Shown here: positions 1 to 64,000 of the stretch, piece after piece | Layout: every line of letters begins with the position of its first letter | Position numbering within the stretch: position 1 is the first letter of the stretch | Sequence record: MZ443783.1 | Length of the DNA: 64,000 nucleotides | Reading direction: 5' to 3' (one strand) | Position numbers and translations under genes: made by a program | Notes under the pieces: model-generated | Databases searched by the model: none | What the model saw: the letters and a program-made list of their open reading frames with translations, nothing else | Told to the model about the DNA's origin: nothing

Positions 1-84
1 TTTGGTGTCAATGCAGAGGATTCTTAATCCCAGCATGTGGACGTGCAAAGGGAGTGCTCCCGGGATGAATCTACAGGAAAGTGG

Positions 85-744
85 TTATTTTTTGCGCGAA
101 ACGCGCTTACCCAGTTTTACACCGATTTGCGTCATAATGCGCTTCACGGTCTCTCCGTCATGGTCCTCAATGGCGTTTGCGAGTTTTTCGCCCTGCTCGC
201 GTGAAAGCTCAGGCATAATCAGTTTTAGCATCTGCGAACGCATTTTCGCAGACTTTGATTTGCCGCGTGATAGAGATTGTGTGTCCATTTCGTTTGCAAC
301 ACGGCTCATGGTGCGCTGCACACGACGATCTGCGAAGATATCAGCAAAAATATTGCCAAACAGGTCCTGGAACGAACGTCCACCGCCCATAATGTCGTCT
401 TTTGTGAAACGAACAGGCTGTCCGAGCGCATTCTGCTTATTGCAGTGCGTGGATTCCACTTCGTTTTGAGTACGTCCACCAGCACGGAAGTTCTCGTCAG
501 GGCGTGACGCTTTACCCTCTGCACCTGGTTTAGTGTTGCCGTTGCGCAGATCTGCATCGCCTTCAACAGCCTTATCGGGGTCGAACATGTCGTCCGCTGT
601 CTCGCTTTGGTTAGCGTCAAACGGAATCTTGCCCGTCAGCTTATTCGGGTCAGGCCAGCTCTTTGGAATATCAGAAGCAGGTTGCGCTTTGTTCGTCATA
701 TCGCCGTTAGCTTCGCTATTCAGGCTGATCATAATACGTGCCAT
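85..744 (-). CDS. hypothetical protein (219 aa), possibly virion-associated
   Basis: ORF with AGGAG RBS upstream of ATG at 744; co-oriented with 754-1860; no recognised motif. Confidence 0.75.
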   Translation of the reverse strand: MARIMISLNSEANGDMTNKAQPASDIPKSWPDPNKLTGKIPFDANQSETADDMFDPDKAVEGDADLRNGNTKPGAEGKASRPDENFRAGGRTQNEVESTHCNKQNALGQPVRFTKDDIMGGGRSFQDLFGNIFADIFADRRVQRTMSRVANEMDTQSLSRGKSKSAKMRSQMLKLIMPELSREQGEKLANAIEDHDGETVKRIMTQIGVKLGKRVSRKK

Positions 745-753
745 TCGAATCTC

Positions 754-1860
754 CTATCGGATTTTATAGCCTTTGAAAATGTTGTACGCAACTTCTTTGC
801 GCTGTACAGGACGAGTGGTACACACCCATTCCCACTGATCGTTCTTGGCCGTGCGTTTCTTCGGTGCTTCCATTACTTTCAGCACGTAGTTTTTGAAAGG
901 CACAACAAGAATGTCCTCCGGCTCCAGAGGTCCACAACGTGCAGGCAGAACGACTGTAAGGTTGCCGACAGTCAGTTCCTGATCGTAGTTCAACACGTTG
1001 GCCTCTTCGCTGAGGTTACCTTTAACCGCAGGCACACCTAAATCGAAGATGATTGTGGCGTGTGTGAAAGCCTCAACGCCTTTGACGCGCACAATCACAT
1101 GCTTACCACGCCACGGCTCCAGATTCGCAGCAGTCAGCTCCTGTTCTACGCCGTTAACAACCAGTACAGGGCGTGGGAATGCAGGCAGCAACTGTTCATT
1201 CAATCGTACCGAATAAGTCGCCTGCGTAAAGTATTTTGGAATAAGCTGATCGAAATCAACGTGTCCGTCTTTACGTACCTGCCTGAATGTCGCAGGGCTG
1301 GTGGATTGATCGAGCGTATACGCCGTCAGTGTTTTGGCGTGATGGTGCGTCATGACGTTGTAGATAAAGCCTGTGCTGATAAAGCCAGGCACAATGCCCT
1401 GACGGAAGCAGATGCCGCAGTTCGCAACGTTACCTGCATCCCATCCGTTCGACACTTCCTCGTCGCCGTTGCCCATGAGATCGGCAGCGCCCATTACAGC
1501 GTTCATGCCGTCGTCGATATCATCAAGGCTTACTGTTTGGCGTCCACCACCAAACATACCTTTCGATACTGGTGCGATCTTAACGTTCGCGTCCATTACA
1601 GATGATTCGCGGCCAATCGACTTCATGCCGCCCACCTGTTCGTCGAAGATATCGTTGTCCACTTTGTTGCAGCTACAGGTTAGACCCATCTTCGCTTTCT
1701 TGAAGATGACGATATCGGTCGCATCAACCTGTAACGCCTGTTCAACTTTCGACTGCACAACCTTCTGCACCGAGTCGAGGCGTTGCTGGACGCGTTCGGT
1801 TTCGTAGGTCTTATGGCGGTCGTAAGCAGTTCGCGGTCTTCCGCGTTCAATCCAGCTCAT
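754..1860 (-). CDS. hypothetical protein (368 aa), putative virion/neck component
   Basis: GAGGAG RBS; CxC and CxxC motifs; beta-rich C-terminus loosely like head-closure proteins (inference only). Confidence 0.75.
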   Translation of the reverse strand: MSWIERGRPRTAYDRHKTYETERVQQRLDSVQKVVQSKVEQALQVDATDIVIFKKAKMGLTCSCNKVDNDIFDEQVGGMKSIGRESSVMDANVKIAPVSKGMFGGGRQTVSLDDIDDGMNAVMGAADLMGNGDEEVSNGWDAGNVANCGICFRQGIVPGFISTGFIYNVMTHHHAKTLTAYTLDQSTSPATFRQVRKDGHVDFDQLIPKYFTQATYSVRLNEQLLPAFPRPVLVVNGVEQELTAANLEPWRGKHVIVRVKGVEAFTHATIIFDLGVPAVKGNLSEEANVLNYDQELTVGNLTVVLPARCGPLEPEDILVVPFKNYVLKVMEAPKKRTAKNDQWEWVCTTRPVQRKEVAYNIFKGYKIR

Positions 1861-1958
1861 AATCGTTCTCCTCTGTGTGGCTTAAATTAGTGTACAAAAT
1901 TTAGGACCTTGCCCCTAGTAAATACTTATTTAGAGTACGTTAAAACACGGAGCCTTTT

Positions 1959-2507
1959 ATGCGTATTCTTTCAGGCGACCCGGGCAAAGTGAACTTCGCG
2001 TTGGCTGTTCAGGAGTTTAAGGACAAACGCATTACAGTGCTCGGTACGCGGATGTTTCAACATCCTATCCAGAATCTGCACCACGACATGCGACAGCCCA
2101 CCAAGGAGTTTTTGGCAGAGCTGGAACTGATGTGGAAGCTATACGGACCATTCGATGCTATGTGCTTCGAACGCTTTCAATCGCGCGGTCTAGGTGGTAA
2201 CACGATTGAGGCTATCAGTCTCATGCTTGGTGTTATCTCGTTCTTCGCACTCAAAAAGAAATGCCCACTCGATTTGATTACGGCTAGCCAGTGGAAGAAC
2301 GCATTCAACCGCACAATGGACCTCAAAGGTTATTACGCACACTATAACCTGACGTCCAAAAAGAGTCGCAAAGCGATTCACGAATTTGATGCCAGCCTTA
2401 TCGGCGTCTACACCTTCTATCGTCACTCAGGAATCAAACCGTTCGCTGGTTTCAACCGCGTTGTCGATGTGTACGTACCACGATTCCTGGGCGCACCTGT
2501 GTTGTGA
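1959..2507 (+). CDS. RuvC-like Holliday junction resolvase (poxvirus A22-type)
   Basis: N-terminal ILSGDPGKVNFA, FERFQ, ASQWK and C-terminal HEFDA match the RNase H-fold resolvase catalytic layout; GGAG RBS. Confidence 0.75.
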   Translation: MRILSGDPGKVNFALAVQEFKDKRITVLGTRMFQHPIQNLHHDMRQPTKEFLAELELMWKLYGPFDAMCFERFQSRGLGGNTIEAISLMLGVISFFALKKKCPLDLITASQWKNAFNRTMDLKGYYAHYNLTSKKSRKAIHEFDASLIGVYTFYRHSGIKPFAGFNRVVDVYVPRFLGAPVL

Positions 2508-2513
2508 GGACAT

Positions 2514-2879
2514 ATGGAACAAATTGAACTGTTACGCGTAGTGAAAGAGATCCTCAGCGAATACGGCAAAGTTGAGTTTCTGGCGCAAGGTCATGTTGGT
2601 GTGAACACCGAGCACCGTGCGACCTATGAAACGTTAATCACTGTGACCTCTGATATCGACACAACTTTCCCCGAAGCAGATTTCCGCGCTAAGATTGCGG
2701 CGCAGATTGACGAGTATCGTGTGGTTGGATTCAAGCGCACCTACAACGAGCAGACCCGAGAGTTTGTGCTGCAACTGACCGACCCAATATTCACCTACCG
2801 TGACCCATTGGTGTGTCCAGCAAACGGCAAAACTCTGTACTCGGTTTCCGTAGGTTTCCCGTTCGTGTCCACCAATTAA
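2514..2879 (+). CDS. hypothetical protein (121 aa)
   Basis: GAGG RBS, tight operon packing. Confidence 0.75.
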   Translation: MEQIELLRVVKEILSEYGKVEFLAQGHVGVNTEHRATYETLITVTSDIDTTFPEADFRAKIAAQIDEYRVVGFKRTYNEQTREFVLQLTDPIFTYRDPLVCPANGKTLYSVSVGFPFVSTN

Positions 2880-2888
2880 TCTGTAAAT
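2878..2888 (+). promoter_or_regulatory. AATCTGTAAAT motif, candidate phage-sigma promoter
   Basis: Identical 11-mer also at 7418-7428(-), 14311-14321 and 20553-20563; about 38 nt before ATG 2926. Confidence 0.55.
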
Positions 2889-2925
2889 ATCCTTACTTGG
2901 TTAACGCGCGTGTGGGATATTGAAA

Positions 2926-3609
2926 ATGGCGAAGTTGAAGAAAGAACGATCGGTCAAAGTCAGTGCTAAAAAGACTGTTGCCGTAAAAACAAAGAAAGCA
3001 AAAGCTAAGGCTATTCCTGTTCGTGTCGTTCAGGACACACGGCCTATTATCAATTGCCCTGAGATGGAAGAGAAGCCTCAACCATTTCGTTTTCGTGGTC
3101 AGTGCCCGATAGTGACCTGTCAGTATTGCACACGCGAAACTCCGACAGGCTGCATGGCGCTTGACCGCAAAGAATCGGCCGACCGTTCAATCTCTAACAA
3201 GGAGATCGCTTATTATAAACGTGGCCTCTTTCCTGAACTTAAAGACATGGATCAGAAGCAACTGGACAGTACGATTCGACGCGCACAAAATCGTACCCGC
3301 AATGCTATCTGCCTTACTATGTTTATTGCCGGGATTGATGATTCTGATTGCGATAGGTCTTTTCAATATGTAGAAGGCCGCAGTCGTCTGGTCGATCAGG
3401 TACATAACTATCTGGTCCAAACGTTCAATGATTACCGTCCGTGGATGCTCGCATACCTCGACGACGAAAAACGATTCGGCGACATGGTGGGTAAAATAAC
3501 CAATTCCGACTTTAATTTAAAAGACGCATTGCGTTTGACTCCTCGCAAGTATCAAATGTTCTGCCAGTCGCTACAAAATCTTAAACAATCTGGAGACTCT
3601 CATGAGTAA
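2926..3609 (+). CDS. hypothetical protein with basic N-terminus and Cys cluster (CPIVTCQYC...C)
   Basis: ORF track 2920-3609; first ATG at 2926. Confidence 0.75.
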   Translation: MAKLKKERSVKVSAKKTVAVKTKKAKAKAIPVRVVQDTRPIINCPEMEEKPQPFRFRGQCPIVTCQYCTRETPTGCMALDRKESADRSISNKEIAYYKRGLFPELKDMDQKQLDSTIRRAQNRTRNAICLTMFIAGIDDSDCDRSFQYVEGRSRLVDQVHNYLVQTFNDYRPWMLAYLDDEKRFGDMVGKITNSDFNLKDALRLTPRKYQMFCQSLQNLKQSGDSHE

Positions 3610-5374
3610 CTTTATCTCCCTCGATCAGTATCGCGCGATCATTCGTCGCAACGTCCTGAAAGAGCCTCAGATGCTGGTGGTCAATCAGACGCAGCCACTG
3701 GGTCAAATCTTTTTCCAATGCCCCGGCGATAACTTCCAGATGAAGGATATCATTGTCCCGCCATCTCGTAACGCTATCGACCTGACGCAGCAAGCACCGC
3801 TGGAAAATCTGCTGGCCTGTAGCCAACTGAAAGCGCTGCTGCAAACGCAACGTCTGGTGTTGTTGAACCCAGAAGAAATGCCAAACCCCGGTGAAGGCAT
3901 TCAGATGCCTCAGCTTTCTGTTCCACCAGTTGCTGGTGCCGTGTCGGTTGACGGCGTAACTATTCCTAACGCTACCGTGATTGTCGAGCAAAATGGTAAC
4001 GTCTGGACTGGTACTTCAAACGGCAGCGGTGTGTTCACTGTTGACGTATCTGGCCTGCAGGAAGGTGTGTTCTCAATCACCATTACTGCTGATGGTTTCG
4101 TGCCTGCTCGTTACAACTTCAATGCTGGTGCGCAACCTCTGCAACCAATGCCTGCTCCTACAGTACACGCTGTCTTTAAAGAGACAACTGTATCGGGAAC
4201 CACGGTTGCGAATGCTAATATCATCGTATCGGTGCAGAGCAAAGAGTTTACAGGTCAGGCTGATGATCAGGGTGCGTTTAGCATTAACGTTGACCCACTG
4301 CCGTTTGACATTATTCACCTGACGATCACTGCTGCTGGTTATCTGGATAACGTTGTCAATCACATGGTTGACTCTGTTCCTGGTCTGGCTCAGATTAACA
4401 GCGCACCGTTCCTGTCTACTGCGCTGGCAGGTAAGGCAAGTCCAGAAGCTGAAATCGAAATCATCATCACCGGCCAGTCCAATCAGTTCGTTACTGCTGC
4501 TGCAAACGGCGACTGGACTGCTGTTGTTGGTGCTGTTAAAGGTGAAGTCTCTATTCGTGTGCTTGAGAAAGACGGCTACGACGAAGCGACTGCTACCATG
4601 CAGCCTACCAAACTGCCTGCTCCTGTACTGGCTGTCGATAACGCTGATAGCATCGGCGAGAATCAAACTGTCTTCGGTGGACCTATCACTGGTCTGAGTG
4701 CAGAAGCGAATGACGTAGCGGTAACGCTGACTGTTCAGGCTGGTCTGTACGAAGGTACTGTTGACCTGCAATCAAGCCACTGGTCTGTGACTGGTGTTGA
4801 TGCAAAAGCGGGTGTGGGTTCTGTAGGTGTTGTGAATCTGACGTCGGCCTTCTATGAAGATGCCTCAACGTCGTTCAACATTCTGGAAGAGTTCGCGCAG
4901 CCTACTCTGCAACAAGCGCAAGATGGGCAGACTGCGGTAGTTGGTGATACTGTGGCTAGCGCTACAGTTAAGATCACAATGAACGGCGAAACCAAAACTG
5001 CGTCTTCAAACCCGCAGGGTGCGTTCTCTGTTGATGGATTTACTAACGTTGTGCCTGGCCAGATTCGTATCGAACTGTCACGCAACGGTTACCTGCCTGC
5101 GGACTTCAATGTCGCTCTGGCAGTGCAGGCTCTCGGCCAGCTTGATGCAAATCTGGCTGTCGGTGAAGACACAGTTGCTGGACAAGCGACTCCTGGTTCT
5201 ACTGTCACCTTGACGCAGGGTAGCGTTGTTGGTGATGCTGTGGCTGACGCGTCAACGGGTGACTTCATCATCACTCTGTCTGGACCGCTGGTAGAAGGTA
5301 CACCAGTAGAGTTGAAAGTACAACACGCGGGCTATGTTGATTACGTTGAAACGTTAACTGTTTCTGCACCTTAA
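3602..5374 (+). CDS. Ig-like repeat protein (590 aa), putative virion surface/decoration protein
   Basis: Repeated ~80-aa beta-rich units (V.G.A...A.I.V....T..A...G.F.I) typical of bacterial Ig-like domains; N-terminal domain paralogous to 5427-6080. Confidence 0.75.
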   Translation: MSNFISLDQYRAIIRRNVLKEPQMLVVNQTQPLGQIFFQCPGDNFQMKDIIVPPSRNAIDLTQQAPLENLLACSQLKALLQTQRLVLLNPEEMPNPGEGIQMPQLSVPPVAGAVSVDGVTIPNATVIVEQNGNVWTGTSNGSGVFTVDVSGLQEGVFSITITADGFVPARYNFNAGAQPLQPMPAPTVHAVFKETTVSGTTVANANIIVSVQSKEFTGQADDQGAFSINVDPLPFDIIHLTITAAGYLDNVVNHMVDSVPGLAQINSAPFLSTALAGKASPEAEIEIIITGQSNQFVTAAANGDWTAVVGAVKGEVSIRVLEKDGYDEATATMQPTKLPAPVLAVDNADSIGENQTVFGGPITGLSAEANDVAVTLTVQAGLYEGTVDLQSSHWSVTGVDAKAGVGSVGVVNLTSAFYEDASTSFNILEEFAQPTLQQAQDGQTAVVGDTVASATVKITMNGETKTASSNPQGAFSVDGFTNVVPGQIRIELSRNGYLPADFNVALAVQALGQLDANLAVGEDTVAGQATPGSTVTLTQGSVVGDAVADASTGDFIITLSGPLVEGTPVELKVQHAGYVDYVETLTVSAP

Positions 5375-5383
5375 TCTTACCTG

Positions 5384-5400
5384 AGGGGCTTCGGCCCCTT
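5384..5400 (+). terminator. stem-loop with C(UUCG)G loop, probable terminator
   Basis: AGGGG-CTTCGG-CCCCT immediately after the stop; weak U tract. Confidence 0.55.
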
Positions 5401-5426
5401 AATGAAATGCAATTCGGAGATTTACC

Positions 5427-6080
5427 ATGTCAGATAAAGCAAGCACCAAAGTACAACCCATTACGCTCACCACTTACAACGAGCGTTACGGCCAGAACCC
5501 TGTCGCACCTATGTACGTTGCTAACCGTACCGAGCCTCGCGGCAACGTAATGTTCAGCGCACAGGACGACATGGGACAGCCTGTTCCAGTTCTCGTACCT
5601 GCTACCTTCATCCCGATCGACCTGACTCAGCAAGCTACCAAAGAGAGCCTGTTGAAATCTACGCACCTGCGCCGCGCACTGCAACGAAACCAGCTGGTCA
5701 TCATCGACACTGAAAGCGCTGAAAACTATCTGCGTACCAGTTCTCTGGCTAAAGCGGAAATGCGTAACCTGAACAAAATGGGTAGCGCAATCGCTGCTGA
5801 TCTGGGCGAAGAAGGCGGTGAGCTGGCTGCTATCGATCTGGGCGGCGCGTCTAAACGTAACGTGCAGTTTGAAGGCGGTACTCAGTATTCTGAAAACCAG
5901 TTTGTTAACGCATTCATCGTTCGTGCTGCCGAAGACAGCGAAGAATCTGACGACAACCTGCAACGTGAATTCCTGTCTCGCGGTATCAACCTGCCAGTCT
6001 CTGAGCTGAACATTCTGCGTGAGCACATCACTCGCCCAGCAATCGTTGAGCTGATCATGCAGGCTCTGGAAGACGCGTAA
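5427..6080 (+). CDS. hypothetical protein (217 aa), paralog of the Ig-protein N-domain; putative virion protein
   Basis: GGAG RBS; shares VP...IDLTQQA..E.LL...L motif with 3602-5374. Confidence 0.8.
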   Translation: MSDKASTKVQPITLTTYNERYGQNPVAPMYVANRTEPRGNVMFSAQDDMGQPVPVLVPATFIPIDLTQQATKESLLKSTHLRRALQRNQLVIIDTESAENYLRTSSLAKAEMRNLNKMGSAIAADLGEEGGELAAIDLGGASKRNVQFEGGTQYSENQFVNAFIVRAAEDSEESDDNLQREFLSRGINLPVSELNILREHITRPAIVELIMQALEDA

Positions 6081-6096
6081 TTTTAGTGCTACAGAC

Positions 6097-6137
6097 AAAA
6101 AAAAATGGGAGGCCCCGAAAGGAGTCTCCCATTTTTG
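6097..6137. terminator. bidirectional intrinsic terminator
   Basis: A9-TGGGAGGCCCC-GAAA-GGAGTCTCCCA-T5 between convergent genes. Confidence 0.85.
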
Positions 6138-6317
6138 TTACTGCTGCTTTTCCGCTTGCTGTCTTAAACGATCAAGGAATGCCGAACTTTCACCTGGCTT
6201 AATGTGTCTCGGTTCAACTTTGATGCGATTGATCATACGCTGCATACGACGAATGCTTCGGCTACGCAGGTCTTCAATCGAGTGCTGCTTAAACTGCTTT
6301 CTGAATTTCAGAGCCAT
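6138..6317 (-). CDS. small basic protein (59 aa)
   Basis: MALKFRKQFKQHSIEDLRSRSIRRMQRMINRIKV...; starts 1 nt after the primase stop and ends at the terminator; below the ORF-track cutoff. Confidence 0.65.
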   Translation of the reverse strand: MALKFRKQFKQHSIEDLRSRSIRRMQRMINRIKVEPRHIKPGESSAFLDRLRQQAEKQQ

Positions 6318-6318
6318 C

Positions 6319-7377
6319 TTACTTTCCTTTCTGTGTTATCGCTTTAGGTCTATTCCAGCCTAACGCTTTTGCTGGCATGATACACTTCTTACCGTGTATG
6401 TCTTTCAGCGTCATGCGAACTTCTTTGATCAAGTTCATCGGTGCATTGTCTGGGTCGAGCTTAATCAGCTTACCATCTTCATCATACTCACGCGGTAGCT
6501 TGAAGTGTTTGACAGGTACTGGAGAGTTCTTTTCAAACTCCGCCTTTATTTTATTGCGCAGTAGCTTCCCGCCACCATCGTTATCAGTCATCGTGTAGAC
6601 AACACTCACGCCTAACATCTCAAGCGTTCTGCGTTTCGTTTCCCCGAACTGCTCTGCACCGAGTACAGCCAACGCAGGAATCCCATATGACAACAACGCC
6701 AGAGCATCACGAGGACCTTCGACGAGAACAACATAGCGCAACTTGTATTTCTTCAAACACTCTTTAACTAACGGCAGAGGGAACAGGCCTTTCTCTTTCG
6801 CCCAATCACCATTCGAGTTCACATAGCTTGTGCCGTTCATCTGTTTGCGCAGATACGCAGCGATACCACCTATGTATTTCGTACCGTGCTTACATGGAAA
6901 GAAGCAGACGTTACTGCCTGTACGTTGCGCGTTAAGCAAACCCCCAGCAGCCTGAACGAGCGCTCCTGGATATCCACGCCATTCAACATCGAGAGGCCAT
7001 TCCATGTAGCTGTTACGTCCGAGTGCTTTCATCAATAAACCGACAGAAGCATACGTGCCAATCTTATTGCCTATCTGCTCATACGTTTTGAACAACGCAC
7101 TTAGGCTGTTTGTGTTAGCGTCTTTCAGCGCCCAGCCTTTGATCTCTTGCAGCTTCGCGTGTGCTGCTAACTTGTTCCAGCCACCCTTCTCACCGCAACC
7201 GAAGCAGTGAAAGAATCCTAAAGGAATCTCCATCCCAACAGAAGTGTAAATACCACAACTAGGCGTCTTATCACTATGAAACGGACAGCACACCATAACA
7301 GTGTCACCGTTATATTTCTTGTCGCCTGGCAATTTGCCAATCTCGTCAAGTATTATCTGATGAACGTCTTCTGCCAT
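6319..7377 (-). CDS. dnaG: DNA primase (DnaG-type)
   Basis: CHC2 zinc finger CPFHSDKTPSC...HCFGCG plus TOPRIM LVEGPRDA...DNDGGG. Confidence 0.92.
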   Translation of the reverse strand: MAEDVHQIILDEIGKLPGDKKYNGDTVMVCCPFHSDKTPSCGIYTSVGMEIPLGFFHCFGCGEKGGWNKLAAHAKLQEIKGWALKDANTNSLSALFKTYEQIGNKIGTYASVGLLMKALGRNSYMEWPLDVEWRGYPGALVQAAGGLLNAQRTGSNVCFFPCKHGTKYIGGIAAYLRKQMNGTSYVNSNGDWAKEKGLFPLPLVKECLKKYKLRYVVLVEGPRDALALLSYGIPALAVLGAEQFGETKRRTLEMLGVSVVYTMTDNDGGGKLLRNKIKAEFEKNSPVPVKHFKLPREYDEDGKLIKLDPDNAPMNLIKEVRMTLKDIHGKKCIMPAKALGWNRPKAITQKGK

Positions 7378-7417
7378 ACCATCCTCTATTCGTATCGTAA
7401 TTTCAGCATATACGCAT

Positions 7418-7428
7418 ATTTACAGATT
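7418..7428 (-). promoter_or_regulatory. AATCTGTAAAT motif upstream of primase
   Basis: Reverse complement of ATTTACAGATT, about 41 nt before the primase ATG. Confidence 0.55.
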
Positions 7429-7441
7429 AAGGACAGCCAGA

Positions 7442-7777
7442 ATGGGTAATCCACATCGCTATGTGCATACGGCACAGCGCCGCTTCTATGGCAAACACTG
7501 GGTTAGCTTTTGTGATCTGATTCGTGTTGAACCGCAAAAGTACGGCGCATTCAATAGTCAGGATGATATGATCGGTCTGACGCTGCCGAAAGATTTTGAT
7601 GTGGCCGAGGCAACAAAGAGCCTGCGCCAGATTTATGTGACGACTGACGAGAACGTAGAAGTACGCTGCTACCTGTTTGGTACTCGCTACTATAAGTTCG
7701 TATTCTTCGAGCAAACAATTGCCGTGAGCGAGGACACTGATGAGAACGTTAGCAAATATACCCGCCCGAGTGAATGA
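7442..7777 (+). CDS. hypothetical protein (111 aa)
   Basis: AAGGA RBS; divergent from primase. Confidence 0.7.
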   Translation: MGNPHRYVHTAQRRFYGKHWVSFCDLIRVEPQKYGAFNSQDDMIGLTLPKDFDVAEATKSLRQIYVTTDENVEVRCYLFGTRYYKFVFFEQTIAVSEDTDENVSKYTRPSE

Positions 7778-8825
7778 TACTCGCGGCCTGTCTCGCATCG
7801 GAAAAATGATTGATGCGGCTCTTGACGTAAAGAACCAAGAGAAGCGTTGGCCGAAGAAGCGCGTCAGTCCGTCCATGTTTCCTATCTGCCCGATTCAAGA
7901 AACAGCGAAACTGATTTACCAGAAGCACAATAACTGCATGACCGGAGAGTCTGGTACGTTGCTGAACATCTTTGCGAAAGCAGGGACAGGGATGCACGAA
8001 TCATTGCAGAATGCTCTGGGACACAGTGGTCAGATGGTTGGTCACTGGAAATGTACGAATGAAAAATGCGTCGAGTACCCGAAAACCAAAGGCAAGACAG
8101 TCGATGGTGAGTACGTCAAAGGCAAATACACGCGAACTCGAAGCACGAACAATCGTTGTCCGTCGTGCGATCAGCCTATGGCTTATGCAGAACTCAAAGT
8201 CCTGTACAAGTCACTCAAGGGTTACGTCGATGGACTGATTGATAATCTGGACGGCACGTACAGTCTGATAGATTTGAAATCGACTATGGTGACCAAAGCT
8301 GCTGACGGAACCTTCTTCGTTAAGTATCACCGCTTCCAGATCGCGACCTACGCATACCTGCTGAAAAAGCGTTACGGCTATAACATCGTGGACTATACCC
8401 TCGTCTACGTGCCACGCGACAACCCGAAGAAGTTTGTCGAGAAGACCTTTGTGTTTGACGAGGCAGAGTCGAAACGCGCCAAAGACTTTATGATGGAACA
8501 AATACGCGCATGGGATGCTGCGGTAAAATCGGCTCGCACTGGCGACCTGCTGCCTGCTATTAAACGGAAGCCGTGCAAAAGCGCCGAGTATTATTGGGAC
8601 GAGTTCCATGGATATGATACATGCCCTTTTGTTGACTATTGCTTTATTCAATCACACATGATTGACTTCATGAAGAAGTTAGAGCAGCGAATCATGGCCA
8701 ACCCCGATCTTACTTATATGGAAATCGTAAGCACAGGTCGGAAAACTCAACAACAAGGTCTGCTGCCGGACAAGAAGCCAAAGTCTCAACGTCCGAAGCA
8801 TATCGTAAAAACATTTGAGCTATGA
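7770..8825 (+). CDS. PD-(D/E)XK Cas4/RecB-like exonuclease
   Basis: SPS..PICP, GT..H, VDGLID, IDLKS, QIATY motifs and C-terminal C...CPFVDYC; start uncertain (7740/7770/7806). Confidence 0.8.
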   Translation: MNDTRGLSRIGKMIDAALDVKNQEKRWPKKRVSPSMFPICPIQETAKLIYQKHNNCMTGESGTLLNIFAKAGTGMHESLQNALGHSGQMVGHWKCTNEKCVEYPKTKGKTVDGEYVKGKYTRTRSTNNRCPSCDQPMAYAELKVLYKSLKGYVDGLIDNLDGTYSLIDLKSTMVTKAADGTFFVKYHRFQIATYAYLLKKRYGYNIVDYTLVYVPRDNPKKFVEKTFVFDEAESKRAKDFMMEQIRAWDAAVKSARTGDLLPAIKRKPCKSAEYYWDEFHGYDTCPFVDYCFIQSHMIDFMKKLEQRIMANPDLTYMEIVSTGRKTQQQGLLPDKKPKSQRPKHIVKTFEL

Positions 8826-9232
8826 GCATACAAAAAGATTATGAACGTTCAATGCGCCGACTTAAGGAGTCTGTCTATCGCAAAGAAAAACTCGGTTACG
8901 TTGCGCCGAGATGCGTTGATGTTGTTCTCTCAAAAGTGAGACCGCCTGAACAGGTAGCGTCGAGGAAGTATCTGGTCATGCTGATGCTATTCAGTCAGAC
9001 CTGCGAACAACTCGGTGCTACCTTGACGATGCGTGAACAACTCGTGGTCAAGATGGCTATCCTTAGTCGGAAGCACCCAACGCCAGACATTCAGCGCAAA
9101 ATTCGCAGACTGGATGAACTGGTAATAAGTCAGGACAAAAACATTGAGGGTCAGCTTCTGTTGCTTGAGTATCGAGCGCAGATTCTGATTGATATCCTCG
9201 ACGGTAAAGAACCCAACTCCAGATATACTTGA
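8822..9232 (+). CDS. hypothetical protein (136 aa)
   Basis: ATGA overlap with the upstream gene. Confidence 0.7.
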   Translation: MSIQKDYERSMRRLKESVYRKEKLGYVAPRCVDVVLSKVRPPEQVASRKYLVMLMLFSQTCEQLGATLTMREQLVVKMAILSRKHPTPDIQRKIRRLDELVISQDKNIEGQLLLLEYRAQILIDILDGKEPNSRYT

Positions 9233-9239
9233 GGTACTC

Positions 9240-9719
9240 ATGGAAATTTATGTAAGCCTGAGTCAGGATAGCACGGACAAGAACCGTAGCAAAGTCACAA
9301 GCCCAGAATCCACCACTGGTCGTGTTGACGTGTCCGAATATGCTTCGCTTGAAAAGAAGCTGCGCCTGACCGAAGAGGCGAAAGACAAAGAGAAGTTAGC
9401 TCAAAAGGCTGGTGGCGGTGATTCTGTAAAGGGTAAGAAAGGCGCTAAAAAAGATAGCGCAAAGCCCAAGGATGACGACACTGATACGGACGAAGACCCT
9501 ACATTAGATGATGAAGGTGACGCAGATGATTCAGATGACGCTTCCGATACAGATGGAGACGACTCCGATGGAGACTCTAAAGGTAAGAAGTCACGAAAGA
9601 AACCTGACGACTCTGGAGCAGCGGACGATGCGGACGCAGAAGACCCTGACGCAGACGAATCCGAAGGTGATGACGGGGATGCAGATGCTGAAAGCACTGA
9701 TGACGAGGACATCGAATAG
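9240..9719 (+). CDS. low-complexity D/K-rich protein (159 aa)
   Basis: GAGG RBS before ATG 9240; acidic tail with Lys patches. Confidence 0.75.
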   Translation: MEIYVSLSQDSTDKNRSKVTSPESTTGRVDVSEYASLEKKLRLTEEAKDKEKLAQKAGGGDSVKGKKGAKKDSAKPKDDDTDTDEDPTLDDEGDADDSDDASDTDGDDSDGDSKGKKSRKKPDDSGAADDADAEDPDADESEGDDGDADAESTDDEDIE

Positions 9720-10215
9720 CGATCCCGTCGATGTGCCGAAGACGCATGATGCAATGATCGAAGTGCTGATTGCTATTCGGTACATGTGCACCAAGCGCAT
9801 GATCTTCCCTGTCGTGATTGCTAACATTGAACGGCGTAATGATTATCTGGTGATGAACAAACTCACCTTTAGCATGAAGCCTGGTAAATTCCTGACTGCT
9901 ATTCAGGATAGCAACTGCCCTGTAAACGTGTGCTGGCTCATGCGAGCCTTCACACGCACCGCTCTGCATTTCGGTCTGATGCCTGTGATTGCAGACAGAA
10001 GTGGCGACTTTCAACCTTTAGTTAGTCGCTACTTCACGCAGGACGATCCAGATTTTGCTTACCGTCGTCATTACGACATTCGTTACATGAGCCAGCTCAC
10101 TGATATCCGTAAGCCGCGCCTGTATCTGCTTAATGGAGTTAATTATGGCGTACAAGTCACTCGCCAAGAAACCGAAGAAGTCGAAAGCCGCCAAAGAGGC
10201 AGAGACTCGGAATAA
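9700..10215 (+). CDS. hypothetical protein
   Basis: Part of ORF 9508-10215; start estimated at 9700 (uncertain). Confidence 0.6.
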   Translation: MTRTSNSDPVDVPKTHDAMIEVLIAIRYMCTKRMIFPVVIANIERRNDYLVMNKLTFSMKPGKFLTAIQDSNCPVNVCWLMRAFTRTALHFGLMPVIADRSGDFQPLVSRYFTQDDPDFAYRRHYDIRYMSQLTDIRKPRLYLLNGVNYGVQVTRQETEEVESRQRGRDSE

Positions 10216-10801
10216 GGCACACAAGCAAGCGCGTCGTGGTAAACTTGCTCAGGCAGTGAAAACAATCAGCACTGCCCTCAAGAAATCTCGACGCATGACG
10301 AAAGGTGAGAAACGTGCAATTCAGTTGCAGCCGTTCAAACCCCAAGTCGTACCGCAGCCGCCTAAAACTCCGCTCATGGAGAAAGGTCTTTCGTTGAACG
10401 CGCTGATTAAGTCTACGCCGCGTCTGATGAAAGAGAACGCTATGGAATGTTATGTCAATGGCGTGAAGCGCGGCAAGACGAACAAAGGCCTGCCGATGAT
10501 TATGGCAAACGTTCGTCACAAAGATCCACTGCGTCCTAATAAAACAGTGCGCATTCACAAGCCGATGATCATCGGTCTGGATGATCCGTACAAGCCTATT
10601 TCAAAACAAAAGCGTGTGCTGGTCAGTTGTCCCTGCGAGAACTTTGTGTTCATGTGGGAGTATGCGAACACCGAACATGGTTGTGCGCGAATTATTTACG
10701 GTAACGGCGAGCCACCAGACTTCACTAACCCCGGTCACGCACCTGGTCTGTGTAAGCACCTGATGGCCTTAGCTGATCAAGTCAAACGAAACGGAGATTA
10801 A
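10145..10801 (+). CDS. SWIM zinc-finger protein with basic N-terminus
   Basis: VSCPCENF...GLCKHL (CxC-xn-CxH); GGAG RBS before ATG 10145. Confidence 0.75.
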   Translation: MAYKSLAKKPKKSKAAKEAETRNKAHKQARRGKLAQAVKTISTALKKSRRMTKGEKRAIQLQPFKPQVVPQPPKTPLMEKGLSLNALIKSTPRLMKENAMECYVNGVKRGKTNKGLPMIMANVRHKDPLRPNKTVRIHKPMIIGLDDPYKPISKQKRVLVSCPCENFVFMWEYANTEHGCARIIYGNGEPPDFTNPGHAPGLCKHLMALADQVKRNGD

Positions 10802-10806
10802 TCCGA

Positions 10807-11088
10807 ATGTTCTTTAACAATCCGGCACCAGGCGTTATCCCTAACTATCCGATTGTGCATTCAATCAATGAGATGCACCGTCGTGTGGCTGAACTCAACG
10901 GCGAACTGATCGCTGCTGGCTGCACTGTCGTAGAGTCGTGCGGCGAGATGCTGATCGAGGTCCCTAAGGGCGCATCTGCGAAAGTTGACGATATCATCCA
11001 ACGTCATCAGGATATGTTCAAAGGTCCTGTCCTCAGCCGCCCTGGTCGCTTGCAGATTGGAGGCGAAGATGCAGAAGCAGAAGTTTAA
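10807..11088 (+). CDS. hypothetical protein (93 aa)
   Basis: ORF in operon. Confidence 0.65.
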   Translation: MFFNNPAPGVIPNYPIVHSINEMHRRVAELNGELIAAGCTVVESCGEMLIEVPKGASAKVDDIIQRHQDMFKGPVLSRPGRLQIGGEDAEAEV

Positions 11089-11500
11089 CCCAGCGATCAA
11101 TAGCGTGTCGCTTCACTACGGACCGCTCATTGTTCACGGCCATGCGCAAGATAGCGCATTGAATAACGTTGTGCACCGCACGTTGCTGAACGAACTCAAT
11201 CGCACCTGCGAAGATATGTTCAACAAGATGGCATGTGTCCCTGCTGCCGCTCCGACTTTTGAGTGTGAAGTCACTGACGGTAACACCATTCTCCAATCGC
11301 TCAAACAGTGGCAGGCAGTCATCGAAGGGCAGGCGCCTGCGAAAGAGTTTGAACCGTGCTCTATTCCAGACTGGATGCGTCCGAGTCTTTTGGCTAAGGG
11401 CATGACTGACGCGGAGATCGATAGCATCCTTATCACTGGTATCGAACCTTCGTGGGATGAAACGCCTGGCGTTGTCTTCCGTACGGTGACCATTCCTTAA
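11069..11500 (+). CDS. hypothetical protein
   Basis: GGAGG RBS before ATG 11069. Confidence 0.7.
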   Translation: MQKQKFNPAINSVSLHYGPLIVHGHAQDSALNNVVHRTLLNELNRTCEDMFNKMACVPAAAPTFECEVTDGNTILQSLKQWQAVIEGQAPAKEFEPCSIPDWMRPSLLAKGMTDAEIDSILITGIEPSWDETPGVVFRTVTIP

Positions 11501-11715
11501 TGGCCTGTTCGGGTTGTGGCCGTCGTAGCTCTCGCATTAGTTACAACGGCAGTTCTGCTCCTCAGACAGTAATCGAAGAGGACGATACGTTAAGCGCTGC
11601 GCGTTTAACACCTCATGGCTGGGTACGCACCTGCGTTAAGTGTGGTGCCGTTTCCGAGCCTTCACCCTTTGCAGAAAACATTGAAAAACCTTGTGACTGC
11701 AAAACAGACGAGTGA
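11500..11715 (+). CDS. small Cys-rich protein (71 aa)
   Basis: MACSGCG...CVKCG...CDC; TAATG coupling. Confidence 0.7.
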   Translation: MACSGCGRRSSRISYNGSSAPQTVIEEDDTLSAARLTPHGWVRTCVKCGAVSEPSPFAENIEKPCDCKTDE

Positions 11716-12938
11716 TCAAGATGAGCAATCTCGTTGGTACTGCTGTAGCTTTGGACCATTGTCGCTTCTACGTGGAGAACATGGTCAACATTCAATTCGG
11801 TAATGTTCTCGCTCCTGTTCCACCAGAAGTTCCGTACAACAAGCCGATCAACAGTCGTGTGCTGCATGGTATGATCAAACATACCGAACTCATGTTCGAC
11901 AACTTCATTAGTCGCACTGACCTGCAATTCCCATACGCGCCGATTCTGTATCGTTTCCGTTCTATCTACGGCGTGTATGTTGGTCAATACGCCGATGACG
12001 TGCAGCCTGTTCGCGGCATCCGTCCTGTGTTGAAAGAACACCCGCGCAATCCTGTTCCTGTCAAAGCAGGCGGTGAGCCAGACAAAGAGTTTGCTTCGCG
12101 CTTCCTCAAGCATACGTCTGAACAGGTACGTTCGTTCCTGTACATGGTGTGTCTCGATCAGTATGCGCGTGAGCAGACAGACGTATGGCTGCCTGCGCCT
12201 CCGTTTGACTTCGACCAGCCGACGAACATTCATAACGAAAGCCCGATCGCGTTTACGACTACGCATGACGTTTTGGTCAATCACTTGATGGAAGCGATGT
12301 TGCAGACGTATAGCGATACTCTGGACATTCATGTGTCGCTGCGTGACTACGGTCTGACTGTGTTGTTCCCGCTGGTGGCTGAATGCCGCAACGTGATTTA
12401 TGCCGCTTGGCCGATTACGCGCGAATCATTCCGCACTCCTAAGTTTCTGGACGGCGGTGAGCACGTAGCGTTTGAAGATCTACCTGTTGATGACGACAAA
12501 GAGGTGTGGGAACCAATCCCGCCAATGGGACCTACGTTCGAAAATCAGGCGGAGTGGGAAAAGGCTGTGACTGAAATTGCAGAGTCGTTCAAGCTGCAAG
12601 CATTCACGGATGACGGTGATTCATCGTTTATCCTCAAGCCCGCTCTGTATGCTAGTGGTGATGACTTCCTGTTCTGGAACGAAGGTCCACTGACTGACAA
12701 GTCCATTTTCGATATCGCGGTCGTTCCTGTTGTAGGTAAGTCCTACACTGATCTCGAAGTGCTGTTGCGTAGCGTCGGCAAAACCATTCGTGAATACGCA
12801 GTAGCTCGTGAGTGTCACATCGTCGCCCGCTACATCGAACAGGAAGACCAAATCATCGGTGCACTGTTCCGTGTTCGTCGTAACATCGACTTCCCTAATT
12901 CGCCGCAAGAAGTAATGACTCACGTGGGGTTAGCATGA
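11712..12938 (+). CDS. hypothetical protein (408 aa)
   Basis: Long ORF; C-terminal domain paralogous to 12935-13468. Confidence 0.8.
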   Translation: MIKMSNLVGTAVALDHCRFYVENMVNIQFGNVLAPVPPEVPYNKPINSRVLHGMIKHTELMFDNFISRTDLQFPYAPILYRFRSIYGVYVGQYADDVQPVRGIRPVLKEHPRNPVPVKAGGEPDKEFASRFLKHTSEQVRSFLYMVCLDQYAREQTDVWLPAPPFDFDQPTNIHNESPIAFTTTHDVLVNHLMEAMLQTYSDTLDIHVSLRDYGLTVLFPLVAECRNVIYAAWPITRESFRTPKFLDGGEHVAFEDLPVDDDKEVWEPIPPMGPTFENQAEWEKAVTEIAESFKLQAFTDDGDSSFILKPALYASGDDFLFWNEGPLTDKSIFDIAVVPVVGKSYTDLEVLLRSVGKTIREYAVARECHIVARYIEQEDQIIGALFRVRRNIDFPNSPQEVMTHVGLA

Positions 12939-13468
12939 CAGATCAAGTAATCACATTCGAAGACCAGCAAAGCTGGGAAGACTTCGGTGAAGCTGTTCAC
13001 AATGAGTTTTTGCTGAACACGATGACAGGTAGCAGTAGCGCCAGTCAGATCCCGAGTGTTGGTCCTAACGAAGGCGTGAAACATGCGCTGACCTATGCCA
13101 ACATTCTTCGTGGTGAGCAGTCGCCTATCGTTGTGCTCGATTTGCTGATCGAAGAAGTTGCTTTGGCTGAGGGCGAGACTAGTCCTTTCGATGCTGATGG
13201 TCTTGAGCAGGCCGTGCGTAAAGTAGTGGCGTTGTATCAAGCGCGAGCGCGTGACCTCGACTGTCATATCACTGGTCAGTACCTGACAGATGATAACAAG
13301 GTCATCGGCGCATTGCTGCGTGTGTATCGCAATCAGGACTTCCCGTGTACTGGGCATCCTGAAATGCTGCACGGTAAACCAATCGGTATGTTCCACTGCG
13401 ATAAGTGTCATGAGATGCAAGTCGCTGGTACGTTCCATCTTCCCAAAGAGGAAACTCAAAATGGTTAA
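12935..13468 (+). CDS. hypothetical protein (177 aa)
   Basis: ATGA coupling; C-terminal CDKC. Confidence 0.8.
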   Translation: MTDQVITFEDQQSWEDFGEAVHNEFLLNTMTGSSSASQIPSVGPNEGVKHALTYANILRGEQSPIVVLDLLIEEVALAEGETSPFDADGLEQAVRKVVALYQARARDLDCHITGQYLTDDNKVIGALLRVYRNQDFPCTGHPEMLHGKPIGMFHCDKCHEMQVAGTFHLPKEETQNG

Positions 13469-13928
13469 AGGTGGGTTGTGGCGTGTCTTCCCTGACTATG
13501 ACTCGGAAGCATTGCTGATGAAGCTCGGTGCCGCTATCGGTATCGAGCACGACGAAGACGATGTGCCTGGCGAATTGCACGTTACTCTGGCCTACGACGA
13601 ATCGAACCCTGACGTCAAAGCCGAGCAGAACGATGCGGGCGAGTTCTTCGCTACCGTCAAATGTGCCGAGTTGTTTGGCGAAGGTCAAGATAAGATTCTG
13701 GTACTCGTACTCGAATCACCTGACCTGTGTGCAGAACATGATCGCATTCACGCATGTGGTGCGGCTAAGTGGTCACATAATCAGTACCTCCCTCACGTCA
13801 CGCTGTTGAAGTCTGCCAAAGACAGCCAAGCTGAACATCTCAATCAGATCATTCAGCACCCAGGCCGTCCTCCAATCACTCTGCGCTTCATTGAAGAAGA
13901 TCGCAAGGTGCTGGAGAAGCGTAACTAA
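13461..13928 (+). CDS. 2H phosphoesterase, T4 gp57B/Acb1-like (candidate anti-CBASS nuclease)
   Basis: Two HxT motifs (LHVTLAY, PHVTLLK) and a LVLVLES..L...H segment as in Acb1; GAGG RBS before ATG 13461. Confidence 0.8.
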   Translation: MVKGGLWRVFPDYDSEALLMKLGAAIGIEHDEDDVPGELHVTLAYDESNPDVKAEQNDAGEFFATVKCAELFGEGQDKILVLVLESPDLCAEHDRIHACGAAKWSHNQYLPHVTLLKSAKDSQAEHLNQIIQHPGRPPITLRFIEEDRKVLEKRN

Positions 13929-13933
13929 ATCCT

Positions 13934-13959
13934 AGCGGTGGCCATGTGCTGCCGCTTTT
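13934..13959 (+). terminator. intrinsic terminator
   Basis: AGCGGTGGC-CATGT-GCTGCCGCT-TTT. Confidence 0.65.
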
Positions 13960-13979
13960 GTCGTTCTGGAGATATTTCT

Positions 13980-14309
13980 ATGGAAATGATGGTAAGTCTT
14001 AGCCACGAAATTCGCGTGGAGAAACAGGACAACACTGCGAACGAAGCGCAGACTCAAGGTCCTACTGACGCGCAGCAACGCGCTCTTGATCTCGAAGACC
14101 AGCGCCGCATTGCGGAAGAATACGGTATCGACGCTCCCAAGGAAGAGATTGAAGAAAAGGAGAAGGAACGTATCGAGCGTGAGAAAGAAAAAGAAGAGGA
14201 GAATCGCGTTAGACCACCAGCAGACCTTGGGCAGCGCAAGCCTATCGAAGACAAAGATGTTACCGCTACAGATATCCAAAATGAGCACGATAACCTGACG
14301 AAGATCTAG
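13980..14309 (+). CDS. hypothetical charged protein
   Basis: GGAG RBS before ATG 13980; E/K/R-rich helix. Confidence 0.7.
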   Translation: MEMMVSLSHEIRVEKQDNTANEAQTQGPTDAQQRALDLEDQRRIAEEYGIDAPKEEIEEKEKERIEREKEKEEENRVRPPADLGQRKPIEDKDVTATDIQNEHDNLTKI

Positions 14310-14310
14310 G

Positions 14311-14321
14311 AATCTGTAAAT
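14311..14321 (+). promoter_or_regulatory. AATCTGTAAAT motif upstream of the sigma factor gene
   Basis: Exact motif about 34 nt before ATG 14355. Confidence 0.55.
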
Positions 14322-14354
14322 AAGAGTCAAAGCAACTAACAGGTGTATTTGACC

Positions 14355-15392
14355 ATGAACAATAAGTCGAATCTCACGGGCGGTCAGATAGAAAGCGTCA
14401 TGGACACCATGTTGCATGACTGCCTCCGTGAGATTGTTGAGAACACGGATATCTTCGATATCCAATTGACCTACTTGTTGGGTCTGGTTACGTCAAATAA
14501 AAAGCGAAAGCCATACAACGCAGAAACGCGTGAACGAGCTATCAGCCTTCTGATTAAAGCGCTCTCTGTACCGCGTGACCAGAAGATGGTTTTCATTCAG
14601 GAACTTAAAATGGAGCGTAACTTCATTTATGTCTTCCTGGAAAATGTAATTAAGCGGTACTACTCGGTGTATGTCGATTTGTACCGTGCATTCATCACGA
14701 CGCAAGATCCAATCAAGCGCGTGGCGTATTCAAAACGACTGGATGTGTATGTGAAGATGTTTGGTGCTGAGTCTCGCTCCAAGCTGTTTGTGGCGTTGTG
14801 TCGTTTGAATGACCTACTGCCGCAGTTCATGGAATACTTCCACTCGGTAGTTGCTGACTTCTATCGTCTGTGCAGCAAGCAGACCAAATTCTATGTTGAT
14901 ACCAATCGTGGTAAACTCTACGACAGCAAAGACGTGCGCCAGAACTTCCTGCGTAACGTTATCATTGCAATCAACAAGTATGACTCATCGCGTGGTGCGA
15001 TAGTCAGTTATACGAAGTGGTGGATTCTGAACGCTCAAACCTGTAGTAGCAGCGAGCACGAATACGGCATCGCCTACACTATTCCCCAGACTCAACGTAA
15101 GAAACTGGCGACAGGTGAAGATACCACTTCTCTGAATTTCTCGGTAAGTCTCGATACTCCAGCCAATGAATCTGATGAAGGTGCGGACGCGTCCCTACAT
15201 CAAAAGGTGAGTGACCATCATCACCTGGAAGATCACGTTGATAGTGAAAGACGTACCGAAAAACTGAGACTGCTTATCAAGCGCGTTGACCCTCTCGGTG
15301 TTGCTCGACTAACGATGGACGTTGGCGAGGAGTTCGATAAGTTTGAACTCGACCTCATGCGTAAACATATGCAAGCTCAAGGGCTAGCCTAA
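14355..15392 (+). CDS. phage RNA polymerase sigma factor (sigma70 family, region 4 apparently degenerate)
   Basis: Region 2-like DVRQNFLRNVIIAINKYDSSRGAIVSYTKWWILNA and region 3-like SLDTP; no recognisable 4.2 HTH. Confidence 0.75.
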   Translation: MNNKSNLTGGQIESVMDTMLHDCLREIVENTDIFDIQLTYLLGLVTSNKKRKPYNAETRERAISLLIKALSVPRDQKMVFIQELKMERNFIYVFLENVIKRYYSVYVDLYRAFITTQDPIKRVAYSKRLDVYVKMFGAESRSKLFVALCRLNDLLPQFMEYFHSVVADFYRLCSKQTKFYVDTNRGKLYDSKDVRQNFLRNVIIAINKYDSSRGAIVSYTKWWILNAQTCSSSEHEYGIAYTIPQTQRKKLATGEDTTSLNFSVSLDTPANESDEGADASLHQKVSDHHHLEDHVDSERRTEKLRLLIKRVDPLGVARLTMDVGEEFDKFELDLMRKHMQAQGLA

Positions 15393-15402
15393 AACTGTAA
15401 AC
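15392..15402 (+). promoter_or_regulatory. AAACTGTAAAC motif upstream of the SSB gene
   Basis: Variant of the CTGTAAAY motif, about 40 nt before ATG 15442. Confidence 0.5.
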
Positions 15403-15441
15403 AGTGCATATCATAGCACAACTCAATATTGAGGAAATATA

Positions 15442-16701
15442 ATGGCACGTGGATTTGGTGACATTCAGGACAACAGCAAACGTGATAGTCTGCGTGAGTC
15501 CGAAATCTTTGAAATCTTCCCGCTCTCAAAGAAAGCAAACGGCAACTGGGTATCAATCCGCCTGTTAGATCTCGACCTGCTTCCTATCAAGAAGCACTGG
15601 ATCAAGATCATGGGCGGCAAAGACAAAGATAAAGAAATCAAAATCCCGCGCATGTGCGTTAACTTCGATCCGGATAATCAGAACAAACCTCTGAACGGTA
15701 TGAAGTGTCCGTACTGCGGTATTGCACACGGCAACGACGAATCTGGTGCGCCAGCGCAGTACGACTACAAGTGGTATGCGCAAGCGATCATCCGTGACGA
15801 GCAGGCCGCTGCGCCGCGTAAAATGCCGAAGCTCTCTAAGAAAGAGCAGAAGACCGGCAAGAAAGAAATGGGCAGCGAAGCATGGACTCCAGTTCAGTGT
15901 ATTCCGCTGTCTAACTCTCTGGCGCAGAAAATCAAAGAGCTGGGCGAGCGTAACATTCATACCGTGAAAGATAAAAAATCCGGTAAGAAGTCTAAGCAAG
16001 CGTTCCAGGTCAACCATCCGAAGTATGGCTGCGATATTGAAATCAAATACAACGCCAAGAAATCTCCGGCCGAGCGTTACACAATCGAACGTGGTGACCA
16101 TACGCCACTGACCAGCGATGAAAAAGAATATCTGACCTGGGACTTCGACAACTGGCCAGAAATCTACGACATGCTCGGTCGTCTGAACGAAGAAGCCGCT
16201 ATGGCTGACTTCAAAAAGATGGACGTTATCGGCGTTAACACCAACGACTCTGACGATGGTGACGACGATGAAGATGACGACGACATGGCGCTGGGCCGCA
16301 AGAAGAAAGGCGGCAAGGCAGACAAGAAAAAACGTCGCAGCGATGACGATGACGATGACGACGATGACGAAGACGAAGATGAAGATGATCGTCGTAAGTC
16401 TAAAAAGTCCAAGCCGACCAAGTCTCGCAAAATGCTGGACGACGATGAGGATGACGACGACGAAGACGAAGATGAAGATGATCGTCCGTCGAAGTCGAAG
16501 AAGTCTAAGGACAAAAAGTCCAAGTCTTCTAAAAAGTCCAAGCGTTCCAGCGACGATGACGACGACGAAGACGACAAGCCTGCGAAGAAGAAAAAGAAAT
16601 CTTCTGACAAGGTGAAATCATCCGATAAGAAGAAAAAGAAAAAGTCTTCTGATGACGATGACGACGACGCGCCGAAGAAGAAAAAGAAAAAGAAAAAGTA
16701 A
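15442..16701 (+). CDS. putative single-stranded DNA-binding protein (gp32-like) with a long D/K tail
   Basis: Lies directly before recA; aromatic-rich N-domain with CPYC; C-terminal ~150 aa of alternating poly-D and poly-K blocks. Confidence 0.6.
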   Translation: MARGFGDIQDNSKRDSLRESEIFEIFPLSKKANGNWVSIRLLDLDLLPIKKHWIKIMGGKDKDKEIKIPRMCVNFDPDNQNKPLNGMKCPYCGIAHGNDESGAPAQYDYKWYAQAIIRDEQAAAPRKMPKLSKKEQKTGKKEMGSEAWTPVQCIPLSNSLAQKIKELGERNIHTVKDKKSGKKSKQAFQVNHPKYGCDIEIKYNAKKSPAERYTIERGDHTPLTSDEKEYLTWDFDNWPEIYDMLGRLNEEAAMADFKKMDVIGVNTNDSDDGDDDEDDDDMALGRKKKGGKADKKKRRSDDDDDDDDDEDEDEDDRRKSKKSKPTKSRKMLDDDEDDDDEDEDEDDRPSKSKKSKDKKSKSSKKSKRSSDDDDDEDDKPAKKKKKSSDKVKSSDKKKKKKSSDDDDDDAPKKKKKKKK

Positions 16702-16711
16702 TTCGCAACAC

Positions 16712-16740
16712 GGGGTAGCTTAGGCTGCCCCTTCTTTTCT
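16712..16740 (+). terminator. intrinsic terminator
   Basis: GGGGTAGC-TTAG-GCTGCCCC-TTCTTTT. Confidence 0.8.
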
Positions 16741-16759
16741 CAATCTGGACTATCCCACA

Positions 16760-19291
16760 ATGGCGAAAACGAACAACAAGGCTGAGAAGAAGGCCGAGAA
16801 GAAAGCTAAAGTCAAAGCTCTGAAAAGCGGAGAAAAGGCAGTAGCTTCTGATGATATCGGCGGCGTTGAAATTCAAGGCTTCGACCTCGCAAGTTTGATG
16901 GACGATGTGCTTGACGGCATCGAAAAGAAAACGAAAGTAAGTTCGCAGGATGCAGCGCGACACGCACCGCGTATCTCAACAGGCTGTCTGGCGCTTGACA
17001 TGTATTTGTCTGGCGGTATCGTACCTGGCGGTTGGTACACATTCAGCGGCGGTGAGCAGTCATGTAAGTCAACAATGACCATGAGCATTATGGCGAGCCT
17101 GATTCGTCTGAAATACTCTGGCATTAGCGTAGTGTTCGACTACGAAGGTTCAACCGATGCCGAGTACGTTGCTGGTCAGTTGAAAACGTTCGGCGTTAAG
17201 GTCGACCCGAAAACTATCTTCGGTGTGCGTGACGATAAAGACGGTAGCTGGATCGTTAAGCCTAAGATCCGTTACTACGCACCAGACAACGGTGAGCGCT
17301 TCTTCGATTATATGTCGATGCTGCGTCGTCGTCTGCCTGACAAAATCGTTGAGAAAGACGGCACCGCGTATTACATCTTTGAGAACAACAAAGAGAACGC
17401 GAAGAAGCTGGCAGGCAAGTACGATAAGAAATGGTTCAGCCGTAACAACCAGTTCAAAGTACCTGCGCCAGACGGCCACATGCAGGCGATGGTTATCGTT
17501 GACTCCTATCCTGCGATGATGCCAGATCAGGTCGATGACGATGACGGCTCGAAAGCAATGGCGTTGCAAGCGCGTATGTTCTCTGACGGCATCAAACGTT
17601 TCCGTGGTGGTATGCGTCGTAAGATGATGACCATCGTGGGCGTTAACCAGTTGCGTCAGAAGCCTGCTGTGATGTTCGGTAGCCCTGAGTACGAGCCTGG
17701 TGGTGACGCGTTGAAGTTCTACTGCTTCGACCGTGACACTCTGATTCGTACTGACCACGGCGTATTGACTGCACCGCAGATTAAAGCGCTGATGGACGAA
17801 GGCAAAGAAGTTGCCGTTGAGTCGTTCGATGGTTATCAGAAAATCAACGGCGCATGGCTTGTCAATGACGCTCCGTTCCCGTTCGAACTGAATGCTGGTG
17901 GTCATGTGTATGTTGGCTCGGCCGAACATCGCCAGTTCACGTTCATGCACGATCTGACTGCCGAAGGTACTCCAGTTCTGCGTCCTGAATGGAACACGCT
18001 GAATCAACTGGCGCAGTACCCAGAGCAGAAAGGTCAGTACGCTGGTCTGCGTGTACCACCAGTTAAGGAACTGAAAGAGAATGTTCCTGACGCCTTCGAT
18101 GAAGCCTCACAACTGGTAAGCAATCTGCTTGGAAACTGCGACCCTGTTAGCAAGCAACTGCCGCTGGTGACTCACGGTGATACCACCTACGCTGCAAACT
18201 GTCTGTTCATCGACACTGTGGGCGAAGACACCGACACTGGTTCGTTCTCGTTCTGGGTAGAGAAGTTACTGGCCATCGGCGTATTTGCTTACGCTGACGA
18301 AAGCGGTATCTGGATTCCAGGTCTGAACAAACACGAACTGGAAGCGGCTGTAGCGCAGGACGAACTCGGTGCGTTTGCTGGTATCAGTTTTGAAGCGACC
18401 TGTCGTCAACGTCAGACTCAAATGCTGACCGTGATTGTCGATCACTTCCCTGAGCTGGTACGTTACGTTCTGGACTATCAGTTGCAGACGGGCAAAGACA
18501 AAATCTATCTGGCGCCTGAGAACGACTTCGCACAAGCGCTTGACCTGATTCTGCACAAAGAGATCGCTGGTTACGACGACTACTATGACCTGCTGATGTT
18601 CCAGCTGGCGTATGTCGATGACTGGTACAACTTCGATTCCTCAATTCTGCCTGTGCCGTTTACGCTTCGTGCGCTCAACGAACAGCGTGAGTTCTGGGAC
18701 GTGAACGTTGAAGAAACGTCGGTAGTAATCACCAACGGCTTCGTCAGTCACAACAGCGACGTGCGTGTGCGACTGGCTTCTCGTGCGGTACCAGAAGGCT
18801 GGCCGAAACTGAAAGATGCTCCTGGCATCGTCGGTGAGAAGTCGGTAACAGTTGAAGGAGGTACTGACCGCTATCGCTTCATCGCTGCTAAGACCATCAA
18901 GAACAAGATGGGCGGCATCCCTAACCAGCAGACGTGGTTACGTTTGTGGGAAGCTGACGGTAACGGTGAAGCTCGCGGTTTCGACCCAGTGTTCGATACG
19001 TGGCACTACCTGAAAACTCTGGGTCTGGTCAATGGTAGCCGTAAGTCGTTCAAGCTGAAAGCTCCGTGCCCGCTCGCATCTGATGTTAAGATGGATTGGG
19101 ATGACTTCCGTACACTCATCAACGGCAGCAAAGAACAAGTTGTTGGCGTGTGTAAGAAACTGAAAGTCAAACCTGCGGGCCTGCGTCTGTGGTGCTTCAA
19201 GTTCGTTCAGTCCACTAAGGGCAACGAAATGTTGAAGAACGCAATCAGTAAGTCTGCCAAGAAGTCTGATGACGACGACGGCGACGAGTAA
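16760..19291 (+). CDS. recA: RecA/UvsX recombinase precursor containing an intein
   Basis: ISTG..ALD..L.GG, Walker A variant GGEQSCKST, IVDS, LQARMFS, NQLRQK..VMFGSPE..PGG.ALKFY, KNK. Confidence 0.92.
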   Translation: MAKTNNKAEKKAEKKAKVKALKSGEKAVASDDIGGVEIQGFDLASLMDDVLDGIEKKTKVSSQDAARHAPRISTGCLALDMYLSGGIVPGGWYTFSGGEQSCKSTMTMSIMASLIRLKYSGISVVFDYEGSTDAEYVAGQLKTFGVKVDPKTIFGVRDDKDGSWIVKPKIRYYAPDNGERFFDYMSMLRRRLPDKIVEKDGTAYYIFENNKENAKKLAGKYDKKWFSRNNQFKVPAPDGHMQAMVIVDSYPAMMPDQVDDDDGSKAMALQARMFSDGIKRFRGGMRRKMMTIVGVNQLRQKPAVMFGSPEYEPGGDALKFYCFDRDTLIRTDHGVLTAPQIKALMDEGKEVAVESFDGYQKINGAWLVNDAPFPFELNAGGHVYVGSAEHRQFTFMHDLTAEGTPVLRPEWNTLNQLAQYPEQKGQYAGLRVPPVKELKENVPDAFDEASQLVSNLLGNCDPVSKQLPLVTHGDTTYAANCLFIDTVGEDTDTGSFSFWVEKLLAIGVFAYADESGIWIPGLNKHELEAAVAQDELGAFAGISFEATCRQRQTQMLTVIVDHFPELVRYVLDYQLQTGKDKIYLAPENDFAQALDLILHKEIAGYDDYYDLLMFQLAYVDDWYNFDSSILPVPFTLRALNEQREFWDVNVEETSVVITNGFVSHNSDVRVRLASRAVPEGWPKLKDAPGIVGEKSVTVEGGTDRYRFIAAKTIKNKMGGIPNQQTWLRLWEADGNGEARGFDPVFDTWHYLKTLGLVNGSRKSFKLKAPCPLASDVKMDWDDFRTLINGSKEQVVGVCKKLKVKPAGLRLWCFKFVQSTKGNEMLKNAISKSAKKSDDDDGDE
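17723..18754 (+). mobile_element. intein (344 aa) in RecA
   Basis: Starts CFDRDTLI after ALKFY, has a block-B-like GSAEHRQF, ends GFVSHN followed by Ser; excision restores ALKFY-SDVRVRL. Confidence 0.92.
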
Positions 19292-19297
19292 TAAATA

Positions 19298-19323
19298 GGC
19301 GGGCTTCGGCTCGCCCTTTCTTT
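19298..19323 (+). terminator. intrinsic terminator
   Basis: GGCGGGC-TTCG-GCTCGCC-CTTTCTTT. Confidence 0.8.
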
Positions 19324-19333
19324 GGAGAAAGAA

Positions 19334-19762
19334 ATGCGCACTCAAATCTATACGGCTGATATCGTCAATCTGGAAACAGTGGTCGTTGACGAAGAAGGTC
19401 AAGAGACACGCAGTCCGACAATCGTTCCTAATCTCGAAGGCGAACGTGATCTGACTGTTAGCACTCTCGGTACTATCATGGCTACCGTGACCGCTGAACC
19501 AAATCCTGACGCTCGCATGATCGTTCTGGTGTCACGCGCTCTGTTCCCTGCTTTCGCAGACCCTGAAGGTGACCTGTTCGATATCTTCGATCCGATCGAA
19601 CGTGTTGCTGATGTTGTTGCTGGAAACGTCGGCAGCATTCTCGGTATGCAGGTAGTAATCAACGATAAGTCCGACGACAACGTTCTGGCTATCGCTGATG
19701 TTCTTGATACCGAAGCTGGCGTTACTATTCGCACCTTCGGCGCTGCGCTCGTTCGCGCGTAA
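19334..19762 (+). CDS. hypothetical protein
   Basis: GGAG RBS before ATG 19334. Confidence 0.75.
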   Translation: MRTQIYTADIVNLETVVVDEEGQETRSPTIVPNLEGERDLTVSTLGTIMATVTAEPNPDARMIVLVSRALFPAFADPEGDLFDIFDPIERVADVVAGNVGSILGMQVVINDKSDDNVLAIADVLDTEAGVTIRTFGAALVRA

Positions 19763-19768
19763 GTAAAC

Positions 19769-19796
19769 TTGTGCGGGATAATGCTTTCCCGCACAA
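19769..19796. other. perfect 10-bp stem-loop
   Basis: TTGTGCGGGA-TAATGCTT-TCCCGCACAA, no U tract. Confidence 0.7.
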
Positions 19797-19803
19797 TCCC
19801 TCT

Positions 19804-19856
19804 CTCGATAGGCAATACGCCACGAGAAAACAAACCACTCGATAGGCAATACGCCA
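19804..19856 (+). repeat. 19-bp direct repeat x2 (CTCGATAGGCAATACGCCA), period 34
   Basis: Copies at 19804-19822 and 19838-19856; each can fold; the second abuts the SD. Confidence 0.9.
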
Positions 19857-19866
19857 GGAGTAATGT

Positions 19867-20568
19867 ATGAAAAAGATTCAACACGTAACACTTCCGACCG
19901 ATGCACTCAACGGACTCATTCATGGCTATTACCACCATAGCAAAACCACTGATGAATTTTGCAGATCGTTGATCTATATTGACGTTACCGACCGCAGCGC
20001 CTCAGATGCGCTGTATGCTATATTGAAACGTGAGCCGACAAAAGGCATTGTCCCTATGGGATATGATTGCTTACGAGAAGCACGTGGGCACACTGCTCCA
20101 GCACAACTCGCAATCGTATTGTCCAACAACCTGTTGCATATAGATAATACGAAGATGGCTGGAGGCGTACAGGCCATCTTTAACGCTCTGGCCAGAACCA
20201 CGCACACCAACGATACTCAAATAACTGTGTACGGCGAGCCTGGAGTAAGTAAGATTCTCAACATAATGCGCGACATTCAATATAAAGAATATATTAACGC
20301 GCCTGAATCCGACATTGTGCTTGGCGACTTTAACCTTGAGTCGAACATGACTATAGACCATTTCGTTCACATGGCTATCGATCCTAAGTTCGAAGAAGCT
20401 ATCCGCAATTCTCCTGCCACAGAATTTAAACTGGGCAGCAGTTTCATGTTCATGCACCCAGATGAATTGACTAAGGTTGTACGCATGGTCCGCCGTTGCA
20501 GTAAAATCTGCATCATGCACCCTGACATTCATCGCTATTACTTTGAGAACGTAATCTGTAAATACTAA
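19867..20568 (+). CDS. hypothetical protein (233 aa)
   Basis: AGGAG RBS; probable paralog of 21718-22485. Confidence 0.75.
   Translation: MKKIQHVTLPTDALNGLIHGYYHHSKTTDEFCRSLIYIDVTDRSASDALYAILKREPTKGIVPMGYDCLREARGHTAPAQLAIVLSNNLLHIDNTKMAGGVQAIFNALARTTHTNDTQITVYGEPGVSKILNIMRDIQYKEYINAPESDIVLGDFNLESNMTIDHFVHMAIDPKFEEAIRNSPATEFKLGSSFMFMHPDELTKVVRMVRRCSKICIMHPDIHRYYFENVICKY
20553..20563 (+). promoter_or_regulatory. AATCTGTAAAT motif
   Basis: Exact motif at the 3' end of 19867-20568. Confidence 0.5.
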
Positions 20569-20616
20569 TCACCAAACCGAACACATTGCTGTGTGTAGTC
20601 TAGCCCGACTTGGGCA

Positions 20617-20647
20617 GGGGAGAGCCGGATGGCCTCCCCATTTTTTT
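20617..20647 (+). terminator. intrinsic terminator
   Basis: GGGGAGAGCC-GGAT-GGCCTCCCC-A-T7. Confidence 0.85.
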
Positions 20648-20670
20648 ATCTACACGCTGCGGAGAACAGT

Positions 20671-21672
20671 ATGTCTAAAACGAAGTCAACTCCACAGACC
20701 TTCCTCGACCTATTCTTAAAGGATGTTAAGCTCTTTCTGCCAAGGTTCGACAAAGGACTGGACGCGTACTTATTGAAGTGCAAAGGCAAGCCGGGTCCTT
20801 ATGGCGTATCGCTTCATCAATACATGAAGTGGCTAAATCCTGTAGCGCGACTTCCTGCCAACGCAAGCGAAGTGTCTATCATCACATCAGGCTACCTGCA
20901 TTACTTTTGGCAACTCGCTAAACCTAACTTTGTGTTGGAGCCTGTGCTTGTCAATCATTTGGTTGAGTCTGTGTTGCCTGACGAACTCCCGGCTGAGATT
21001 CTTCAACGTCTGCCTTACTGGAGTCAGTGGATTACGTTGCCTCTGCATCTGGTAAGCAAAGACAATATTCTGGATCTGGACTTCGATGGTGCTTTCGTTG
21101 GGTATACATCAATCGACAACAGACCTGCGCTTGTCCTTGCGGCACCGTTTGTTTCCAACAATCAAAACATGCGCTCGAACGACTTCACACCGTTCGTTAC
21201 ATCGCATGTATTTCTTGATGCTCCTGTACGTCCAGAGTTTTTGGTAAGGAACAGCCACATACTCAACGTTGATGCAGACGCAATGAGCAAAGAAGCATAC
21301 ACCGTATTGATAATGAACATTCACCACTTCCTGGTGAAAGTGATCAACTGTGTCATGTATATCTGCTCGCAACAGGAAGCACTGTATCAGGAAGGTCATT
21401 CTCAACCTAAGCCGCAGCGTCTAGGTAAGAGCTATCGCATCACGCCACCGAAAGATGATCGCATGATCACGGTGGGCGCCGAGATGACCAAGATACTCAA
21501 AGACTTCGAAGCAGAAGTCGAATCGTGTGCTCGCGCTTTCAATGGGCGTAAGCCGCATATACGAAAAGCGCACTACCACCACTTCTGGACAGGACCGAAA
21601 GTAGGAGTTCGTACCCTTGTCTGTAAGTGGTTGCCACCAAGTATTGTTCGCGGCACCATCGTAGAGCAATAA
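20671..21672 (+). CDS. hypothetical protein with C-terminal PHIRKAHYHHFW motif
   Basis: GGAG RBS before ATG 20671. Confidence 0.8.
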   Translation: MSKTKSTPQTFLDLFLKDVKLFLPRFDKGLDAYLLKCKGKPGPYGVSLHQYMKWLNPVARLPANASEVSIITSGYLHYFWQLAKPNFVLEPVLVNHLVESVLPDELPAEILQRLPYWSQWITLPLHLVSKDNILDLDFDGAFVGYTSIDNRPALVLAAPFVSNNQNMRSNDFTPFVTSHVFLDAPVRPEFLVRNSHILNVDADAMSKEAYTVLIMNIHHFLVKVINCVMYICSQQEALYQEGHSQPKPQRLGKSYRITPPKDDRMITVGAEMTKILKDFEAEVESCARAFNGRKPHIRKAHYHHFWTGPKVGVRTLVCKWLPPSIVRGTIVEQ

Positions 21673-21717
21673 CTTTTATCTCAACTCCACGTATGGGCGT
21701 TATGCCCGGAGGCTATT

Positions 21718-22485
21718 ATGAAATCTCGTGTACAACATGCGTATATTCCTGATATGGAATCGTTTGACCCTTACGTCCGCTCTCTGTGCCATATGGCGCG
21801 AGCACTGGACACACCGAACTCTAACTACGGTAAGTTGAAACGTGTCGTGATCATCGGTACGTCGAAGCGTGTGGTTGAGGCATACGTTAAGCAGTTACTC
21901 AACACAAACACGCTGCCGCACACTCTCATTTGTTTTGGCGTAGACGAACCGCCTATCAGTCACCGTGATTATACCTACGCTGGCGCCCACGTTGTGCTGA
22001 TGCACGATCTGACCTACGTTGATAGCGGCACAATGGACAAGGTCGCCACGCGTGTGATTGAAATCATCGACAGCCTCAAACAGAAGCCCGGCGAAACAGA
22101 ACTTAAAAATTCCGAGCTGTCTATGGTGTATTCGAATCCTCTGCTGTGGCGATCCATTATCGACTACGGTGCTTCCGTTTCTCTGCGCATGAATGGTAGC
22201 AATATTGAATACCGTAGCGGTCTGGTGTCGTCTATTGGCTTCGATGCGTTGTTACGTTGTGAAAGCAATGCAGACTACCATGAACTTCGCGCTGATAAGA
22301 TTACGATCGGTCTGGAGTTCTTCTGCGTACACACGGACTACCTGCTGTCAAAAGTACACAACCTGCTGTGGTCGCTCGCTTGTGACGACTGCAAATTCAA
22401 AAAGACGCACCGTATTATCTTCCATGAAGACTTCCGACGCTTATTCTTCGAAGAATATCTCTTGAGGGACTTCCAGGGCTTTTAA
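21718..22485 (+). CDS. hypothetical protein (255 aa)
   Basis: GGAGG RBS. Confidence 0.8.
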   Translation: MKSRVQHAYIPDMESFDPYVRSLCHMARALDTPNSNYGKLKRVVIIGTSKRVVEAYVKQLLNTNTLPHTLICFGVDEPPISHRDYTYAGAHVVLMHDLTYVDSGTMDKVATRVIEIIDSLKQKPGETELKNSELSMVYSNPLLWRSIIDYGASVSLRMNGSNIEYRSGLVSSIGFDALLRCESNADYHELRADKITIGLEFFCVHTDYLLSKVHNLLWSLACDDCKFKKTHRIIFHEDFRRLFFEEYLLRDFQGF

Positions 22486-22558
22486 GATTATTCTTAGCCT
22501 GCTCTCTAATTTCAATATGTTGGCAAGTAGTGCTGACATATCGTTATTGGAGAATAAC

Positions 22559-22819
22559 ATGTGCGAACGTAGCCATTTGCGGTTGAAGTACCTCGCACGG
22601 TCATCTGGCTGGTGCAATAATAAAGTAAACGCTTGTAGTGAGCGGAAGGCGAAGAATGTACAATGCGAAGAATTTTTGGCAGCGACCAAAGATTGCCGCA
22701 GCGAACAGAAGTCGTCCAGTGTTGTTTCATTCTTCAAAGGTCATGAGCTGGTTGGTCAGGCTATATGGCATGAGATAGAGGGAGACAGCACACTTCAATT
22801 CCGGTTGCTACTTGCTTAA
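22559..22819 (+). CDS. hypothetical protein (86 aa)
   Basis: GGAG RBS before ATG 22559; ends before a terminator. Confidence 0.45.
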   Translation: MCERSHLRLKYLARSSGWCNNKVNACSERKAKNVQCEEFLAATKDCRSEQKSSSVVSFFKGHELVGQAIWHEIEGDSTLQFRLLLA

Positions 22820-22825
22820 CGACAG

Positions 22826-22868
22826 AGGGCCCATCAGAGTAATATCTGGTGGGCCCTTTCTTCTTTCT
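22826..22868 (+). terminator. intrinsic terminator
   Basis: AGGGCCCATCAGA-GTAATA-TCTGGTGGGCCCT-TTCTTCTTT. Confidence 0.85.
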
Positions 22869-22917
22869 ATGCTAATTTTTAACGTCATTACACACCAACC
22901 GACTTCGGGGTATCACT

Positions 22918-24606
22918 ATGTCTTTGATTAAGATCGAAGGCGTCCAATCATTATCTGCGCCTACCAAAGCCCAGAAAGACGCCGCAATTTATATGTTTGG
23001 TTCTAAGGGCCATTCAATCGTCGCCGTACTCGACAAGTTCAGTCGTGTAAAAGAACTGCGTACTGCCCACATTGACGGTCTGCTCAAGCTGATGAAAGAA
23101 GGTGAAGATGACGAGATCGTCAAGTTCACTGCATCGGCTGCTGGTAAGAAATCTCTGGCTGCGGCCAAGCAATTCGCTACAGCCAAAACTCTGGCTATGT
23201 CCATCAAAGCGCTGAAACTGATTCGCGTTCCGATGAAGTGGATCGCTGGTCACTCTGATGCAGCAGCGGCCCGTATCACCGAGACGAAAGAAATTCGCGC
23301 TCGTAAGACTGCTGGCAACAAGCCAGAGAAGCCAATCAAACTCGATAATCCTCATGCGCCAGAAGCGACAACGGCCGAACAGACCAAGCAGAACTCTGCC
23401 TTGAGCAAAATCTACAAGCTGCCTAAAAACGGCAATGGTTATGACAATAAACTGTCTCCGCAGTGGAACGCCCTGATTAAAACAATCAACACTACCTTCA
23501 AAGGGATGTTCGCTGCCAAGTGGATCAAAGCCGAAGGTGCTATTCGCATCACGCCTAAAGGTCCTGGGTATCGCTCAATCCCTGAAGCCTTCTTGGGTGC
23601 TATCCCTGAAGACAATAGCTGGCAGATGTATACCGTGTCACCGCGCGGGCAGGTTGAAGGCTACGCTATCGGCAATCAACTGACTATGGCTTCTGTTGCT
23701 ATATTCATGCGTGACTTCATGGCGACCAAGAAGACTCCTGATGTTGCAGCCATCAATAAGATGGTTGCTGGCGCTACTGCGTTCAACACAGAAGTCCTGC
23801 ACACCGAAGAGAACAGCCCAGAACTGAAAGAACTGGGTGATGCTCAACGCAAGCTGGACGCAGAAGGTGTAGCAAAAGGCGCCATCAACTCTGTTACCAA
23901 GATCACTTCGGCTAACGTGTCTAAGATTACACGTGGAGCGCAGATTAAGATCGAAGAACAGTTGAACAGCAAGCTGGGGAATGTTCTGTATAACGCAAAC
24001 TTCCGTGAGAAAGGCACCTACCCAGCGCTCGATGGTTACCTGTTTGAAATGACTCAGGCGACTAAGCATAGCGGTTCGGGCAACAAGTACGCAGCGTTCG
24101 CACTGATTCCTCCTCAGAAAGGTACTCAACTTGCAGGTCAGACTTGGCGTGTAGCGGCATTTAACATGGGCCGCCAGACTGCCACTGACCTGATTGATAT
24201 CGGTGCTAAGTTCTCTCTGGCGAAAGTGAAGTCTGCTATCAAACAGATTGACGGCGTTTCTTCTGCAAAGTACACACCGTCAGGTAAGTCGCCTGACTCT
24301 TTGGTGGATGAAATCGCAGAAACCCCTGCTCGTAAAATCGCAGCAATGCCTTTACAGGGACGCGAAGAATACTTCAACGCCCTGAACGCTGTCATTCAGC
24401 GTAACATGCCTCACGCAAACGTGATTGTGTCTTCTGATGGCCTGACGATAACAAAAGGCAGTAAGATGCACACCGTGAGCCTGACTGATAAAGGCTGGTT
24501 CATTAAGACTGGCGCCACAGGCAAACCAAAACGTATCGGCGTAACGTTCGATATTGTTGACCTGCTCGGCATGATCGACAAGAGCATTCTCAAACCTAAA
24601 GCGTAA
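22918..24606 (+). CDS. hypothetical A/K-rich protein (562 aa), possibly virion-internal
   Basis: Long ORF flanked by terminators; no recognised motif. Confidence 0.8.
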   Translation: MSLIKIEGVQSLSAPTKAQKDAAIYMFGSKGHSIVAVLDKFSRVKELRTAHIDGLLKLMKEGEDDEIVKFTASAAGKKSLAAAKQFATAKTLAMSIKALKLIRVPMKWIAGHSDAAAARITETKEIRARKTAGNKPEKPIKLDNPHAPEATTAEQTKQNSALSKIYKLPKNGNGYDNKLSPQWNALIKTINTTFKGMFAAKWIKAEGAIRITPKGPGYRSIPEAFLGAIPEDNSWQMYTVSPRGQVEGYAIGNQLTMASVAIFMRDFMATKKTPDVAAINKMVAGATAFNTEVLHTEENSPELKELGDAQRKLDAEGVAKGAINSVTKITSANVSKITRGAQIKIEEQLNSKLGNVLYNANFREKGTYPALDGYLFEMTQATKHSGSGNKYAAFALIPPQKGTQLAGQTWRVAAFNMGRQTATDLIDIGAKFSLAKVKSAIKQIDGVSSAKYTPSGKSPDSLVDEIAETPARKIAAMPLQGREEYFNALNAVIQRNMPHANVIVSSDGLTITKGSKMHTVSLTDKGWFIKTGATGKPKRIGVTFDIVDLLGMIDKSILKPKA

Positions 24607-24608
24607 TC

Positions 24609-24637
24609 AAAAGGGGTGGCTTCGGCTGCCCCTTTTT
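24609..24637 (+). terminator. intrinsic terminator
   Basis: AAAAGGGGTGGC-TTCG-GCTGCCCCTTTTT. Confidence 0.9.
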
Positions 24638-24670
24638 GCGTCTATATGCGCCACAAATCTGATGAACTCT

Positions 24671-24723
24671 GCACATAATAGGATGAAATCGCCATGTACG
24701 CGCCCGTGCGCCCGTGATACAAT
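24671..24723 (+). promoter_or_regulatory. early promoter cassette 1
   Basis: GCACATAATAGGATGAAATCG, 26 nt, then TACAAT with TG extension. Confidence 0.8.
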
Positions 24724-24776
24724 ACACGTAGACGCTACATGTCGTAGCGCATACAACTACTGCCGAGGGGCACACA

Positions 24777-25151
24777 ATGACTGCTATCAAATTTGATTCT
24801 GTTTACGACATTCTTACCGAGATGGACGAATGCGCCAGAGATGTTGACTTCACCAAGACTCTTGGCTTCGACCCAATCAAAGTAGAAATTCTGCAATGCG
24901 GTCTGCAAGAAGATCTCGGCGTGTACGCGTGTTTGCCGAACGCCACAAACATTCTGATTGCCGATTCGACTGACCTGTTCTCTGAGCACCTTAAAGGTGA
25001 CGGCGAAATCACAGTCTGCCGAATCTTAACGCCTAACGGCGAGATGTTCGATGAGCCAGAAGTCGAAGTCAAACAGCTTGGCACGTTCAATGATTTTGAT
25101 TCAGCTTATGCTGCATGGTTAGCGGCGATTAACGAAGAAATCGACAAATAA
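24777..25151 (+). CDS. hypothetical acidic early protein (124 aa)
   Basis: GAGGGG RBS in a hairpin. Confidence 0.8.
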   Translation: MTAIKFDSVYDILTEMDECARDVDFTKTLGFDPIKVEILQCGLQEDLGVYACLPNATNILIADSTDLFSEHLKGDGEITVCRILTPNGEMFDEPEVEVKQLGTFNDFDSAYAAWLAAINEEIDK

Positions 25152-25196
25152 TAGGTCAAAAGCGCTGTAGCAATGCAGCGCTATTTATCGTACTAT
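25144..25196 (+). promoter_or_regulatory. early promoter cassette 2
   Basis: ACAAATAATAGGTCAAAAGCG, 26 nt, TACTAT. Confidence 0.7.
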
Positions 25197-25248
25197 GTAA
25201 TCTCTGGCGCAATGATGCGCACATACAACACTTGCCGAGGGGCACACA

Positions 25249-25950
25249 ATGAAAGCAGCAAACTTTGACGTAGCATTTAACGCGAAAGACGAAGCAACCT
25301 TAAACGCATACGCAGCGAAAATTCTCGAAGCGCTTAACGCTCTGGGGCGTTATGACCTGAAGATCAATATCATCTTCGGCACTGACCCGTTCGGCGAACG
25401 CCCTGATTTTGTGAATGACCCGAACGGTTTTCGCGTTACACAGAACGGCGAAGAAATTTTTGATATCTACACGCCGACAGAAAAACAGATTGAAGGCGAT
25501 GCGTCAGATGCTTTCATCTACGCTTCATGGGCCGACGGCGAAGCGCCGTGGGGTAAAGACGTGTCAGACAATGACATTGCAGAAATCGCCGAACACCTGA
25601 ACGCTGCAATCCCGCGTGTCGGCCGTGTATTCAACGAATCTGATCGTCAGATGCTGCAAAAACTCGCCGACACTTTGAACGCTCGTATGGATCGTACCGA
25701 TGCGCGAGTGATCGTAACGAACGGCGCCGAAGACGATCTCATTGTTATGGTTGTTGGTTACGACGAAGAAGAAGATGAAGTCAGTGATGAATACGGCTTC
25801 TTCTTGAGCCTGCCGTACACCGATGAAGGCGGCACAGACGAGAAATACAGTCTGCACTACGCTGGCTACCCAGGCGTGAACGACCACTCATATAGCTCTG
25901 CTGACCTCGACGAGATCTCAGAAGAAATCGAAGCGCTCGATCTGCTCTAA
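25249..25950 (+). CDS. hypothetical acidic early protein (233 aa)
   Basis: Leader nearly identical to that of 24777. Confidence 0.8.
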   Translation: MKAANFDVAFNAKDEATLNAYAAKILEALNALGRYDLKINIIFGTDPFGERPDFVNDPNGFRVTQNGEEIFDIYTPTEKQIEGDASDAFIYASWADGEAPWGKDVSDNDIAEIAEHLNAAIPRVGRVFNESDRQMLQKLADTLNARMDRTDARVIVTNGAEDDLIVMVVGYDEEEDEVSDEYGFFLSLPYTDEGGTDEKYSLHYAGYPGVNDHSYSSADLDEISEEIEALDLL

Positions 25951-25963
25951 TCACTAACTAACT

Positions 25964-25987
25964 GCGGGGTTACGGCCCCGCTTACTT
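25964..25987 (+). terminator. probable terminator
   Basis: GCGGGG-TTACGG-CCCCGC-TTACTT. Confidence 0.55.
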
Positions 25988-26012
25988 CACAATCTAATTG
26001 AGAGAACATGCC

Positions 26013-26627
26013 ATGAACCTTATCAATACTTTTTTCGTTAAACGCTCTTACGCTTCTCTGGCCGCAGGTAACTTTGCAATCGACGCCAAGCACGTACAAG
26101 AGCTGGTTGAATGTGAGTGTATGATCGTACACGTAGACACAGGCCACCGTAATGCGTTCGCGTTGAAGAACATCTCTATTACGCCTATCGACGAGCACAA
26201 CGTTCGCATTACGTTCGACCCGCTGACCGATGCACACGCGATGCCTGTGACTGTCATGCCGAAAGATCTGAAAGGCAGCATTGAAGTCTACGGCATGTAT
26301 GTAGAAGACCTGAAAGACGTGCCACGTTTCAGCGTGTCGAATGACGCATCAGGCAACAATCCAAATCTGCTGTCGCTTGACCTCGAAAGCCGTCAGCGTT
26401 TCGTTCAATACTTCGGTGGCATGTGTACGCTGACTGACCTGTGCCTGACTCTGCATGAGAAAGGCATTCACGTTGTCGATATCCACAACAACGTTAAGCA
26501 GCACGATCACGGCGTTGGCGTTTTCACTCAGCGCTATCGCACCGCATTCGAACTCAACAAAGACAATGGCATTAAGCGCCACAACGACGACTATCCTGTT
26601 TTGGCTCGCATGACCGTTTTAATGTAA
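26013..26627 (+). CDS. hypothetical protein
   Basis: In-frame ATG 26013 within ORF 25998-26627. Confidence 0.7.
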   Translation: MNLINTFFVKRSYASLAAGNFAIDAKHVQELVECECMIVHVDTGHRNAFALKNISITPIDEHNVRITFDPLTDAHAMPVTVMPKDLKGSIEVYGMYVEDLKDVPRFSVSNDASGNNPNLLSLDLESRQRFVQYFGGMCTLTDLCLTLHEKGIHVVDIHNNVKQHDHGVGVFTQRYRTAFELNKDNGIKRHNDDYPVLARMTVLM

Positions 26628-26636
26628 ACACACCTT

Positions 26637-26659
26637 GCCTCGCATACCGCGGGGCTTTT
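26637..26659 (+). terminator. intrinsic terminator
   Basis: GCCTCGC-ATACC-GCGGGGC-TTTT. Confidence 0.65.
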
Positions 26660-26675
26660 CTATTTGGAGAATGCT

Positions 26676-26936
26676 ATGCACCACTATACGCGTGAAGAAC
26701 TGGAAGAAATGAACTGCATCGAACTGGACCAGCTTGCAAACGAGCGCGGTCTGCTGGAAGATAAAGACGATGACGACGATCTGGACAATGACCTGCTCAT
26801 CGGCATGATTCTTGACGACCAGAACGATACTCGCGTTGCTGACGAGATGGAAGAAGATCGTCAGCAACATTATCGTCGCCTCGATGAAGAACAGCAGGCG
26901 CGTGAGGGCAAAGACGGTTCAGACGACTATTGCTGA
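26676..26936 (+). CDS. very acidic small protein with a Rho-N/HeH-like module (86 aa)
   Basis: ELEEMNCIELDQLANERGL...NDLLIGMILDDQ; GGAG RBS. Confidence 0.75.
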   Translation: MHHYTREELEEMNCIELDQLANERGLLEDKDDDDDLDNDLLIGMILDDQNDTRVADEMEEDRQQHYRRLDEEQQAREGKDGSDDYC

Positions 26937-26993
26937 TTAAGTAAACCAAGAGGCTGCCAGCGCTGGTGGCCTCACTCACAAGAAGGAGCAATA

Positions 26994-27341
26994 ATGAAGC
27001 GCAAAGTAATATTGATAGACACGGCAGAGTTTCACAACCAACCCATCTCGTTTCCATCGATCATTGATTTTGACGGCATAGACACGGTGGTGTTTGTTGT
27101 GAAGTCAAATGGTGAGCACGGAGGCATTGATTATCTTGGTGCGTACTGTGCAACACAAATGACAGTTGGCTATACGAAAGTGCCTATGGCGCAGACGTTG
27201 AATATCGACGAATATGGCGTTGTGCCACTCGAAGATGATATGAAGGCCAAGCTACTTCACACCAACCAGTACGTTGACGAAGTGCCTGAGCAACATCAAA
27301 GCATCTACAGCGCGAAGACTGAAATCCTCTTCGCAGAGTAA
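26994..27341 (+). CDS. hypothetical protein (115 aa)
   Basis: AGGAG RBS. Confidence 0.75.
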   Translation: MKRKVILIDTAEFHNQPISFPSIIDFDGIDTVVFVVKSNGEHGGIDYLGAYCATQMTVGYTKVPMAQTLNIDEYGVVPLEDDMKAKLLHTNQYVDEVPEQHQSIYSAKTEILFAE

Positions 27342-27345
27342 CCAC

Positions 27346-27374
27346 AAGGGCTGCCATTATTGGTGGCCCTTTTT
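27346..27374 (+). terminator. intrinsic terminator
   Basis: AAGGGCTGCCA-TTAT-TGGTGGCCCTT-TTT. Confidence 0.8.
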
Positions 27375-27376
27375 CA

Positions 27377-27387
27377 TTTCTGTAAAT
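27377..27387 (+). promoter_or_regulatory. TTTCTGTAAAT motif
   Basis: Directly after a terminator, about 32 nt before ATG 27419. Confidence 0.5.
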
Positions 27388-27418
27388 ACCTCGTACATTC
27401 ACTGATGCGAGAAACACA

Positions 27419-27790
27419 ATGCGCCGCTTTCTGACAGTCTTCAATGTCACTCAACAGGAGTTTGACGAACTACGCTTCTATCGCCACAAGCTCAACATCG
27501 TAACCACTTTGCGCCGCACTCACGGCATACTGCTGGTGGTACGTGAGACAGGCCGTGTGTTCAATGCCTCAACCGCCCTGTATCAACAAGCCGAAGAATA
27601 CGACTTGCGCCGCGTAGACTTCACTGGTCCTGTCGAAGTGACCAAAGAGTTAGGCGAACGCTTCTCTGAACTCAAGCAGGCAATCGCAAACAACCTGCAG
27701 GATAAAAGCATCAACTACTTTGGCCGCACTCTCTCGCTCGACGAAACTCAAGAGCGATTGTACGCCACTAAACTGGAGATACTCGTATGA
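27419..27790 (+). CDS. hypothetical protein (123 aa)
   Basis: ORF in operon. Confidence 0.7.
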   Translation: MRRFLTVFNVTQQEFDELRFYRHKLNIVTTLRRTHGILLVVRETGRVFNASTALYQQAEEYDLRRVDFTGPVEVTKELGERFSELKQAIANNLQDKSINYFGRTLSLDETQERLYATKLEILV

Positions 27791-28029
27791 CAACAATCGG
27801 TGCCTCGCTTGGTGCTCGCTTCGCTGCCACATCTTCGGAGCGTTGTTCTTCCCGCAAGAAAGCCAAGCCGCGCAACAAGACGCTGACTGCCGCAACAACT
27901 GCCGACATTCATAGCGCTGTCGAACGCCTGGCAATCAAGCTGGACACAACACGCTCGAACGTAATCGAGATCGCACTCAAAGAACTGTGCGCGAAACATG
28001 GCATAGCGATAGGCGATACCGATGAGTAA
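27787..28029 (+). CDS. ribbon-helix-helix (CopG/Arc-like) DNA-binding protein
   Basis: TLTAATTADIHSAVERLAIKLDTTRSNVIEIALKELC fits the RHH pattern; GGAG RBS. Confidence 0.65.
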   Translation: MTTIGASLGARFAATSSERCSSRKKAKPRNKTLTAATTADIHSAVERLAIKLDTTRSNVIEIALKELCAKHGIAIGDTDE

Positions 28030-28369
28030 CTTTATCTACTGTAGGCTGTACGGCGTTCAACATCGCCTGAATGTAGAGGGCATCGACTTCTCACAACAGA
28101 CCGTATCGTATATGGTGTCTGCCTCTGATATGCTGCGCATGATGCCGCGCATTCAGGTAGGTGCGGCCTATGACACGTACACGCCATACAATGTGCTCAA
28201 GGCAGGACGTGCTGACTTCAAGATCAAAAAGATTGAGAAGATAAGCGCTGACGAGTGGCGCTATTCGTTTGTTGATTATGCTGATACGCCGTTCAACACA
28301 ATTCTTAAACGGAGGTCGTATGTCGATAGGACTAGTGAAAGTAGTAGGCTTAAAAGACAAAGCACCTAA
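28022..28369 (+). CDS. hypothetical protein (115 aa)
   Basis: Overlap coupling. Confidence 0.7.
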   Translation: MSNFIYCRLYGVQHRLNVEGIDFSQQTVSYMVSASDMLRMMPRIQVGAAYDTYTPYNVLKAGRADFKIKKIEKISADEWRYSFVDYADTPFNTILKRRSYVDRTSESSRLKRQST

Positions 28370-28952
28370 GGGATTTGATTTAGATATCTGTCCTGTATCA
28401 CGCGACGACGATTGGTGGTCGCTGAGTCCATTCTATCTCGGGCCTTGTCGTACACCGAGCGGCATTATGTTCCACAACATGGAGAACATGTGGCAGTATA
28501 GCAAGGTGTACGAAGAACACCTAGTCAACTCGAATGATTTGTTTCATGGTGAAGTATCTGCCGAGTGGTGGGAATGGCATTTGAAAGGCAGTACAACCGA
28601 ACAGGCGCATCGCTATCCAGCGGGGAAGGGTCGAAAGGCCCTGTTCTCGAAATGGGGCGACTTGCGCCTTTCGTACATTCCCGCACGAAAACAAATCTAC
28701 GTGCCCGAATATGCGAAGCTGGTAATCCACAAGCCGAAGTTTAAACGCCTGCTTAAGGATTATAAGAAAGGTGCCAAGATAGTCCTCAGAGATTATGACA
28801 CCTACGATATTCAAAAGGCCTATCCAGATTCTCGTAGTCCGTGGCTGTCGGCCATTCAAAACGAGAACGCAAAATTCGGCCATGCGTTTGTCATTGCATT
28901 GGCCTTGATGTTCCACGAACGACCACTATGGTACAATCAATGGGTAATCTGA
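28320..28952 (+). CDS. conserved hypothetical protein, DUF6939-like (possibly NADAR-related)
   Basis: LSPFYLGP...ENMWQYSKVY...ARKQIYVPEY motifs; GGAGG RBS before ATG 28320. Confidence 0.6.
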   Translation: MSIGLVKVVGLKDKAPKGFDLDICPVSRDDDWWSLSPFYLGPCRTPSGIMFHNMENMWQYSKVYEEHLVNSNDLFHGEVSAEWWEWHLKGSTTEQAHRYPAGKGRKALFSKWGDLRLSYIPARKQIYVPEYAKLVIHKPKFKRLLKDYKKGAKIVLRDYDTYDIQKAYPDSRSPWLSAIQNENAKFGHAFVIALALMFHERPLWYNQWVI

Positions 28953-28996
28953 CCAGATACGTAGCCTGCATTGAGTTGTCTACGCGCGAAGGAAAT

Positions 28997-29260
28997 ATGA
29001 ATCTGCCGATTCTACCTCGCTGTGAACTACAAGCATTTGTTCTTGACGGACACACGCAAACTAAAGTGCCTATCAAACTTAATGCCACAAACGTCATCAA
29101 TGTGATGGGCAAAACGTGTGGTAGTCTGCAATGGTTTGATTGTGTGAATCTGCTCATATGGTCATCGTTTGAGCCAGGCAGGTTCACGCTGTATATTGAA
29201 CGTGCTTGCAAAACAGACGAGACTACAGACGACCAGCAATCTGCTGAACTCTGCAAATAA
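28997..29260 (+). CDS. hypothetical protein (87 aa)
   Basis: AAGGA RBS before ATG 28997. Confidence 0.6.
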   Translation: MNLPILPRCELQAFVLDGHTQTKVPIKLNATNVINVMGKTCGSLQWFDCVNLLIWSSFEPGRFTLYIERACKTDETTDDQQSAELCK

Positions 29261-29305
29261 TAGGCTGAAATAGCCATTCAGTCAGATACGCTCCTATGAT
29301 ATACT
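29253..29305 (+). promoter_or_regulatory. early promoter cassette 3
   Basis: GCAAATAATAGGCTGAAATAG, 26 nt, TG-A-TATACT. Confidence 0.85.
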
Positions 29306-29350
29306 ATACGTGAGCGCAGTGCTCATAAAACTAACGCTGAGGAGCGTATC

Positions 29351-29800
29351 ATGACTACTTTATCTATCGTTGATTTGAAGACCCCTGCGGAATTTACTAC
29401 CCACCTGACTTTCGGTCACATGGAAGAACTGCGAGCCAGCCTTGAGCGCGCCTTAAATCGTTCTGATCTCGAGGTGTATGTTGAATGCGATTCGAACTAC
29501 ACACTCGAAGAAGCAAACACCGACGGTCCTGACCAGCTGGTGGGCGATCATGAATGTATTAACGTTCACGTTCGTTATGCGGGAATGTCGTTCGATGAAG
29601 CGACGGCGAAAGGCGTGTGGGATATTTTACTGCAAACCCCGCACGAAGATAATAGCATGTCCGAGTGGTCTAACTCATACATCATGTATGTGGCAGATGA
29701 AAACCTCGACGCGCTGGAAGAAGTGACGATAGAAAACGGGAATCCTCGTATGATGGAAACTCTCGTTGATCGTATTAACTACTGGCTGCCAAAACTCTAA
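29351..29800 (+). CDS. hypothetical acidic protein (149 aa)
   Basis: GAGGAG RBS in a hairpin. Confidence 0.8.
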   Translation: MTTLSIVDLKTPAEFTTHLTFGHMEELRASLERALNRSDLEVYVECDSNYTLEEANTDGPDQLVGDHECINVHVRYAGMSFDEATAKGVWDILLQTPHEDNSMSEWSNSYIMYVADENLDALEEVTIENGNPRMMETLVDRINYWLPKL

Positions 29801-29802
29801 GC

Positions 29803-29841
29803 GATTTGTGAAGGGCATTTGCGAGTGCCCTTTGAAAATCA
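29803..29841 (+). repeat. intergenic long-hairpin repeat, copy 1
   Basis: GATTTGTGAAGGGCATT..GAGTGCCCTTTGAAAATCA, repeated at 30185-30225. Confidence 0.9.
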
Positions 29842-29866
29842 AACACCATAAGCTGAGGAGCTTAAC

Positions 29867-30184
29867 ATGTCATCTTCTACTACTCTGACTTTCATCTTCC
29901 CAGAAATGACCACTCTGGAAGTATCTATCGGTAATGGCATTGTGCCTGCGTATCTGGGTCTCGCAGAAAATAGAGACATAACATTCAGCGACGTTAAGGC
30001 GCTGCGTCTGATGGGTGACTCAAACATCGTGGGTGCCATGTCACGCTTCGACCAGTCGATGTTGAATCTGCTGATCGACCGTCACATGTCACATGAGAAT
30101 GTTCGCTGCCGTGACGCCATCGACGCGGGCACCGAGCACTTCCCGTCTACTTGTCTTTATCTGAAAGTAGCGCACCACCGCTAA
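29867..30184 (+). CDS. hypothetical protein (105 aa)
   Basis: GAGGAG RBS. Confidence 0.8.
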   Translation: MSSSTTLTFIFPEMTTLEVSIGNGIVPAYLGLAENRDITFSDVKALRLMGDSNIVGAMSRFDQSMLNLLIDRHMSHENVRCRDAIDAGTEHFPSTCLYLKVAHHR

Positions 30185-30225
30185 GATTTGTGAAGGGCAT
30201 TCCAACGAGTGCCCTTTGAAAATCA
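30185..30225 (+). repeat. intergenic long-hairpin repeat, copy 2
   Basis: Identical arms, different loop. Confidence 0.9.
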
Positions 30226-30249
30226 CAACCTGTTCTGAGGAGAACAACA

Positions 30250-30603
30250 ATGCCAGCAACTGAACTGCCTATCGACGCTCGCGCTTTTGACGACCTGAGC
30301 AATAACAACTTCCTGCAAGTGTGCAACGCGATCTCTTTCTGCGTGTCTCGCGGTGACCTTGAGTTTCGTCATCATATCAAAGGTCGCCACATCGACGTTG
30401 CGTATCGCGCTGGTGGTAACAACGTTTTTGGTATCAGCCGCTGCCGCATCCTGATGCCGTCCGAAGTTCTGCGTGAAGATATCGTAGAAGACTTCGAGAT
30501 CATTCACGGCGATGCAGTCATTCAGATTGAACGCCAGAAAGATTCGTTCTCGACGTTGCAACGTATCGCAGGTGCAGTCGAAGCGTGTATGCCTAAGAAG
30601 TGA
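30250..30603 (+). CDS. hypothetical protein (117 aa)
   Basis: GAGGAG RBS. Confidence 0.8.
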   Translation: MPATELPIDARAFDDLSNNNFLQVCNAISFCVSRGDLEFRHHIKGRHIDVAYRAGGNNVFGISRCRILMPSEVLREDIVEDFEIIHGDAVIQIERQKDSFSTLQRIAGAVEACMPKK

Positions 30604-30668
30604 TTGTTGCTCGCAGGTTCTTACGAGAGCCTGCTGTCAACATAACCCTATAAGCTGAGGAGCTTAAC

Positions 30669-31076
30669 ATGAAACAATATCCACAACGCGGCCGTGTGTA
30701 CACGCTGAAAGAAATCGAAAACGAACTGGAACTGCGTGACAGCCCGTTTCTGCGCTTCTGCCCGCAGAAAGTTCGTATGGTCGGTGAGAAAGAAGCAGGC
30801 ATTCAGGTAATTCAGCAATCGCATATCGCCAACCTGTCTGACGTTGAAGGTTGGGCAGACACCGAGTGGTCGTATGTGCGCGAGACCGAAGAGTGGATTC
30901 CGCTTTTCCGTGCCGTTAACGACGCTGAGGTTGAAGCGCTCTGCGTTATCGAGCCTGACACGTCTGAGTTTCGTTCGGGTGATGGCATGTTCATCTACCC
31001 GAAAGGCGCTGTATGCAAGCAGTACACGCCTTATGACAAAAAGATTCACGGCGATCTGCTGGTGGCAGTAGAATAA
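30669..31076 (+). CDS. hypothetical protein (135 aa)
   Basis: 22-nt leader ATAAGCTGAGGAGCTTAACATG identical to that of 29867. Confidence 0.8.
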   Translation: MKQYPQRGRVYTLKEIENELELRDSPFLRFCPQKVRMVGEKEAGIQVIQQSHIANLSDVEGWADTEWSYVRETEEWIPLFRAVNDAEVEALCVIEPDTSEFRSGDGMFIYPKGAVCKQYTPYDKKIHGDLLVAVE

Positions 31077-31083
31077 CAAAACA

Positions 31084-31113
31084 GGGATGCTCATGAAGGT
31101 GGGCGTCCCATTT
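31084..31113 (+). terminator. probable terminator
   Basis: GGGATGCTCAT-GAAG-GTGGGCGTCCC-ATTT. Confidence 0.7.
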
Positions 31114-31132
31114 CTCATTTAAGGACAAATCT

Positions 31133-31642
31133 ATGATTCCCGAAGTCACCCACATCTTCAACGTAATGATGACCAGCCTGAAAGACGTTCGCAGTGTTGA
31201 GCGCCTGCACCTCATTAACAAGAGTGCCGTGCGCTTTCATCTCAAAGGCAAACATTTTGACGTGCGTGGTCAGTACCCGCTGTTCTCTGTCCACGAAATC
31301 GAAGGCTCCACTATGGCTTACTCACGGGCAGCCAAAGAGATTGAATCCCAACTCAATGGTGAACCTATCGAAGAAGTCGAAGACAACACGCATGACGCAG
31401 CACTGGACGATGTGCTGATCGCTCATGTTGACAACATGGCCGAAGATCGTGTTCGCGCATACAATGAAGAATGTGGCGGCCCTGACTTAGACCCAATCAA
31501 TATGCAGCGCACTTGGCTAAAGACCCACTTCCTGCATATCGGCCACAACACACCTGACCTGCTAGAGACTGTGCTCTACATGGAAGGAAAAGAAAGGAGA
31601 GAAGAACTGGCGAAAGCCATTAAGGGGGTATTATGTTTTTAG
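31133..31642 (+). CDS. hypothetical protein (169 aa)
   Basis: AAGGA RBS. Confidence 0.75.
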   Translation: MIPEVTHIFNVMMTSLKDVRSVERLHLINKSAVRFHLKGKHFDVRGQYPLFSVHEIEGSTMAYSRAAKEIESQLNGEPIEEVEDNTHDAALDDVLIAHVDNMAEDRVRAYNEECGGPDLDPINMQRTWLKTHFLHIGHNTPDLLETVLYMEGKERREELAKAIKGVLCF

Positions 31643-31914
31643 CGTGGTTTAAATATCGGCGCGCCAAGAAACGTAACGAGTTCATGGCAGAAGTCGTGTC
31701 TGCAATAGCAAAACTGAATCAGCGTGATCGCGACCTGTTGTGTCGTGCAATCAGTCTACCAGCAACTGCTGACGGTCTGTTTGCGTTAACTAACATGCCG
31801 CGTAAAGAGCTGGCTGTACAATGCAATCAGTATTACGCCCATGTGTCGGGCAATAAATGGAACGTGTACGATGCGTTCTGCAAAGTCATTCATACCGCAA
31901 GAAAAGGAAAGTAA
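31633..31914 (+). CDS. hypothetical protein (93 aa)
   Basis: Overlap coupling. Confidence 0.7.
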   Translation: MFLAWFKYRRAKKRNEFMAEVVSAIAKLNQRDRDLLCRAISLPATADGLFALTNMPRKELAVQCNQYYAHVSGNKWNVYDAFCKVIHTARKGK

Positions 31915-31916
31915 CC

Positions 31917-32357
31917 ATGAACGAAATAGATATTCTGATCCGTGAGTTCTCTCGGGCGTATCTGAAAGCAGAAGCATCACCTTTCGGTAACGTCGCATAT
32001 CACGTACAAGACCAAACAGACGGCCTGAAAAACATTGCACTCTATCTGCGTTTTCGTTCTGGTCCGCAAGCTCTTTGGCAGCGACCGTGTTTGGTGCTCG
32101 CCACAATTGATGTTCGTGACTCGGGTAAAGGTACATTCAGTGAGTTGCTTCGTCGCACAAAAGACCTGTGCCGCGAACGTGACTGGATTCTTCAAATTGA
32201 AAACGTCCTGACACCGCAGTTCAGGAAGTTCTTGCAGCGTGGTGGCTTCAAGCCGTTCGGTGTAGACAAAGACGTACCGTTCGGCAGTCTCTATTGGTTC
32301 TACGACGAGACAATCCCGCAGCAATGTGCGATGTACCCAGAGAGGGCACACCCATGA
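31917..32357 (+). CDS. GNAT-fold acetyltransferase-like protein
   Basis: LATIDV..SGKGTFSELL...IENVLTPQFRKFLQRGGF resembles GNAT motifs A/B. Confidence 0.55.
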   Translation: MNEIDILIREFSRAYLKAEASPFGNVAYHVQDQTDGLKNIALYLRFRSGPQALWQRPCLVLATIDVRDSGKGTFSELLRRTKDLCRERDWILQIENVLTPQFRKFLQRGGFKPFGVDKDVPFGSLYWFYDETIPQQCAMYPERAHP

Positions 32358-32794
32358 TTAACTGGCCTGTAGTTCTCTGTGGATTCTTTCCACTGATCGC
32401 TTGCTATATAACAATTCCGTGGTTCCGTGCTGCTGTTAACCGTAGACTGACGTTCAAGCCGTTCGACTATGATGCGCTTGACGAGATACTGACTGACGGC
32501 ATGCCTGAGAAGTTGACGATCTCCTGTCTACAGGCTACGTACCGCGTCAACTCACCTGCGCATTCGCATATTGATATTTACGCACACAAGGACAATGTTG
32601 CTGTTGTTCGAATGTTGGTGGACCCTAACTTCCCGATAGCACGTTGTTTCCATGACGTGTTGAACGCGAACATAAACGCATTCGCTGTGAAGTCACATAG
32701 ACCACCGACACTCATAATCAATCAGTGTCTCTATCCTGTCGTTGAATATGAGTACGACGACACGTACCTGTTGATTTACCTTAAACATAAATAA
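32354..32794 (+). CDS. hypothetical protein with an N-terminal TM segment
   Basis: MINWPVVLCGFFPLIACYITIPW; ATGA-type coupling. Confidence 0.7.
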   Translation: MINWPVVLCGFFPLIACYITIPWFRAAVNRRLTFKPFDYDALDEILTDGMPEKLTISCLQATYRVNSPAHSHIDIYAHKDNVAVVRMLVDPNFPIARCFHDVLNANINAFAVKSHRPPTLIINQCLYPVVEYEYDDTYLLIYLKHK

Positions 32795-32803
32795 GGGACT
32801 ATC

Positions 32804-33103
32804 ATGGTCACCCAACAACAACTATCGGAGTTTGCGCGGCTGCCTACACTGCACCGTAAAGTGATACTTCGCAGTATGCAGGTTGAGATGTTGGGTGCCT
32901 TGCCTGAGCTTACTGACATTGTGCGTGAAATGCTTTATCGTGCAATTGTCGTTGATGTAGCTCAAGCTGAATTGGCACTCCTTGCTGCTCGCCAAATGTG
33001 TGAGAATAAGGACGTTCGTAAAAGCATTGATGACCTACTTCAATTCGCTGCGCGTCTGCATGACGTTGCAACTGATAACTTTCTTTCTGGAGATTTACTA
33101 TGA
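32804..33103 (+). CDS. hypothetical protein (99 aa)
   Basis: AAGGG RBS. Confidence 0.7.
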   Translation: MVTQQQLSEFARLPTLHRKVILRSMQVEMLGALPELTDIVREMLYRAIVVDVAQAELALLAARQMCENKDVRKSIDDLLQFAARLHDVATDNFLSGDLL

Positions 33104-34164
33104 ATAAGACCGTTGGCCTGATGATTGATGAAGACGTAATGAACTGGCTGGACATGCTGCTTGCGGGTGAACTGAGCAATGTCTTAGGTGCGTTGAACAA
33201 TATCGTGTACGCCCGCCGGCAGGAACTGTCTGTCGAACGTCTGACCGAAGACGAAGATATTGGTGCGCTCTCTCATAAAGAGCTGGAGATCATTCTGCGT
33301 TACGCTGCTCCTAATCATGAGTACGATACGACGGTGCTGTCGAATGAACAACTGCTTCGTCTGGCGATGGATGCACAGGGCATCATCTCCTACACATTGC
33401 CGAGTCATAGTTCGCCTATCATGGTTAAACGTGCTTTCGCTAACGGCAACGTGTGCTCACTGCTTGGCAGTTTTTCGAATCGTGCTGATATCGTCATGGC
33501 TGTACATCACTGGGAATGTGGTCTGTCCAACATCTCGCTCGACGGTGTGACTGGTAACGACGAACGCCCAGACGAACAAGGCATGTACCTGTGCTACGAT
33601 GAGCACAAGCAAGTTCGTTATGGCCGACTGTTCAAGAATGCCAACGACGGCTGGACATTCAGCGAGTATTATTCTGCTGGTGGATCTACTACGTGGCTTG
33701 AAGCGAGTCCAAACAATGCGCTTGATGGTGACGACCTGCCGATCAGCCTGCTGACTAACTGGGTATTCGTTGTTCCAGATCGTTCGCCGTCTATTCTCAA
33801 ACCTGCTGAGGGATTCAAGCGTCTGTCCGACACACAACGCATCTTCCTGTATCTGCGTAGCCTGAGTCCTCACGTTAAAGCTGAGATCGTCGCACACTTC
33901 GACGGCGTTCTGGACAATCGATCATTCACCTCTGTCGATCAGATTGGTCGCCTGACTGAAAAAGACTGGCGCGATGCTGCGATTGCTATCGGTGAAGAAG
34001 AAAGTGGCCAAGAAGGTCCTCACTACTGGGATGATCGTAGTGCGTGGGCTTGCTTCGTCGCTGTGCTCAACTCTCTGTGCTTCGACATGGACACACGCGA
34101 CTTCCAACCGCAGTATGAGTACCAGGCCAACGACGACACTATGGAAGAAGACAACAATGGCTAA
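33100..34164 (+). CDS. hypothetical protein (354 aa)
   Basis: GGAG RBS; long ORF. Confidence 0.8.
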   Translation: MNKTVGLMIDEDVMNWLDMLLAGELSNVLGALNNIVYARRQELSVERLTEDEDIGALSHKELEIILRYAAPNHEYDTTVLSNEQLLRLAMDAQGIISYTLPSHSSPIMVKRAFANGNVCSLLGSFSNRADIVMAVHHWECGLSNISLDGVTGNDERPDEQGMYLCYDEHKQVRYGRLFKNANDGWTFSEYYSAGGSTTWLEASPNNALDGDDLPISLLTNWVFVVPDRSPSILKPAEGFKRLSDTQRIFLYLRSLSPHVKAEIVAHFDGVLDNRSFTSVDQIGRLTEKDWRDAAIAIGEEESGQEGPHYWDDRSAWACFVAVLNSLCFDMDTRDFQPQYEYQANDDTMEEDNNG

Positions 34165-34690
34165 ATCACTCGGCGTATACATGACTTACATTCTGCGTCA
34201 CAAGCCGCAGGATATCGGAATCGCAATGGACACCCAGGGTTGGGTGTCTGTTCTGGACTTCTTGCAGAAAGCAAAGTATGTCAAACAGGTCACTCTCGAA
34301 ATGCTGATTGCAGAAGTTGAGGCGGACGAGAAAGGCCGTTTCGAGTTCAACTCTAACCGCTCCAAGATTCGTTGTGTGCAAGGCCATTCGGTTGAGAACG
34401 TTATTCTGCATCTTGAACCGTTCACTGACCTTGCGCCTTTGTATCACGGTACGGCAGATAAGAACGTGGCATCAATCATGCACGAAGGTATCACGAAGCG
34501 GAAACGCAAACACGTCCACATCAGCCGTGAAATCGAAACAGCCGAGAACGTTGGTCGTCGTCACGGTGCACCTGTTGTGTTTCAGATTGATACACAGGCA
34601 ATGATCACTCACGGCTATAAGTTTTACCGAGCCGAGAATGGAGTCATCCTGACCGATCACGTACCGTCCAGATATATCAAGTTGGTGTGA
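34157..34690 (+). CDS. kptA: RNA 2'-phosphotransferase (Tpt1/KptA family)
   Basis: YILRH, DTQGWV, RFE, IRCVQGHS, LYHGT, RKHVHIS, GRRHG, NGVILTDHVP. Confidence 0.93.
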   Translation: MAKSLGVYMTYILRHKPQDIGIAMDTQGWVSVLDFLQKAKYVKQVTLEMLIAEVEADEKGRFEFNSNRSKIRCVQGHSVENVILHLEPFTDLAPLYHGTADKNVASIMHEGITKRKRKHVHISREIETAENVGRRHGAPVVFQIDTQAMITHGYKFYRAENGVILTDHVPSRYIKLV

Positions 34691-34691
34691 T

Positions 34692-35093
34692 ATGGAAAAG
34701 ACGTACATGACACATTGGGGATCGCGCTACGTGCGGTCCTCCTCCGGCAAGTGGTATTCAGTTCATGGACGTGAAGGTACTTGGGTAACTAACCGCTACG
34801 GTACCTCATTCTATCGTAGCGGTTCAGAGGTATGGCGGGACATAACTCTTGCCGACCGAGAGTCATTAGAACGCGAATTACTCAAACGCACCCGCAATGA
34901 CTTCAAGGAAAATAAGCTCAAGTATAACCACTGGGGCAAAGTGGTGTTGACCATAGCTCGCCAGTCAGAAGATGAAAAGAATGAGCACACGGCAGAACTT
35001 GCTGTGATGCTTGAAGCGCTTAGACAGACTTTCTATGGACAGAAGGTACAGCAACTAAGCACAATTCTGGATGAAATAGCCGTTAAAGACTAA
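34692..35093 (+). CDS. hypothetical protein (133 aa)
   Basis: ORF in operon. Confidence 0.7.
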   Translation: MEKTYMTHWGSRYVRSSSGKWYSVHGREGTWVTNRYGTSFYRSGSEVWRDITLADRESLERELLKRTRNDFKENKLKYNHWGKVVLTIARQSEDEKNEHTAELAVMLEALRQTFYGQKVQQLSTILDEIAVKD

Positions 35094-35111
35094 GCTCGTT
35101 TGTGATATAAT
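35059..35111 (+). promoter_or_regulatory. early promoter cassette 4
   Basis: GCACAATTCTGGATGAAATAG, 26 nt, TG-A-TATAAT; found by predicting its position from the -10. Confidence 0.8.
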
Positions 35112-35154
35112 AGAGATCAACGCTAGACACTCGTTTAGCTACTTACATGAGGAT

Positions 35155-35496
35155 ATGTATATGAAAAAGTCAAAAGTTAAAGCAGAAGTTGTTGCACCTA
35201 CTATCGAAGGTCGTTCATTCACGTTATATAACGCCTCGCCTGTTCCCGAATTGTCCGTAACACCGTTTGCAGGCCGTGATGCGTTTTTACCTCTACTGCG
35301 TAAAGTTCAGGATGCTGCTCAACTGGAGCGTATTCGTGGTATGTCCTGTTGTCCGTACTGCCGTGAAACAATGATGTTAGGCGAGTACACCAAAGACAAC
35401 TGGCTGTGGTCATATTCATATCAGCACATGATCGAACACCACAACGTAACGCCGTCCGCAGAATTTATTGCATACGTCGAAGCCGCTTCTAAATAA
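35155..35496 (+). CDS. hypothetical protein with CPYC and YQHMIEHH motifs
   Basis: GAGGA RBS. Confidence 0.75.
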   Translation: MYMKKSKVKAEVVAPTIEGRSFTLYNASPVPELSVTPFAGRDAFLPLLRKVQDAAQLERIRGMSCCPYCRETMMLGEYTKDNWLWSYSYQHMIEHHNVTPSAEFIAYVEAASK

Positions 35497-35516
35497 TCCG
35501 AACTGCACCAGAGGAC

Positions 35517-37043
35517 ATGAACATGAAAAAGATTAAACACACTTTCCGCCTGACCGATTTGGTACACATCGCAAAACTTCCTGCAGGTATGTCCAAATTC
35601 CACGAAGGCTCGGATGCTATTGTTGTCGGCCGCAACGAAGATAGCGACCAATATATTCTGCACGTTAAAAACGTTGGTGAGCTTTCGTGGTACGAAGGTA
35701 AATCACTGACGTTGATCAGTCACAACAACGGCGAACTGCTTGACCAGTGGGAAGCAGGTGACTACGGTCGTGATAAGAAAAAGAAACGCAAGATCCCAAA
35801 AGAACTGCGTAACTTCACGGCTATCTTGCCTGTGACCTGCAACGCCGATTGTTCGTTCTGCCCTGAGAAAGAAATGGAGCAGAAAGCCAACCAGAAAGAA
35901 TGGCAAGATGGTTTGATTGCAGAGATCAAACGCATGTACAAGAAAACGAAGTTCGACCACGTATCAATCAGCGGCGGCGAACCGACGTTGCGTACAAAGT
36001 TCCTGTTCGAAACGATCGACCGTATTCAGAAAGAAACGCCGATCAAGAAAGTCGGTCTGACTTCTAACGGTCAGTTCCTTGAGAAACCAAACAGTACGTT
36101 CGACTTCTTAGACCGTAACACTACGCCTGAGATGACCAGCAAGCTGTCGCATCTGAATATCAGTATGCACTCGTTCAACCGCGACCTTGCGAACAAGATC
36201 ATGGGCGTGAACTACAAACAGACTCTGGAAGATTTAGTTCGCTTCCGCCGTCAGCTCGGCCGTGACGTTAGCTTCCACATTAACTTCGTGATCAATGACC
36301 AGACTGGTTCGATTACGGAAGAGTTCAAGAGGGCCGCAAACTTCATGCGCGCCAATCCATTTATCGACGTTGTGTTCCGTGTTGATTACAACGACGTTGA
36401 ACTGTCGAAAGCTCTGCGTGACTACGCTATGGAATATGAAGCGTGGCAGGAAGCAAGTCGCATCGCTGTGGCTACTCGCAAGAAGTGCAAAGTGAAAGAG
36501 CCTCGCGCACCTCACATTGTTCAGAAGTTTGATCGCTTCTTCGGCGGCCAGAATCTCGATGACGTTGAAAGCGCTTGGACTACAGGTTGCCCGTCGTGCT
36601 TCACTCATGCGTCGAACGTTGTCAATAACAGTCGCGCATATTTGAAAGCGTCTTCCTACGAACCTAATGAAGACGAAGCGGAGTACACTGAGCTGGTGTA
36701 TCACATGGACGGCGCTCTGTATTGGGACTGGACTCGTAATGACCCTGTACCAGCTCCGCGTAGCAAGCGTTTTGACTTCGAGATGAAAGAAGAAGAAGAC
36801 AAGGCGTGGGAACATGGTTCTGTGGCCGAAGCGATTAACGCCAATCGTTGTTCATTTGGACCTGCTGCACCGCATCACTGCTCTTACGATTCTACTGGCA
36901 CAACGGTCGCACCGAAAGCTGCGAAGAAACCTAAGAAAGTGACACCCGCCAAGAAAACGAAGAAGGTGGGTGGAAAAGTTTCGAGCGTTCCTGGTGCTGC
37001 TCCTGGTGTTTGCGGCTACGGCAATAGTCGTTGTGGTTATTAA
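35517..37043 (+). CDS. radical SAM protein (508 aa) with extra N- and C-terminal regions
   Basis: CNADCSFC (CxxxCxxC), SGGEPT, TSNG, NISMHS. Confidence 0.88.
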   Translation: MNMKKIKHTFRLTDLVHIAKLPAGMSKFHEGSDAIVVGRNEDSDQYILHVKNVGELSWYEGKSLTLISHNNGELLDQWEAGDYGRDKKKKRKIPKELRNFTAILPVTCNADCSFCPEKEMEQKANQKEWQDGLIAEIKRMYKKTKFDHVSISGGEPTLRTKFLFETIDRIQKETPIKKVGLTSNGQFLEKPNSTFDFLDRNTTPEMTSKLSHLNISMHSFNRDLANKIMGVNYKQTLEDLVRFRRQLGRDVSFHINFVINDQTGSITEEFKRAANFMRANPFIDVVFRVDYNDVELSKALRDYAMEYEAWQEASRIAVATRKKCKVKEPRAPHIVQKFDRFFGGQNLDDVESAWTTGCPSCFTHASNVVNNSRAYLKASSYEPNEDEAEYTELVYHMDGALYWDWTRNDPVPAPRSKRFDFEMKEEEDKAWEHGSVAEAINANRCSFGPAAPHHCSYDSTGTTVAPKAAKKPKKVTPAKKTKKVGGKVSSVPGAAPGVCGYGNSRCGY

Positions 37044-37055
37044 GAGGAAAATGAA

Positions 37056-37418
37056 ATGAATGAACGTCGCAACTATTACTACGACAGTCCGTTCTACTAC
37101 GGACTGATCACTTGGCGCAAACGCCTATTCATCGTCGTGGCCTTCTTTGTCTTCATCGTAATGTTTCATGCAGACAAACCTCCAGTCGTACACAATCAGT
37201 GGACGATAACTGCCATTATCTTTGGCCTGATGTTTGCTTTCTGTTATATAAGAATGCGTTTCTATGAAACGTATCTACTGGAGGCGATGGGTCCATTAGA
37301 CAACAACACGGTTATCGGTAGTCTATCCTTCGAAGGACTTGAGCGCCGTCACGAACTCTGGTACGAAAAGAAGTTCGGACACAAACCACCTAAGACTAAC
37401 ACACGGAGCATCGACTAA
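37056..37418 (+). CDS. membrane protein (2 TM)
   Basis: Two hydrophobic segments. Confidence 0.75.
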   Translation: MNERRNYYYDSPFYYGLITWRKRLFIVVAFFVFIVMFHADKPPVVHNQWTITAIIFGLMFAFCYIRMRFYETYLLEAMGPLDNNTVIGSLSFEGLERRHELWYEKKFGHKPPKTNTRSID

Positions 37419-37795
37419 TGGCACTCATGTTTACTGAGAAGCATCGCAAACAATTCGGACGTGACAGCAAAGACCCGCAGTATCATGGAGATGCGTGTGA
37501 GGCAGTCTACACTCACGGCATGGAGTTGTTGCGTGAGTACAAACGTCTGGCGTTGCTCATCGGCGCGAAGCGTAGGACGCGCATTGATAAAGGTGCGCCT
37601 ATAACCAAGTGCTTCCGCAAGCAGTGGATTGAAGACAAGAAGTTGGCGAACGAAGACACGCGACCTATCGCCGTGTTGATTGTTCGCTTTAAAGAAGTAG
37701 CTGTGTTATTGAAACTGGCGCGTATGAACTATACCGACCTACATACTCGTCGTCACGGCTTTACTCGTCCTAGCTACTTCCACTGGAGAGACTAA
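37418..37795 (+). CDS. hypothetical basic protein (125 aa)
   Basis: TAATG coupling. Confidence 0.7.
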   Translation: MALMFTEKHRKQFGRDSKDPQYHGDACEAVYTHGMELLREYKRLALLIGAKRRTRIDKGAPITKCFRKQWIEDKKLANEDTRPIAVLIVRFKEVAVLLKLARMNYTDLHTRRHGFTRPSYFHWRD

Positions 37796-37796
37796 C

Positions 37797-38369
37797 ATGG
37801 AAAAGAAGTTCTGCAAACTGGCACACATCGGTGCTGACGTGATTATGCCTGCTATCCTGTACGCATTGAACGAAAAGATGCAGGCAGGCGTCAAAGTAGA
37901 TCTGGCCGAAGCGTATACGTTGTTGAACGACACACAGGCTGTGTATCTTACTCAGGCAAGCGGTCAGCCTGATCGCTATTACGATCAACTCACGCCAACC
38001 ATTCGAGCGCTTCTGGCGAAGTATGAAATAGAGTGGGCACTCGACCACGTTGCGCTTACTAAATACTGTCAATCGTATATGGAGAGCAAAGGCTTCACTC
38101 CTGTTGAAGACGGTGTGTACTCATATCCAGAAGTTGTTGCGTATAACAATTACGACCGCGTGTTCCTACGTTCGTTGATTGGTGTTGCAGACTACAATCT
38201 GCTGGAAGCTGCAATCCAGGAAGAGATGGACGTTGTGGCCGAGATGGACGAGATTGATAAGAAACTCGACCGTGTAGAAGATGGCTGTTGTTCTGAATGC
38301 GGCAAAGAACTTGAACCCGATATTGAAGGTCCGTTCATGTGCCTAGAATGTGACGATGACGGAGAATAA
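37797..38369 (+). CDS. hypothetical protein with a C-terminal zinc ribbon
   Basis: CSECG...CLEC; GGAG RBS. Confidence 0.75.
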   Translation: MEKKFCKLAHIGADVIMPAILYALNEKMQAGVKVDLAEAYTLLNDTQAVYLTQASGQPDRYYDQLTPTIRALLAKYEIEWALDHVALTKYCQSYMESKGFTPVEDGVYSYPEVVAYNNYDRVFLRSLIGVADYNLLEAAIQEEMDVVAEMDEIDKKLDRVEDGCCSECGKELEPDIEGPFMCLECDDDGE

Positions 38370-38371
38370 AA

Positions 38372-38635
38372 ATGGCTGTAGGCTTTGTAAAAGATGATGG
38401 CGTTAATGACACCATCGAAGCTAACCTGAATAACGAGATTGATCGCGCCCGTGCTGAACTGCTAGGCAAAGGCACCACACACTGCATCAACCCTGACTGT
38501 GGCGCAGAGATTCCGTTGATGCGCCGTGTCGCTATGCCGAATGCTCGTTACTGTGTGGCCTGTCAATCAAGCCACGATGGTTCGGCTGTTAGCCACTACA
38601 ATCGTCGCGGCTCAAAAGATTCTCAACTGAGGTAG
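38372..38635 (+). CDS. ybiI: DksA/TraR-family C4 zinc-finger protein, YbiI-like
   Basis: CINPDCGAEIP..RR.A.P....CVACQ and C-terminal YNRRGSKDSQLR, matching E. coli YbiI as recalled. Confidence 0.88.
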   Translation: MAVGFVKDDGVNDTIEANLNNEIDRARAELLGKGTTHCINPDCGAEIPLMRRVAMPNARYCVACQSSHDGSAVSHYNRRGSKDSQLR

Positions 38636-38637
38636 TT

Positions 38638-38862
38638 ATGAATATTAAAGCTAACCCTGAAGTGACATACATGCTTGAAGGCTTCTTCCCTGATAGAAAC
38701 ATCTGGGTGATCATTCATTCAGATCTTAAAGAAAAGGTTGATATCTCTGAGTTGTTAGATCAGTTGAAGATTGACCCGAAGTGTCCACGTAGTCCTGCCA
38801 CTGCGTTTCGTATGGTGCAGGTAACACGCGACGTTGTTCAATTCATGGAGGTTGTTAAATGA
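38638..38862 (+). CDS. hypothetical protein (74 aa)
   Basis: GAGG RBS. Confidence 0.7.
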   Translation: MNIKANPEVTYMLEGFFPDRNIWVIIHSDLKEKVDISELLDQLKIDPKCPRSPATAFRMVQVTRDVVQFMEVVK

Positions 38863-39002
38863 ATGATGAAGAACGTAAAGAACCATACTCACGCTGTACT
38901 GACTGCCGTACGCCTCTAGCAGAGGATGAAGTGTACGGCGAGTGGGATGACCTGTGCGAGAATTGCTGTGCTGACCGTGAAGATGAAGGGGAGTCTACAT
39001 AA
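38859..39002 (+). CDS. zinc-ribbon microprotein (47 aa)
   Basis: MNDEERKEPYSRCTDCRTPL...DDLCENCCAD...; GGAGG RBS; ATGA and TAATG coupling; below the track cutoff. Confidence 0.75.
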   Translation: MNDEERKEPYSRCTDCRTPLAEDEVYGEWDDLCENCCADREDEGEST

Positions 39003-39319
39003 TGCTGCGTAAACTTTGGGTAGCTTTGGGATTCAAATTCCCTACTGTGGCCGACGCCATGCGTAAGCGTCAGGCCTGCACACGCGTTGGCTATAAGAGC
39101 TACTGCGTTATGAATCGTGCTGGATTCGCAGAAGCATTTACTCACCACCTGCATGAGTATCGTGATTCCAGCCCTTCGCTGGCTGTGCTCAATAAACACA
39201 AGCATGAAGAAGTAGCGGCCAAGGCACAGCGTATGGACTATCCGTGCGTTGTTGTTTTTGCTGACGATGGCTTCTCTGCAATTGCAATTGATGCGCCTAC
39301 CATGGAGCGCCACGTATGA
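39002..39319 (+). CDS. hypothetical protein (105 aa)
   Basis: Coupled to the previous gene. Confidence 0.7.
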   Translation: MLRKLWVALGFKFPTVADAMRKRQACTRVGYKSYCVMNRAGFAEAFTHHLHEYRDSSPSLAVLNKHKHEEVAAKAQRMDYPCVVVFADDGFSAIAIDAPTMERHV

Positions 39320-39669
39320 AACTCAAAAACACACCACGCTGGCTGTGGCTGTACGTTAAACAACTCTACTTAATGTGTCTGTTGCTTAAGGATGAATATG
39401 ACCTTATCCGACTGGAGCATGAGTCAGAAGTTCTTGACGCTCTGCAAAGATTGACCGAACGGGACATGGCTAATAGCACAGATATAGGTGTACGCGTTCT
39501 GTTGTTCTTTAAGGAACACAAGAAACCACGTAGCGCAAAATATAACCTGCCTTACTTGTGGCCTAAGCGCGACCTAATTCGTTTGCTCAACCAGAATGGT
39601 GTTGCAGTAGGCCCCGTGCCGAACTACTTTGTAGCACTCCATCAACTCGTCGATAAGGGTTTCAAGTGA
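39316..39669 (+). CDS. hypothetical protein (117 aa)
   Basis: GGAG RBS. Confidence 0.7.
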   Translation: MKLKNTPRWLWLYVKQLYLMCLLLKDEYDLIRLEHESEVLDALQRLTERDMANSTDIGVRVLLFFKEHKKPRSAKYNLPYLWPKRDLIRLLNQNGVAVGPVPNYFVALHQLVDKGFK

Positions 39670-40004
39670 TGAAGACAGTAATCTGTTCTGTAAATGCTGT
39701 ACACGGTAAGCGTGTGCTGCCAATCTTCTTTCAAGAGGAAGAAGAAAAGTTTTATATAGGCAGTGACTTCTGGAAAAGTCTGAACCTGCGCGACGACCTG
39801 TTCATTGAACCCCAAACAGAGCAAGTCATCCACAACGACGAGCGCATGAATCGCACCGAGTTCATTCGTGTCTCTACCGTGCGTGATGTTATTCATGCAC
39901 TGCATCGTTGTCGCAATTATATCCGCTACTTTGAGTATATCTCCGACGAGGAAATTGATAGCCTCGCCGAAGCACTCGAACATTGGGAAAAACCAGAGGA
40001 CTAA
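39666..40004 (+). CDS. hypothetical protein (112 aa)
   Basis: GTGA coupling. Confidence 0.7.
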   Translation: MMKTVICSVNAVHGKRVLPIFFQEEEEKFYIGSDFWKSLNLRDDLFIEPQTEQVIHNDERMNRTEFIRVSTVRDVIHALHRCRNYIRYFEYISDEEIDSLAEALEHWEKPED

Positions 40005-40006
40005 TC

Positions 40007-40630
40007 ATGAACACCACAATTCAATTTCTCATGGATGAGAACGAGATAGAAGATGCACTCACTGCCTATCACACTGACCCTACCGATGAAAACAAACGTC
40101 GTGTGATTGAAACGATTTTGAGTGAGTCTAAACACGCACCAAAACCAGACATTGAACCTGAGGCGCATCGCATTATATTTGTGCCGTCCGTAACTACACT
40201 TAGAAGTGAGCCTGCTGTTACGCAATATGCTTCTTTCAGCGGTGAGATTGACAAGATGCTTATGGCCACTGCTAAATTGGCTAAGCGCGTTGTAGACAAA
40301 ATTCATGAAGCAGGTAGTTCCGCTGTGTTTGTTCGCTTCGATCCAGAAGAATGGTATTCTTATCGCATTCCTATTCTTTGGGGATTCTACGATCTGGCGT
40401 TAGAAGCGAAAACGCTGGACGGGATTGATTCCTCCATGCGCGACCTCATGCGCAAGGTAGGCAATCTGCCTTTCGATGAAGATGTTGAAGCCTTCTACGG
40501 AAGAATAAATCGTTATGTGACTGAGGGAGAGCATGAAGGCTGTTTGCGCTCCATCACTCAAATGGTGGACACTAAGTTCACGCGCAACTTACCTCAAACC
40601 GAAACCGAAGAAGAAGGTGAAGAAGAATGA
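40007..40630 (+). CDS. hypothetical protein
   Basis: GAGGA RBS before ATG 40007. Confidence 0.75.
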   Translation: MNTTIQFLMDENEIEDALTAYHTDPTDENKRRVIETILSESKHAPKPDIEPEAHRIIFVPSVTTLRSEPAVTQYASFSGEIDKMLMATAKLAKRVVDKIHEAGSSAVFVRFDPEEWYSYRIPILWGFYDLALEAKTLDGIDSSMRDLMRKVGNLPFDEDVEAFYGRINRYVTEGEHEGCLRSITQMVDTKFTRNLPQTETEEEGEEE

Positions 40631-40998
40631 TTAGACAAATGCCAAGACAGATCTCGACCAAAGACTTTAGCTACTCTATTGATGGCTTTGCGGCAAAAGT
40701 CAATCTCGAAAACTACACGGCAATCGTTCGTGGTAATTGGCGTTTGCTTCGTGGTACAGACACAAGCGGTAACTTCACGACCGTACTCATCGGTCCGTAT
40801 GCAGTGTCGCCTGACCTGACGGGTTATCAGATTCTCGTTGCTGCTGGTTATCAGCCTGTTGACGCAATGCAAGCGCTTGGTCTTGACCACAATCACCTGC
40901 GCACCATGCAGAAAGAACACCGTAAGCGCGTAGCTCAATCGAAAGCAGCACCGCGCCGTGGCAACACTAATTCACTCGACGATCTCCAGGGGAAGTAA
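40627..40998 (+). CDS. hypothetical protein (123 aa)
   Basis: ATGA coupling. Confidence 0.7.
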   Translation: MIRQMPRQISTKDFSYSIDGFAAKVNLENYTAIVRGNWRLLRGTDTSGNFTTVLIGPYAVSPDLTGYQILVAAGYQPVDAMQALGLDHNHLRTMQKEHRKRVAQSKAAPRRGNTNSLDDLQGK

Positions 40999-40999
40999 C

Positions 41000-41743
41000 A
41001 TGAAACAGTTATTCGTAGGCAGTCACCCAAACACCGTTCGCTTTTCTGACCTCGACGGTCGTGACCGTATCTGTGAGATTCGTGCCATGATCGCTGACGC
41101 GTATCGCATGTTGCGTGATTCTATTGGTGAACAGGCGAAGAACGAAACGAATACTTTCCACGGTCCGTGGCTTGTGTTTCGTAATCTCATGAACGATCAC
41201 CCTGCTGCCTGTCTGGAAGAGTTCCGCCACGCCTCTATCTACTTCGATGCAGATACCGAAGGTAAGGTGACTGAGATTGCTGACCTGATTGAACAGCACA
41301 TCGAACTGACTCGCCAATCGATCTGTTTGAAAGGCGCTAATCAACATCAGGCCGATGCAATGATTGGCATTGCAAGCACTGGTGGACGAATCGAAACGAC
41401 TGTTATGCAGGGTCTGGGCAAAACACGCCAGAACAACCCGCACCGCACTTTAGCAGAAGACCTGCGTAAGTACCTCAACACGTTCAAAGATCATGATGGT
41501 ACCTTTGAATTGTGTACGTTGTTGACTAAGCTCTACGGTAAACCGTCGTTCGACACGTATGCTGATAGTACGGTAGATGAGATGTTTGACGAAACGTGTC
41601 AGGCAATTCAAAGTGCGAATGAGCCTATCGACCAGGTATATGATATGGTGTGTCGTGCAATCCTTTCGTTCGGTCTGCCTGCTATGCCCGCAGACAGTGA
41701 TGACCAGGCGGCTGATGATGAAAACTTTGCTCTCCGCGGTTAA
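41000..41743 (+). CDS. hypothetical protein
   Basis: AGGGGA RBS before ATG 41000. Confidence 0.75.
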   Translation: MKQLFVGSHPNTVRFSDLDGRDRICEIRAMIADAYRMLRDSIGEQAKNETNTFHGPWLVFRNLMNDHPAACLEEFRHASIYFDADTEGKVTEIADLIEQHIELTRQSICLKGANQHQADAMIGIASTGGRIETTVMQGLGKTRQNNPHRTLAEDLRKYLNTFKDHDGTFELCTLLTKLYGKPSFDTYADSTVDEMFDETCQAIQSANEPIDQVYDMVCRAILSFGLPAMPADSDDQAADDENFALRG

Positions 41744-41921
41744 AATCTATTGGCGTGAAGCGATGATACTGGCTGTGCTTGTGGTCATCGCTGTCGCTCT
41801 CCCTTTCTTAGAAGTGCGCAACCCAGTTCTGGTGATGCTTGTTGCTGTCATCGTTGCTGCGTACTTCATTGCTACTTGGGCATGTAAGCCTGTATACGGA
41901 TCAGACGATGAAAAAGAATGA
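41715..41921 (+). CDS. small membrane protein (2 TM)
   Basis: AMILAVLVVIAVALPF / VLVMLVAVIVAAYFIATW. Confidence 0.65.
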   Translation: MMKTLLSAVKIYWREAMILAVLVVIAVALPFLEVRNPVLVMLVAVIVAAYFIATWACKPVYGSDDEKE

Positions 41922-42459
41922 AATCAAACTGAGTGCCGCAGACATTGCAGCAGGTATCATCTGCATTAACGAAGCTCTGGCCAAACACGGCCTGTCATGT
42001 GCAGAAGGTGATGTTGGTTACGAAACAGTGTACACCGACGATCACGGTGAAACACAGGGAGGCTGGTACGCCGAGTTCGATAAGAAGTCCCGCGACAAGC
42101 TGCGTGAATCAAAACAGGTGTCATGGCGTAATTGCGGTATGCTTAGTGGCGACACGATTGATAGCATTCTACGCACAATCGACAGTCTCAAGTTCCGCAA
42201 CCATGCTAAAGAGCCTACGCCGTTGCAGTTGAAAATGGCGGAGAATGTTAAGAGCAAGGTCGAAGCAACTAAGGCAGCGCTTGAAGTGTACAACTCGGCA
42301 GCGCCTCTTTCTGACTCTGACCTGCGTTTGTGTATCGAGCACTTCCGTACTCTGGATAAAGCTGCGCAGGCAGACCCGATGCTTGCTCTGTGTAAGCTAC
42401 ATGTAACACTCAATCTCGAAACACTCTTAGGCTACAAAGAAGCACGTAAGCGTAAGTAA
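41908..42459 (+). CDS. hypothetical protein
   Basis: In-frame ATG 41908. Confidence 0.75.
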   Translation: MKKNEIKLSAADIAAGIICINEALAKHGLSCAEGDVGYETVYTDDHGETQGGWYAEFDKKSRDKLRESKQVSWRNCGMLSGDTIDSILRTIDSLKFRNHAKEPTPLQLKMAENVKSKVEATKAALEVYNSAAPLSDSDLRLCIEHFRTLDKAAQADPMLALCKLHVTLNLETLLGYKEARKRK

Positions 42460-42465
42460 CCAATC

Positions 42466-42491
42466 AGGGAGGTCCTTAGCGGGATCTCCCT
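42466..42491 (+). terminator. stem-loop, probable terminator
   Basis: AGGGAGGTCC-loop-GGATCTCCCT. Confidence 0.6.
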
Positions 42492-42514
42492 ATGTCATTT
42501 CTGGAGCATTTCTC

Positions 42515-43495
42515 ATGCGTTTTGGTTTCGCCTGCAAATTGCTTGACGCAAACAACAAACAACCATTCACGAATAAGAGCCTTAGCTATAAACATTTCTC
42601 TGCGCTGTCTGCTACTGACCAACATGCAAAACTTCTGGACGTTGTTACGCACAACCTGACTTCGTTGCTCAACATGATTAAACACGTTGGCCGACTGCGT
42701 ACAGACCTACGTATGTTTCGAATCACCAGTGAGTTGCTTCCACTCTACACTCACCCTAAAGTGTTTCACATGTACATGCGCCATGACGTTGTTACTCTTA
42801 CTGAGTCGCTACTCGCCTTGTGTGGTGAAGCGGCTCGACGCCATGACGTGCGATTATCATTTCACCCAGGTCAGTTCACGGTACTCGCATCTGACCGACC
42901 TGATGTTGTCCAGAACTCAATAGCCGAACTTGAGTACCATGCGTACTGTGCATATCACATGGGATATGGTCGCCGCTTCCAAGACTTCAAAATCAATATT
43001 CACCTTAGCGGTAGACTTGGTGCTTCTGGTTTCAGACAAGCGCATTCGAAACTTTCTGATCGCTGCCGAAACATGTTGACCGTAGAGAACGACGAAATCA
43101 CTTCCAGCCTCGAAGATGTTTTGTGTCTGGCAGACATATGCCCGATTGTCCTCGACATTCATCATCACTGGGTAATGACCAACGAATACATACAACCGAC
43201 CGACGATCGTGTTCAGCGTGTCATTGATTCTTGGCGCGGCGTAAGACCAGTAGCGCATTACTCTGTGTCGAAGCCTGAGTTCGTACCGTCGCGCGGACTC
43301 CCTGATCAGAACAAGCTGTCCGCTAATCGAATGCAGTTACGTGCTCATGCTGATTACTACCACAACGAAGACGTAAACGAGTGGGCCACTAGTTTCACTG
43401 ATTTTGACCTTATGTGTGAGTCAAAAGCGAAAAATAGGGCTAGACTGAAACTGGCGTGTTTTAGCGTCAACTCTGCAAATAATTGGACAAAATGA
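42515..43495 (+). CDS. uvsE: UV damage endonuclease UvsE/UvdE
   Basis: MRFGFAC, HNL, FRITSELLP, RLSFHPGQF.VL.S, INIH, LTVENDE, LDIHHH, H.S, AHAD, MCESKAK. Confidence 0.93.
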   Translation: MRFGFACKLLDANNKQPFTNKSLSYKHFSALSATDQHAKLLDVVTHNLTSLLNMIKHVGRLRTDLRMFRITSELLPLYTHPKVFHMYMRHDVVTLTESLLALCGEAARRHDVRLSFHPGQFTVLASDRPDVVQNSIAELEYHAYCAYHMGYGRRFQDFKINIHLSGRLGASGFRQAHSKLSDRCRNMLTVENDEITSSLEDVLCLADICPIVLDIHHHWVMTNEYIQPTDDRVQRVIDSWRGVRPVAHYSVSKPEFVPSRGLPDQNKLSANRMQLRAHADYYHNEDVNEWATSFTDFDLMCESKAKNRARLKLACFSVNSANNWTK

Positions 43496-43528
43496 GGCTT
43501 GTTTACGAAGGTAGCCCTGTGATACACT
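43475..43528 (+). promoter_or_regulatory. early promoter cassette 5
   Basis: GCAAATAATTGGACAAAATGA, 27 nt, TG-A-TACACT. Confidence 0.8.
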
Positions 43529-43580
43529 AGATATGAGCGTTATCGCTCGTATAACTAGACTGACACAAGGAAATAAGACA

Positions 43581-43883
43581 ATGTTCAATACTACTACCAT
43601 CGTAAAGAAATCTGGTGCTGCAAACGCTACCAATCATTCGTTCGGTATTACAGGTATCACGCCAACCAATCGCATCTCCTGCATCTGGCCTGGCGCTCTG
43701 GAAGTTCCGGCTGACATTAAACGTTGGTGCCGTGCTAACGAAATCATGAATGACCTTGACGCTTACATGCGTGTTCGTTTTAAAGGTCGTCGTGCTGATA
43801 TCCTGAACTTGGTTGCTCGTCATCTGGCGCCAAACAATCCTGAACTGGCTGTGCGTATTCTTGCAACTATCACTGAGGCCTAA
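43581..43883 (+). CDS. hypothetical protein
   Basis: AAGGA RBS before ATG 43581. Confidence 0.75.
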   Translation: MFNTTTIVKKSGAANATNHSFGITGITPTNRISCIWPGALEVPADIKRWCRANEIMNDLDAYMRVRFKGRRADILNLVARHLAPNNPELAVRILATITEA

Positions 43884-43884
43884 A

Positions 43885-44148
43885 ATGAAAGTCCAATCTA
43901 TGGAAGCTGTTTACGGTGCTACAAACACCAACACTCCGCTTGTGGAGAAACGCGGCTTTCGTTCTGTCGAATCGAAGTATGTCGATGGAACGGAGGTTAG
44001 ATTACAACGGTTGTCGCATGACATACATGAACGTCAGGTGGTGGGCTACGATCAATTTGGTCGGGCAGTGTACGGAACATATGTACCACCATCTACGTTC
44101 GAAGTGCGTGACAGCAAGGAAAGCGAACCGAATAAGACGGCGCCCTAG
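43885..44148 (+). CDS. hypothetical protein
   Basis: GAGG RBS before ATG 43885. Confidence 0.65.
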   Translation: MKVQSMEAVYGATNTNTPLVEKRGFRSVESKYVDGTEVRLQRLSHDIHERQVVGYDQFGRAVYGTYVPPSTFEVRDSKESEPNKTAP

Positions 44149-44221
44149 CAAGCTCACAACCAGAAGCCATAGAATAACAAACAATAAATTCATGCGCTGA
44201 CCTATCGTGGGGTGTCTTAAA

Positions 44222-44599
44222 ATGATCGTTATATGTAATAGCTCGAAAGAATTTTCAGCCGACCGTTTGGCTCATGGCGACGCATTTGTTTTTGGGAAGA
44301 CTCGCATGTTGTTACGTGCGGACTTCATCGTCCTGACAGACAAAAACAATGCGGTATTCGTAATACGCAAATCTGATGTTGTTTGGTCTCCCGAGCTTAC
44401 GGGCGCAACGCATGTGATTAAAATCCGGGCGTATGCCCAGGTTAAGCCGTTTGAACTCAACGCAGCATGTCCGCAGTTTAACAGTCGTGTGTTCGGAACA
44501 ATCGCGTTTCGTAACCCACACTTTGAGCACCGTCTTGGTAGCTTGAAATATGTAGAGACAATCTTCGGAGGTTTACATGGCACGGTATCATGTGTTTAG
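44222..44599 (+). CDS. hypothetical protein
   Basis: GGGG RBS-like before ATG 44222. Confidence 0.6.
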   Translation: MIVICNSSKEFSADRLAHGDAFVFGKTRMLLRADFIVLTDKNNAVFVIRKSDVVWSPELTGATHVIKIRAYAQVKPFELNAACPQFNSRVFGTIAFRNPHFEHRLGSLKYVETIFGGLHGTVSCV

Positions 44600-44828
44600 T
44601 GCGACTCATAAATACTACGGTGAAGCATACGAAGGAACTTGGCTCAAAGAGATAACTCTCAACGGGCACCAAGTCCTCAACGCAGAGTTCCCTAACTTCG
44701 AGGCCGCGAAAGAATGCGCCGACAAGTTGCATGAGGTTTGCGATATTGGGTGGATCGTGTATAACGCTTTTTCTGAACGCGCTATGTACGATACCCGCAC
44801 GGTACAAGGCGAGTCTGTAAAGAACTAA
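44577..44828 (+). CDS. hypothetical protein (83 aa)
   Basis: GGAGG RBS. Confidence 0.7.
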   Translation: MARYHVFSATHKYYGEAYEGTWLKEITLNGHQVLNAEFPNFEAAKECADKLHEVCDIGWIVYNAFSERAMYDTRTVQGESVKN

Positions 44829-44900
44829 CAGGCCCGCCAGTTATCCCTAAACGTGATGCTCACGGGCGTCACACAAATTTTCACAATACGAGGCTATAAA

Positions 44901-45410
44901 ATGAAATTCACCGCAATCGCTATCGCACTGGTTATGTCTGCTTCCGCTTCCGCTGCAAACTATGTGGCACCAGCTCCTGCTGCTGGCATGAAATCTTCTG
45001 GCATGACTATCAGCGACAAGCTGGACGATAGCTGCCAGAAGAAACTTAATCAGGCGATCGACCTGCGTCATTCAGTGATTGACTTCGCTGTGTCGAAAGA
45101 TGCAATCGACACTGTAGCCGCTTGGCCGCTTGTGTGTTCACCGACTGTTGAGTCTGCGTCGGTTACTGTTGAACGTATCGGCAGTGACATTACGATCACC
45201 TACGTCAATAACGACAAGTCGCTGGCGAATCTTAGCCTCGTGTTGCAGCGCGTAGAGTCCACTACAGAAGACGATGCACCTGCGTATCAGATCGTTCAGA
45301 TTGGTGACCTGAATGCTATGGGCTATCAGGAACAAACTGACGTGAAAGAGTGGCTGCTTGATTGTTATGCGGCTACTGTGCAGGACTACATGGCTGTAGT
45401 GAGGAACTGA
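44901..45410 (+). CDS. exported/periplasmic protein with a signal peptide
   Basis: MKFTAIAIALVMSASASA-A signal with an AxA cleavage site; GAGG RBS. Confidence 0.8.
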   Translation: MKFTAIAIALVMSASASAANYVAPAPAAGMKSSGMTISDKLDDSCQKKLNQAIDLRHSVIDFAVSKDAIDTVAAWPLVCSPTVESASVTVERIGSDITITYVNNDKSLANLSLVLQRVESTTEDDAPAYQIVQIGDLNAMGYQEQTDVKEWLLDCYAATVQDYMAVVRN

Positions 45411-45715
45411 TGAAAGGAAAGAAGTTAGACGTATTTTTGCAGCAACGCACGGCAATGAACAAAATCGCGTCCAGCCCGCAAGACTGGGAGACGTACAAAG
45501 AAATGCTGTTGAACATACGGCTTGCCGTTGCTGTTGACCCTCGACCTGATGCTGCTGTACGCCACTTAGCACGTACATGGCACGCCGAAAAGAAATATGC
45601 GCTCCCTGTCTGTCAGGCTACGCTTCTGAAACTGATGACGTTGAAGAAAGCAAACCAAACGCTTGAAGAAATGATCGCGCTTTACATTGACCTTGAGGAA
45701 GGACCGAAGAAATGA
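45410..45715 (+). CDS. hypothetical protein
   Basis: GAGGA RBS, TGATG coupling. Confidence 0.7.
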   Translation: MKGKKLDVFLQQRTAMNKIASSPQDWETYKEMLLNIRLAVAVDPRPDAAVRHLARTWHAEKKYALPVCQATLLKLMTLKKANQTLEEMIALYIDLEEGPKK

Positions 45716-46905
45716 CCGAAGCTGAAATGAACATCGACCACATTCGCAACGCCACGAAATCTATCTTCACTTCTGGCACCGTTCAGCAACGTGACGCTCT
45801 GCGTTCAATCGCTAACACTGTACTTGCACCTAACGCCATGTTTGCGTGTGAAGTCGAGGCGCCTGATGTGGAAACCGCGTATCGTCTGCTGGAAGAAATC
45901 AAATTCACTGGTGACGGCACTAACATGCTTCCTGCCGATGAAGTGTATGCGCTCGATTCCATTCTGAGTAAGAAGTGGAAGAAAGACTTCTTTGAAGCAG
46001 TGCGTAATATCGCGCTGACAATGTACTGCACCGACCCGGCTACTTCGGGTAAAGGCTTTTGGCCACGCAATCAAGGCGAGTTCAATCAGTTGATCACTCG
46101 CGCTTTCGTCTGGGTGTTGGCTCAAGAAGGTCTGAAAAACGTATTGAAAGATCCGACTGTCGTTAGCCATACACGTCTGGCTCAATTTATGATCGCAACG
46201 CAACTCGTAGGCAAAGACGAACCTAATCTGCGCCACTTCACAACGTACCGTCCGTATCAGGACACTGGTGGTGTGAACTGCGACAACATTCTGCCTGAGT
46301 CTTATCTCGAACAAATTCGCGCAGAACGCCGTGCAGGCCAGCCGCCAGAATATGAAGCTGCCAAGAACATGTCGTTCTCTGACCTGGCTGATTTGTGTGA
46401 GCGCTTGAACGTCATTGGTCCGGGTTCGACTAAACCCGTAACCTGTAATTGTGCTGTCGGTGAGCTTTGCGGATGCGAAGAAGACGAATACCAGACGCGT
46501 GATGATTTTGACGAAGACCAGGAGGAGTTGCTGGAAGAGTTCTATCGTAAATTCGGCTTCCCTCACGATGAAGATGAAGACGAGCCCGAAGAAGAAATCT
46601 GGCGTGAAGGTATCTCGCTCATGGAAGTTGAGGTCGACCTGCCTACTGTGCGTCTGACTCTTCCAGAAGCCGGTGTCCGCAAAGACTCACGCATGAAAAA
46701 GCCGATGCAGAAATCTCGCCGTAACAAGATTCTGCTTACGGCTGAACAACAAATCTGGCACAAGGTTGACACTGACCCTGTGTCCGCAGATCGTCGCTTC
46801 GCTATCAGCCTCGTATCTCGTCATACGTGCGGTGTTAGTCGCCCTGTAGCCACGCAGCGTGAAGCACTGGCAATTGCTGCCGCTCTCGCTGAACTCTGCA
46901 AGTAA
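45712..46905 (+). CDS. hypothetical protein (397 aa) with a Cys cluster and an acidic stretch
   Basis: GAGGAAGGA RBS; CNCAVGELCGC. Confidence 0.8.
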   Translation: MTEAEMNIDHIRNATKSIFTSGTVQQRDALRSIANTVLAPNAMFACEVEAPDVETAYRLLEEIKFTGDGTNMLPADEVYALDSILSKKWKKDFFEAVRNIALTMYCTDPATSGKGFWPRNQGEFNQLITRAFVWVLAQEGLKNVLKDPTVVSHTRLAQFMIATQLVGKDEPNLRHFTTYRPYQDTGGVNCDNILPESYLEQIRAERRAGQPPEYEAAKNMSFSDLADLCERLNVIGPGSTKPVTCNCAVGELCGCEEDEYQTRDDFDEDQEELLEEFYRKFGFPHDEDEDEPEEEIWREGISLMEVEVDLPTVRLTLPEAGVRKDSRMKKPMQKSRRNKILLTAEQQIWHKVDTDPVSADRRFAISLVSRHTCGVSRPVATQREALAIAAALAELCK

Positions 46906-46950
46906 CTGGTCAGAATAGCGCTTCTTCGTGGGGCGCTTCTATGATATAAT
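46898..46950 (+). promoter_or_regulatory. early promoter cassette 6
   Basis: GCAAGTAACTGGTCAGAATAG, 26 nt, TG-A-TATAAT. Confidence 0.85.
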
Positions 46951-47016
46951 CATAGATAGAGCAATATCGCTCTCAACGTTTTATCAACCATACGTTTAAA
47001 CACGGGATTGTCATTT

Positions 47017-47319
47017 ATGTCACGCACTATTTCACGCAAGAAAGCCTTAGAGTTAATGTCCAAAACTTATAACGCCAAGCACCCTGAATATCTTCCACGC
47101 CTGATGGCCGAAGATATGGATTCGAAAGACCTATTCGAATTCCGTGAAGATGTTGTCGCCCAGATTCGTGCTGGGAAAGATCCCGTTAAGGTTGTTGATG
47201 ATATGATCGACAACGCAATTCGTGTGACTCTGGTTCGTCGTCGTTCGAGCAATGATTATAATCCGAAGATTGCCGACGTACTGACTGATGAAATTCGTGA
47301 CCTGCTTCGTAACCTGTAA
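47017..47319 (+). CDS. hypothetical protein
   Basis: In-frame ATG 47017 downstream of a promoter. Confidence 0.75.
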   Translation: MSRTISRKKALELMSKTYNAKHPEYLPRLMAEDMDSKDLFEFREDVVAQIRAGKDPVKVVDDMIDNAIRVTLVRRRSSNDYNPKIADVLTDEIRDLLRNL

Positions 47320-47327
47320 GGAATAAA

Positions 47328-47879
47328 ATGAAAAGCTACGGTTACTTCTACATGTTGAACCATATCGCAATGGCCGTAGACGCACCCAACAAGGAAGTTG
47401 GGTTTAAATCAATGGTTGAACTGGATATGTTTAATCGCGCGTCTATTTTTACTCGACCTGATGCAGAGCCTCGTGCCGCGCAACTCGTCAAAGACCTGAC
47501 TGCTGCTATCTACCCTGTCGGTGACTGTCACCCGACCGTAGAGCAACGCATGATGCTGGTGCAAGCGTTGCATGACCAAGAGCTGGAAAAGATTCTTGGT
47601 TCGATTCGTTTCTTCGTGCCGTTCGCATACACGAAAGAAGAACTGTGCGACACGTTCGGCTTCTTCGACAACGGTGATACGTTGAGCATTCCGTATTTTC
47701 TGCGTCACCACTTCATGGACGACCAAGCAGTCTTCTATGACGGCAAGCTGACCAGCTTCGCGTATTCGTGTACGCACGGCGAAGTGTCGCAGACTGCCAG
47801 ACAGTATGGCCTGTTCCCTGCATACGCTTACGGTAAGAACGACATACCTGAGCAATTCAAACATCTGCCTCTATTCTAG
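47328..47879 (+). CDS. hypothetical protein (183 aa)
   Basis: AAGGA RBS. Confidence 0.75.
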   Translation: MKSYGYFYMLNHIAMAVDAPNKEVGFKSMVELDMFNRASIFTRPDAEPRAAQLVKDLTAAIYPVGDCHPTVEQRMMLVQALHDQELEKILGSIRFFVPFAYTKEELCDTFGFFDNGDTLSIPYFLRHHFMDDQAVFYDGKLTSFAYSCTHGEVSQTARQYGLFPAYAYGKNDIPEQFKHLPLF

Positions 47880-47887
47880 GAGACACT

Positions 47888-48352
47888 ATGGGAGTAGTTA
47901 AAGGCATAACCGCTACCACGTTCCCTGCACGTGGGCGTGACGAGGGCCAGAAGATTGCTCTCAAGACTCGCTGGGGAATCTACCCAGCTGTTATCGTGCG
48001 TCAAGACAACGACAATCCGTACAACGAGATTTGGAAGATCGATGCAAAGAATCTTCCTCGTCGTTACTTTACTGAGGTCGATGACCTGTTCGTGTCTCGC
48101 AAGTTCATTGAGAACTATCCGAAGCTCTCGCCTATCTGCGAGAAAAGCGAGTACGAAGGCAAGTTCGTTGACGTTGTGTTTGACCATGACGTCCAGAACA
48201 AATGTGAAGGGATTGTCGTCACACATCGCAATGCTCTGCTGGTCATTCTGATAACGACAGGTCCGCATGAAGGTCGTTATGTCACAGGCAAAGAATGTCA
48301 GTACGCCGTGAAGCCGCGCACGGTTAAGGACCTGATCGATGAAAACGAATAA
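47888..48352 (+). CDS. hypothetical protein (154 aa)
   Basis: AGGAG RBS. Confidence 0.75.
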   Translation: MGVVKGITATTFPARGRDEGQKIALKTRWGIYPAVIVRQDNDNPYNEIWKIDAKNLPRRYFTEVDDLFVSRKFIENYPKLSPICEKSEYEGKFVDVVFDHDVQNKCEGIVVTHRNALLVILITTGPHEGRYVTGKECQYAVKPRTVKDLIDENE

Positions 48353-48620
48353 AGGTAATTTCCTTGAGCGCTTGAAGTCCGGCGAAACTTTTTACATGCA
48401 CATTAGCGGTAAGAAGAAGGGCCAACCACGTCAAGGTGTTTCGTTAGGCCATGACGCTCGATACAAAGACCTGATGATGGCTATAGGTGGTGTGGCATTC
48501 ACTCACGGGTATAAGAACGTTCAGGTATCATTTAGTCGCAACATCATGGCAGACGCTGATGGTGTTGTGGTGTTTCGTGTTAAACAATCAATCACTGTTA
48601 AAGAAGAAAGGACGTACTAA
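48339..48620 (+). CDS. hypothetical protein (93 aa)
   Basis: AAGGA RBS. Confidence 0.7.
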   Translation: MKTNKGNFLERLKSGETFYMHISGKKKGQPRQGVSLGHDARYKDLMMAIGGVAFTHGYKNVQVSFSRNIMADADGVVVFRVKQSITVKEERTY

Positions 48621-49147
48621 TGCAATTCTTAATCAAGCCAGAAGATCGTTTCCCGAATTTCATCCCGCCTAAACGCGCTACAGCAAAAGCTGCGGGCTTC
48701 GACCTGTTCGCGCAGGAAGATATGATCATCACGGGCGACACCGTGCTGTTCGATCTGGGCTTCCGCACTAAAGTGCCAAAAGACCACGTTGCTATCATCT
48801 TCCCACGTAGCGGCCTAGGCGCTAAGTTCCAGGTGCAGTTGGCAAACACGAACGGTGTTATCGACGCAGACTACACTGGCATCTGGATGGCTGCTCTGCA
48901 TCTCGGCGGTAAAGGTACGCAGGTGCAACAACTCGACTGGCTGAGTGCTGCATACGAGCAATCCAGCTTCACCGAAATCCCTGACATTGACGACGACGAA
49001 GATCAGAAAGCGTTGTTGATTAAACGCGGTGATGCGTTTGCGCAGGTGTTGTTCTTCCCTGTGCCAGAAGTCGAAGTGGTTATCACGCACGAACCTCTGC
49101 CTGAAACAGATCGTGGTGACGGCGGCTTCGGTTCCACAACGAAGTGA
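48620..49147 (+). CDS. dut: trimeric dUTPase
   Basis: Motifs AAGFDL, PRSGLG, GVIDADYTG, GDAFAQ, RGDGGFGST. Confidence 0.95.
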   Translation: MQFLIKPEDRFPNFIPPKRATAKAAGFDLFAQEDMIITGDTVLFDLGFRTKVPKDHVAIIFPRSGLGAKFQVQLANTNGVIDADYTGIWMAALHLGGKGTQVQQLDWLSAAYEQSSFTEIPDIDDDEDQKALLIKRGDAFAQVLFFPVPEVEVVITHEPLPETDRGDGGFGSTTK

Positions 49148-49359
49148 TTTACTTCTGGCTGATCTTCGCAGCGTACTACGTTGTCGGCATTGTCGTGTTT
49201 GTCCGTGACCTAAAAGAAACGTCCGACGATGTGATGCTGATGCGCCAGTTCAATGAAGAACTGAACCACATGACCAATCTTGAACTAGTTTGGGATGCGG
49301 TAAAACTTTTGCTATTCGTGGTGTTCATCCACATTCCTTGTTGGATTCTCCGCGTATAG
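49144..49359 (+). CDS. small membrane protein (71 aa)
   Basis: Hydrophobic N- and C-terminal segments; GTGA coupling. Confidence 0.65.
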   Translation: MIYFWLIFAAYYVVGIVVFVRDLKETSDDVMLMRQFNEELNHMTNLELVWDAVKLLLFVVFIHIPCWILRV

Positions 49360-49374
49360 TGACGTTACTCACAC

Positions 49375-49400
49375 GAGGAGCCTTACGTGGGCTCCTCATT
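49375..49400 (+). terminator. stem-loop, probable terminator
   Basis: GAGGAGCC-TTACGTG-GGCTCCTC-ATT. Confidence 0.6.
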
Positions 49401-49417
49401 ATCGTAATATAAATGCT

Positions 49418-49732
49418 ATGGGAAAGAAAACTTATCTGCTGCCCCGCGAGCGCCCTAGCCCTCTGCCGAACTTACGTGCCTATCTCGCGTATCTCGCCCG
49501 GAAGCCTAACGCTAACCGCGAAGTATTAGAAACGTATTGCAATCAGAGTCTGGCCCAAATGCGCCGTGAGCGGTTCTTTGTTGGTAAGCTCTTTGCCTAT
49601 AAAGTGTATACGAAGTCGAACAAGCTCGCATACACGGTCGTATGGATTGACCCATACAACTATGACTGCCTTGTTCTGAATCACCAAAGGAGATGCGTAG
49701 AGTTTAAAAATTTATACGGCCTGCTTTTATAG
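49418..49732 (+). CDS. hypothetical basic protein (104 aa)
   Basis: ORF fills the gap; no clear RBS. Confidence 0.55.
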   Translation: MGKKTYLLPRERPSPLPNLRAYLAYLARKPNANREVLETYCNQSLAQMRRERFFVGKLFAYKVYTKSNKLAYTVVWIDPYNYDCLVLNHQRRCVEFKNLYGLLL

Positions 49733-49769
49733 TTAGGTCCTAGCGCCTTCACACTAGGAGATTCTTCCA

Positions 49770-50450
49770 ATGATAACTGTTCTTAACAATCGTACCGACG
49801 AGGTAATGAAACGCCTAAACGTAGCAGTATGGGTTTGTGTTGCTTTCGCATTTGCTGTTTTAATCGCAGTGTTGAATACGCCCGCTAACGCCAGCATGTC
49901 TACAGGCCCTGACAACGCCATTGATATGTCTTCAACCGTGTCACTCGATCCCTCCAATCGTGTGGCGACTAAATACAAGGAGATCGAAAAGGCAGTAGCA
50001 GTAAAAGACGAACGAAGGCCAAAACGCTATGTAACACGCGAGCGCCTCCGACAACTCTATGCGCACTTGCCTCATCCAACAGACCTTGGCAAGCAAATTG
50101 ATTTGGCCGCAGAGAAGTACGGAGTAGACGCAAAACTCGTTCTCTCCATCTGCGTTTCCGAGTCGCATCTTCGTGCAAAGGTCAGAAACAAGTCTGGCGC
50201 AACTGGCTTATGTCAGATTATGCCAGACATGCACGGCCGTTCTGTTAAAGAACTTCTGGACTACCGAGTCAATGTTGATCAGGCAGCCCAAATCGTAGCG
50301 CTACTAAACAAGCAGTGTAAGGGGCGACGCGCTTGCGTCATTCAGGCTTACAACACTGGTTGGGGAGCATATTTAAAAGGTGTACGTTCACCACAATACT
50401 TAGCTAAAGTTCAGACCGAGTATCGCCGCAAGCATACTCCTTCTTCCTAA
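49770..50450 (+). CDS. SLT-family lytic transglycosylase with an N-terminal TM/signal segment
   Basis: SICVSESH (catalytic E), SGATGLCQIMP, AYNTG. Confidence 0.88.
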   Translation: MITVLNNRTDEVMKRLNVAVWVCVAFAFAVLIAVLNTPANASMSTGPDNAIDMSSTVSLDPSNRVATKYKEIEKAVAVKDERRPKRYVTRERLRQLYAHLPHPTDLGKQIDLAAEKYGVDAKLVLSICVSESHLRAKVRNKSGATGLCQIMPDMHGRSVKELLDYRVNVDQAAQIVALLNKQCKGRRACVIQAYNTGWGAYLKGVRSPQYLAKVQTEYRRKHTPSS

Positions 50451-50462
50451 GAGGATATAATA

Positions 50463-51113
50463 ATGAGCATCAATATCGCCGCGCTGTACAAAATGCAATT
50501 CCAGTTGTTGAAGCCGCTGTCTCCACGTCAAGAGTTTGCTCTCGTTGTGCTGCTCTCCGATGACCTGCGTGACGGTGATGTTAAAGCACTGGCAGAAGTA
50601 ATCATCCGCGACTACCCGCATGTAGGCCGTCTGTATGACGCGTTCGCTGCGGCTAATCAGTTTGAGAATGCGGTACCGTTCATCGTACCTGTGCTGAACT
50701 CCGAAGAAGTGACAGAAGAAATCTTCTGCATTCGTGACCACGCGCTTGTCGTTGCACCTGAACTGCGTGACCTTCTGAGTCAGGCTCTGGACCGTGTCGA
50801 ACAGATGCGTGAAAGTCCTGATGAACTGCGTTTCTGCGAAGGCGCCAAGCCACTTCAACTTGGCTGGTTCATTGATTGTATGCTCGACGCATATAACTGC
50901 GGTGTGTTGCCTATGATCGTGCGCCCTACGAAAGACCAGCAAGCGATGCGTGATGACCGTCTGCTGTCTTTTGAAATGCTGCGTGATAGCAACATGTTCT
51001 CTGGAAGTCTTGACTTTACCAAGGCGCTACAGCCGAGCGAACGTGCTCGTGTTATCGCCCAGCAGTTGTTAGCACGTTTGCGCCATAACTCGCTGCGTGT
51101 GGTGACACAATAA
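50463..51113 (+). CDS. hypothetical protein (216 aa)
   Basis: GAGGA RBS. Confidence 0.78.
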   Translation: MSINIAALYKMQFQLLKPLSPRQEFALVVLLSDDLRDGDVKALAEVIIRDYPHVGRLYDAFAAANQFENAVPFIVPVLNSEEVTEEIFCIRDHALVVAPELRDLLSQALDRVEQMRESPDELRFCEGAKPLQLGWFIDCMLDAYNCGVLPMIVRPTKDQQAMRDDRLLSFEMLRDSNMFSGSLDFTKALQPSERARVIAQQLLARLRHNSLRVVTQ

Positions 51114-51118
51114 AACCC

Positions 51119-51149
51119 AACGGGAGACCTTAACTGGTTTCCCGTTTTT
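51119..51149 (+). terminator. intrinsic terminator
   Basis: AACGGGAGACC-TTAACT-GGTTTCCCGTT-TTT. Confidence 0.85.
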
Positions 51150-51182
51150 CATTTCTGCGCAAATTTTCTAAGGACTACCACA

Positions 51183-52124
51183 ATGACTAAAATGATCAAC
51201 ATGCCGTTCGCCACATCTTCAATTCGTAGCTCTTTCTTCTCTGCGAAAGTTCGTGAACTCGATCTCCAGAACGTCTGGAGTCACGTTGTATCAAACAACA
51301 ATCCACAATGGCACGGCGACCCGTTGCTGCACCACATGCACTATCATTCTACCGAGCACATGAAGCAAGTAACTGCTCTCGCTCTGTGGCTGCTGAACGA
51401 AGAAGCTGAACAGCCGTGGCAGTATGACTTGGGTGCGCTGCCGCTGGCTGTCGCGTGTATGTTCCACGATATGCACCATTCTCTCGGCCGCTTGAGCGAT
51501 GCAGTCAACGTGCGTAATGCACAAGACGCTTTCAAACAATATGTGGCTGTATGTGAAGACCAACGCATTATCGACCAGCAGGAAATCATTCTCGAACTGA
51601 TAGGCGTTACGGAATTCCCGTACATGAAGAACCGCCAGCCGAAGAATCTGGTTGAGCGTTGCATTCGTGATGCGGATATTCTTTACGGTATGCAGGACGA
51701 TGCGCTGGACGTTGTGATGTTCGCACTACGTCGTGAGGTGAATCGTGCTGTGAACAAGCCAACACACTTCACGTCAGAACAATGGGCGGCAGGTCGTGTT
51801 GACTTCCTCATGTCTGTGGAGATGTATACGCCTACAGCAAACGCGATCATGGACTGGCTGTTGGCACAAGACAACGATCACAATCATCAGTCTAAGATTG
51901 ATAGCTGGATGCGGGACAACGTTATCTTCCGCGATACGTCAGCACACAAGCTCCAGGCCAATGACGTGTTGTTCATCGACACTGAGGCAGATAGTGCGCC
52001 GAAGCGCCGTTTGATCGAGCGTGTTGAGTCAGTACATCCGTACATCAACTTCTACTTCCATGACGGTGAAGCTATCTCGCTGCGTGACGGCGAGAGCTGT
52101 GTCGTTTGCGAAAGACGCAAATAA
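51183..52124 (+). CDS. HD-domain metal-dependent phosphohydrolase
   Basis: YHSTEH, ACMFHDMHH, CIRDADIL. Confidence 0.85.
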   Translation: MTKMINMPFATSSIRSSFFSAKVRELDLQNVWSHVVSNNNPQWHGDPLLHHMHYHSTEHMKQVTALALWLLNEEAEQPWQYDLGALPLAVACMFHDMHHSLGRLSDAVNVRNAQDAFKQYVAVCEDQRIIDQQEIILELIGVTEFPYMKNRQPKNLVERCIRDADILYGMQDDALDVVMFALRREVNRAVNKPTHFTSEQWAAGRVDFLMSVEMYTPTANAIMDWLLAQDNDHNHQSKIDSWMRDNVIFRDTSAHKLQANDVLFIDTEADSAPKRRLIERVESVHPYINFYFHDGEAISLRDGESCVVCERRK

Positions 52125-52168
52125 TAGGCTGAAATAGACGTATACGAACCACGTGCCTATGATATACT
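52117..52168 (+). promoter_or_regulatory. early promoter cassette 7
   Basis: GCAAATAATAGGCTGAAATAG (identical to cassette 3), 25 nt, TG-A-TATACT. Confidence 0.85.
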
Positions 52169-52200
52169 ACGCATAGGCACACATAATAGAGAGAACTCGA

Positions 52201-52905
52201 ATGAAATACTTGAAGCGCATTCATCCAGGTGTGGACGCAAGTCTGTTTGCAATTAACGGAATCGTAATACCGATGGCTTTCTTCTACATGGACGTCACTG
52301 TCCATGATCAGGAGCGCGGTGACAAAGAAATAAAGCTCGGTGTGCGTATGAATCCACACGTTCCTGTAGAATCCTATCTGCCTGGCGTGGACTACAGAAC
52401 GTATATTCCAGTGTTGGCCTGCGACCCATCTGATGACGAAGGGTTCCATACGGAGCTGGGGTTCATTGACATTAACAGTCGCTATGTTGATCTGCATCAC
52501 CAGAAGCGAACGTATCTTGCTTATCTAGGTTCGTTGCCTGATGTTGCGGAGTCCGATGTGCGCGACAAACGATATGTATGTCCGATAGACATACGCCAAA
52601 TACCGCCACATCCTGACATGCCTCAACGTTTCCGCAACACACCACGTTACGGCGCAACGATTCGCACTGATTACCTGCGTACCTCTGCCATCGATCAGAT
52701 CGACGATGAAACGTGGGAAGCGCTGCGCACCATCGACCACGCTAAAGGTACTACGTGGTCACAGTTTTTAGACGCCGCAACGTCAGGGCGCTTCACGCCA
52801 CACGATGATCTGTCAGACTGTTTGGAGAACATCGACCACGAGTACATGCCTGAGCATATCTTCAAGCGTATTCGTATTGCTCAATTCGAGAAAAGAAGGA
52901 ACTGA
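52201..52905 (+). CDS. hypothetical protein (234 aa)
   Basis: Follows a promoter; GAGAG RBS-like. Confidence 0.75.
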   Translation: MKYLKRIHPGVDASLFAINGIVIPMAFFYMDVTVHDQERGDKEIKLGVRMNPHVPVESYLPGVDYRTYIPVLACDPSDDEGFHTELGFIDINSRYVDLHHQKRTYLAYLGSLPDVAESDVRDKRYVCPIDIRQIPPHPDMPQRFRNTPRYGATIRTDYLRTSAIDQIDDETWEALRTIDHAKGTTWSQFLDAATSGRFTPHDDLSDCLENIDHEYMPEHIFKRIRIAQFEKRRN

Positions 52906-52907
52906 TC

Positions 52908-53138
52908 ATGATGCACGATTTGTATAAGGTGAGTGCTATCCTGTTCTACACGCTAGGCGCTATGGCTTTCCTTGCACATATCGTAGGCTTCATGAAGAAC
53001 TGGATGAAAATTCAGGAGATGCGCCAGAAGGCAAAAGCGAAAGCCGCTAAGGTGCGCTCTCCGCTGCAAGACATTAAACGCCGTCTGCGTAAAGCAGAAG
53101 AACGCGCACGGCATCGCCCACGTAAACTGAGAGATTGA
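52908..53138 (+). CDS. small membrane-anchored basic protein
   Basis: N-terminal TM, K/R-rich tail. Confidence 0.7.
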   Translation: MMHDLYKVSAILFYTLGAMAFLAHIVGFMKNWMKIQEMRQKAKAKAAKVRSPLQDIKRRLRKAEERARHRPRKLRD

Positions 53139-53140
53139 TT

Positions 53141-53449
53141 ATGCCTACTATTAACCGCAACGATGATCTGGAAAAGAAAGTACAACGCGCCCTTGAAATC
53201 TGCTGGAATGAAACGGCAAAGAACAACGAAGGTCCAACCACCTACGCGTTTCTCGCTTCTTCATTTGCTGCTGATGGTAAGAACTTGTTCGAAGGCGAGT
53301 TGAAGATGATCAACGTGATGCTGCGTGATGCAGTGAACATCAACATGTATGGTCGCCACGTTGCTACTGTGTACACAAGCAATAAAGGCTTCATGGTAGC
53401 ATTCCAGCCTGTTGCTGACCTCGAAGATATTGTTGAACTGGAGTTATGA
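53141..53449 (+). CDS. hypothetical protein
   Basis: In-frame ATG 53141. Confidence 0.7.
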   Translation: MPTINRNDDLEKKVQRALEICWNETAKNNEGPTTYAFLASSFAADGKNLFEGELKMINVMLRDAVNINMYGRHVATVYTSNKGFMVAFQPVADLEDIVELEL

Positions 53450-54024
53450 TGGAACAGATTGATATGTTCGATACGCAGGGTGCGCATGAAATTTCTGAGT
53501 ACGCAGAACTTGATCAAGACCGTTTGCATCCATCTGTGGTTACACGCAATGATCGCCGTGTGTTTGCTGCGTTTGGCGATCCTGTACTCAGTGAAGAATA
53601 TCTCACTAAGTGGCCTAGTATGCGGCCAGGCAAATTGAAGTTTCGCAAGAAGCTGGTTATGGTCCAGGAGTTTGTGCTCGTCACGCACGACAAGCTCAAG
53701 GCGAGCCTGCTCAAGAAACAGGGCAACGTTCGACAGACAGGTAATATCGACCCGCAGTACCTGATCAATGTGTACAATCACACCGAGAAGGTAGCGTTGT
53801 TCATGCGTGACTTTGAAGACTTCATGGAACACTTCATGAATGCCGTTCACCTGTTTACGGTCGCAACTGTGTATGACGGTCGTCTGTTAATCTTTGCGGA
53901 GAACGGCGCTCCTGTTATTACCTCAGAAGAAACGTTGGCGATGCTCACCGAAATCGAGCACTTCATCAACCGTAGTAAAGTGTATCGCGTACATTCACAA
54001 AACGCCATCTACCGTACAATCTAA
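53446..54024 (+). CDS. hypothetical protein (192 aa)
   Basis: GGAG RBS. Confidence 0.75.
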   Translation: MMEQIDMFDTQGAHEISEYAELDQDRLHPSVVTRNDRRVFAAFGDPVLSEEYLTKWPSMRPGKLKFRKKLVMVQEFVLVTHDKLKASLLKKQGNVRQTGNIDPQYLINVYNHTEKVALFMRDFEDFMEHFMNAVHLFTVATVYDGRLLIFAENGAPVITSEETLAMLTEIEHFINRSKVYRVHSQNAIYRTI

Positions 54025-54060
54025 CCTGAGCGCTTACGGGCGCTCTACTGGAGAAACATT

Positions 54061-55497
54061 ATGTCATTCGATCTTCGTCAAAACTTACTGCTTGTTCGTG
54101 ACGCTGCCTTGACAGGTAAGCCGCTGTTCTATTTCTACAACGCCATGGGACGTGAGATGGTTCTTACTGGCGATGTGTTGCGTGAAATCATTGATCGTCA
54201 GAAAGAAGGTACGCTCTGCACTAACACTTACTGGGGTTTCGCTTCTGACCCTACGCTGGAAGTTTGGTCGTTCGACGATAACAATGACCTAATGCTTCAC
54301 CATCACGTAGGCAAGTCCTGCAAAACGTTCCTGCCGTATGAGATGATTGAGAGTGCGCATGAAGGCTTCAAGCCAATCAATGGTCTGTTCATCGAAGACA
54401 GCCTGCGCCGTATCATCCGTATTCATCTCAAGGCAACGTGCCGTGAAGAACAAAAGATCACTTGGTTCGCCGATCTGCCTGAGCCTGAAATGCGTAGTAT
54501 GTTGTTGTCTCTCGGTGTTGGTCCTATGCGTGTGTCGCGTGAAGACAAAGAAGGTTTGATCAAACTTCATGACCGCTGGCTCGAAGACTTCGACGACAAA
54601 TACAAGTACACGCACAACGCAATCGGCTTGGACGACAACGAAAAAATTCCTGCTGACTATCGCCCTGAACGCATTCGTGATCTTACGAAGCGTATGATGG
54701 CTAACGGTAAGACTCAGGAAATGATGGACCAAACTCTGAATGACCTGCTGCGTCAGTGTCGTATCAGAGGCGATATCCCACATCCTGGTCGTAACTTCAA
54801 TCGTTACCAATTGACCTGCTACTATGCAACGCATTTGATCTTTGCGCAAGATGCGAAAGAGAAAATGGTTGAACTGATCGATAATCCGCAATTCGTGGTC
54901 AACTTTATTTATGGTTGGTACCCGGACTACACATGGATTACGATCAACGAAGAAACGTTCGAGTATCAGCGGTCTCTGGTACGTGCCGCGCTGATCAGTT
55001 TGCAGAGTCATGTGCAAAATGAAGTTGGCGTATACAAGATCGATCATGGTATGGTTACGTTCGCAGATAACTTTGACCCACACGCAGACGAAGAACCAGA
55101 AGATGACGGTCTGGTGGATGACGAAGAAGACGAGATTGAAAATGAACCTGAGCAGGAACGTGTGCCGCTGCCACGTAAATTCCCGGTGATGTTGCATCAT
55201 AACCGCATCAACCACGATGTTATTCGTCGCTCTTTGGTTCAGATGAAGATCATTGCGAGCCAGAGCGCTCTCAATAAACTGTTTAAGAAAGACGGTTTGA
55301 CCGTTGCCCAGCAACACGCAGCATATCGTACAATGCTGAAAAATGTTGTTCTGGACCCAGCACGGGACGTACTGAGCAAGCTGTCTGATTCGTCTTTATG
55401 TGCGCTGGCCATGAGCCTGACTAAGCTGAAAGACGGTGATGGCTATCCTCGTGACAATGCGTACCTGAAAGAACTAATTAAACACGCGGTCAAGTGA
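54061..55497 (+). CDS. hypothetical protein (478 aa)
   Basis: GGAG RBS after a hairpin at 54028-54045. Confidence 0.82.
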   Translation: MSFDLRQNLLLVRDAALTGKPLFYFYNAMGREMVLTGDVLREIIDRQKEGTLCTNTYWGFASDPTLEVWSFDDNNDLMLHHHVGKSCKTFLPYEMIESAHEGFKPINGLFIEDSLRRIIRIHLKATCREEQKITWFADLPEPEMRSMLLSLGVGPMRVSREDKEGLIKLHDRWLEDFDDKYKYTHNAIGLDDNEKIPADYRPERIRDLTKRMMANGKTQEMMDQTLNDLLRQCRIRGDIPHPGRNFNRYQLTCYYATHLIFAQDAKEKMVELIDNPQFVVNFIYGWYPDYTWITINEETFEYQRSLVRAALISLQSHVQNEVGVYKIDHGMVTFADNFDPHADEEPEDDGLVDDEEDEIENEPEQERVPLPRKFPVMLHHNRINHDVIRRSLVQMKIIASQSALNKLFKKDGLTVAQQHAAYRTMLKNVVLDPARDVLSKLSDSSLCALAMSLTKLKDGDGYPRDNAYLKELIKHAVK

Positions 55498-55531
55498 ATC
55501 GTAAACATACCTATCATTGAAGGGAAACAAA

Positions 55532-55954
55532 ATGCAATTCGAACAAAACATTCTGGTAGTTAATCGTGTGGCTCTTATCATGGGCGATGACCTCGTAGCT
55601 AAATGGGGTGAGGCTGCAAACGCCAATCGCGATCAGGCTGCGTATGCGACCATCGTTATTCTGTCTCGTCTTCAACAAAAGGTTATTGCTGCCCTTGCTG
55701 CGGAAAACCCAGAAGCCTGCTGCCGTCCTGATTTGCTTTGGACCGACTACGGTTCAATCTCAACCTCAGGCCTGTTTGTCATTGCTTCCTCTGCGGACCG
55801 TGAAGTGTTGAATCACTTCGAAGACCATGACTACCTGAATCATCTGCACACAATCAAACGTGTTGCTGAGGAGAATGGATTCACGTTAACCGTTACGCCA
55901 GTGAAGCACTTATTCCCATTCGCTAACACTGAAATTCCAGCTAACATGAAATGA
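55532..55954 (+). CDS. hypothetical protein
   Basis: AAGGGA RBS before ATG 55532. Confidence 0.75.
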   Translation: MQFEQNILVVNRVALIMGDDLVAKWGEAANANRDQAAYATIVILSRLQQKVIAALAAENPEACCRPDLLWTDYGSISTSGLFVIASSADREVLNHFEDHDYLNHLHTIKRVAEENGFTLTVTPVKHLFPFANTEIPANMK

Positions 55955-55962
55955 GGTGACCT

Positions 55963-56262
55963 ATGCCACGCGAACAAATTCTGATGAATGACGTTGCTAT
56001 CGTCCTGACCATGAGCGAACGTCGTGCGTTCTTGGGACCTAAAGCTGATGGCTTCGTGTACTTGCCGTCGAAAGAAGCTCTCACGAAGTTTGAGGCTCAT
56101 ATCAAACGTTATGGTAGTCGTGATGAGTATGCGTTCATTGAACACCGCGAACTGCACTCTTTGAACTCTGCTGGGATTGTGGCTATCGCTCACGCTGTCG
56201 AATCTGACTCCGAGCGCCCGTGGTTGTGGACGAAAGAAGACTTCCGCGTTAAGCTCTGGTAA
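55963..56262 (+). CDS. hypothetical protein (99 aa)
   Basis: GAGGTG RBS. Confidence 0.75.
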   Translation: MPREQILMNDVAIVLTMSERRAFLGPKADGFVYLPSKEALTKFEAHIKRYGSRDEYAFIEHRELHSLNSAGIVAIAHAVESDSERPWLWTKEDFRVKLW

Positions 56263-56315
56263 GCATAAAACTGGCTAAAATCGTGGTATCAATTTAAGCC
56301 CGACTGTGATATACT
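56263..56315 (+). promoter_or_regulatory. early promoter cassette 8
   Basis: GCATAAAACTGGCTAAAATCG, 26 nt, TG-A-TATACT. Confidence 0.85.
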
Positions 56316-56365
56316 AAAAGCGTAGCGATGCTGCGCTTTTTCACTTATGTCTGAGGAGACAACAA

Positions 56366-56830
56366 ATGATTGAAGAAATCAAACCCACCATGTCGGATAT
56401 TGAATTGCAGGACCAGATGATCGATGCGGCTGCCCAGAAGCTGATTGAACTGAAACCTGAATGGGTGGACGTTTGTGCGGCTGCACTTCGTTTATATCTG
56501 ACCGTGTGTGAAGAAATTGGCGGTCCTATTCCAGAACTGCGGTTCGTCCACAACTCCAAGCCGTGCCGTCTTCAATTCAATTTGAAAGAGTCGGTGGAAG
56601 GTGCCGAGTTCGTGGCGAACGAAATCGACAAAGACAAGCAGATGGCTATTGTCGATGAAATGTTGAAAACTGCCGAAGCGTGTCCGAACGGCCACTCGAT
56701 GTTGGACTTCGCTATTTGCTCTGGACGCCTGTTCATGATTGGTTATGATGGCCTTGCTGGTACGCTCGATAAGATTTGCTTCTGTGCCAACAAGAAAAAC
56801 TATTCCATGACTCTGGTTAAAGGTGAATAA
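56366..56830 (+). CDS. hypothetical protein (154 aa)
   Basis: GAGGAG RBS in a hairpin. Confidence 0.8.
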   Translation: MIEEIKPTMSDIELQDQMIDAAAQKLIELKPEWVDVCAAALRLYLTVCEEIGGPIPELRFVHNSKPCRLQFNLKESVEGAEFVANEIDKDKQMAIVDEMLKTAEACPNGHSMLDFAICSGRLFMIGYDGLAGTLDKICFCANKKNYSMTLVKGE

Positions 56831-56831
56831 C

Positions 56832-57515
56832 ATGAAACCTGACTACACTCTGCTTAAACGTAGTAAGACGCACGAAGATGTTTTCGCTTTCGTGTTTGAC
56901 GGCGAGTTGCTTGTTCAATTCAAAGCTGTCCAGTTGCATAAAGCTCTGACCGAAACGCTCAAAGCAAACTGCATCAATGAAGTCGATATCCTGTGGCGTG
57001 ACGGTACGCGTACGGTCCAACAACTGGTTGTGCATCATACGCGTGAGTTCGTACAGTTCGACACTATCGTCCACAACTACAGCGTGTGCCTGATGCTTCG
57101 CGCACAAGGCGTTGGTCATTCGCTTGCTGTGCCTGTCGATGTTCGTTCTATGTATGATGCCGACGGCCTGATGATCAGTGAGATTCGCATTGATAGTGAA
57201 ACAGTCGCTGATCTGATGCGTCACATTAAAACCACGCCATACATTGATCCAGAAGAAGATGACGATGTTGGCGATATGGACGAAGATGATGATTGGGATG
57301 ACGATGATCTCGATCCGACCGAGTTCCACGATATCGAAACAGAATCTATTGCCGATAACAAATTGCAGATTGGCGACTGGGGATATCGCGCCCACGACTG
57401 GGCGATCACTCTGACCGACGAACAGGTAGACCGCATTCACTTCCTCGAAGTCGGCATTGACCCTGACATTGAACTGCCTATTGCAGATGATGCTAAGAAG
57501 GACGCATTCTTCTAA
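56832..57515 (+). CDS. hypothetical protein with an acidic C-terminal half
   Basis: AGGTG RBS before ATG 56832. Confidence 0.78.
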   Translation: MKPDYTLLKRSKTHEDVFAFVFDGELLVQFKAVQLHKALTETLKANCINEVDILWRDGTRTVQQLVVHHTREFVQFDTIVHNYSVCLMLRAQGVGHSLAVPVDVRSMYDADGLMISEIRIDSETVADLMRHIKTTPYIDPEEDDDVGDMDEDDDWDDDDLDPTEFHDIETESIADNKLQIGDWGYRAHDWAITLTDEQVDRIHFLEVGIDPDIELPIADDAKKDAFF

Positions 57516-57706
57516 TGAAAACGATCAACGAACAAGTCAACGAATTGAAACAGCGCGGCGTGCTTATCATCGAAGAACACCAGAAGCATACGCTGCCAGA
57601 TTTGACCTTCACGCTCGACTGTATGTGTCTGCCTCATACGAAGCGTGAAGTAGAGACAACCACGCGCGGCCGCGTTGTTAAAATTCGCCTGACAAACATT
57701 CACTAA
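57515..57706 (+). CDS. hypothetical protein (63 aa)
   Basis: TAATG coupling. Confidence 0.65.
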   Translation: MKTINEQVNELKQRGVLIIEEHQKHTLPDLTFTLDCMCLPHTKREVETTTRGRVVKIRLTNIH

Positions 57707-57719
57707 CTTTTGTGGTCTT

Positions 57720-57794
57720 GGCCCGCCCGTCCAGAAATGCTCACCCCCAATGAGGTGTCTCGCGCAGGGGCATGACGGTCACCGGGTCCTTTTT
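57720..57794 (+). ncRNA. candidate structured RNA or long terminator
   Basis: Nested stems 57720-25/57783-88, 57727-31/57774-78 and 57737-42/57768-73, then TTTTT. Confidence 0.35.
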
Positions 57795-57850
57795 AGAGCG
57801 CACTACAGAGTACGCTGTACAAAGTAAACAACAAAACAGGAGGCTGTTAT

Positions 57851-58195
57851 ATGCGTTTCACCGAAGTATCAAAAGACGCACAGGTTGCGTTAATGTCTAG
57901 CGCACTTGCGGGAGTAATTGAGGCATTCACCCGCGAAGAAGATGATGAAGGCCGCAAGATTCTAGTTCTGGCCCTCAAGCAAGTCGGTCTGACGGTAGAT
58001 GAGTTCAGCGCACTTATCTCTGACTTGTCGCCAGAAGTTGAGCTTGAGATCGTTCGCGTTATGGAAGCTGCTGATGCCGAAGCGGATGAAGAAGACGCAG
58101 ACAGCGAACTCGACACGATGGAAGAGCGCCCAGGCAACCTGAACGATGCGCCGAACATTAATGCAGACGGCTGGGAGAATCTCAAAGATGAGTAG
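57851..58195 (+). CDS. hypothetical acidic protein (114 aa)
   Basis: AGGAGG RBS. Confidence 0.8.
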   Translation: MRFTEVSKDAQVALMSSALAGVIEAFTREEDDEGRKILVLALKQVGLTVDEFSALISDLSPEVELEIVRVMEAADAEADEEDADSELDTMEERPGNLNDAPNINADGWENLKDE

Positions 58196-58391
58196 TCAAG
58201 ATGATGTGAATGGTAGAATTGCTGCGGCCGACGAGCAACGTCAGAAAGAGCGTGAATCACGCTATGATGATTGGTCGATTGACGACCTGCGTGATGCTCT
58301 GCTTGAGAATGGTCTTGTATTTGACGGTGAAGACGTAGACGACTACAGCCGCGCAGACTGTATCAGACTGCTACTGGCTGATGGCTTCTAA
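58188..58391 (+). CDS. small acidic protein with a HeH-like module (67 aa)
   Basis: YDDWSIDDLRDALLENGL...SRADCIRLLL; GGGAG RBS. Confidence 0.7.
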   Translation: MSSQDDVNGRIAAADEQRQKERESRYDDWSIDDLRDALLENGLVFDGEDVDDYSRADCIRLLLADGF

Positions 58392-58444
58392 GCACAAAAC
58401 TGGACAAAATCGTGGTTGTCTCAAATAGCTGCCTGAACTATACT
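58392..58444 (+). promoter_or_regulatory. early promoter cassette 9
   Basis: GCACAAAACTGGACAAAATCG, 26 nt, TATACT. Confidence 0.85.
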
Positions 58445-58450
58445 ATATAG

Positions 58451-58648
58451 ACAGCGAGACAACTATCTCTCTGTATGCCTTTGTTATTGCTTGACCGTGT
58501 GTTTTTCGATTTTCCCGGACGCACGGTCCTTTTTAAAGTGGACTTCGCTGAGGTTCCTTTAAAAAGGGTTCGATACCCTTTGAGCGCGTCGGGCTTTACG
58601 CGGTTTCCGCCTTACGTGCTCTCATGCTAAACCGCAAAGGAAATTGAA
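58451..58648 (+). promoter_or_regulatory. ~200-nt structured 5' leader or attenuator candidate
   Basis: Several hairpins, one followed by T5; alternative pairing near the SD. Confidence 0.4.
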
Positions 58649-59407
58649 ATGCCTACTACTTCACGTCCTAAGACAGAAGACAAGTTTTCCCGTGCTCGCG
58701 CCGCCAAAAACTCACCTGAGCGTCAGGCCGCGGCCACCAAGAAAACGCCACGAGGTCCTTCCTCGGTTCGTCCTAAATCAACGGCAGATCGTGAGCCTAA
58801 GATTCGTGACGAGGAGCGTGTGTACAATCTCGTACATGCAATTCTGAGCGCGTGGAAAGCTGATGTGGGTCATGCCGAACACACGGCAGCCTCTGCTGGT
58901 ATCATCAAAGTGTCTCGCCGTAAGATTGAAGGTGCCTTGCGTGACCTCAAGAATACGCGCTTCACTAAGATCCCGACGCTCATTAATGACGTCCTCGTGT
59001 ATAACGAAGTCTGCAATGAGTTCGGGCAGTGGGTATATGTCGAGCATGACAGTCCTGATTGGATTTTCGTGCGCTTGCCTGAAAACAGCACACCTGTGAT
59101 TCGTGCTGATATCAGCTACGACAAGACAGGCAAAACGTCTGCGTCTGTTTCGACTTCCAGCGAAGTGTTGCTGGAGGACTTTGACGAAGACGAAGAAGAT
59201 GAAATCCCTGAGAACGTCGAATATGACGACGAGGATGATTCTGATGTGAACGAAGAAGAGGACGACGAGGAGGAGTACCAGTCCTGGTCCCTCAGCCAAC
59301 TTCAAAACTTTGCTAAGGCCGAAGGTTACATCTGCATCAAAGATGAAGGTTGGAACGACCGCCAGACGCTTCTTGCTCGCATCCTGAATAAGGGAGCAAT
59401 CAAATGA
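58649..59407 (+). CDS. hypothetical protein (252 aa): basic N-terminus, acidic linker, C-terminal HeH-like module
   Basis: AAGGA RBS, TTG start. Confidence 0.78.
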   Translation: MPTTSRPKTEDKFSRARAAKNSPERQAAATKKTPRGPSSVRPKSTADREPKIRDEERVYNLVHAILSAWKADVGHAEHTAASAGIIKVSRRKIEGALRDLKNTRFTKIPTLINDVLVYNEVCNEFGQWVYVEHDSPDWIFVRLPENSTPVIRADISYDKTGKTSASVSTSSEVLLEDFDEDEEDEIPENVEYDDEDDSDVNEEEDDEEEYQSWSLSQLQNFAKAEGYICIKDEGWNDRQTLLARILNKGAIK

Positions 59408-59853
59408 GTCTGACTATTCGCTCTGCTGCCGAAACTGCTGCAATGATCATTGAAAACGTCACTCTCTACTCTCAAGAGAAGGGGCACGAATATCCGCTGC
59501 CGCGCTTTAAGATGCCCGACAATGCGATACGTCGAATCTCTGGTCATGCTCGCGTTCTGCCTGAAAGCTATATTGAGCAACTGTCTATCGAGCTGCAACA
59601 AATCGACTGGATGATGCTGCGGTATAACGCCGGCGAGTTCTTGTTCATGCACTACGATATCCCAAAGAACTGGACGCGACTGAGTGCGAAGCGTGTGGTC
59701 CCTAATGACGACCCTGCCGCTGAGTACGATACGTGGACGCTTCCTGAACTTCAGGGCTTCGCTCAACGTAACGACTTTTTGCAGCCTGACGAAGAGGGCT
59801 TCAACGATAGAGCGTCACTGATTCGCGCTATCATGCTAGGCGAGACCCATTGA
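59404..59853 (+). CDS. hypothetical protein (149 aa) with a C-terminal HeH-like module
   Basis: C-terminal ~40 aa clearly similar to that of 58649-59407. Confidence 0.8.
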   Translation: MSLTIRSAAETAAMIIENVTLYSQEKGHEYPLPRFKMPDNAIRRISGHARVLPESYIEQLSIELQQIDWMMLRYNAGEFLFMHYDIPKNWTRLSAKRVVPNDDPAAEYDTWTLPELQGFAQRNDFLQPDEEGFNDRASLIRAIMLGETH

Positions 59854-59872
59854 GTAGGGGGAAGATAATCGA

Positions 59873-60019
59873 ATGAACAAATCTAAGCGGGACGCAGAAG
59901 ACCCCGACATTGCTAAAATGCGCAAGCGTCTGGTAGATGCGAAAATCATCAAGCCAGAAGCTGCTGTGAAGCTGTCAAGCAATGACATTGTGAAGCTGTA
60001 CACTTACTACAGCGTATAA
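59873..60019 (+). CDS. small protein (48 aa)
   Basis: MNKSKRDAEDPDIAKMRKRLVDAKIIKPEAAVKLSSNDIVKLYTYYSV; GGGGGA upstream; below the track cutoff. Confidence 0.6.
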   Translation: MNKSKRDAEDPDIAKMRKRLVDAKIIKPEAAVKLSSNDIVKLYTYYSV

Positions 60020-60067
60020 GCAATAATGAGCAGGCAGTGAACGTGCTGCCTGCTATCTGCGAAGTAT

Positions 60068-60121
60068 GCAGAAAACTGGACAAAATCGTGGTTGTTATCT
60101 GAAAGCAACCTATGCTATACT
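60068..60121 (+). promoter_or_regulatory. early promoter cassette 10
   Basis: GCAGAAAACTGGACAAAATCG, 27 nt, TG-C-TATACT. Confidence 0.85.
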
Positions 60122-60184
60122 TAATGCAGACGCAATATCGCGTCGGCAAGCAAATCAAACAACAAATACTGAGGAGTATTAATC

Positions 60185-61792
60185 ATGGCACGTCTGGAAA
60201 CTAACACTAACCTGGTTGGCAAAACTATCATCCTGCTGAACGGCACCAAATCTAAAATCGAAGATGCAATCGCGTCTGGCTATAAAGTGAAGGGCCAGTC
60301 AAAACGTATCGCCACCCGCTGCGTCATCAAAGAAGGTTCTCACTTCCGCGAAATTGAGCGCATGAACATGAGCCAGCTGGAAGATACTGGTGAAGGTTAC
60401 GTTAAACTGAAAGATGCGAAAGCGTCTGGTAAGAAAGCTGGCGCGAAAGAGAAAGAGCCGAAAGCGTCTGGCAAGAAGACTGGCGGCAAAGCTACGGCCA
60501 AAGAGAAAGAGCCGAAAGTTCGCCGTAAGTCTTCTAAAGAGCAAGGCGATGAGTATCAGGCTCTGGCGAAAGAAATCATCAAAGGCGGCAAACGTGCTGC
60601 GCCAGTTGAAATCGACGAGATCGATGGCGACCTGACTGATACCGTTGCTCAACGTCTGGTAGACGTACTGAACAATACCGAAATCGCCAAGCTGTGCGCT
60701 GACAACAAAACGCCGATCGCTAACGCCATCGAAGTTGCTTACGGCGCTGAGTTCGCACCTGAAACAAACGTCATGCAGATCACGCTGAGCCTGCAATACG
60801 CGAAGCCTGTTAAAATGCAGTCATCTTCTACGCTGGAAAACGCCGATGCAATCGCGGCCCGTGCTAAGAAAATGATCGCGCCGAAGCTGTCTAAGAAAAT
60901 CGCTAAGGCGATTCGTGAAGCGTTCGGCCTGGAAGACGCCGCCGAGCTTGAAGCTGGTACCGTGTTGTTGTCTGACGGCGCTGAGTTCGTCTTCTGCGGC
61001 GAGAGCGCGAAGCACCTCGGCAAAGCGCTGCTGTATGTTGTAGAGACCGACAAGTTCAAATCTGTTGTAGGCTCTGCGCTGGCTGATTACGAAATTGATC
61101 AGGAAGAAGAAGAGGAAGAAGAGGAAGACCTCGAGGAAGAGGAGTCTGAGGAGGAAGAAGAAGAGGAGGAGGAGGAAGAAGAGGAGGAGGAAGAAGAAGA
61201 CGGCGAAGAAGAAGACGGCGAAGAAGACGACGGTGAGTCTGACGATACTGAATACCAGTATGTGGCCGTGACCAAAGATCATACCAACATGATCAACAAG
61301 AAAGTCACCGCTAAGTATCACGCCGCGCTGGCTGAGCGCTTCAACACAACCGAAGAAGCTCTGGTCCCTGGCCTCGTGTTGACTGACGGCGAAACAACGT
61401 TCGCTTACCTGGGCTGTGATAGCAAAGGTGGTCTGCTGGTCATCGACGTTGAAGCTGAGGAGAACGAAGAAGACGTTCTGCTGTATAGCAAAGCCGATAT
61501 CAAAGAACTGACCGACTTCAATCCTGTGCTGGATGACGTAGAAGGCGCTGCCGATGATGAAGGCGAAGAAGAAGACGGTGAAGAAGAAGACGGTGAAGAA
61601 GAAGACGGTGAAGAAGAAGACGGTGAAGAGGAAGAAGACGACGAAGACTTCGACTTCGATGATGTTCCTGCCGTTGACCTGAAAGATCTGTCCGAAGACG
61701 AACTGCGTGACCGTGTCGTTGAAGCCGGCCTGACCACCGTGCGTAAAGCTGACAAAATGAACGCGGCTCAACTGCGCAAGCTCCTGAAATAA
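60185..61792 (+). CDS. highly acidic multidomain protein (535 aa) with poly-E tracts
   Basis: GAGGAG RBS; two internal repeat domains; paralog of 61876-63126. Confidence 0.85.
   Translation: MARLETNTNLVGKTIILLNGTKSKIEDAIASGYKVKGQSKRIATRCVIKEGSHFREIERMNMSQLEDTGEGYVKLKDAKASGKKAGAKEKEPKASGKKTGGKATAKEKEPKVRRKSSKEQGDEYQALAKEIIKGGKRAAPVEIDEIDGDLTDTVAQRLVDVLNNTEIAKLCADNKTPIANAIEVAYGAEFAPETNVMQITLSLQYAKPVKMQSSSTLENADAIAARAKKMIAPKLSKKIAKAIREAFGLEDAAELEAGTVLLSDGAEFVFCGESAKHLGKALLYVVETDKFKSVVGSALADYEIDQEEEEEEEEDLEEEESEEEEEEEEEEEEEEEEEDGEEEDGEEDDGESDDTEYQYVAVTKDHTNMINKKVTAKYHAALAERFNTTEEALVPGLVLTDGETTFAYLGCDSKGGLLVIDVEAEENEEDVLLYSKADIKELTDFNPVLDDVEGAADDEGEEEDGEEEDGEEEDGEEEDGEEEEDDEDFDFDDVPAVDLKDLSEDELRDRVVEAGLTTVRKADKMNAAQLRKLLK
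61565..61624 (+). repeat. coding tandem repeat (GAAGAAGAAGACGGT)x4 = (EEEDG)4
   Basis: Four perfect 15-bp units; related units at 61190-61234. Confidence 0.9.
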
Positions 61793-61875
61793 ACCTGTAG
61801 TATCGCAACACTGAATAATGTACGCCTCAGACAGGGGCGTACATCTGACAACTAAGCTGATTGAGGAATCACACT

Positions 61876-63126
61876 ATGTCAAACGCAAACAAAATTCTGC
61901 TTAACGCCCGTGTTCGTCGTACTGATGGCACCATCACTTACATCAACAAAGTAAACGCTAACGGTTATAGCACCGACGCGAAAGGCCCGCAGATTCCTGT
62001 GAAGCGCATTGTGTTCGCAGGCAAAACGCTGAAAGAGATTGAACAGCCATTCGCAAAAGGCGAGTACGTGATTGTGCAGGGTGTCGCTGTGAAGTTGAAC
62101 AAGCGCCAGCAACGTGAACTGGCTGATGGTACTCTCGACGAGAAAGCGCTGCGTCCTGAGTTTGGCCGTTTGGTTACCATCGACCCTGAAACAGGCAAAG
62201 CAACTGACGGCAAGAAAGTGAAGCCGAAAGCTGACAAGAAAGACGGTGGCCTGAAAGCTACGCGCAAGCATAGCGGCGATACCAGCACGAAGAAAGAGCG
62301 CAAAGCTGAGAAGGCGAATCTGAAAGACGACCTTGACTTCATTCAGTCTGACAAGATTGACCGTAAAGCCGAACTCGTCAAGCTCCTCGATGGCTCTATC
62401 GCTGACGCGAATACGAAAGAGCGCCGTAAGCAATTGTCCGAAGCGTTTGACATGGACTGGAAAGATCTTAAAAAGCACGGCGGTAAAGGTGTTGTCAAAC
62501 ATCTCGGCCGCAAGGCAGCACAAAGCGCCGTTGACCGTCTGTCTGCTACGCTGACGCAAGACGCATTCATCAAACAAATGCCGACTGAGTTGAAGCGCCT
62601 GATTCAAGACCGTCGTCTGGTTCTGAATAAGCGTCAGATTGAAGCTGTACTCTCTGCATTGGGTCTGGACGTTAAGTTCTACGCCATCGCAATGCAAACG
62701 CTGCTGGGTAACCTGTCGCTCGCTGTAGACGACACGGCCGTGAATCCCAAAGCAGGTAAGAAAGCAAAGAAGCGCAAACCAGCAAAGCCTGAGTATGCGT
62801 CTGATAAAGAAATAAAGCGCCGTATCAAAAAGATGAAAGTCAGTTTGATCATGCCTCCTAAGAGCGAAATCAAAACGGCTAAAGCTCACCTGAAACAAGC
62901 GAAAGCCATTCTCGCCGACAAGCTGGGTATCTCGGCGAAAGATATCAAGCGCGGTCTGATCGTGCATCATAAGAACGGCGTTGACTACATGTTCGTTGCG
63001 TGTGACCTGCGCGGACCAATCTTCATCGACAAAGATGGTGATCCGTCTGTGTATACCTACGCCAACCTCGAATCGACTTTCGACTTCACGCTGGCGAAAT
63101 CTTCTGAGCTGGATGAGGCTGTATGA
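61876..63126 (+). CDS. basic Lys-rich protein, paralog of 60185-61792
   Basis: GAGG RBS hairpin before ATG 61876; shared N- and C-terminal domains. Confidence 0.85.
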   Translation: MSNANKILLNARVRRTDGTITYINKVNANGYSTDAKGPQIPVKRIVFAGKTLKEIEQPFAKGEYVIVQGVAVKLNKRQQRELADGTLDEKALRPEFGRLVTIDPETGKATDGKKVKPKADKKDGGLKATRKHSGDTSTKKERKAEKANLKDDLDFIQSDKIDRKAELVKLLDGSIADANTKERRKQLSEAFDMDWKDLKKHGGKGVVKHLGRKAAQSAVDRLSATLTQDAFIKQMPTELKRLIQDRRLVLNKRQIEAVLSALGLDVKFYAIAMQTLLGNLSLAVDDTAVNPKAGKKAKKRKPAKPEYASDKEIKRRIKKMKVSLIMPPKSEIKTAKAHLKQAKAILADKLGISAKDIKRGLIVHHKNGVDYMFVACDLRGPIFIDKDGDPSVYTYANLESTFDFTLAKSSELDEAV

Positions 63127-63506
63127 CAAATAACGAAATACTCCTGTCTGGTATGTTTGCTCAACTGTATGCGCGGCTGGTAACGGCCGCAATACTGAAA
63201 ACGCATGTGTTCTATTCTGACTTGGCCCCGATAGTATTCGGCATCCAACTGTCCGAAGTGAGCACTGCGCAATATGACGCTCTGTGGAGTTTAGTAGCGA
63301 CTTCTATGAGCGTCGATATCTCGCATGGAAGAGCACCGCTTGCTGCGCTCTATGTGTCGCGGTCAACTGATGATAAGAAGCCGAGCCGCAAGTTCTTCCG
63401 TGAGTATCACAAGATTACAGGCAAGCATCTGTCGGACAAAGAGTGGCAAGCACTCGTCCAGCAGGTGTACACTCAATACGAATCAAATCTCCGAGAGCCA
63501 TCATGA
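63123..63506 (+). CDS. hypothetical protein (127 aa)
   Basis: GAGG RBS, ATGA coupling. Confidence 0.7.
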   Translation: MTNNEILLSGMFAQLYARLVTAAILKTHVFYSDLAPIVFGIQLSEVSTAQYDALWSLVATSMSVDISHGRAPLAALYVSRSTDDKKPSRKFFREYHKITGKHLSDKEWQALVQQVYTQYESNLREPS

Positions 63507-63964
63507 AAAAAGCAAAGGTAGTAATTAGTCGTGGTGGATATCGACCGGCCTCCCACGAAGAAGCACAAAAGCTGGTGGTCGAAATGTTGTTAGCTTCAAT
63601 CGGCGTTGACCCTACTATACTGAGCCAGCAAATGCTGTTGAACGTTGCGAACTATAACTTCCTGACGTCAATCGCAGATACAGGCAAAGCAAATAACGCG
63701 AACCAGACAACTCTGCATAAAACTGTAAAAGAACTTAATGCGTTTTGTAGATTGCACAAGATTCCGCTGGGCTTGCTAATTATGCCCCATACATCGGCTA
63801 GTGATTATGCTGGTGATGAGGTTGTAGCGATTCCGTGGGAGCATGTGCGTAAAAACACATTAAGCCAGAACGCTGTCAATTCCCTGTTCCAAACAGTCGA
63901 AGCTGATGGCTATCCGCAGTTTGTGACTGACGCGAAAACAGTAGAGGAATACAATGTTTTATGA
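63503..63964 (+). CDS. hypothetical protein
   Basis: In-frame ATG 63503, ATGA coupling. Confidence 0.7.
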   Translation: MKKAKVVISRGGYRPASHEEAQKLVVEMLLASIGVDPTILSQQMLLNVANYNFLTSIADTGKANNANQTTLHKTVKELNAFCRLHKIPLGLLIMPHTSASDYAGDEVVAIPWEHVRKNTLSQNAVNSLFQTVEADGYPQFVTDAKTVEEYNVL

Positions 63965-64000
63965 TCACGTATTCAACCACGACGAAAAGCTAACGCTCTT
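63954..64000 (+). CDS. 5' fragment of a gene running off the window
   Basis: GAGGA RBS, ATG 63954 (MFYDHVFNHDEKLTL...). Confidence 0.55.
   Translation, partial: MFYDHVFNHDEKLTL

Follow-up and report, generated by a model that had tools for sequence, protein, structure and literature searches.

The window analysed here is a 64-kb stretch of DNA (64,000 nt) corresponding to positions 186001–250000 of the 267-kb genome of the Erwinia jumbo phage pEa_SNUABM_28 (Alexandravirus; MZ443783.1). Its plus strand, on which all features described below lie, carries 11 stem-GAGG-stem hairpins 2–9 nt upstream of an annotated ATG, and a twelfth (TTATCT-GAGG-AGATAA) is found approximately 1.2 kb beyond the window end. 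A gene-specific stem of 4–7 bp closes an R-A-G-G tetraloop that is the core of the Shine–Dalgarno (SD) element, and the 3′ arm holds the remainder of the SD (usually AG, giving AGGAG) together with most of the spacer, typically ending 2–4 nt before the AUG. Nine of these hairpins had been listed in an initial annotation of the sequence, with coordinates and sequences that proved correct throughout, each ending 2–4 nt 5′ of a GenBank-annotated start; those at 57835 and 45691, the one past the window and a GGAG-loop hairpin at 22543 had been overlooked.

The hairpin TGCC-GAGG-GGCA occurs twice, 4 nt 5′ of the ATG in each case, at genes 24777 (124 aa; hairpin at 24761–24772, dG37 −5.1) and 25249 (233 aa; 25233–25244). 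The first copy is kept in orthologs with a loop of GAGG or AAGG; at the second, relative S17 and a metagenome contig have ATGCT-AAGG-GGCAT, which combines a U-G wobble with an outer A-U pair that has been newly gained. The promoter cassette at 29297 is followed first by gene 29351 (149 aa), which has ACGCT-GAGG-AGCGT (29334–29347) 3 nt before its ATG, and the arms AAGCT/AGCTT in S17 and S3 represent a compensatory change from C:G to A:U. TAAGCT-GAGG-AGCTTA lies 2 nt from the ATG of both gene 29867 (105 aa; 29849–29864), where it is kept in 8/8 orthologs, and gene 30669 (135 aa; 30651–30666), where S7 carries a TGTTCT allele and where in phage Alexandra the 5′ arm has been replaced, with the junction at the loop and the hairpin gone. 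TGTTCT-GAGG-AGAACA (30231–30246) is itself found 3 nt 5′ of gene 30250 (117 aa), at which site S35 has AGGACA (a U-G wobble) and S17 the TAAGCT allele, three pairs being altered on both sides.

Two further hairpin genes are the first behind a promoter cassette. Gene 56366 (154 aa; cassette at 56307) is preceded at 4 nt by TGTCT-GAGG-AGACA (56348–56361), the outer pair of which is U:A in pEa_SNUABM_28 and A:U in Y3; Yoloswag and SNUABM_5 have C:G there, and a second copy in Yoloswag has U-G. Gene 60185 (535 aa; cassette at 60113) has AATACT-GAGG-AGTATT (60165–60180), also at 4 nt; the corresponding arms are TAATACT/AGTATTA in Yoloswag and TAATTCT/AGAATTA in Yersinia phage fHe-Yen9-02, and Dickeya phage JA29 has TATTTCT-TAGG-AGAAATA, so that the stem passes through two compensatory double changes across these three phages without a break. 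AACAG-GAGG-CTGTT (57835–57848), 2 nt 5′ of gene 57851 (114 aa), is identical in seven relatives at a protein identity of 42–93%, as is TGATT-GAGG-AATCA (61858–61871), 4 nt 5′ of gene 61876 (416 aa), in seven relatives at 55–98%; the latter is absent from Yoloswag, Yen9 and JA29. The GGAG-loop hairpin GTTATT-GGAG-AATAAC (22543–22558) directly adjoins the start codon, ATG, of the 86-aa gene 22559, and its counterpart in a metagenome relative, GTTATTT-GGAG-AAATAAC, has an insertion on both sides; in Alexandra and S2 the insertion is one-sided.

Other candidates are doubtful. The weak CCTT-GAGG-AAGG (45691–45702; dG37 −2.2), 9 nt 5′ of gene 45712, sits within upstream coding sequence, and TACAT-GAGGAT-ATGTA (35144–35159; dG37 −1.4), before gene 35161 and one of three looser sites proposed in the initial annotation, has a single close ortholog for comparison and an alternative in-frame ATG at 35155 within its 3′ arm. 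For a looser site proposed at 38638 the comparison is likewise limited to one close ortholog. Another, at 15442, and a 7-bp GGAG hairpin at 19334 that was not among the proposed sites are unconserved in relatives, and both look like chance occurrences.

Frequency and genomic distribution

The hairpins are far commoner than expected by chance and are limited to one gene class. At least four flanking Watson–Crick pairs surround 11 of the 127 GAGG tetramers on the plus strand, compared with 1 of 129 on the minus strand. GAGG is present at −21 to −5 in 32 genes, 11 of which have a stem of at least 4 bp, a number to be set against an average of 0.55, and never more than 4, over 5000 permutations of the 3′ flanks among the genes; the earlier assertion that such sites are unlikely by chance is thereby borne out. 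The same is true when hairpins are counted irrespective of loop, as the shuffled control suggested at that time gave 1.9 ± 1.4 hairpins of at least 6 bp in the −30 to +3 region of dinucleotide-shuffled sequences, against eight observed.

Across the 267-kb genome there are 16 GAGG-loop hairpins, 12 of which sit 5′ of plus-strand genes, and all 12 lie between 210.7 and 251.3 kb, a single 40-kb stretch containing repeated extended −10 promoter cassettes. None was found in the 143-kb minus-strand block, and a scan of the genome revealed none in front of the numerous other genes whose intergenic leaders are long. A covariance model recovered 11 of the 12 sites, the exception being the doubtful hairpin at 45691, together with one weak extra match. 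No match to Rfam was obtained for the 64-kb window at the gathering threshold.

Conservation and covariation of the stems

Orthologs from 13 relatives provided 90 orthologous sites, at 80 of which a stem of at least 4 bp is kept, compared with 4 of 95 in control genes. Identity among orthologs is 88% in the 5′ arm, 54% in the adjoining 20 nt of leader and 67% at third codon positions. The stems show double changes that compensate each other, variants with G-U pairs and a single insertion on both sides, and these reach phages at 33–43% protein identity; the compensatory changes at genes 29351, 56366 (one pair in four states) and 60185 (two pairs, down to 33% protein identity) are independent of one another, and the U-G variants are found in the sense strand only. 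Taken over all sites, the paired share of cells is 75%, compared with 47% after shuffling. The covariation score of 0.718 compares with 0.160 in shuffles, none of 500 of which reached it, and with at most 0.193 in slid registers; the covariation claimed in the initial annotation is supported. The pairing is thus upheld by compensatory and G-U changes, and the hairpins are conserved beyond their surroundings and under purifying selection. From gene to gene the stem sequences differ, sharing no feature beyond complementarity, and the element held in common is the RAGG loop, the core of the SD.

Leaders, promoter cassettes and predicted stability

The leader at 24715–24760 exemplifies the upstream arrangement, with an extended −10 box (TGATACAAT), a 5′ hairpin (GACGCTAC-atgtc-GTAGCGC) and an A/C-rich linker (ATACAACTAC). 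In similar cassettes the −10 box lies at 29297, 35103, 43520, 46942, 52160, 56307 and 60113. Of the eight genes that immediately follow repeated cassettes, three have no hairpin, and so the hairpin is not obligatory for the promoter-cassette class. A scan with a plain sigma-70 consensus revealed no enrichment; the hairpin genes are probably early, as judged only by their sigma-70-type promoter-like motifs. The 14 nt 5′ of the hairpins are composed of A 45%, C 29%, T 19% and G 7% (74% A+C; G is 17% in controls) and are unpaired in predicted folds.

Identical modules of 19–21 nt precede proteins without detectable similarity, and the repeats can be grouped into families D1–D7 and a promoter family. 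TAAGCT and TGTTCT alleles exchange between orthologous positions of different phages.

Short stems are GC-rich and long stems AU-rich, and in one case a C:G pair weakened to U-G occurs alongside a newly gained outer pair. Predicted energies are −4.2 to −5.5 kcal/mol at 37 °C for seven S28 hairpins and average −5.6 ± 1.4 kcal/mol at 28 °C over 57 distinct variants, the predicted stability being about 1 kcal/mol greater at 28 °C than at 37 °C. Of the 57 variants, 55 have the tetraloop hairpin as their minimum-free-energy fold, and it is likewise predicted in context. Opening the initiation region is predicted to cost 9.5 kcal/mol, which is no higher than in other genes (8.3 and 9.6 kcal/mol), and the range of this cost is narrower (7–12 compared with 3.5–18 kcal/mol), which fits standardisation rather than shut-off.

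Discussion

The SD-loop hairpins described here are a real regulatory RNA motif that is absent from Rfam. Because they are real, covarying, placed on the SD of probably early genes and under purifying selection, translational control is their natural reading, and to this extent the control element proposed in the initial annotation stands. The hairpins most likely set the translation rate of the genes that they precede. Our current working hypothesis, to which we assign a probability of roughly 45%, is that they form a cis-acting, portable translation-initiation module in which a tuned SD hairpin is combined with an upstream standby stretch. The 30S subunit would have to melt the hairpin, whose predicted energy at 28 °C is roughly −3 to −7.7 kcal/mol, for AGGAG to pair with 16S rRNA. 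The A/C-rich, G-poor single-stranded stretch, usually situated between the 5′ hairpin and the SD hairpin, may serve as a ribosome standby site, from which a waiting 30S subunit could capture the SD as the small local helix breathes; the outcome would be a defined, moderate and context-independent initiation rate. The genes served would be those that directly follow a strong promoter of host type, or that follow a hairpin, in an ORFan-rich and probably early region, and we propose that the module, being compact and repeated, travels between unrelated genes by recombination. We infer that the hairpins lower or standardise translation and that the A/C stretch works as the standby site. A mechanism acting solely in cis accounts for every observation made here.

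The best-placed alternative, which we consider possible though unlikely, is that the hairpin is a class-specific operator marking early mRNAs for a dedicated trans-acting factor that tunes or shuts off early translation as infection proceeds, the factor being a translational repressor or structure-specific endoribonuclease of the phage (functionally like T4 RegA or RegB) or else a host protein. The regulon-like spread of 12 sites over one 40-kb stretch with repeated promoter cassettes speaks for such a factor, and this confinement, which a class-specific trans-acting factor explains equally well, counts against the cis module. The geometry is uniform, with the tetraloop always on RAGG and the end 2–4 nt before the AUG, and conservation exceeds that of neighbouring coding positions; both arms, and not pairing alone, are strongly conserved, which is compatible with recognition of sequence or shape and again counts against the cis module. 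The ordinary predicted opening energy may likewise mean that simple occlusion is not the point. However, the sites have no sequence in common except for the SD core, itself conserved in any case, and both the first loop base (G, A or T across sites and orthologs) and the closing pair (U-A, C-G or G-C, depending on the site) vary.

A precedent for an operator is provided by T4 RegB, which cleaves GG↓AG in the ribosome-binding sites of early genes; its activity depends on local structure, which can protect, and its targets consist of GGAG with an A-rich 3′ consensus, GG↓AGRAYARAA, in which GGA is unpaired (PMC3014915). The phage hairpins resemble RegB targets as a mark on the SD of (here probably) early genes, many with GGAG, in intergenic leaders. 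They differ in being held in a helix and in lacking the flanking consensus; of the RegB core motifs GGAG and GGAU, GGAG is found in 8 of 11 sites, being absent at genes 24777, 25249 and 61876, and the seven bases that follow it (CGTATCA, CTTAACA at two sites, AACAACA, ACAACAA, TATTAAT, GCTGTTA and AATAACA) match the RegB 3′ consensus at none of the eight, the A and G being paired in the predicted hairpin. A Pfam scan that covered 183 proteins in the plus-strand blocks (the minus-strand block has approximately 142 further ORFs) detected no RegB, RegA, CsrA, KH or S1-type family.

The hosts Erwinia, Dickeya and Yersinia possess CsrA/RsmA, and the hairpins might be binding sites through which this host protein represses or activates phage mRNAs. 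They resemble its targets as short hairpins over the SD with purine-rich loop bases, having a GGA at or beside the loop in most sites, and CsrA is able to act on SD-sequestering hairpins (PMC7492729). We nevertheless regard such binding as very improbable. GGA is missing from the two TGCC-GAGG-GGCA sites (of 11) and from several TGCC-AAGG-GGCA orthologs, its A belongs in most sites to the closing pair and not to the loop, and its register relative to the loop varies, being +2 in 8 of 11 (starting at loop base 3), −1 at 57851 and 0 at 22559. In the 50 nt upstream of the hairpin, a second GGA for dimer bridging is present in none of the 11 leaders. The 11 sites therefore depart on both counts from the CsrA/RsmA target definition of a GGA in the hairpin loop and at least two GGA per leader, and they differ from known CsrA/RsmA hairpins in having no conserved GGA, no fixed loop register and no second site. 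With the SD core as the only common sequence, the CsrA and RegB definitions unmatched and no corresponding Pfam family among the proteins scanned, the earlier suggestion that a protein or nuclease recognises these sites finds no support in the present results.

Equally improbable is an action in DNA or through the opposite strand, in which the element would be a cruciform or recombination site belonging to the mobile cassettes, or a weak antisense terminator, and would lie on the SD by coincidence: copies of the cassettes stand in front of unrelated genes and apparently recombine, the Alexandra replacement junction falls at the loop and one hairpin scores as terminator-like on the minus strand, but T-G variants pair only in plus-strand RNA (giving C-A mismatches in antisense RNA and mismatches in DNA), the loop is always on the SD core with the 3′ end 2–4 nt before the ATG, and the stems are too weak and mostly without a T-run on the minus strand. 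Least probable of all is an RNA thermometer linking early phage translation to temperature, since, although the hairpins occlude the SD and gain about 1 kcal/mol in predicted stability from 37 to 28 °C, they are perfect helices (−3 to −7.7 kcal/mol at 28 °C, predicted) in place of the labile, mismatched helices with physiological melting that are typical of thermometers, and their melting, extrapolated from predicted energies, would lie far above growth temperatures.

The cis-acting initiation module can be compared with three known arrangements. Inhibitory hairpins at the ribosome sites of T4 genes e, soc, 49 and I-TevI have a late promoter within their 5′ arm, which yields hairpin-free transcripts and hence temporal control (PMC3014915). 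These likewise hold the SD of a phage mRNA in a local helix; the hairpins of pEa_SNUABM_28 are weaker and form a multi-gene family. As the 5′ arm begins just 15–20 nt before the ATG, no promoter-in-arm arrangement is possible, and a transcript begun inside it would presumably lack the SD.

For the MS2 coat gene, de Smit and van Duin modelled a ribosome-binding-site (RBS) hairpin with a ribosome standby site, and CA-rich single-stranded tails of 16–18 nt strongly boost translation when the RBS is sequestered in a hairpin (Sterk, Romilly and Wagner 2018, PMC5934652). By prediction, the phage sites similarly place the RBS within a stable, short local hairpin adjoined by a 5′ single-stranded CA-rich flank, and by analogy the expected outcome would be efficient but structure-limited initiation. 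They differ in holding the SD core in the tetraloop with the AUG outside the helix, in recurring at at least 12 unrelated genes of a DNA phage and in the shorter linkers, which at 8–14 nt fall below the reported optimum and count against the standby reading.

The PeSL (promoter-early stem-loop) cassettes found in T4-type phages place a sigma-70-like promoter, stem-loop, SD and start codon before ORFans; their stem-loop is a terminator that lies within the promoter or close to it, and an SD within the hairpin is not described (PMC2839356, PMC4122927). The leaders studied here share this organization, with a repeated unit of promoter, stem-loop, SD and ATG placed before unrelated ORFans and apparently exchanged by recombination, and are distinguished from it by a second, covarying hairpin around the SD in pEa_SNUABM_28.

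Results

All nine stem-GAGG-stem hairpins that the initial annotation had reported around Shine–Dalgarno (SD) cores, each just 5' of an annotated + strand ATG, were present where it had placed them. A mechanical scan of the window found GAGG with at least 4 flanking Watson–Crick pairs at 11/127 occurrences on the + strand and 1/129 on the - strand, and all 11 + strand hairpins end 2-9 nt 5' of an annotated ATG. Of the 32 genes in which GAGG lies at -21 to -5, 11 have a stem of at least 4 bp and 8 one of at least 5 bp, whereas permutation of the 3' flanks among the same genes gave means of 0.55 and 0.34, respectively (maximum 4 in 5000 permutations). The excess over chance is genuine, and the double occurrence of two stem sequences makes this null a generous one. 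Three sites had been overlooked: AACAG-GAGG-CTGTT (57835), the weak CCTT-GAGG-AAGG (45691) and, with a GGAG loop, GTTATT-GGAG-AATAAC (22543). The hairpins at 15442, one of the looser sites originally proposed, and at 19334 were rejected as members since relatives do not retain them. The latter, a 7-bp TTTCTTT-GGAG-AAAGAAA (window 19315-19333) around the SD of gene 19334 (genes are designated by the window coordinate of their start), follows directly on a terminator; despite its family-like look it is broken or missing in all relatives and probably arose as a by-product of the T-run of the terminator, so that hairpin counts from a single genome overcall.

The window matches positions 186001-250000 of Erwinia phage pEa_SNUABM_28 (MZ443783.1) at 100% identity; this phage belongs to the genus Alexandravirus and has a circular record of 267,143 bp in which GenBank annotates every gene as 'hypothetical protein'. 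The + strand block starts at ~188 kb, crosses the record origin and ends at 45 kb; a block of 143 kb lies on the - strand. When the whole genome was scanned piecewise on both strands, 16 GAGG-tetraloop hairpins were found against ~4.5 expected (from 1143 GAGG). Twelve of the 16 precede + strand genes, and all 12 lie within genome 210.7-251.3 kb, the twelfth (TTATCT-GAGG-AGATAA) standing before a 998-aa gene ~1.2 kb beyond the window; the scan found none before genes in either the minus-strand or the replication block. A covariance model derived from 57 variants recovered 11/12 sites in the 267-kb genome, missing the doubtful 45691, and yielded no convincing new members there. Its sole extra match, TTCC-TGAGGT-GGAA at L015:24932-24953 (genome 24932-24953, L015 being the piece covering 1-45 kb; 14.3 bits, E ~3.6), falls within an upstream CDS, 2 nt 5' of the gene 00040 ATG, and outside the 40-kb hairpin region. 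Rfam gave no match in the 64-kb window at the gathering threshold, and no earlier description of the motif (CUGAGGAG, with the SD in the loop) was found in the searchable literature, including that on these phages.

The only invariant part of the hairpin is the A-G-G of the loop, the first loop base being G, A or T; U-A closes the stem at most sites and C-G or G-C at others, and deeper pairs have no common sequence. The usual 3' AG makes the SD AGGAG, at a distance of 5-7 nt from the AUG; the helix therefore takes in the final two SD bases and most of the spacer but not the AUG. Stability at 37 °C is predicted to lie between -1.9 and -5.5 kcal/mol, and the GC-richness of the short stems and AU-richness of the long ones bring seven sites into the range -4.2 to -5.5; at 28 °C the 57 variants have a mean of -5.6 +/- 1.4, and the tetraloop hairpin is the predicted minimum-free-energy fold in 55/57. 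The 14 nt upstream of the hairpin comprise 45% A, 29% C, 19% T and 7% G (G 17% in controls), and GGA occurs in no leader within 50 nt upstream of the hairpin. In context, the predicted cost of unfolding -18 to +10 was 9.5 kcal/mol, against 8.3 and 9.6 for other genes, with a narrower range. Strong cis repression was accordingly rejected, as the predicted opening energy is not above that of other genes.

Protein similarity identified orthologues of the hairpin genes in 13 relatives: a metagenomic contig and the genomes of eight Alexandraviruses, Y3, Yoloswag, Yersinia phage fHe-Yen9-02 and Dickeya phage JA29. A fourteenth relative, pEa_SNUABM_5, was scanned separately and stands outside the ortholog counts. 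These counts constitute the unbiased test of pairing: a stem of at least 4 bp around an NAGG or GGAG tetraloop is present at 80/90 orthologous sites, compared with 4/95 control sites before long-leader genes. In 43 loop-anchored ortholog pairs with protein identity <90%, nucleotide identity was 0.88 in the 5' arm and 0.95 in both the loop and the 3' arm; for the same pairs it was 0.54 in the adjoining upstream 20 nt, 0.67 at codon third positions and 0.86 at first and second positions. Complementarity is the sole evident role of the 5' arm. An ATG-anchored profile showed no excess conservation, which is an artefact of spacer lengths differing by 1 nt; loop anchoring gave a clear signal.

Pairing was kept at gene 29351, where ACGCT/AGCGT became AAGCT/AGCTT, and the outer pair at gene 56366 is U:A, A:U (Y3), C:G (SNUABM_5 and Yoloswag) or U-G (a second Yoloswag copy). 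At gene 60185, AATACT/AGTATT is replaced by AATTCT/AGAATT in the Yersinia phage (42% protein identity) and by ATTTCT/AGAAAT with a TAGG loop in JA29 (33-36% protein identity), and at gene 22559 T and A were inserted on opposite stem sides. U-G variants occur at genes 25249 and 30250, a new outer A-U pair having been gained in one; wobble pairs are functional in + strand RNA only. Losses were few (one 5' arm replaced, in Alexandra, and one-sided insertions at two sites), with several sites lost in the most distant phages. Each of the five inner pairs is formed in 49-56 of the 57 distinct variants, by three to five standard pair types, and 75% of cells are paired across the variants versus 47% after shuffling. 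The covariation that the initial annotation had proposed held up, with a score of 0.718 exceeding every one of 500 shuffles (0.160 +/- 0.021; 0/500) and all slid registers (<=0.193); this score is mainly between-site, because the sites of pEa_SNUABM_28 were ascertained by pairing.

The ten hairpin-led proteins of the window had no Pfam or named PHROG function, their matches being only to low-complexity acidic stretches; PDB sequence searches with three hairpin-led proteins revealed no relatives of known structure, and no similarity was found among the hairpin-led proteins themselves. Identical modules stand before different genes (TGCCGAGGGGCACACAATG twice, TAAGCTGAGGAGCTTAACATG twice), and an explanation by paralogy among the downstream genes was rejected, the proteins not being alike. 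Long pairs of direct repeats in intergenic regulatory sequence, 76-100% identical, also precede proteins without detectable mutual similarity (window 24651-24695/29233-29277, 29803-29841/30185-30225 and 24747-24779/25219-25251), and the TAAGCT and TGTTCT alleles, 5' arms of the hairpins before genes 29867/30669 and 30250, are exchanged at orthologous positions between phages.

A promoter-like cassette, defined by our own motif alignment, consists of a (T/A)GAAAT(A/C)G box, a ~24-nt spacer and an extended -10, TGATAyAmT, followed by a GC-rich 5' hairpin. With the first base of the -10 TG as reference, cassettes lie at window 24715, 29297, 35103, 43520, 46942, 52160, 56307 and 60113, with a further one outside the window at genome 258591; all are on the + strand and intergenic, and they are repeated in the same 40 kb as the SD hairpins. 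An SD hairpin is present in 5/8 genes directly after a cassette, and the remaining hairpin genes sit behind another hairpin. Start sites are predicted 6-8 nt 3' of the TGATAyAmT boxes. The GC-rich hairpin would form the transcript 5' end, and the GAAAT box, being too far from the -10 for a normal -35, may be an UP element or activator site. We infer that the cassettes are early host-polymerase promoters; a plain sigma-70 consensus scan gave no enrichment relative to shuffles and missed the family. The group to which this phage belongs, the PaBG/Lu11-like jumbo phages (Alexandra, AD1, Y3 and Yoloswag among them), is described as relying on host RNA polymerase together with phage sigma-like factors (PMC7412058).

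Pfam matches in the window comprise UvdE (42515-43495), dUTPase, lytic transglycosylase (SLT), RecA, Tpt1/KptA RNA 2'-phosphotransferase (34157-34690, E 2e-44), radical SAM (35523-37043), Acb1 and a DksA/TraR zinc finger, interspersed with many small ORFans. The window also holds a 2'-5' RNA ligase-like (2H) match and a PD-(D/E)XK nuclease; the Tpt1/KptA protein, the Acb1 anti-CBASS family protein and the 2H match suggest RNA-repair and anti-defence functions. Outside the window, Pfam places DnaB, topoisomerase, thymidylate synthase and methylases in the + block. The + strand replication block (L015 and L016, genome 1-45 and 250-267 kb) has thymidylate synthase, a C5 and an N6-adenine DNA methyltransferase, a dCMP deaminase, a DUF1611 P-loop protein and two proteins matching intein splicing and Hint domains. 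Intergenic gaps that are long for this genome (144-257 nt) occur at window 57707-57850, 58392-58648, 60020-60184 and 24607-24776; the 257-nt gap 5' of gene 58649 lacks both a promoter cassette and an SD hairpin, and may harbour a small RNA or a small gene that escaped annotation. The leader of gene 19867 carries two exact copies of the 19-nt direct repeat CTCGATAGGCAATACGCCA (window 19804-19822 and 19838-19856), 15 nt apart, the end of the second abutting the SD; the pair could be an operator or other repeat element.

Discussion

In pEa_SNUABM_28 a conserved, covarying RNA hairpin encloses the SD core and is specific to one gene class, and the design spans Alexandravirus, Yoloswagvirus, Rivsvirus, Salmondvirus and the related phages Y3 and Yersinia fHe-Yen9-02. 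One uniform arrangement (SD core in a tetraloop, tuned stability and an A/C-rich landing strip upstream) is maintained by compensatory evolution at a dozen unrelated genes of a single class. Our preferred, though tentative, reading of these sequence data, to which we give a probability of about 0.45, is that the hairpin is a cis-acting, portable translation-initiation module. The small local helix would have to open before 30S binding; the upstream A/C-rich single strand could provide a ribosome standby site, as do the CA-rich tails before the MS2 coat hairpin (PMC5934652), and the G-poor, GGA-free leader would leave one defined pairing partner for the SD. Initiation would then proceed at a moderate rate, independent of context, at whatever site the cassette lands. 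Such a module would be a natural, portable and insulated ribosome-binding site, with a bearing on phage expression of newly acquired ORFans and on synthetic ribosome-binding-site design.

The main rival, to which we give less weight, is that the hairpin is a tag specific to this gene class and is read by a repressor or nuclease. The regulon-like distribution and the unremarkable predicted occlusion speak for it; against it, the hairpins have no common sequence beyond the SD core, and Pfam offered no candidate protein among the 183 proteins scanned in the + strand blocks. The view of the initial annotation that these are translational control elements is a reasonable one; its trans-acting reader, for want of such a common sequence, is unsupported. 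Only a little less likely is the fuller proposal that the SD-tetraloop hairpin is a structural tag separating one temporal class of phage mRNAs from host messages and later phage ones, the class being switched off together by a phage repressor or structure-specific endoribonuclease. If a trans factor did read the hairpin, jumbo phages would possess a new system for shutting off early genes. Under either reading, the hairpin is a simple sequence marker of one gene class in genomes whose genes are nearly all annotated as hypothetical. Thermometer, antisense-terminator and DNA-level (palindrome-operator) readings fit poorly and rank low.

SD-sequestering hairpins are known as single cases; what is new is a multi-copy, covarying SD-in-tetraloop module in several jumbo-phage genera, absent from Rfam and the searchable literature. 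The hairpins depart from the CsrA site definition; RegB sites are defined by GGAG that is unpaired and followed 3' by an A-rich flank (PMC3014915), a combination not seen in these hairpins. A structural tag would amount to a structure-based counterpart of early shut-off by T4 RegB/RegA, in a lineage that, by Pfam in the + strand blocks, has no homologue of either. Hairpins of the T4 e/soc type need a promoter inside the 5' arm, for which there is no room here. In the PeSL cassettes of T4-type phages a promoter, stem-loop, SD and start codon stand before ORFans and mediate shuffling (PMC2839356); the modules and repeats of pEa_SNUABM_28 resemble these in being repeated units before unrelated genes and in the swapping of alleles.

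Follow-up and report, generated by a model that had tools for sequence, protein, structure and literature searches.

A repeated promoter and leader-hairpin module in Erwinia phage pEa_SNUABM_28 and related jumbo phages

The window, a stretch of 64,000 nucleotides from record MZ443783.1, belongs to Erwinia phage pEa_SNUABM_28, a 267-kb Alexandravirus whose host is the fire-blight bacterium. Registered alignment and a position-weight scan of the whole 267-kb genome define ten copies of one promoter cassette within the window, all on the + strand, in a region that also encodes a DksA/TraR-like protein. Beyond the window, the same scan found one cassette at record position 258599 and a looser one at 262680, both likewise on the + strand. 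The sequence common to the copies amounts to about 35 conserved bases scattered over about 60, and cassettes were found at matching positions in four related genera, so that the module is conserved across five genera in all. A cassette consists of a box at about -64 to -39, a free spacer, an extended -10 and a hairpin with an A-rich linker after it; a further hairpin, carrying the Shine-Dalgarno sequence, often follows. The promoter parts are located as follows:

24666-24723, + strand: cassette 1 promoter, box 24666-24691, extended -10 24713-24723 (alignment and position-weight scan)
25139-25201, + strand: cassette 2 promoter, box 25139-25164, -10 region 25191-25201 with ambiguous choice of hexamer
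25162-25181, + strand: terminator-like spacer hairpin of cassette 2
29248-29305, + strand: cassette 3 promoter, box 29248-29273, -10 29295-29305
35054-35111, + strand: cassette 4 promoter, box 35054-35079, -10 35101-35111
43470-43528, + strand: cassette 5 promoter, box 43470-43495, -10 43518-43528
46893-46950, + strand: cassette 6 promoter, box 46893-46918, spacer hairpin 46917-46937, -10 46940-46950
52112-52168, + strand: cassette 7 promoter, box 52112-52137, -10 52158-52168
56258-56315, + strand: cassette 8 promoter, box 56258-56283, -10 56305-56315
58387-58444, + strand: cassette 9 promoter, box 58387-58412, -10 58434-58444
60063-60121, + strand: cassette 10 promoter, box 60063-60088, spacer hairpin 60087-60114, -10 60111-60121

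The extended -10 has the consensus TGnTAYAMT, and the alignment of the copies contains no -35 element. With its A-tracts near -57 and -44 the upstream box looks like an UP element, from which it differs in its conserved G and C positions (CTGCA...TGG), not needed by a plain UP element, and in that it often overlaps the final codons of the preceding gene. The early promoters of phage T4 are strong sigma-70 promoters that have a -35 element and in many cases an extended -10 and A-tracts near -42 and -52. The cassettes resemble them in their probable use of the host polymerase, in a near-consensus -10 with TG upstream and in A/T-rich elements at the UP position, but have no -35. Phages of the pEa_SNUABM_28 group need the host polymerase and encode only sigma-like factors (PMC7412058; PMC13282480). 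We infer that the cassettes use host sigma-70 and that they are early in timing, the latter because of the sigma-70-type -10 and the neighbouring genes of unknown function.

Taking transcription to start 7 nt after the -10, which is the usual spacing, the leaders begin with the following structures:

24733-24749, + strand: cassette 1 hairpin, 6-bp stem and 5-nt loop, at about +4 from the predicted start 24730
25207-25220, + strand: cassette 2 hairpin, GCGCA/TGCGC
29311-29325, + strand: cassette 3 hairpin, core GAGC/GCTC from the predicted +1 (29312)
35122-35139, + strand: cassette 4 hairpin, 7 bp with one G-T pair, starting at about +5
43531-43552, + strand: cassette 5 hairpin with one G-T pair, core GAGCG/CGCTC from the predicted +1 (43535)
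46958-46973, + strand: cassette 6 hairpin, AGAGC-loop-GCTCT
Cassette 7, + strand: no 5' hairpin, 26-nt leader, ATG at 52201
56316-56345, + strand: cassette 8 hairpin, 11-bp stem with a T-run after it (initially annotated as a stem at 56316-40, with one G-T pair)
58451-58474, + strand: cassette 9 hairpin, interrupted stem from the predicted +1
58493-58534, + strand: second hairpin of cassette 9, followed by a T-run and intrinsic-terminator-like
60129-60144, + strand: cassette 10 hairpin, GACGC-loop-GCGTC, from the predicted +2

The initial annotation had placed a stem-loop downstream of nine of the ten -10 boxes, and all nine are present at the positions it gave; cassette 7, which it had described as an exception, has no hairpin in pEa_SNUABM_28 or in any relative compared. 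The AATATC loop that it had noticed in both cassettes 6 and 10 is real in this phage, but orthologous cassettes elsewhere do not share it, their loops varying freely. The true ATG downstream of cassette 5 is likely that at 43581. The stems of the first hairpins are short (4-7 bp, -5 to -8 kcal/mol), and a T-run follows at cassette 8 only, being absent at the other eight. The cassette 8 hairpin is terminator-like because its 11-bp stem is followed by the T-run, and the predicted start of this cassette (56322) falls within its 5' arm. The leader of cassette 9 (58451-58648) comprises 198 nt without an ORF and contains the second hairpin, in which 7 of 11 pairs are altered on both sides among nine phages.

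Folding immediately after the -10 is stronger than expected by chance. The 32-nt windows at this place have a mean folding energy of -8.2 kcal/mol compared with -4.2 in random genome windows (P<5e-5). Perfect stems of 5 bp or more, at -5.5 kcal/mol or better and starting at most 12 nt from the -10, were found in 8/10 cassettes, in comparison to 5% of random windows (P=2e-9) and 18% of non-cassette intergenic windows (P=3e-5). The excess recurs independently in five further phages from four other genera, namely AD1, SNUABM_7, Y3, Yoloswag and JA29, with P of 0.002 to 0.02 each. Hairpin position is likewise tied to the -10: among 39 non-redundant cassettes, 22 have their strongest hairpin of the first 60 nt beginning 3-11 nt past the -10, where about 5.8 are expected (p=3e-9). 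In the predicted transcripts the pairing probability is high from +1 to +5, dips from +7 to +9 and is high again from +11 to +16. Relative to the predicted 5' end, the stem starts at 0-1 nt in seven of nine cases and at 3-4 nt in the other two. On this prediction the stems begin at +1 to +4 (about +5 in cassette 4), which is the place required of a 5'-terminal stabiliser.

Comparison with relatives supports the view that the hairpins are under selection as structures. Orthologous stems are kept by compensatory changes or swapped for unrelated stems, while loops drift, and a given site may hold stems of unrelated sequence in different genera. The stems differ between cassettes, and therefore structure, not sequence, appears to matter. 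Pairing is maintained through two-sided changes among orthologues of cassettes 3 and 10, and in those of cassette 4 all cells (100%) are paired, with two pairs changed on both sides in Alexandra, although these covariation counts are small and come from related sequences that are not independent observations. In place of the cassette 10 stem, SNUABM_2 has GGTGC/GCACC, SNUABM_7 CGAGCA/TGCTCG and Y3 GCGC/GCGC. The cassette 6 stem is identical in 11 genomes with eight loop variants. The cassette 1 hairpin is conserved with variable loops in AD1, SNUABM_33 and SNUABM_17, and relatives of cassette 2 use a shifted pairing, AGCGC/GCGCT. Conservation is not complete: SNUABM_17 has lost the hairpin of cassette 5, and several cassettes of Yoloswag and SNUABM_7 have none.

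The linker after the first hairpin is rich in A (39%) and poor in G (19%). In about half of the cassettes it leads to a second hairpin that presents a GAGG Shine-Dalgarno sequence in its tetraloop, 7-10 nt before the ATG:

24761-24772, + strand: cassette 1, TGCC-GAGG-GGCA, ATG 24777
25233-25244, + strand: cassette 2, ATG 25249
29334-29347, + strand: cassette 3, ACGCT-GAGG-AGCGT, ATG 29351
56348-56361, + strand: cassette 8, TGTCT-GAGG-AGACA, ATG 56366
60165-60180, + strand: cassette 10, AATACT-GAGG-AGTATT, ATG 60185
29849-29864, 30231-30246 and 30651-30666, + strand: three further GAGG-tetraloop hairpins, at internal genes without a promoter cassette

Such hairpins occur at 11 of 27 GAGG sites, compared with about 0.5 expected. 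In relatives, the cassette 1 hairpin reads TGCT-AAGG-AGCA, and in that of cassette 3 a C-G pair is replaced by A-U in four of nine distinct sequences. Cassettes 4, 5, 6 and 9 have the 5' hairpin and no GAGG-loop hairpin. The repeated module of promoter, 5' hairpin and Shine-Dalgarno hairpin that had been suggested from the window is borne out. T4-type phages also place Shine-Dalgarno sequences in RNA structure, and T4 RegB cleaves GGAG when GGA is unpaired and the last G constrained (review PMC3014915). The cassettes share with T4-type early genes a GGAG-bearing ribosome-binding site in a small structure; the GAGG tetraloop, on its stem of 4-6 bp, nevertheless forms a regular motif distinct from those sites.

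We propose, with about evenly balanced confidence, that the first hairpin stabilises the mRNA by forming a stem-loop at its 5' terminus. The host polymerase would start at the predicted +1, the nascent mRNA would begin with a short G+C-rich hairpin, and this would shield the 5' triphosphate from RppH and keep RNase E from entering in its 5'-end-dependent manner. Erwinia has RppH and RNase E, and among phages the leader of T7 gene 10 is a 5'-terminal stem-loop stabiliser. A 5' hairpin appended to the bla mRNA stabilised the message and impeded RppH (PMC3997798). This construct and the ompA and papA leaders of enterobacteria likewise have a short hairpin at or a few nt from the 5' end, act through structure and not sequence, and continue with a leader free of structure that has a strong ribosome-binding site. 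The cassette hairpins differ from them in their shorter stems (4-7 bp) and in their recurrence, at about ten promoters within one region of the phage and in five genera. Besides the short stems, the losses in relatives and the small covariation counts, several points count against a stabilising effect: the predicted start trims outer stem pairs at cassettes 3, 5 and 8, cassette 7 is hairpin-free in every lineage, and in read-through transcripts from upstream the hairpins would be internal and could not protect a 5' end. Protection would depend on a start that lies outside the stems and at most about 5 nt upstream of them. The cassette 8 hairpin and the second hairpin of cassette 9 probably serve another purpose.

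It is unlikely, though worth weighing, that the hairpins act instead on transcripts arriving from upstream, by termination or as protective 3' hairpins after processing, and insulate each promoter unit, as do the stem-loops of PeSL (promoter-early stem-loop) units in T4-type phages; transcripts of the cassette itself would begin at or inside the stem and thus escape. The 11-bp G+C-rich stem and T-run of cassette 8, found in all copies from Alexandravirus, SNUABM_7 and Y3 with the predicted start in the 5' arm, fit such a role, as do the absence of a separate upstream terminator at most cassettes and the strong hairpins between box and -10 in cassettes 2, 6 and 10, which is the PeSL position (PMC2839356). 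However, a T-run is missing after eight of the nine hairpins, ordinary strong terminators serve the phage at other sites (27346, 31084, 42466 and 51119), and a 3'-end role does not need tight phasing with the -10. PeSL units (Arbiol et al. 2010, PMC2839356; Comeau et al. 2014, PMC4122927) are, like the cassettes, repeated intergenic modules of ~100 bp set among many small genes of unknown function. Both begin at the stop codon of the preceding gene, end at the ATG, and combine a stem-loop, Shine-Dalgarno sequence and start codon with a sigma-70-type promoter whose upstream portion is A/T-rich. The PeSL stem-loops are terminators placed between -35 and -10 or overlapping the -10 (PMC2839356). 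PeSL-like are also the stem-loops between upstream element and -10 in cassettes 2, 6 and 10 and the recombination of cassettes 1 and 2 between phages. Unlike PeSL, the cassettes have no -35, no poly-G/poly-C stem and only one terminator-like first hairpin, and belong to a phage lineage unrelated to the T4 type. The analogy drawn in the initial annotation is weak, as the main conserved hairpin lies downstream of the -10, inside the transcript, a T-run occurs only at cassette 8 and the cassettes show no excess of gene-order breakpoints.

That the cassettes are mainly recombination modules, in which homologous exchange between copies shuffles, deletes or excises the intervening genes of unknown function, as has been proposed for PeSL units, and the hairpin is simply part of the repeat, appears improbable. 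Cassettes 1 and 2 are mosaic between phages, with one promoter-and-hairpin type before three different genes and a chimeric hairpin in Alexandra; gene 256 together with one cassette forms an insertion/deletion relative to AD1, bounded by a shared leader segment of ~35 nt; and the genes adjoining cassettes 3, 4, 7, 9 and 10 differ between phages. Clear cassette-to-cassette mosaicism is nevertheless confined to cassettes 1 and 2, repeated translation-start sequences, not whole cassettes, served for the insertions after cassettes 3 and 4, and the few scattered bases in common offer little shared sequence. The expected concentration of breakpoints at cassettes did not emerge: among 11 genomes, adjacencies are broken at 9/10 cassette and 50/72 other junctions (mean 3.6 vs 3.0 genomes; Mann-Whitney p=0.25), and most gene gain and loss occurred at junctions without cassettes. 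We assign a similarly low probability to the first hairpin being a folding insulator for translation, which would lock the first 15-20 nt away from pairing with the Shine-Dalgarno region so that the A-rich linker and Shine-Dalgarno hairpin fold alike in every context. The order of hairpin, A-rich and G-poor linker and Shine-Dalgarno hairpin, and the strong enrichment of the latter, are in line with this, but Shine-Dalgarno hairpins also occur at internal genes without a 5' hairpin, and four cassettes with a 5' hairpin lack the GAGG-loop one; such a role is compatible with stabilisation. Finally, it is highly improbable that the hairpins are protein sites, whether for translational repression, for antitermination as at lambda nut or HK022 put sites, or for a repressor that recognises the DNA palindrome. 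They lie directly after the promoter, as nut and put sites do, and about eight of them across lineages share a GC-AAT-NNN-GC core. However, stem and loop sequences differ widely between cassettes, orthologous loops drift and no boxA-like motif is present; an Rfam search of the hairpins gave no matching family.

The cassettes are best explained as an early-type promoter module of Alexandravirus and related jumbo phages that have no RNA polymerase of their own. With the first hairpin as a 5'-terminal stabiliser, they would probably be a new example of a known mRNA-protection trick: as the triphosphate end would be hidden, the shielded early phage messages would outlive those of the host.

The window is 100% identical to Erwinia phage pEa_SNUABM_28 (MZ443783.1), a 267,143-bp Alexandravirus; window positions are record positions minus 186,000. 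Between 24.7 and 60.2 kb, small genes follow one another in a run on the plus strand, each annotated as hypothetical, and a few genes of this region are named in the RefSeq records of relatives. Pfam confirmed a Tpt1/KptA protein, UvdE, a radical-SAM protein, a DksA/TraR-type zinc finger and an SLT transglycosylase in the region. Searches of Pfam and PHROGs gave no assignable function for the genes directly 3' of the ten promoter cassettes (numbered 5' to 3'): eight have no family in either database, and two match only weak families or families of unknown function.

When the ten sites are registered on the -10 element, they align without gaps over ~60 nt. An upstream box, aaCTCTGCAaATAAyTGGnCaAAATaG, is separated by 23-24 nt (28 nt in cassette 2) from the 11-mer TRTGATAYAMT on its 3' side. 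The 11-mer consensus, from which cassettes 2 and 9 deviate, contains an extended -10 element, TGnTAYAMT, of the TGnTATAAT-like kind that needs no -35. No conserved -35 element was found across the ten cassettes. A simple -35/-10 scan returned no excess of canonical promoters and did not single out the cassettes, because they lack a -35. The near-consensus extended -10 points to host sigma-70, and we infer that the cassettes are probably expressed early. If the -10 is numbered -12 to -7, the box covers positions from about -64 to -39 and has A-tracts near -57 and -44. These A-tracts occupy UP-element positions at a fixed 42-44 nt from the -10; G/C positions in the box are conserved as well. Past the first hairpin, the stem-loop just 3' of the -10, the leader is A-rich and G-poor (39% A and 19% G versus 27% and 25% in the window).

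At several upstream genes the box covers the C-terminal codons together with the stop codon, and the frame varies: cassettes 3 and 6 give ELCK*, cassette 5 gives NSANNWTK*, and at cassette 1 the box falls outside the gene. An ELCK C-terminus is common to several unrelated proteins (boxes in 24666-60088). A conserved ELCK peptide at the ends of upstream genes is ruled out by the differing frames and by the box outside the gene at cassette 1; the box is therefore a nucleic-acid signal. A scan of the whole genome returned, all on the plus strand, the ten copies in the window, one further copy at record position 258599 and a looser one at record position 262680:

Further cassette copies outside the window (record positions)
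258540-258670, plus strand: eleventh cassette, preceding the topoisomerase II large-subunit gene, with the hairpin AGACA-AGTAG-TGTCT
262620-262730, plus strand: looser twelfth copy, sited in the 340-nt gap ahead of gene 342, with an 11-bp hairpin after it

The initial annotation had placed stem-loops downstream of nine of the ten -10 boxes, and all nine were confirmed at their coordinates; cassette 7, said to lack one, lacks it in every lineage. Windows of 32 nt starting 5 nt past the -10 have a mean folding energy of -8.2 kcal/mol, compared with -4.2 (sd 2.8) in random windows of the same genome; in 20,000 draws of ten random windows, no mean was as low as that of the cassettes. Under a strict definition (perfect stem of at least 5 bp, loop of 3-8 nt, -5.5 kcal/mol or lower, start at most 12 nt from the -10), which leaves out the interrupted stem of cassette 9, a hairpin is present in 8 of the 10 cassettes versus 5% of random positions (P=2e-9). 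The frequency in 21 intergenic gaps free of cassettes is 18% of windows (P=3e-5 against the 8 of 10).

The matching 50-kb region was compared in eight other Alexandravirus species, SNUABM_7 (Snuvirus), Y3 (Sasquatchvirus), Yoloswag and Dickeya phage JA29 (Salmondvirus). Every Alexandravirus, SNUABM_7 and Y3 carry 10-11 cassettes, Yoloswag nine and JA29 three. Throughout, the cassettes are on the plus strand, keep the 42-44 nt spacing and mostly precede the same genes. The excess of structure past the -10 recurs in single phages (AD1, P=0.002; SNUABM_7, 0.006; Y3, 0.003; Yoloswag, 0.02; JA29, 0.005). The cassette observation is correct and extends across five genera. A pattern scan of IMG/VR returned the same phages and two ~265-kb metagenomic relatives with the same cassettes, along with one possible more distant relative and chance hits.

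Among these phages, pairing is kept while the sequence changes. The stem of cassette 10 is GACGC/GCGTC in most phages, GGTGC/GCACC in SNUABM_2, CGAGCA/TGCTCG in SNUABM_7 and GCGC/GCGC in Y3, with the loops AATATC, AATAGT, ACAAC and AGTGA. At cassette 4, 100% of cells are paired and two pairs are altered on both sides in Alexandra; this covariation score was matched by 6 of 500 shuffles, and slid controls pair in 14-54% of cells. Cassette 3 has one both-sides pair change in the 5' hairpin and another in its Shine-Dalgarno hairpin. At cassette 6, AGAGC/GCTCT is constant in 11 genomes and the loop occurs in eight variants. The cassette 5 hairpin has been lost in SNUABM_17. Hairpins at the same places in Yoloswag and JA29 are of unrelated sequence (e.g. 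GCAGC-GCAA-GCTGC and GGGCA-GCAA-TGCCC). Differing stems, compensatory changes, replacement of whole stems and free loops are what is expected of a 5'-terminal stabilizer that depends on pairing and not on sequence. Since the covariation counts are small and the sequences related, the evidence that the first hairpins are a conserved structure is good but not overwhelming.

The position of the hairpins was analyzed in 39 non-redundant cassettes from pEa_SNUABM_28, SNUABM_7, Y3, Yoloswag and JA29. The strongest perfect hairpin of the first 60 nt starts 3-11 nt past the -10 in 22 of them versus ~5.8 expected (p=3e-9); where it lies elsewhere, it is mostly a Shine-Dalgarno hairpin. In the predicted transcripts, which begin 7 nt past the -10, pairing is high from +1 to +5, dips from +7 to +9 and is high again from +11 to +16, and random controls are flat. 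The stem begins 0-1 nt from the predicted start in cassettes 2, 3, 5, 6, 8, 9 and 10 and 3-4 nt from it in cassettes 1 and 4. A stem-loop protecting the 5' end would need such phasing with the predicted start. There is precedent in bla mRNA, which is stabilized by a 5' hairpin that impedes RppH (PMC3997798). Protection of the 5' ends of early messages is the role that we favor for the first hairpin, at roughly even chances given that the start sites are predicted only.

Transcription termination and binding of a single protein were weighed against 5'-end protection. A G+C-rich stem directly followed by a T-run was seen only in the cassette 8 hairpin and in the second hairpin of the cassette 9 leader. 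In the other eight first hairpins A/C-rich sequence comes next, and a terminator was rejected for these eight of nine, which lack a T-run. The exception is the following element:

Terminator-like first hairpin
56316-56345, plus strand: cassette 8 hairpin, 11-bp stem and T-run directly after the -10

Its stem and T-run are kept in all Alexandravirus, SNUABM_7 and Y3 copies, and the predicted start lies inside the 5' arm. It may thus end transcription arriving from upstream, with transcripts of its own promoter partly escaping. Neither boxA nor a hairpin sequence is common to all cassettes, a GC-AAT-NNN-GC core being present in about eight; the signals of nut/put-type antitermination were not found, and no Rfam family matched. 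The AATATC loop noted in the initial annotation is indeed common to cassettes 6 and 10; it is not kept in orthologues, and this loop variation speaks against a single protein site recognized through it. Elsewhere in the region, three strong intrinsic terminators with 11-bp stems at 27346-27381, 42466-42502 and 51119-51156 are each followed by T(T/G)TCATTTCT a short distance 5' of the next gene, and a similar string follows a fourth terminator at 31084. The T(T/G)TCATTTCT motif may simply prolong the T-run, or it may be a signal of another type.

The likeness to the promoter-early stem-loop (PeSL) cassettes of T4-type phages, suggested in the initial annotation, is limited. As in PeSLs, a module of promoter, stem-loop and ribosome-binding site is repeated amid genes of unknown function in a plastic region, with the Shine-Dalgarno sequence and start codon at its end. 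PeSL promoters are sigma-70-like with -35 and -10 elements, and the stem-loop lies between these or over the -10 (PMC2839356). This stem-loop terminates transcription effectively, and insertions, deletions and mini-circles are explained by exchange among PeSL copies (PMC2839356). Whereas the PeSL promoter combines -35 and -10 with an A/T-rich upstream region, the cassettes have the box and an extended -10 without a conserved -35; whereas the PeSL terminator stem-loop lies between -35 and -10 or over the -10, the conserved hairpin here is 3' of the -10. Only the spacer hairpins of three cassettes lie at the PeSL position. The cassette thus lacks two defining PeSL features and is not a member of the PeSL family. 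The three spacer hairpins, of -8 to -14 kcal/mol, occupy the usual place of a -35 between box and -10, and the terminator scan also picked out the one in cassette 2:

Spacer hairpins between box and -10
25162-25181, plus strand: cassette 2
46917-46937, plus strand: cassette 6
60087-60114, plus strand: cassette 10

Exchange between cassettes is visible at cassettes 1 and 2 (24666-25250), which are mosaic between phages, one promoter-and-hairpin type fronting three different genes. A type 'a' precedes gene 256 here and the homologue of gene 257 in AD1, SNUABM_33 and SNUABM_17; a type 'b' precedes gene 257 here and a different gene in Alexandra, AD1, SNUABM_2, SNUABM_33 and SNUABM_3. The hairpin of Alexandra is a chimera that has retained its pairing. 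The junctions lie just past the hairpin or in a common ~35-nt leader segment. The expectation that breakpoints of gene gain and loss concentrate at cassettes found no support when ORFs were clustered into families across 11 genomes and each reference adjacency was scored for breakage: breaks in one or more genomes affect 9 of 10 cassette junctions and 50 of 72 others, with means of 3.6 and 3.0 genomes, respectively (Fisher p=0.27, Mann-Whitney p=0.25). General shuffling of the PeSL type is thus unsupported by the adjacency test. Directly 3' of cassettes 3 and 4, insertions have repeated translation-start sequences, not cassettes, at their borders. Taken together, the mosaic cassettes, the adjacency test and these insertions indicate that cassettes can recombine but are not the main sites of gene turnover. 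Gene 278 (35161-35496; region 35140-35540) is an insertion relative to SNUABM_35, Alexandra, AD1, SNUABM_2 and SNUABM_17, bounded by a repeated ~21-nt translation-start sequence (GAGGAnATGnAnATGAAAAAG); it belongs to a small gene family whose members lie on one or the other side of the radical-SAM gene depending on the phage. Genes 335 and 336 (record 255923-257433; window equivalent ~69900-71400) share internal DNA repeats that cross-match between phages, and the slot of gene 336 holds another gene family in almost every phage.

Cassettes 1, 2, 3, 8 and 10 have a second hairpin, whose tetraloop presents GAGG 7-10 nt 5' of the ATG. We counted GAGG sites 5-11 nt before an ORF-opening ATG on the plus strand of record 208-267 kb (n=27). 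An inverted repeat of at least 4 bp encloses eleven of them versus ~0.5 expected (P=2e-12), and one of at least 5 bp encloses nine. The stems of 4-6 bp differ between genes around a constant GAGG loop, and 6 of 11 such hairpins stand at internal genes without a promoter cassette. The Shine-Dalgarno hairpin is a separate, gene-linked feature outside the promoter repeat. The GGAG in these hairpins recalls the cleavage sites of T4 RegB.

GAGG-loop hairpins, examples from the span 24761-61871
29849-29864, plus strand: GAGG-loop hairpin
30231-30246, plus strand: GAGG-loop hairpin
30651-30666, plus strand: GAGG-loop hairpin
57835-57848, plus strand: GAGG-loop hairpin
61858-61871, plus strand: GAGG-loop hairpin

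The transcript of cassette 9 begins with 198 nt without an ORF (58451-58648), in which the interrupted 5' hairpin is followed by an 18-nt single-stranded stretch, a second hairpin and a T-run:

Second hairpin of the cassette 9 leader
58493-58528, with T-run to 58534, plus strand: hairpin of 11 pairs

Seven of its 11 pairs are altered on both sides among nine phages, and the leader has the layout of a ~85-nt small RNA or of a transcription attenuator. Further 3', a T-tract pairs with an A-tract and a GGGTTCGATACCC hairpin follows. Searches for tRNAs and Rfam families gave no match in the window or in the cassette 9 leader. A search for RNA sequencing runs from this phage or from infected host returned none. 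Related DNA was found in one phyllosphere metagenome. Two wastewater metatranscriptomes hold short contigs of relatives (85-92% identity), which may include DNA and offer no usable 5' ends; the non-coding leader of cassette 9 (58491-58735) is among the few places covered in both.

The fixed spacing of the box, its conserved G/C positions and its lack of a -35 partner allow a wider reading, which we put forward as speculation and consider improbable as a whole. The cassette would then be a new class of promoter in at least five genera of jumbo phages that depend on the host polymerase, with the box near -50 read by a novel factor, brought in with the phage or supplied by the host, and with transcription starting exactly at the base of the hairpin. 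The hairpin would end or cap transcripts from upstream and protect the 5' ends of those that start there and, together with the Shine-Dalgarno tetraloop hairpins, would form a self-contained expression unit for newly acquired genes. Text searches of the available papers returned no description of a promoter or RNA signal in these jumbo phages of fire-blight and soft-rot bacteria, and such signals seem not to have been reported for the group.

No current view is overturned by the cassettes. They chart roughly a dozen likely units of early transcription and offer a compact, testable design rule, in which an upstream box and an extended -10 precede a hairpin at +1, followed by an A-rich leader and a loop that holds the Shine-Dalgarno sequence. 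If the hairpins stabilize early messages, they would represent a family-wide case of phages shielding their first transcripts from the decay machinery of the host, and would supply natural parts for phage engineering.

Follow-up and report, generated by a model that had tools for sequence, protein, structure and literature searches.

The majority of jumbo-phage genes lack an assigned function. In the 267-kb genome of Erwinia phage pEa_SNUABM_28 (Alexandravirus), two neighboring genes, here called A and B, are both annotated as “hypothetical protein,” and their products are oppositely charged. An earlier note, made from the sequence alone, described them as adjacent paralogs of opposite charge. 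Are A and B indeed related, are their charges conserved, and what may such a pair do for the phage? Positions given below are those of the window, a 64,000-nt stretch of record MZ443783.1, and all features of the locus lie on its + strand.

Results

A and B are diverged tandem paralogs

Gene A (60185–61792; GenBank pEaSNUABM28_00327) encodes a 535–amino acid (aa) protein with a pI of 4.31 and a net charge of −78, D and E accounting for 27% of its residues. Gene B (61876–63126; pEaSNUABM28_00328) encodes a 416-aa protein with a pI of 9.85 and a net charge of +31, of whose residues 21% are K or R. Both open reading frames (ORFs) of the earlier note were confirmed at the positions it gave, with one adjustment. 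The listed ORF of B begins at TTG 61861; ATG 61876 (MSNANK...) is the start in 23 of 23 homologs and was therefore taken as the true one. The GenBank record likewise has a 416-aa product starting at this ATG. All peptides that the note had quoted for A and B were found in the translations.

Pairwise BLASTP of A against B returned nothing significant (best E ~6). In contrast to BLASTP, family profiles revealed the homology. Pairwise profile alignment with hhalign, which the earlier note had named as both a check and a refutation test, was significant for each of the domains proposed to be shared: the N-domains of A and B aligned with a Prob of 95.3% (E = 2.4e-8), and the second C-domain copy of A (C2) aligned with the C-domain of B with a Prob of 84.7% (E = 6.7e-6). 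The two C-domain copies of A (C1 and C2) matched each other (Prob 95.5%, E = 1.4e-8), and A C1 matched the C-domain of B at a Prob of 51.7% (E = 1.5e-4). Each comparison was controlled by 100 column shuffles. Shuffled scores were 11 ± 2.4 with a maximum of 22; the real scores were 45.7 (N-domains), 47.7 (A C1 versus A C2), 34.7 (A C2 versus B C), and 27.3 (A C1 versus B C), i.e., 7 to 16 SD higher, and no shuffle reached the real score. Unrelated domain pairs used as a further control (N versus C and the C-terminal motif of A versus the B middle domain) scored ~10. With the same profiles, the middle domains of A and B had no similarity to each other, and tests of kinship within the proteins (N versus C, the C-terminal motif of A versus B middle, and A middle versus B C) were all null.

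Structure predictions agree with this result. Foldseek with the A model matched the B orthologs of Yoloswag (E = 1e-10) and JA13 (E = 4e-6), and secondary-structure elements follow one another in identical order in independent AF2 models of A and B. A search of 1.84 billion proteins with the B-family profile recovered an acidic-type protein, P0088, through its N-domain (E = 3.5e-6). In a domain tree, which consists of three unrooted groups and gives no order of duplications, each domain copy, A C1 and B C among them, formed its own clade (100/100), indicating that the duplications are older than the sampled phages and that all copies have been retained. The claim of adjacent paralogs of opposite charge is thus borne out: A and B are tandem paralogs that diverged long ago and are built on two common orphan domains, predicted by modeling to be an N-terminal small β barrel and a helix-capped small barrel (C-domain).

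Charge is arranged in blocks along A and is positive throughout B

The N-domain of A (aa 1–76; 60185–60412) is a small β domain with a net charge of +5, modeled by AF2 with strands at residues 14–57 and a hairpin at 65–75. It is the best conserved segment (mean pairwise identity, 0.78), and the N-domain is basic in both proteins. It is followed by a K/A/P/G-rich disordered linker (aa 77–140; 60413–60604; pLDDT <50) with a net charge of +12 (family range, +10 to +18) and by a middle α+β domain (aa 141–215; 60605–60829) that is confined to the A family. In the AF2 model, the latter has a helix at 148–164 and two long strands at 181–206; its fold matches were weak (Z ≤4.7). The earlier note was also right that A has two C-domain copies separated by a long E tract. 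C1 (aa 216–301; 60830–61087), predicted to be a helix followed by a small β barrel, and C2 (aa 357–450; 61253–61534), the copy of A closest to the C-domain of B (shuffle z ~9), are separated by a disordered poly-Glu tract of 55 aa (aa 302–356; 61088–61252), encoded by GAA/GAG repeats, that among homologs is 28 to 60 aa long and has a net charge of −19 to −46. The second acidic tract (aa 451–494; 61535–61666) consists of E/D/G repeats with a 15-nt tandem repeat in the DNA, carries a charge of −19 to −36, and ends in an EDFDFD motif in which F489, F491, and D493 do not vary among 22 homologs. Overall, the N-terminal third of A is basic and the remainder is acidic, and its acidic residues fall where pLDDT is <50.

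A ends in a helix-extended-helix (HeH/SAP-like) motif predicted by AF2 (aa 495–535; 61667–61789), with helices at 504–513, 519–523, and 527–534 (pLDDT 83–86) and no specific structural match for the segment. The spacing L..L...ELR......GL......KM....L..LL in the last 40 residues is one that we take to be typical of SAP/HeH/Rho-N motifs. In Pfam searches, no SAP, HeH, or Rho_N model was matched above its gathering score: full-length A did not match SAP, and its C terminus matched SAP below the cutoff (14.4 versus 23.9 bits, E = 0.031) over 13 residues only. A hidden Markov model of this motif also matches a 257-aa hyper-acidic protein encoded at ~69923–70696 in window numbering, and HeH-type motifs of neighboring proteins match Ish1 weakly (E ~1e-3).

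The structure of B was predicted for P0003 of pEa_SNUABM_16, the representative of its 90%-identity cluster, which has a single substitution relative to the B of the window, Ile for Thr, directly past the N-domain. The N-region of B (aa 1–100; 61876–62175; net +7; pLDDT 84–89) combines a barrel homologous to the A N-domain (aa 4–56) with a second, KOW-like hairpin/helix unit. The K-rich linkers that had been noticed in B are present. Linker 1 (aa 101–160; 62176–62355; pLDDT <50 at residues 112–160) varies across the family from 18 to 116 aa and from +1 to +8 in charge, and linker 2 (aa 286–309; 62731–62802) precedes the C-domain (aa 310–416; 62803–63123; net +6; pLDDT 85–91), a long helix plus small β barrel homologous to A C1 and C2. 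Between the linkers lies a helical middle domain (AF2; aa 161–285; 62356–62730) that is restricted to the B family, is found in the shorter Salmondvirus B proteins too, and gave generic helical-bundle matches only (Z ≤5.7). B is net positive in every segment.

The modeled domains resemble generic small barrels

A is a full-length member of phrog_33433 (E = 1.2e-199 over 1–534) and B of phrog_32501 (E = 1.1e-164 over 4–421), two separate families of “unknown function” in PHROGs, where the N/C-domain link is not recorded. Searches of Pfam, NCBIfam, and PDB sequences assigned neither A nor B nor any of six neighbors to a family. Neither protein matched nucleic acid–binding, histone-like, chaperone, or DNA-mimic families in PHROGs or in these three collections; HU/IHF, H-NS, Fis, the histone fold, and Sul7d/Cren7 gave no sequence or fold match (Pfam, NCBIfam, PDB sequences, and fold searches), and neither did DNA mimics (Ocr, ArdA, DMP12, and others) for A (Pfam, PHROGs, and fold search). 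The best Foldseek match in the PDB had an E of 0.28. In an exhaustive VIA fold search, for which the tool’s own guide sets the noise limit at Z 7–8, pyrin domains for the helical part of B and a mitoribosomal protein for A C2 (best Z 5.7 in each case) were rejected as generic. DUF3127/SSB-like matches from the ESM Atlas (feature matches <0.9, TM scores <0.5, no confirmation by Pfam) were taken as no more than leads. In their models, the domains of A and B have the appearance of small SH3/Tudor/KOW-like barrels of a generic kind (Z <6).

The C-domains matched the MscS β-domain, Tudor, CarD, KOW, and the Sds3 capped Tudor at Z 4.0–5.2, and the N-domain matched MTH1859 at Z 3.9, all in the noise range. 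A role in transcription, in which the barrels would serve as KOW-/Tudor-like modules for docking on RNA polymerase (RNAP) or the ribosome, with the charged tails modulating the activity of that machinery, draws on such matches: the B-family profile weakly hits the KOW protein uL24 (E = 0.0075), and C-domain models weakly resemble the Tudor-like RNAP-binding domains of CarD/CdnL, Mfd, and UvrD and the KOW domains of Spt5 (Z 4.0–4.5). However, all of these lie at noise level, small barrels are ubiquitous, and a Pfam match to KOW or CarD is absent, so we consider such a role very unlikely.

Expression signals at the locus

A consensus scan found a putative promoter cassette before A (60072–60121), consisting of a 20-bp upstream element (60072–60091), a −35-like TTGTTA (60092–60097), and an extended −10 TATACT (60116–60121); it detected nothing promoter-like in the interval between the two genes. 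The 20-mer has only three copies in the whole 267-kb genome (window positions 56267, 58396, and 60072), with a diverged fourth at 43499. It is conserved in Y3 and JA29 too, where it occurs in tandem ahead of the A ortholog; a distant A ortholog, L002, is preceded by a different promoter-like motif, ATCTGTAAA. Judged by these sequences, the cassette appears to be a rare sigma-70–like promoter. A predicted hairpin (60126–60147) near the expected transcript start may be a 5′ leader element; the RNA fold of 60126–60190 has an energy of −15.1 kcal/mol (z −3.4).

The hairpin-borne Shine-Dalgarno (SD) sequences that the earlier note had reported are real. GAGG occupies the loop of a hairpin with a 6-bp stem (60165–60180), 4 nt before the ATG of A, and that of a hairpin with a 5-bp stem (61858–61871), before B. 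The window has 11 such hairpins on the + strand and none on the − strand (shuffle mean ~1), and the arrangement before B recurs in Y3 and L003 with different stem sequences. Between A and B, a GC-rich 11-bp hairpin lacking a U-tract was predicted by folding at 61818–61844, where Y3, JA29, and the L003 contig each have a strong hairpin of another sequence; the element is possibly a leaky terminator or an mRNA stabilizer. The stop codon of B overlaps the ATG of the next gene at 63123, and start codons farther downstream overlap the preceding genes. In a metatranscriptome run, A and B were matched by contigs of 150 to 250 nt only, which may be DNA carry-over.

Opposite charges are conserved in adjacent genes across several genera

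Related loci were searched for with the full A alignment. At 20 of 23 loci, the gene for an acidic protein of N-C-C-HeH layout (net charge, −56 to −83) stands immediately before one for a basic protein of N(-C) layout (+27 to +35). The pair spans named phages of three genera (e.g., Sasquatchvirus Y3 and Salmondvirus JA29) and was seen in Alexandravirus, Sasquatchvirus, Salmondvirus, Yoloswag, and related metagenomic contigs. The block charges of the segments are kept across 22 and 23 homologs despite varying linker length and sequence. The charge of the C-domain, in contrast, is not kept between copies (+6, −1, and −10), so a shared DNA-binding surface is unlikely to lie in this domain. The three remaining loci, in the distant relatives phage NCTB, L002, and L032, have A without B, and Salmondvirus B lacks the common C-domain. 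Both observations cut against an obligate pair, and A thus does not strictly need B.

The A-only relatives also speak for two independent accessory proteins: A would act early in host takeover or anti-defense, trapping restriction enzymes, H-NS, or HU by poly-Glu DNA mimicry, B would have a separate role, and adjacency would reflect tandem duplication only. The phage DNA mimics known so far are small and folded, however, and A is a 535-aa multidomain protein without similarity to any known DNA mimic in Pfam, PHROGs, or the fold search. In favor of independence, the acidic tracts keep charge and not sequence; the promoter-like cassette of A and the conserved hairpin past its stop codon may allow A to be expressed above B; and strongly acidic HU binders are known, namely, DMP12 of Neisseria (PMC3643605) and MsyB of Escherichia coli (bioRxiv 10.1101/2025.02.25.640118). 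The A-then-B order with opposite charges at 20 of 23 loci in several genera nevertheless exceeds what duplication inertia would leave, and we regard full independence as rather unlikely.

Genomic context points to a nonstructural role

The A-B pair lies upstream of gyrase B and adjoins replication-type genes; the head and tail module is ~140 kb away on the opposite strand. A and B are probably nonstructural proteins whose genes stand first and second in an operon transcribed from a host-type (sigma-70–like) promoter. Giant phages package paralogous, highly charged head proteins, and B could accordingly be a basic internal protein packaged or ejected with the DNA, like those of T4, with A as an acidic scaffold, core, or processed propeptide-rich protein. 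The A middle domain does resemble baseplate proteins of Mu, phi812, phiKZ, and A-1(L) (Z 3.8–4.7), but these matches are at noise level, and the distance, opposite strand, and replication-type neighbors argue against a virion role. Moreover, the Y3 record gives “hypothetical” here and virion labels elsewhere, and the 14 abundant virion proteins of PaBG include no ~48-kDa unknown that would fit its 440-aa relative. A location inside the virion is, in our judgment, quite improbable.

A and B also head a ~14-kb cluster of extremely charged proteins, among them a 998-aa protein with a net charge of −190, the 257-aa protein already mentioned (46% D+E), and K-rich proteins of pI 10. It is conceivable that A, B, and the other hyper-charged proteins of the operon are scaffolds of a complex coacervate, which would provide a jumbo phage that lacks a protein nucleus with a viral factory or a body resembling chromatin. 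Both proteins join long disordered tracts of opposite charge to folded interaction-type modules, and phase separation drives a phage program in SPO1 (PMC13401047). However, this explanation relies on composition, many charged disordered proteins stay unseparated in cells, and the words “condensate” and “histone” are absent from a 2026 jumbo-phage review; we hold it to be unlikely.

Discussion

The earlier note had suggested a DNA binder with an acidic partner or a condensate-forming pair. Either is compatible with the adjacency and opposite charges at 20 of 23 loci, the nonstructural context, and the block-charge layout of A. Our preferred reading, held tentatively and as possible rather than probable, is that of a pair directed at nucleic acid or the nucleoid, in which B is a polycationic binder and A is its relative with poly-Glu tails serving as an autoinhibitor or DNA mimic. 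B, being positive in every segment and having K-rich disordered linkers, would bind nucleic acid nonspecifically, on phage or host DNA. A has retained a basic N-terminal third homologous to that of B (N-domain, +5; linker, +12), tethered to ~100 residues of poly-Glu/Asp tails, the EDFDFD motif, and the HeH motif. Within the molecule or between molecules, these tails would mimic DNA; they could shield the basic part of A itself, buffer or chaperone B, or compete with polycationic DNA-binding proteins, such as those of the host nucleoid. Nucleic acid binding, contact between A and B, the timing of their expression, and an effect on the nucleoid are properties that we infer.

In a broader version, A, B, and the other hyper-charged proteins of the cluster would make up a phage-encoded polyanion/polycation system and assemble a compartment around DNA that is chromatin-like or a coacervate; the N- and C-domains would be its specific “stickers,” with the charged tracts serving as “spacers.” Such a compartment would offer jumbo phages of the PaBG/Y3/Alexandra lineage an alternative to the phage nucleus that is free of a protein shell; we consider this version distinctly unlikely.

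Two PHROG families of unknown function are here joined into one modular superfamily of two orphan domains, and an acidic/basic paralog pair is found to be kept adjacent, with its charge pattern intact, over several genera of phages of plant pathogens. Should DNA or the host nucleoid be the target of this pair, a new phage route to DNA organization or host takeover would have come to light. If A and B are ordinary accessory proteins, a modest gain in annotation remains. Both are small, soluble-looking, and separable into domains, which makes the idea directly testable.

[quoted passage not shown] Like A, p6 is phage-encoded and nonstructural, with a basic part followed by an acidic one. Unlike A, it is a ~100-aa protein of another fold with a ~24-residue tail, and no sequence or fold similarity between the two was found; in A, ~100 acidic residues are divided between two tracts, additional domains are present, and the basic paralog is a protein of its own. 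Hfq, bacterial SSB, and T7 gp2.5 combine a nucleic acid–binding small Sm/SH3- or OB-type barrel with an acidic tail, an arrangement similar to that predicted for A. The EDFDFD that ends the acidic tract of A recalls the acidic-aromatic tips of the SSB and gp2.5 tails. In Hfq, the acidic disordered tail mimics nucleic acid and autoregulates binding by the small barrel (PMC5606850). There is no detectable homology between A and these proteins, Lsm/Sm rows appearing only at a Foldseek E of ~1, and the tails of A are much longer, internal, and followed by the HeH motif.

In HMGB1 and the nucleoplasmin-type histone chaperones, long D/E tracts compete with DNA for basic proteins or domains, which is the histone/chaperone-like logic suggested in the earlier note; these are eukaryotic families, and Pfam gave no HMG-box, nucleoplasmin, or NAP match for A. 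T7 Ocr, ArdA, DMP12, and MsyB are strongly acidic like A and occupy the DNA-binding sites of restriction enzymes or HU. They are compact folded proteins with ordered arrays of charge, whereas the charge of A lies in disordered repeats. If our preferred reading is true, A and B would be a bacterial-virus case of the logic that joins a basic binder to an acidic tail or chaperone in phi29 p6, Hfq, SSB, and eukaryotic chromatin.

A and B are diverged paralogs

Genes A and B lie in the 267,143-bp genome of phage pEa_SNUABM_28 (MZ443783.1; genus Alexandravirus; host Erwinia amylovora), where all 28 genes surrounding the pair carry the GenBank label "hypothetical protein." Window positions were obtained by subtracting 186,000 from record positions. 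Gene A (60185–61792, + strand) encodes a 535–amino acid (aa) protein with a pI of 4.31, 27% D+E, and a net charge of −78. The open reading frame of gene B was listed as opening at TTG 61861; since all 23 aligned homologs and the GenBank CDS begin at ATG 61876 (MSNANK...), we define B as 61876–63126 (+ strand), a 416-aa protein with a pI of 9.85, 21% K+R, and a net charge of +31. An earlier note had described the products as adjacent paralogs of opposite charge built from shared domains, and the calculated charges are indeed opposite.

Pairwise BLASTP of A against B gave no significant match (best E ~6), and the weak alignments coincided with the regions named in the earlier note. For profile comparison, we gathered cluster representatives of both families (35 for A and 40 for B) and aligned 22 and 23 of them, respectively. 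When whole-protein profiles were compared, the N-terminal domains (N-domains) matched with a probability of 91.9% (E 7e-7). Domain by domain, the probability was 95.3% for the two N-domains (E 2.4e-8), 95.5% for the two C-domain copies of A, C1 and C2 (E 1.4e-8), 84.7% for C2 and the C-domain of B, B-C (E 6.7e-6), and 51.7% for C1 and B-C (E 1.5e-4); the middle parts of the two proteins gave 0.1%. In 100 column shuffles performed for each domain comparison, scores were 11 ± 2.4 (maximum 22), and unrelated domain pairs scored at the same level (~10). The corresponding real scores were 45.7 (N-domains), 47.7 (C1/C2), 34.7 (C2/B-C), and 27.3 (C1/B-C). Profile alignment, which the earlier note had proposed as a check, is thus significant for both the N- and the C-domains.

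In AlphaFold2 models, the order of strands and helices is identical between the two N-domains and likewise among the three C-domains. Foldseek searches with the A model retrieved B orthologs of phages Yoloswag (E 1.2e-10) and JA13 (E 3.8e-6), and the B model retrieved the A-type protein of phage NCTB (E 3.5e-7). A search of 1.84 billion proteins with the B-family profile found an acidic A-type protein (P0088) through its N-domain (E 3.5e-6). The identity between the N-domains of A and B is ~25%; the paralogy is real but old.

Domain anatomy and charge distribution

According to the AlphaFold2 model and segment charges, A begins with a β-rich N-domain (aa 1–76; net +5), followed by a disordered K/A/P-rich linker (aa 77–140; net ~+12) and an α+β domain seen only in A-family proteins (aa 141–215). 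As the earlier note had it, two C-domain copies follow with an E tract between them: C1 (aa 216–301), a poly-Glu tract (aa 302–356; net ~−33), and C2 (aa 357–450). A second acidic tract rich in E/D/G (aa 451–494; net ~−29) ends in an invariant EDFDFD and precedes a predicted helix-extended-helix (HeH) motif (aa 495–535). A is basic over its first quarter and strongly acidic over the remainder and is therefore not uniformly acidic. At the DNA level, the acidic tracts consist of GAA/GAG-type repeats with periods of 3 and 15, and their lengths vary among 22 homologs from 28 to 60 aa (first) and from 30 to 51 aa (second).

B carries net positive charge in each segment. Its N-region (aa 1–100) comprises the common barrel and a second hairpin/helix unit. 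The K-rich linkers seen in the earlier reading are found at aa 101–160 and 286–309, on either side of a helical domain private to B (aa 161–285), and the C-domain occupies aa 310–416. Segment charges are maintained in all 22 A and all 23 B homologs despite variable linker length and poor conservation of linker sequence. The most conserved part of both proteins is the N-domain (mean pairwise identity of 0.78 in A and 0.68 in B).

No family for these domains was found in Pfam, NCBIfam, or PDB sequences, and the PHROG families of A and B are annotated as "unknown function." That phrog_33433 (A) and phrog_32501 (B) are linked appears to have gone unrecorded until now. With the two full-length predicted models as queries, the C-domain resembled generic small barrels (MscS β-domain, Tudor, CarD, KOW, and Sds3 capped-Tudor) at Z scores of 4 to 5.2, and matches of other parts were at noise level (best Z overall 5.7); according to the search tool's own guidance, chance matches with Z below 8 are common. 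The predicted HeH motif of A has SAP/Rho-N-like spacing, with a Pfam SAP score under threshold. In the absence of a match to a named family, we describe the parts as two orphan small-barrel domains and an HeH-like motif. The B profile also gave a weak match (E 0.0075) to the ribosomal KOW protein uL24; that A and B dock as factors on RNAP or the ribosome is nevertheless very improbable in our estimate. The net charge of the C-domain differs among its copies (+6, −1, and −10), which argues against a DNA-binding role common to all of them.

HeH-like motifs (W/L-x-x-x-L...G...L) are also contained in, or terminate, neighboring acidic proteins encoded at 58188–58391, 58649–59407, and 59404–59853, with weak matches to Pfam Ish1 (E ~1e-3). 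A 257-aa protein with 46% D+E (L001 18739–19512; 69923–70696 in window numbering) contains two matches to the HMM of the A HeH motif (E 1e-7 and 2e-3). EDFDFD of A (61643–61660) recurs as the extreme C terminus of a 172-aa K-rich protein (pI 10, 30% K+R; motif at L001 20223–20249, window ~71407–71433). It resembles the tails of SSB or gp2.5 and could be a short docking motif common to the two proteins.

Distribution and pairing of A and B

Across the complete 267-kb genome, there are exactly two copies of the N-domain and three of the C-domain, none of them outside A and B. The family is narrow: only 18 representatives were found at E ≤0.001 among the 1.84 billion proteins, one of which is a spurious repeat protein. 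Metagenomic relatives include modular variants with N- and C-domains only (251 to 263 aa), with the N- and helical domains only (~310 to 330 aa), with a lone C-domain (112 aa), and with two to three C-domains (288 aa). The stand-alone form (~112 to 119 aa) and the 288-aa multicopy form are represented by proteins P0087 and P0090 and by BFVD entry A0A7T8IWD4 (pEa_SNUABM_5, 119 aa). Since it is found both alone and in two to three copies, the C-domain behaves as an independent mobile module.

By tblastn, 58 phage records contained A and 51 contained B, from phages of Erwinia, Dickeya, and Yersinia and from phage NCTB; Foldseek revealed a further candidate relative in Pseudomonas phage PaBG (E 3.4e-6). 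P0025, a B-family protein, is filed under Salmonella enterica serovar Infantis and comes from a contig of 266,333 bp. This contig is probably a jumbo phage of the A/B-carrying group that either was carried in the bacterial isolate or contaminated its assembly.

Pairing was scored with domain HMMs at 23 loci from IMG/VR, GenBank, and metagenomes. At 20 loci, an acidic N-C-C-HeH protein (net −56 to −83) is followed within ~80 nt by a basic protein of N-C or N-only architecture (net +27 to +35). The remaining three (NCTB, L002, and L032) contain the acidic type without a basic partner. This, together with the missing C-domain of Salmondvirus B, is evidence against an obligate A-B pair. The occurrence of A alone also counts in favor of the reading in which A acts independently, as a DNA mimic or in host takeover, which we consider rather unlikely. 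In a maximum-likelihood tree of 67 C-domain copies, C1 and B-C each formed a separate 100/100 clade; therefore, all C-domain copies are older than the phages sampled, with no homogenization of any copy. The pair represents an ancient tandem duplication whose copies have been stably retained side by side.

Genomic context and expression signals

The genomic setting of the pair is nonstructural. Y3, a better-annotated Sasquatchvirus relative, carries the orthologs (Y3_315 and Y3_316) on the plus strand, in a block of genes that includes dUTPase and a lytic transglycosylase upstream and stops short of gyrase B; the head and tail genes form a module ~140 kb away on the opposite strand. None of the 14 abundant virion proteins of PaBG matches its putative A/B-type relative in size, which is weak evidence against A and B being virion-internal proteins, a role that we judge improbable.

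The B stop codon overlaps the next start, and later genes overlap or abut up to a terminator-like hairpin after a 998-aa gene. Since, in addition, a promoter consensus scan found no promoter-like site between A and B, the two look like the first genes of an operon. The genes after B encode proteins of 127, 153, 426 (pI 9.4), and 998 aa (net −190); the 426-aa basic and 998-aa acidic genes (L001 12770–17071, window 63954–68255) match no family. In phage NCTB, the A-type gene is directly followed by counterparts of the 127- and 426-aa genes. Upstream of A, 59145–59897 (the end of a 252-aa gene and an entire 149-aa HeH gene) is replaced by 88 other letters in a relative from a phyllosphere metagenome (run X1). 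Both genes are also missing in Y3; the HeH genes upstream of A thus form an indel-prone accessory patch.

A σ70-like site before A (TTGTTA, 18-nt spacer, TG-extended TATACT) is joined at its 5′ side to the 20-bp element AAAACTGGNCAAAATCGTGG. The genome contains only three copies of this 20-mer (56267, 58396, and 60072), all of which fall in a 4-kb stretch where the charged-protein cluster begins. The promoter-like cassette (20-mer, TTGTnn box, 17 to 18 nt, TATACT) maps to 56267–56286, 58396–58444, and 60072–60121, with a diverged fourth copy at 43474–43528 (20-mer at 43499). It is kept as tandem copies before A orthologs in Y3 and the Salmondvirus JA29. The 20-bp element is a candidate UP element or, alternatively, could be bound by a dedicated regulator. 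Between A and B lies a GC-rich 11-bp hairpin without a U-tract, possibly a leaky terminator or stabilizer; strong hairpins of other sequence occupy the equivalent position in Y3, JA29, and L003. Short contigs matching A and B are present in a wastewater metatranscriptome and may derive from DNA.

GAGG sits in the loop of a short hairpin before both A (60171) and B (61863), in agreement with the Shine-Dalgarno (SD) hairpins proposed earlier. In the window, 11 + strand genes have an SD GAGG in the loop of a 4- to 6-bp hairpin 2 to 9 nt before ATG (24765, 25237, 29339, 29855, 30237, 30657, 45695, 56353, 57840, 60171, and 61863); the − strand has no such sites, and shuffled sequences average ~1. 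The hairpin is kept at orthologous sites of Y3 and L003 with different stem sequences. A 9-mer, ATCTGTAAA, has 22 genomic copies, against none for a reversed-pattern control. Every copy agrees in strand with the local genes; the copies include those at window positions 2878, 7419 (−), 14311, and 20553 and record positions 254302, 254602, 255133, 255811, and 255867. The 9-mer is frequently located just 5′ of start codons, among them those in the charged cluster's second half and that of the L002 A ortholog, and is a candidate phage-specific promoter motif, perhaps middle or late.

Discussion

The strong, conserved opposite charge of A and B resides in disordered linkers, and the N-domain is basic and conserved in both. 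Our tentative reading is that B would be a polycationic binder of nucleic acid and A a relative whose acidic tails may shield the basic third of the same protein, buffer B, or do both; alternatively, the tails may compete with other basic DNA-binding proteins. The same linkers could instead make A and B a coacervate or factory scaffold; this reading, which overlaps that of a polycationic binder with an acidic-tailed relative, is unlikely.

We found no paper on either protein; the sole paper naming pEa_SNUABM_28 is a review, and the words histone, condensate, acidic, and DNA mimic are absent from a 2026 jumbo-phage review. The acidic-tail arrangement that we tentatively assign to A is shared by SSB, T7 gp2.5, HMGB1, and histone chaperones. 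It is also documented for phi29 p6 (PMC10899789) and for Hfq (PMC5606850). We place A and B within this known kind, as modular charged proteins with acidic-tail logic that are not categorically new.
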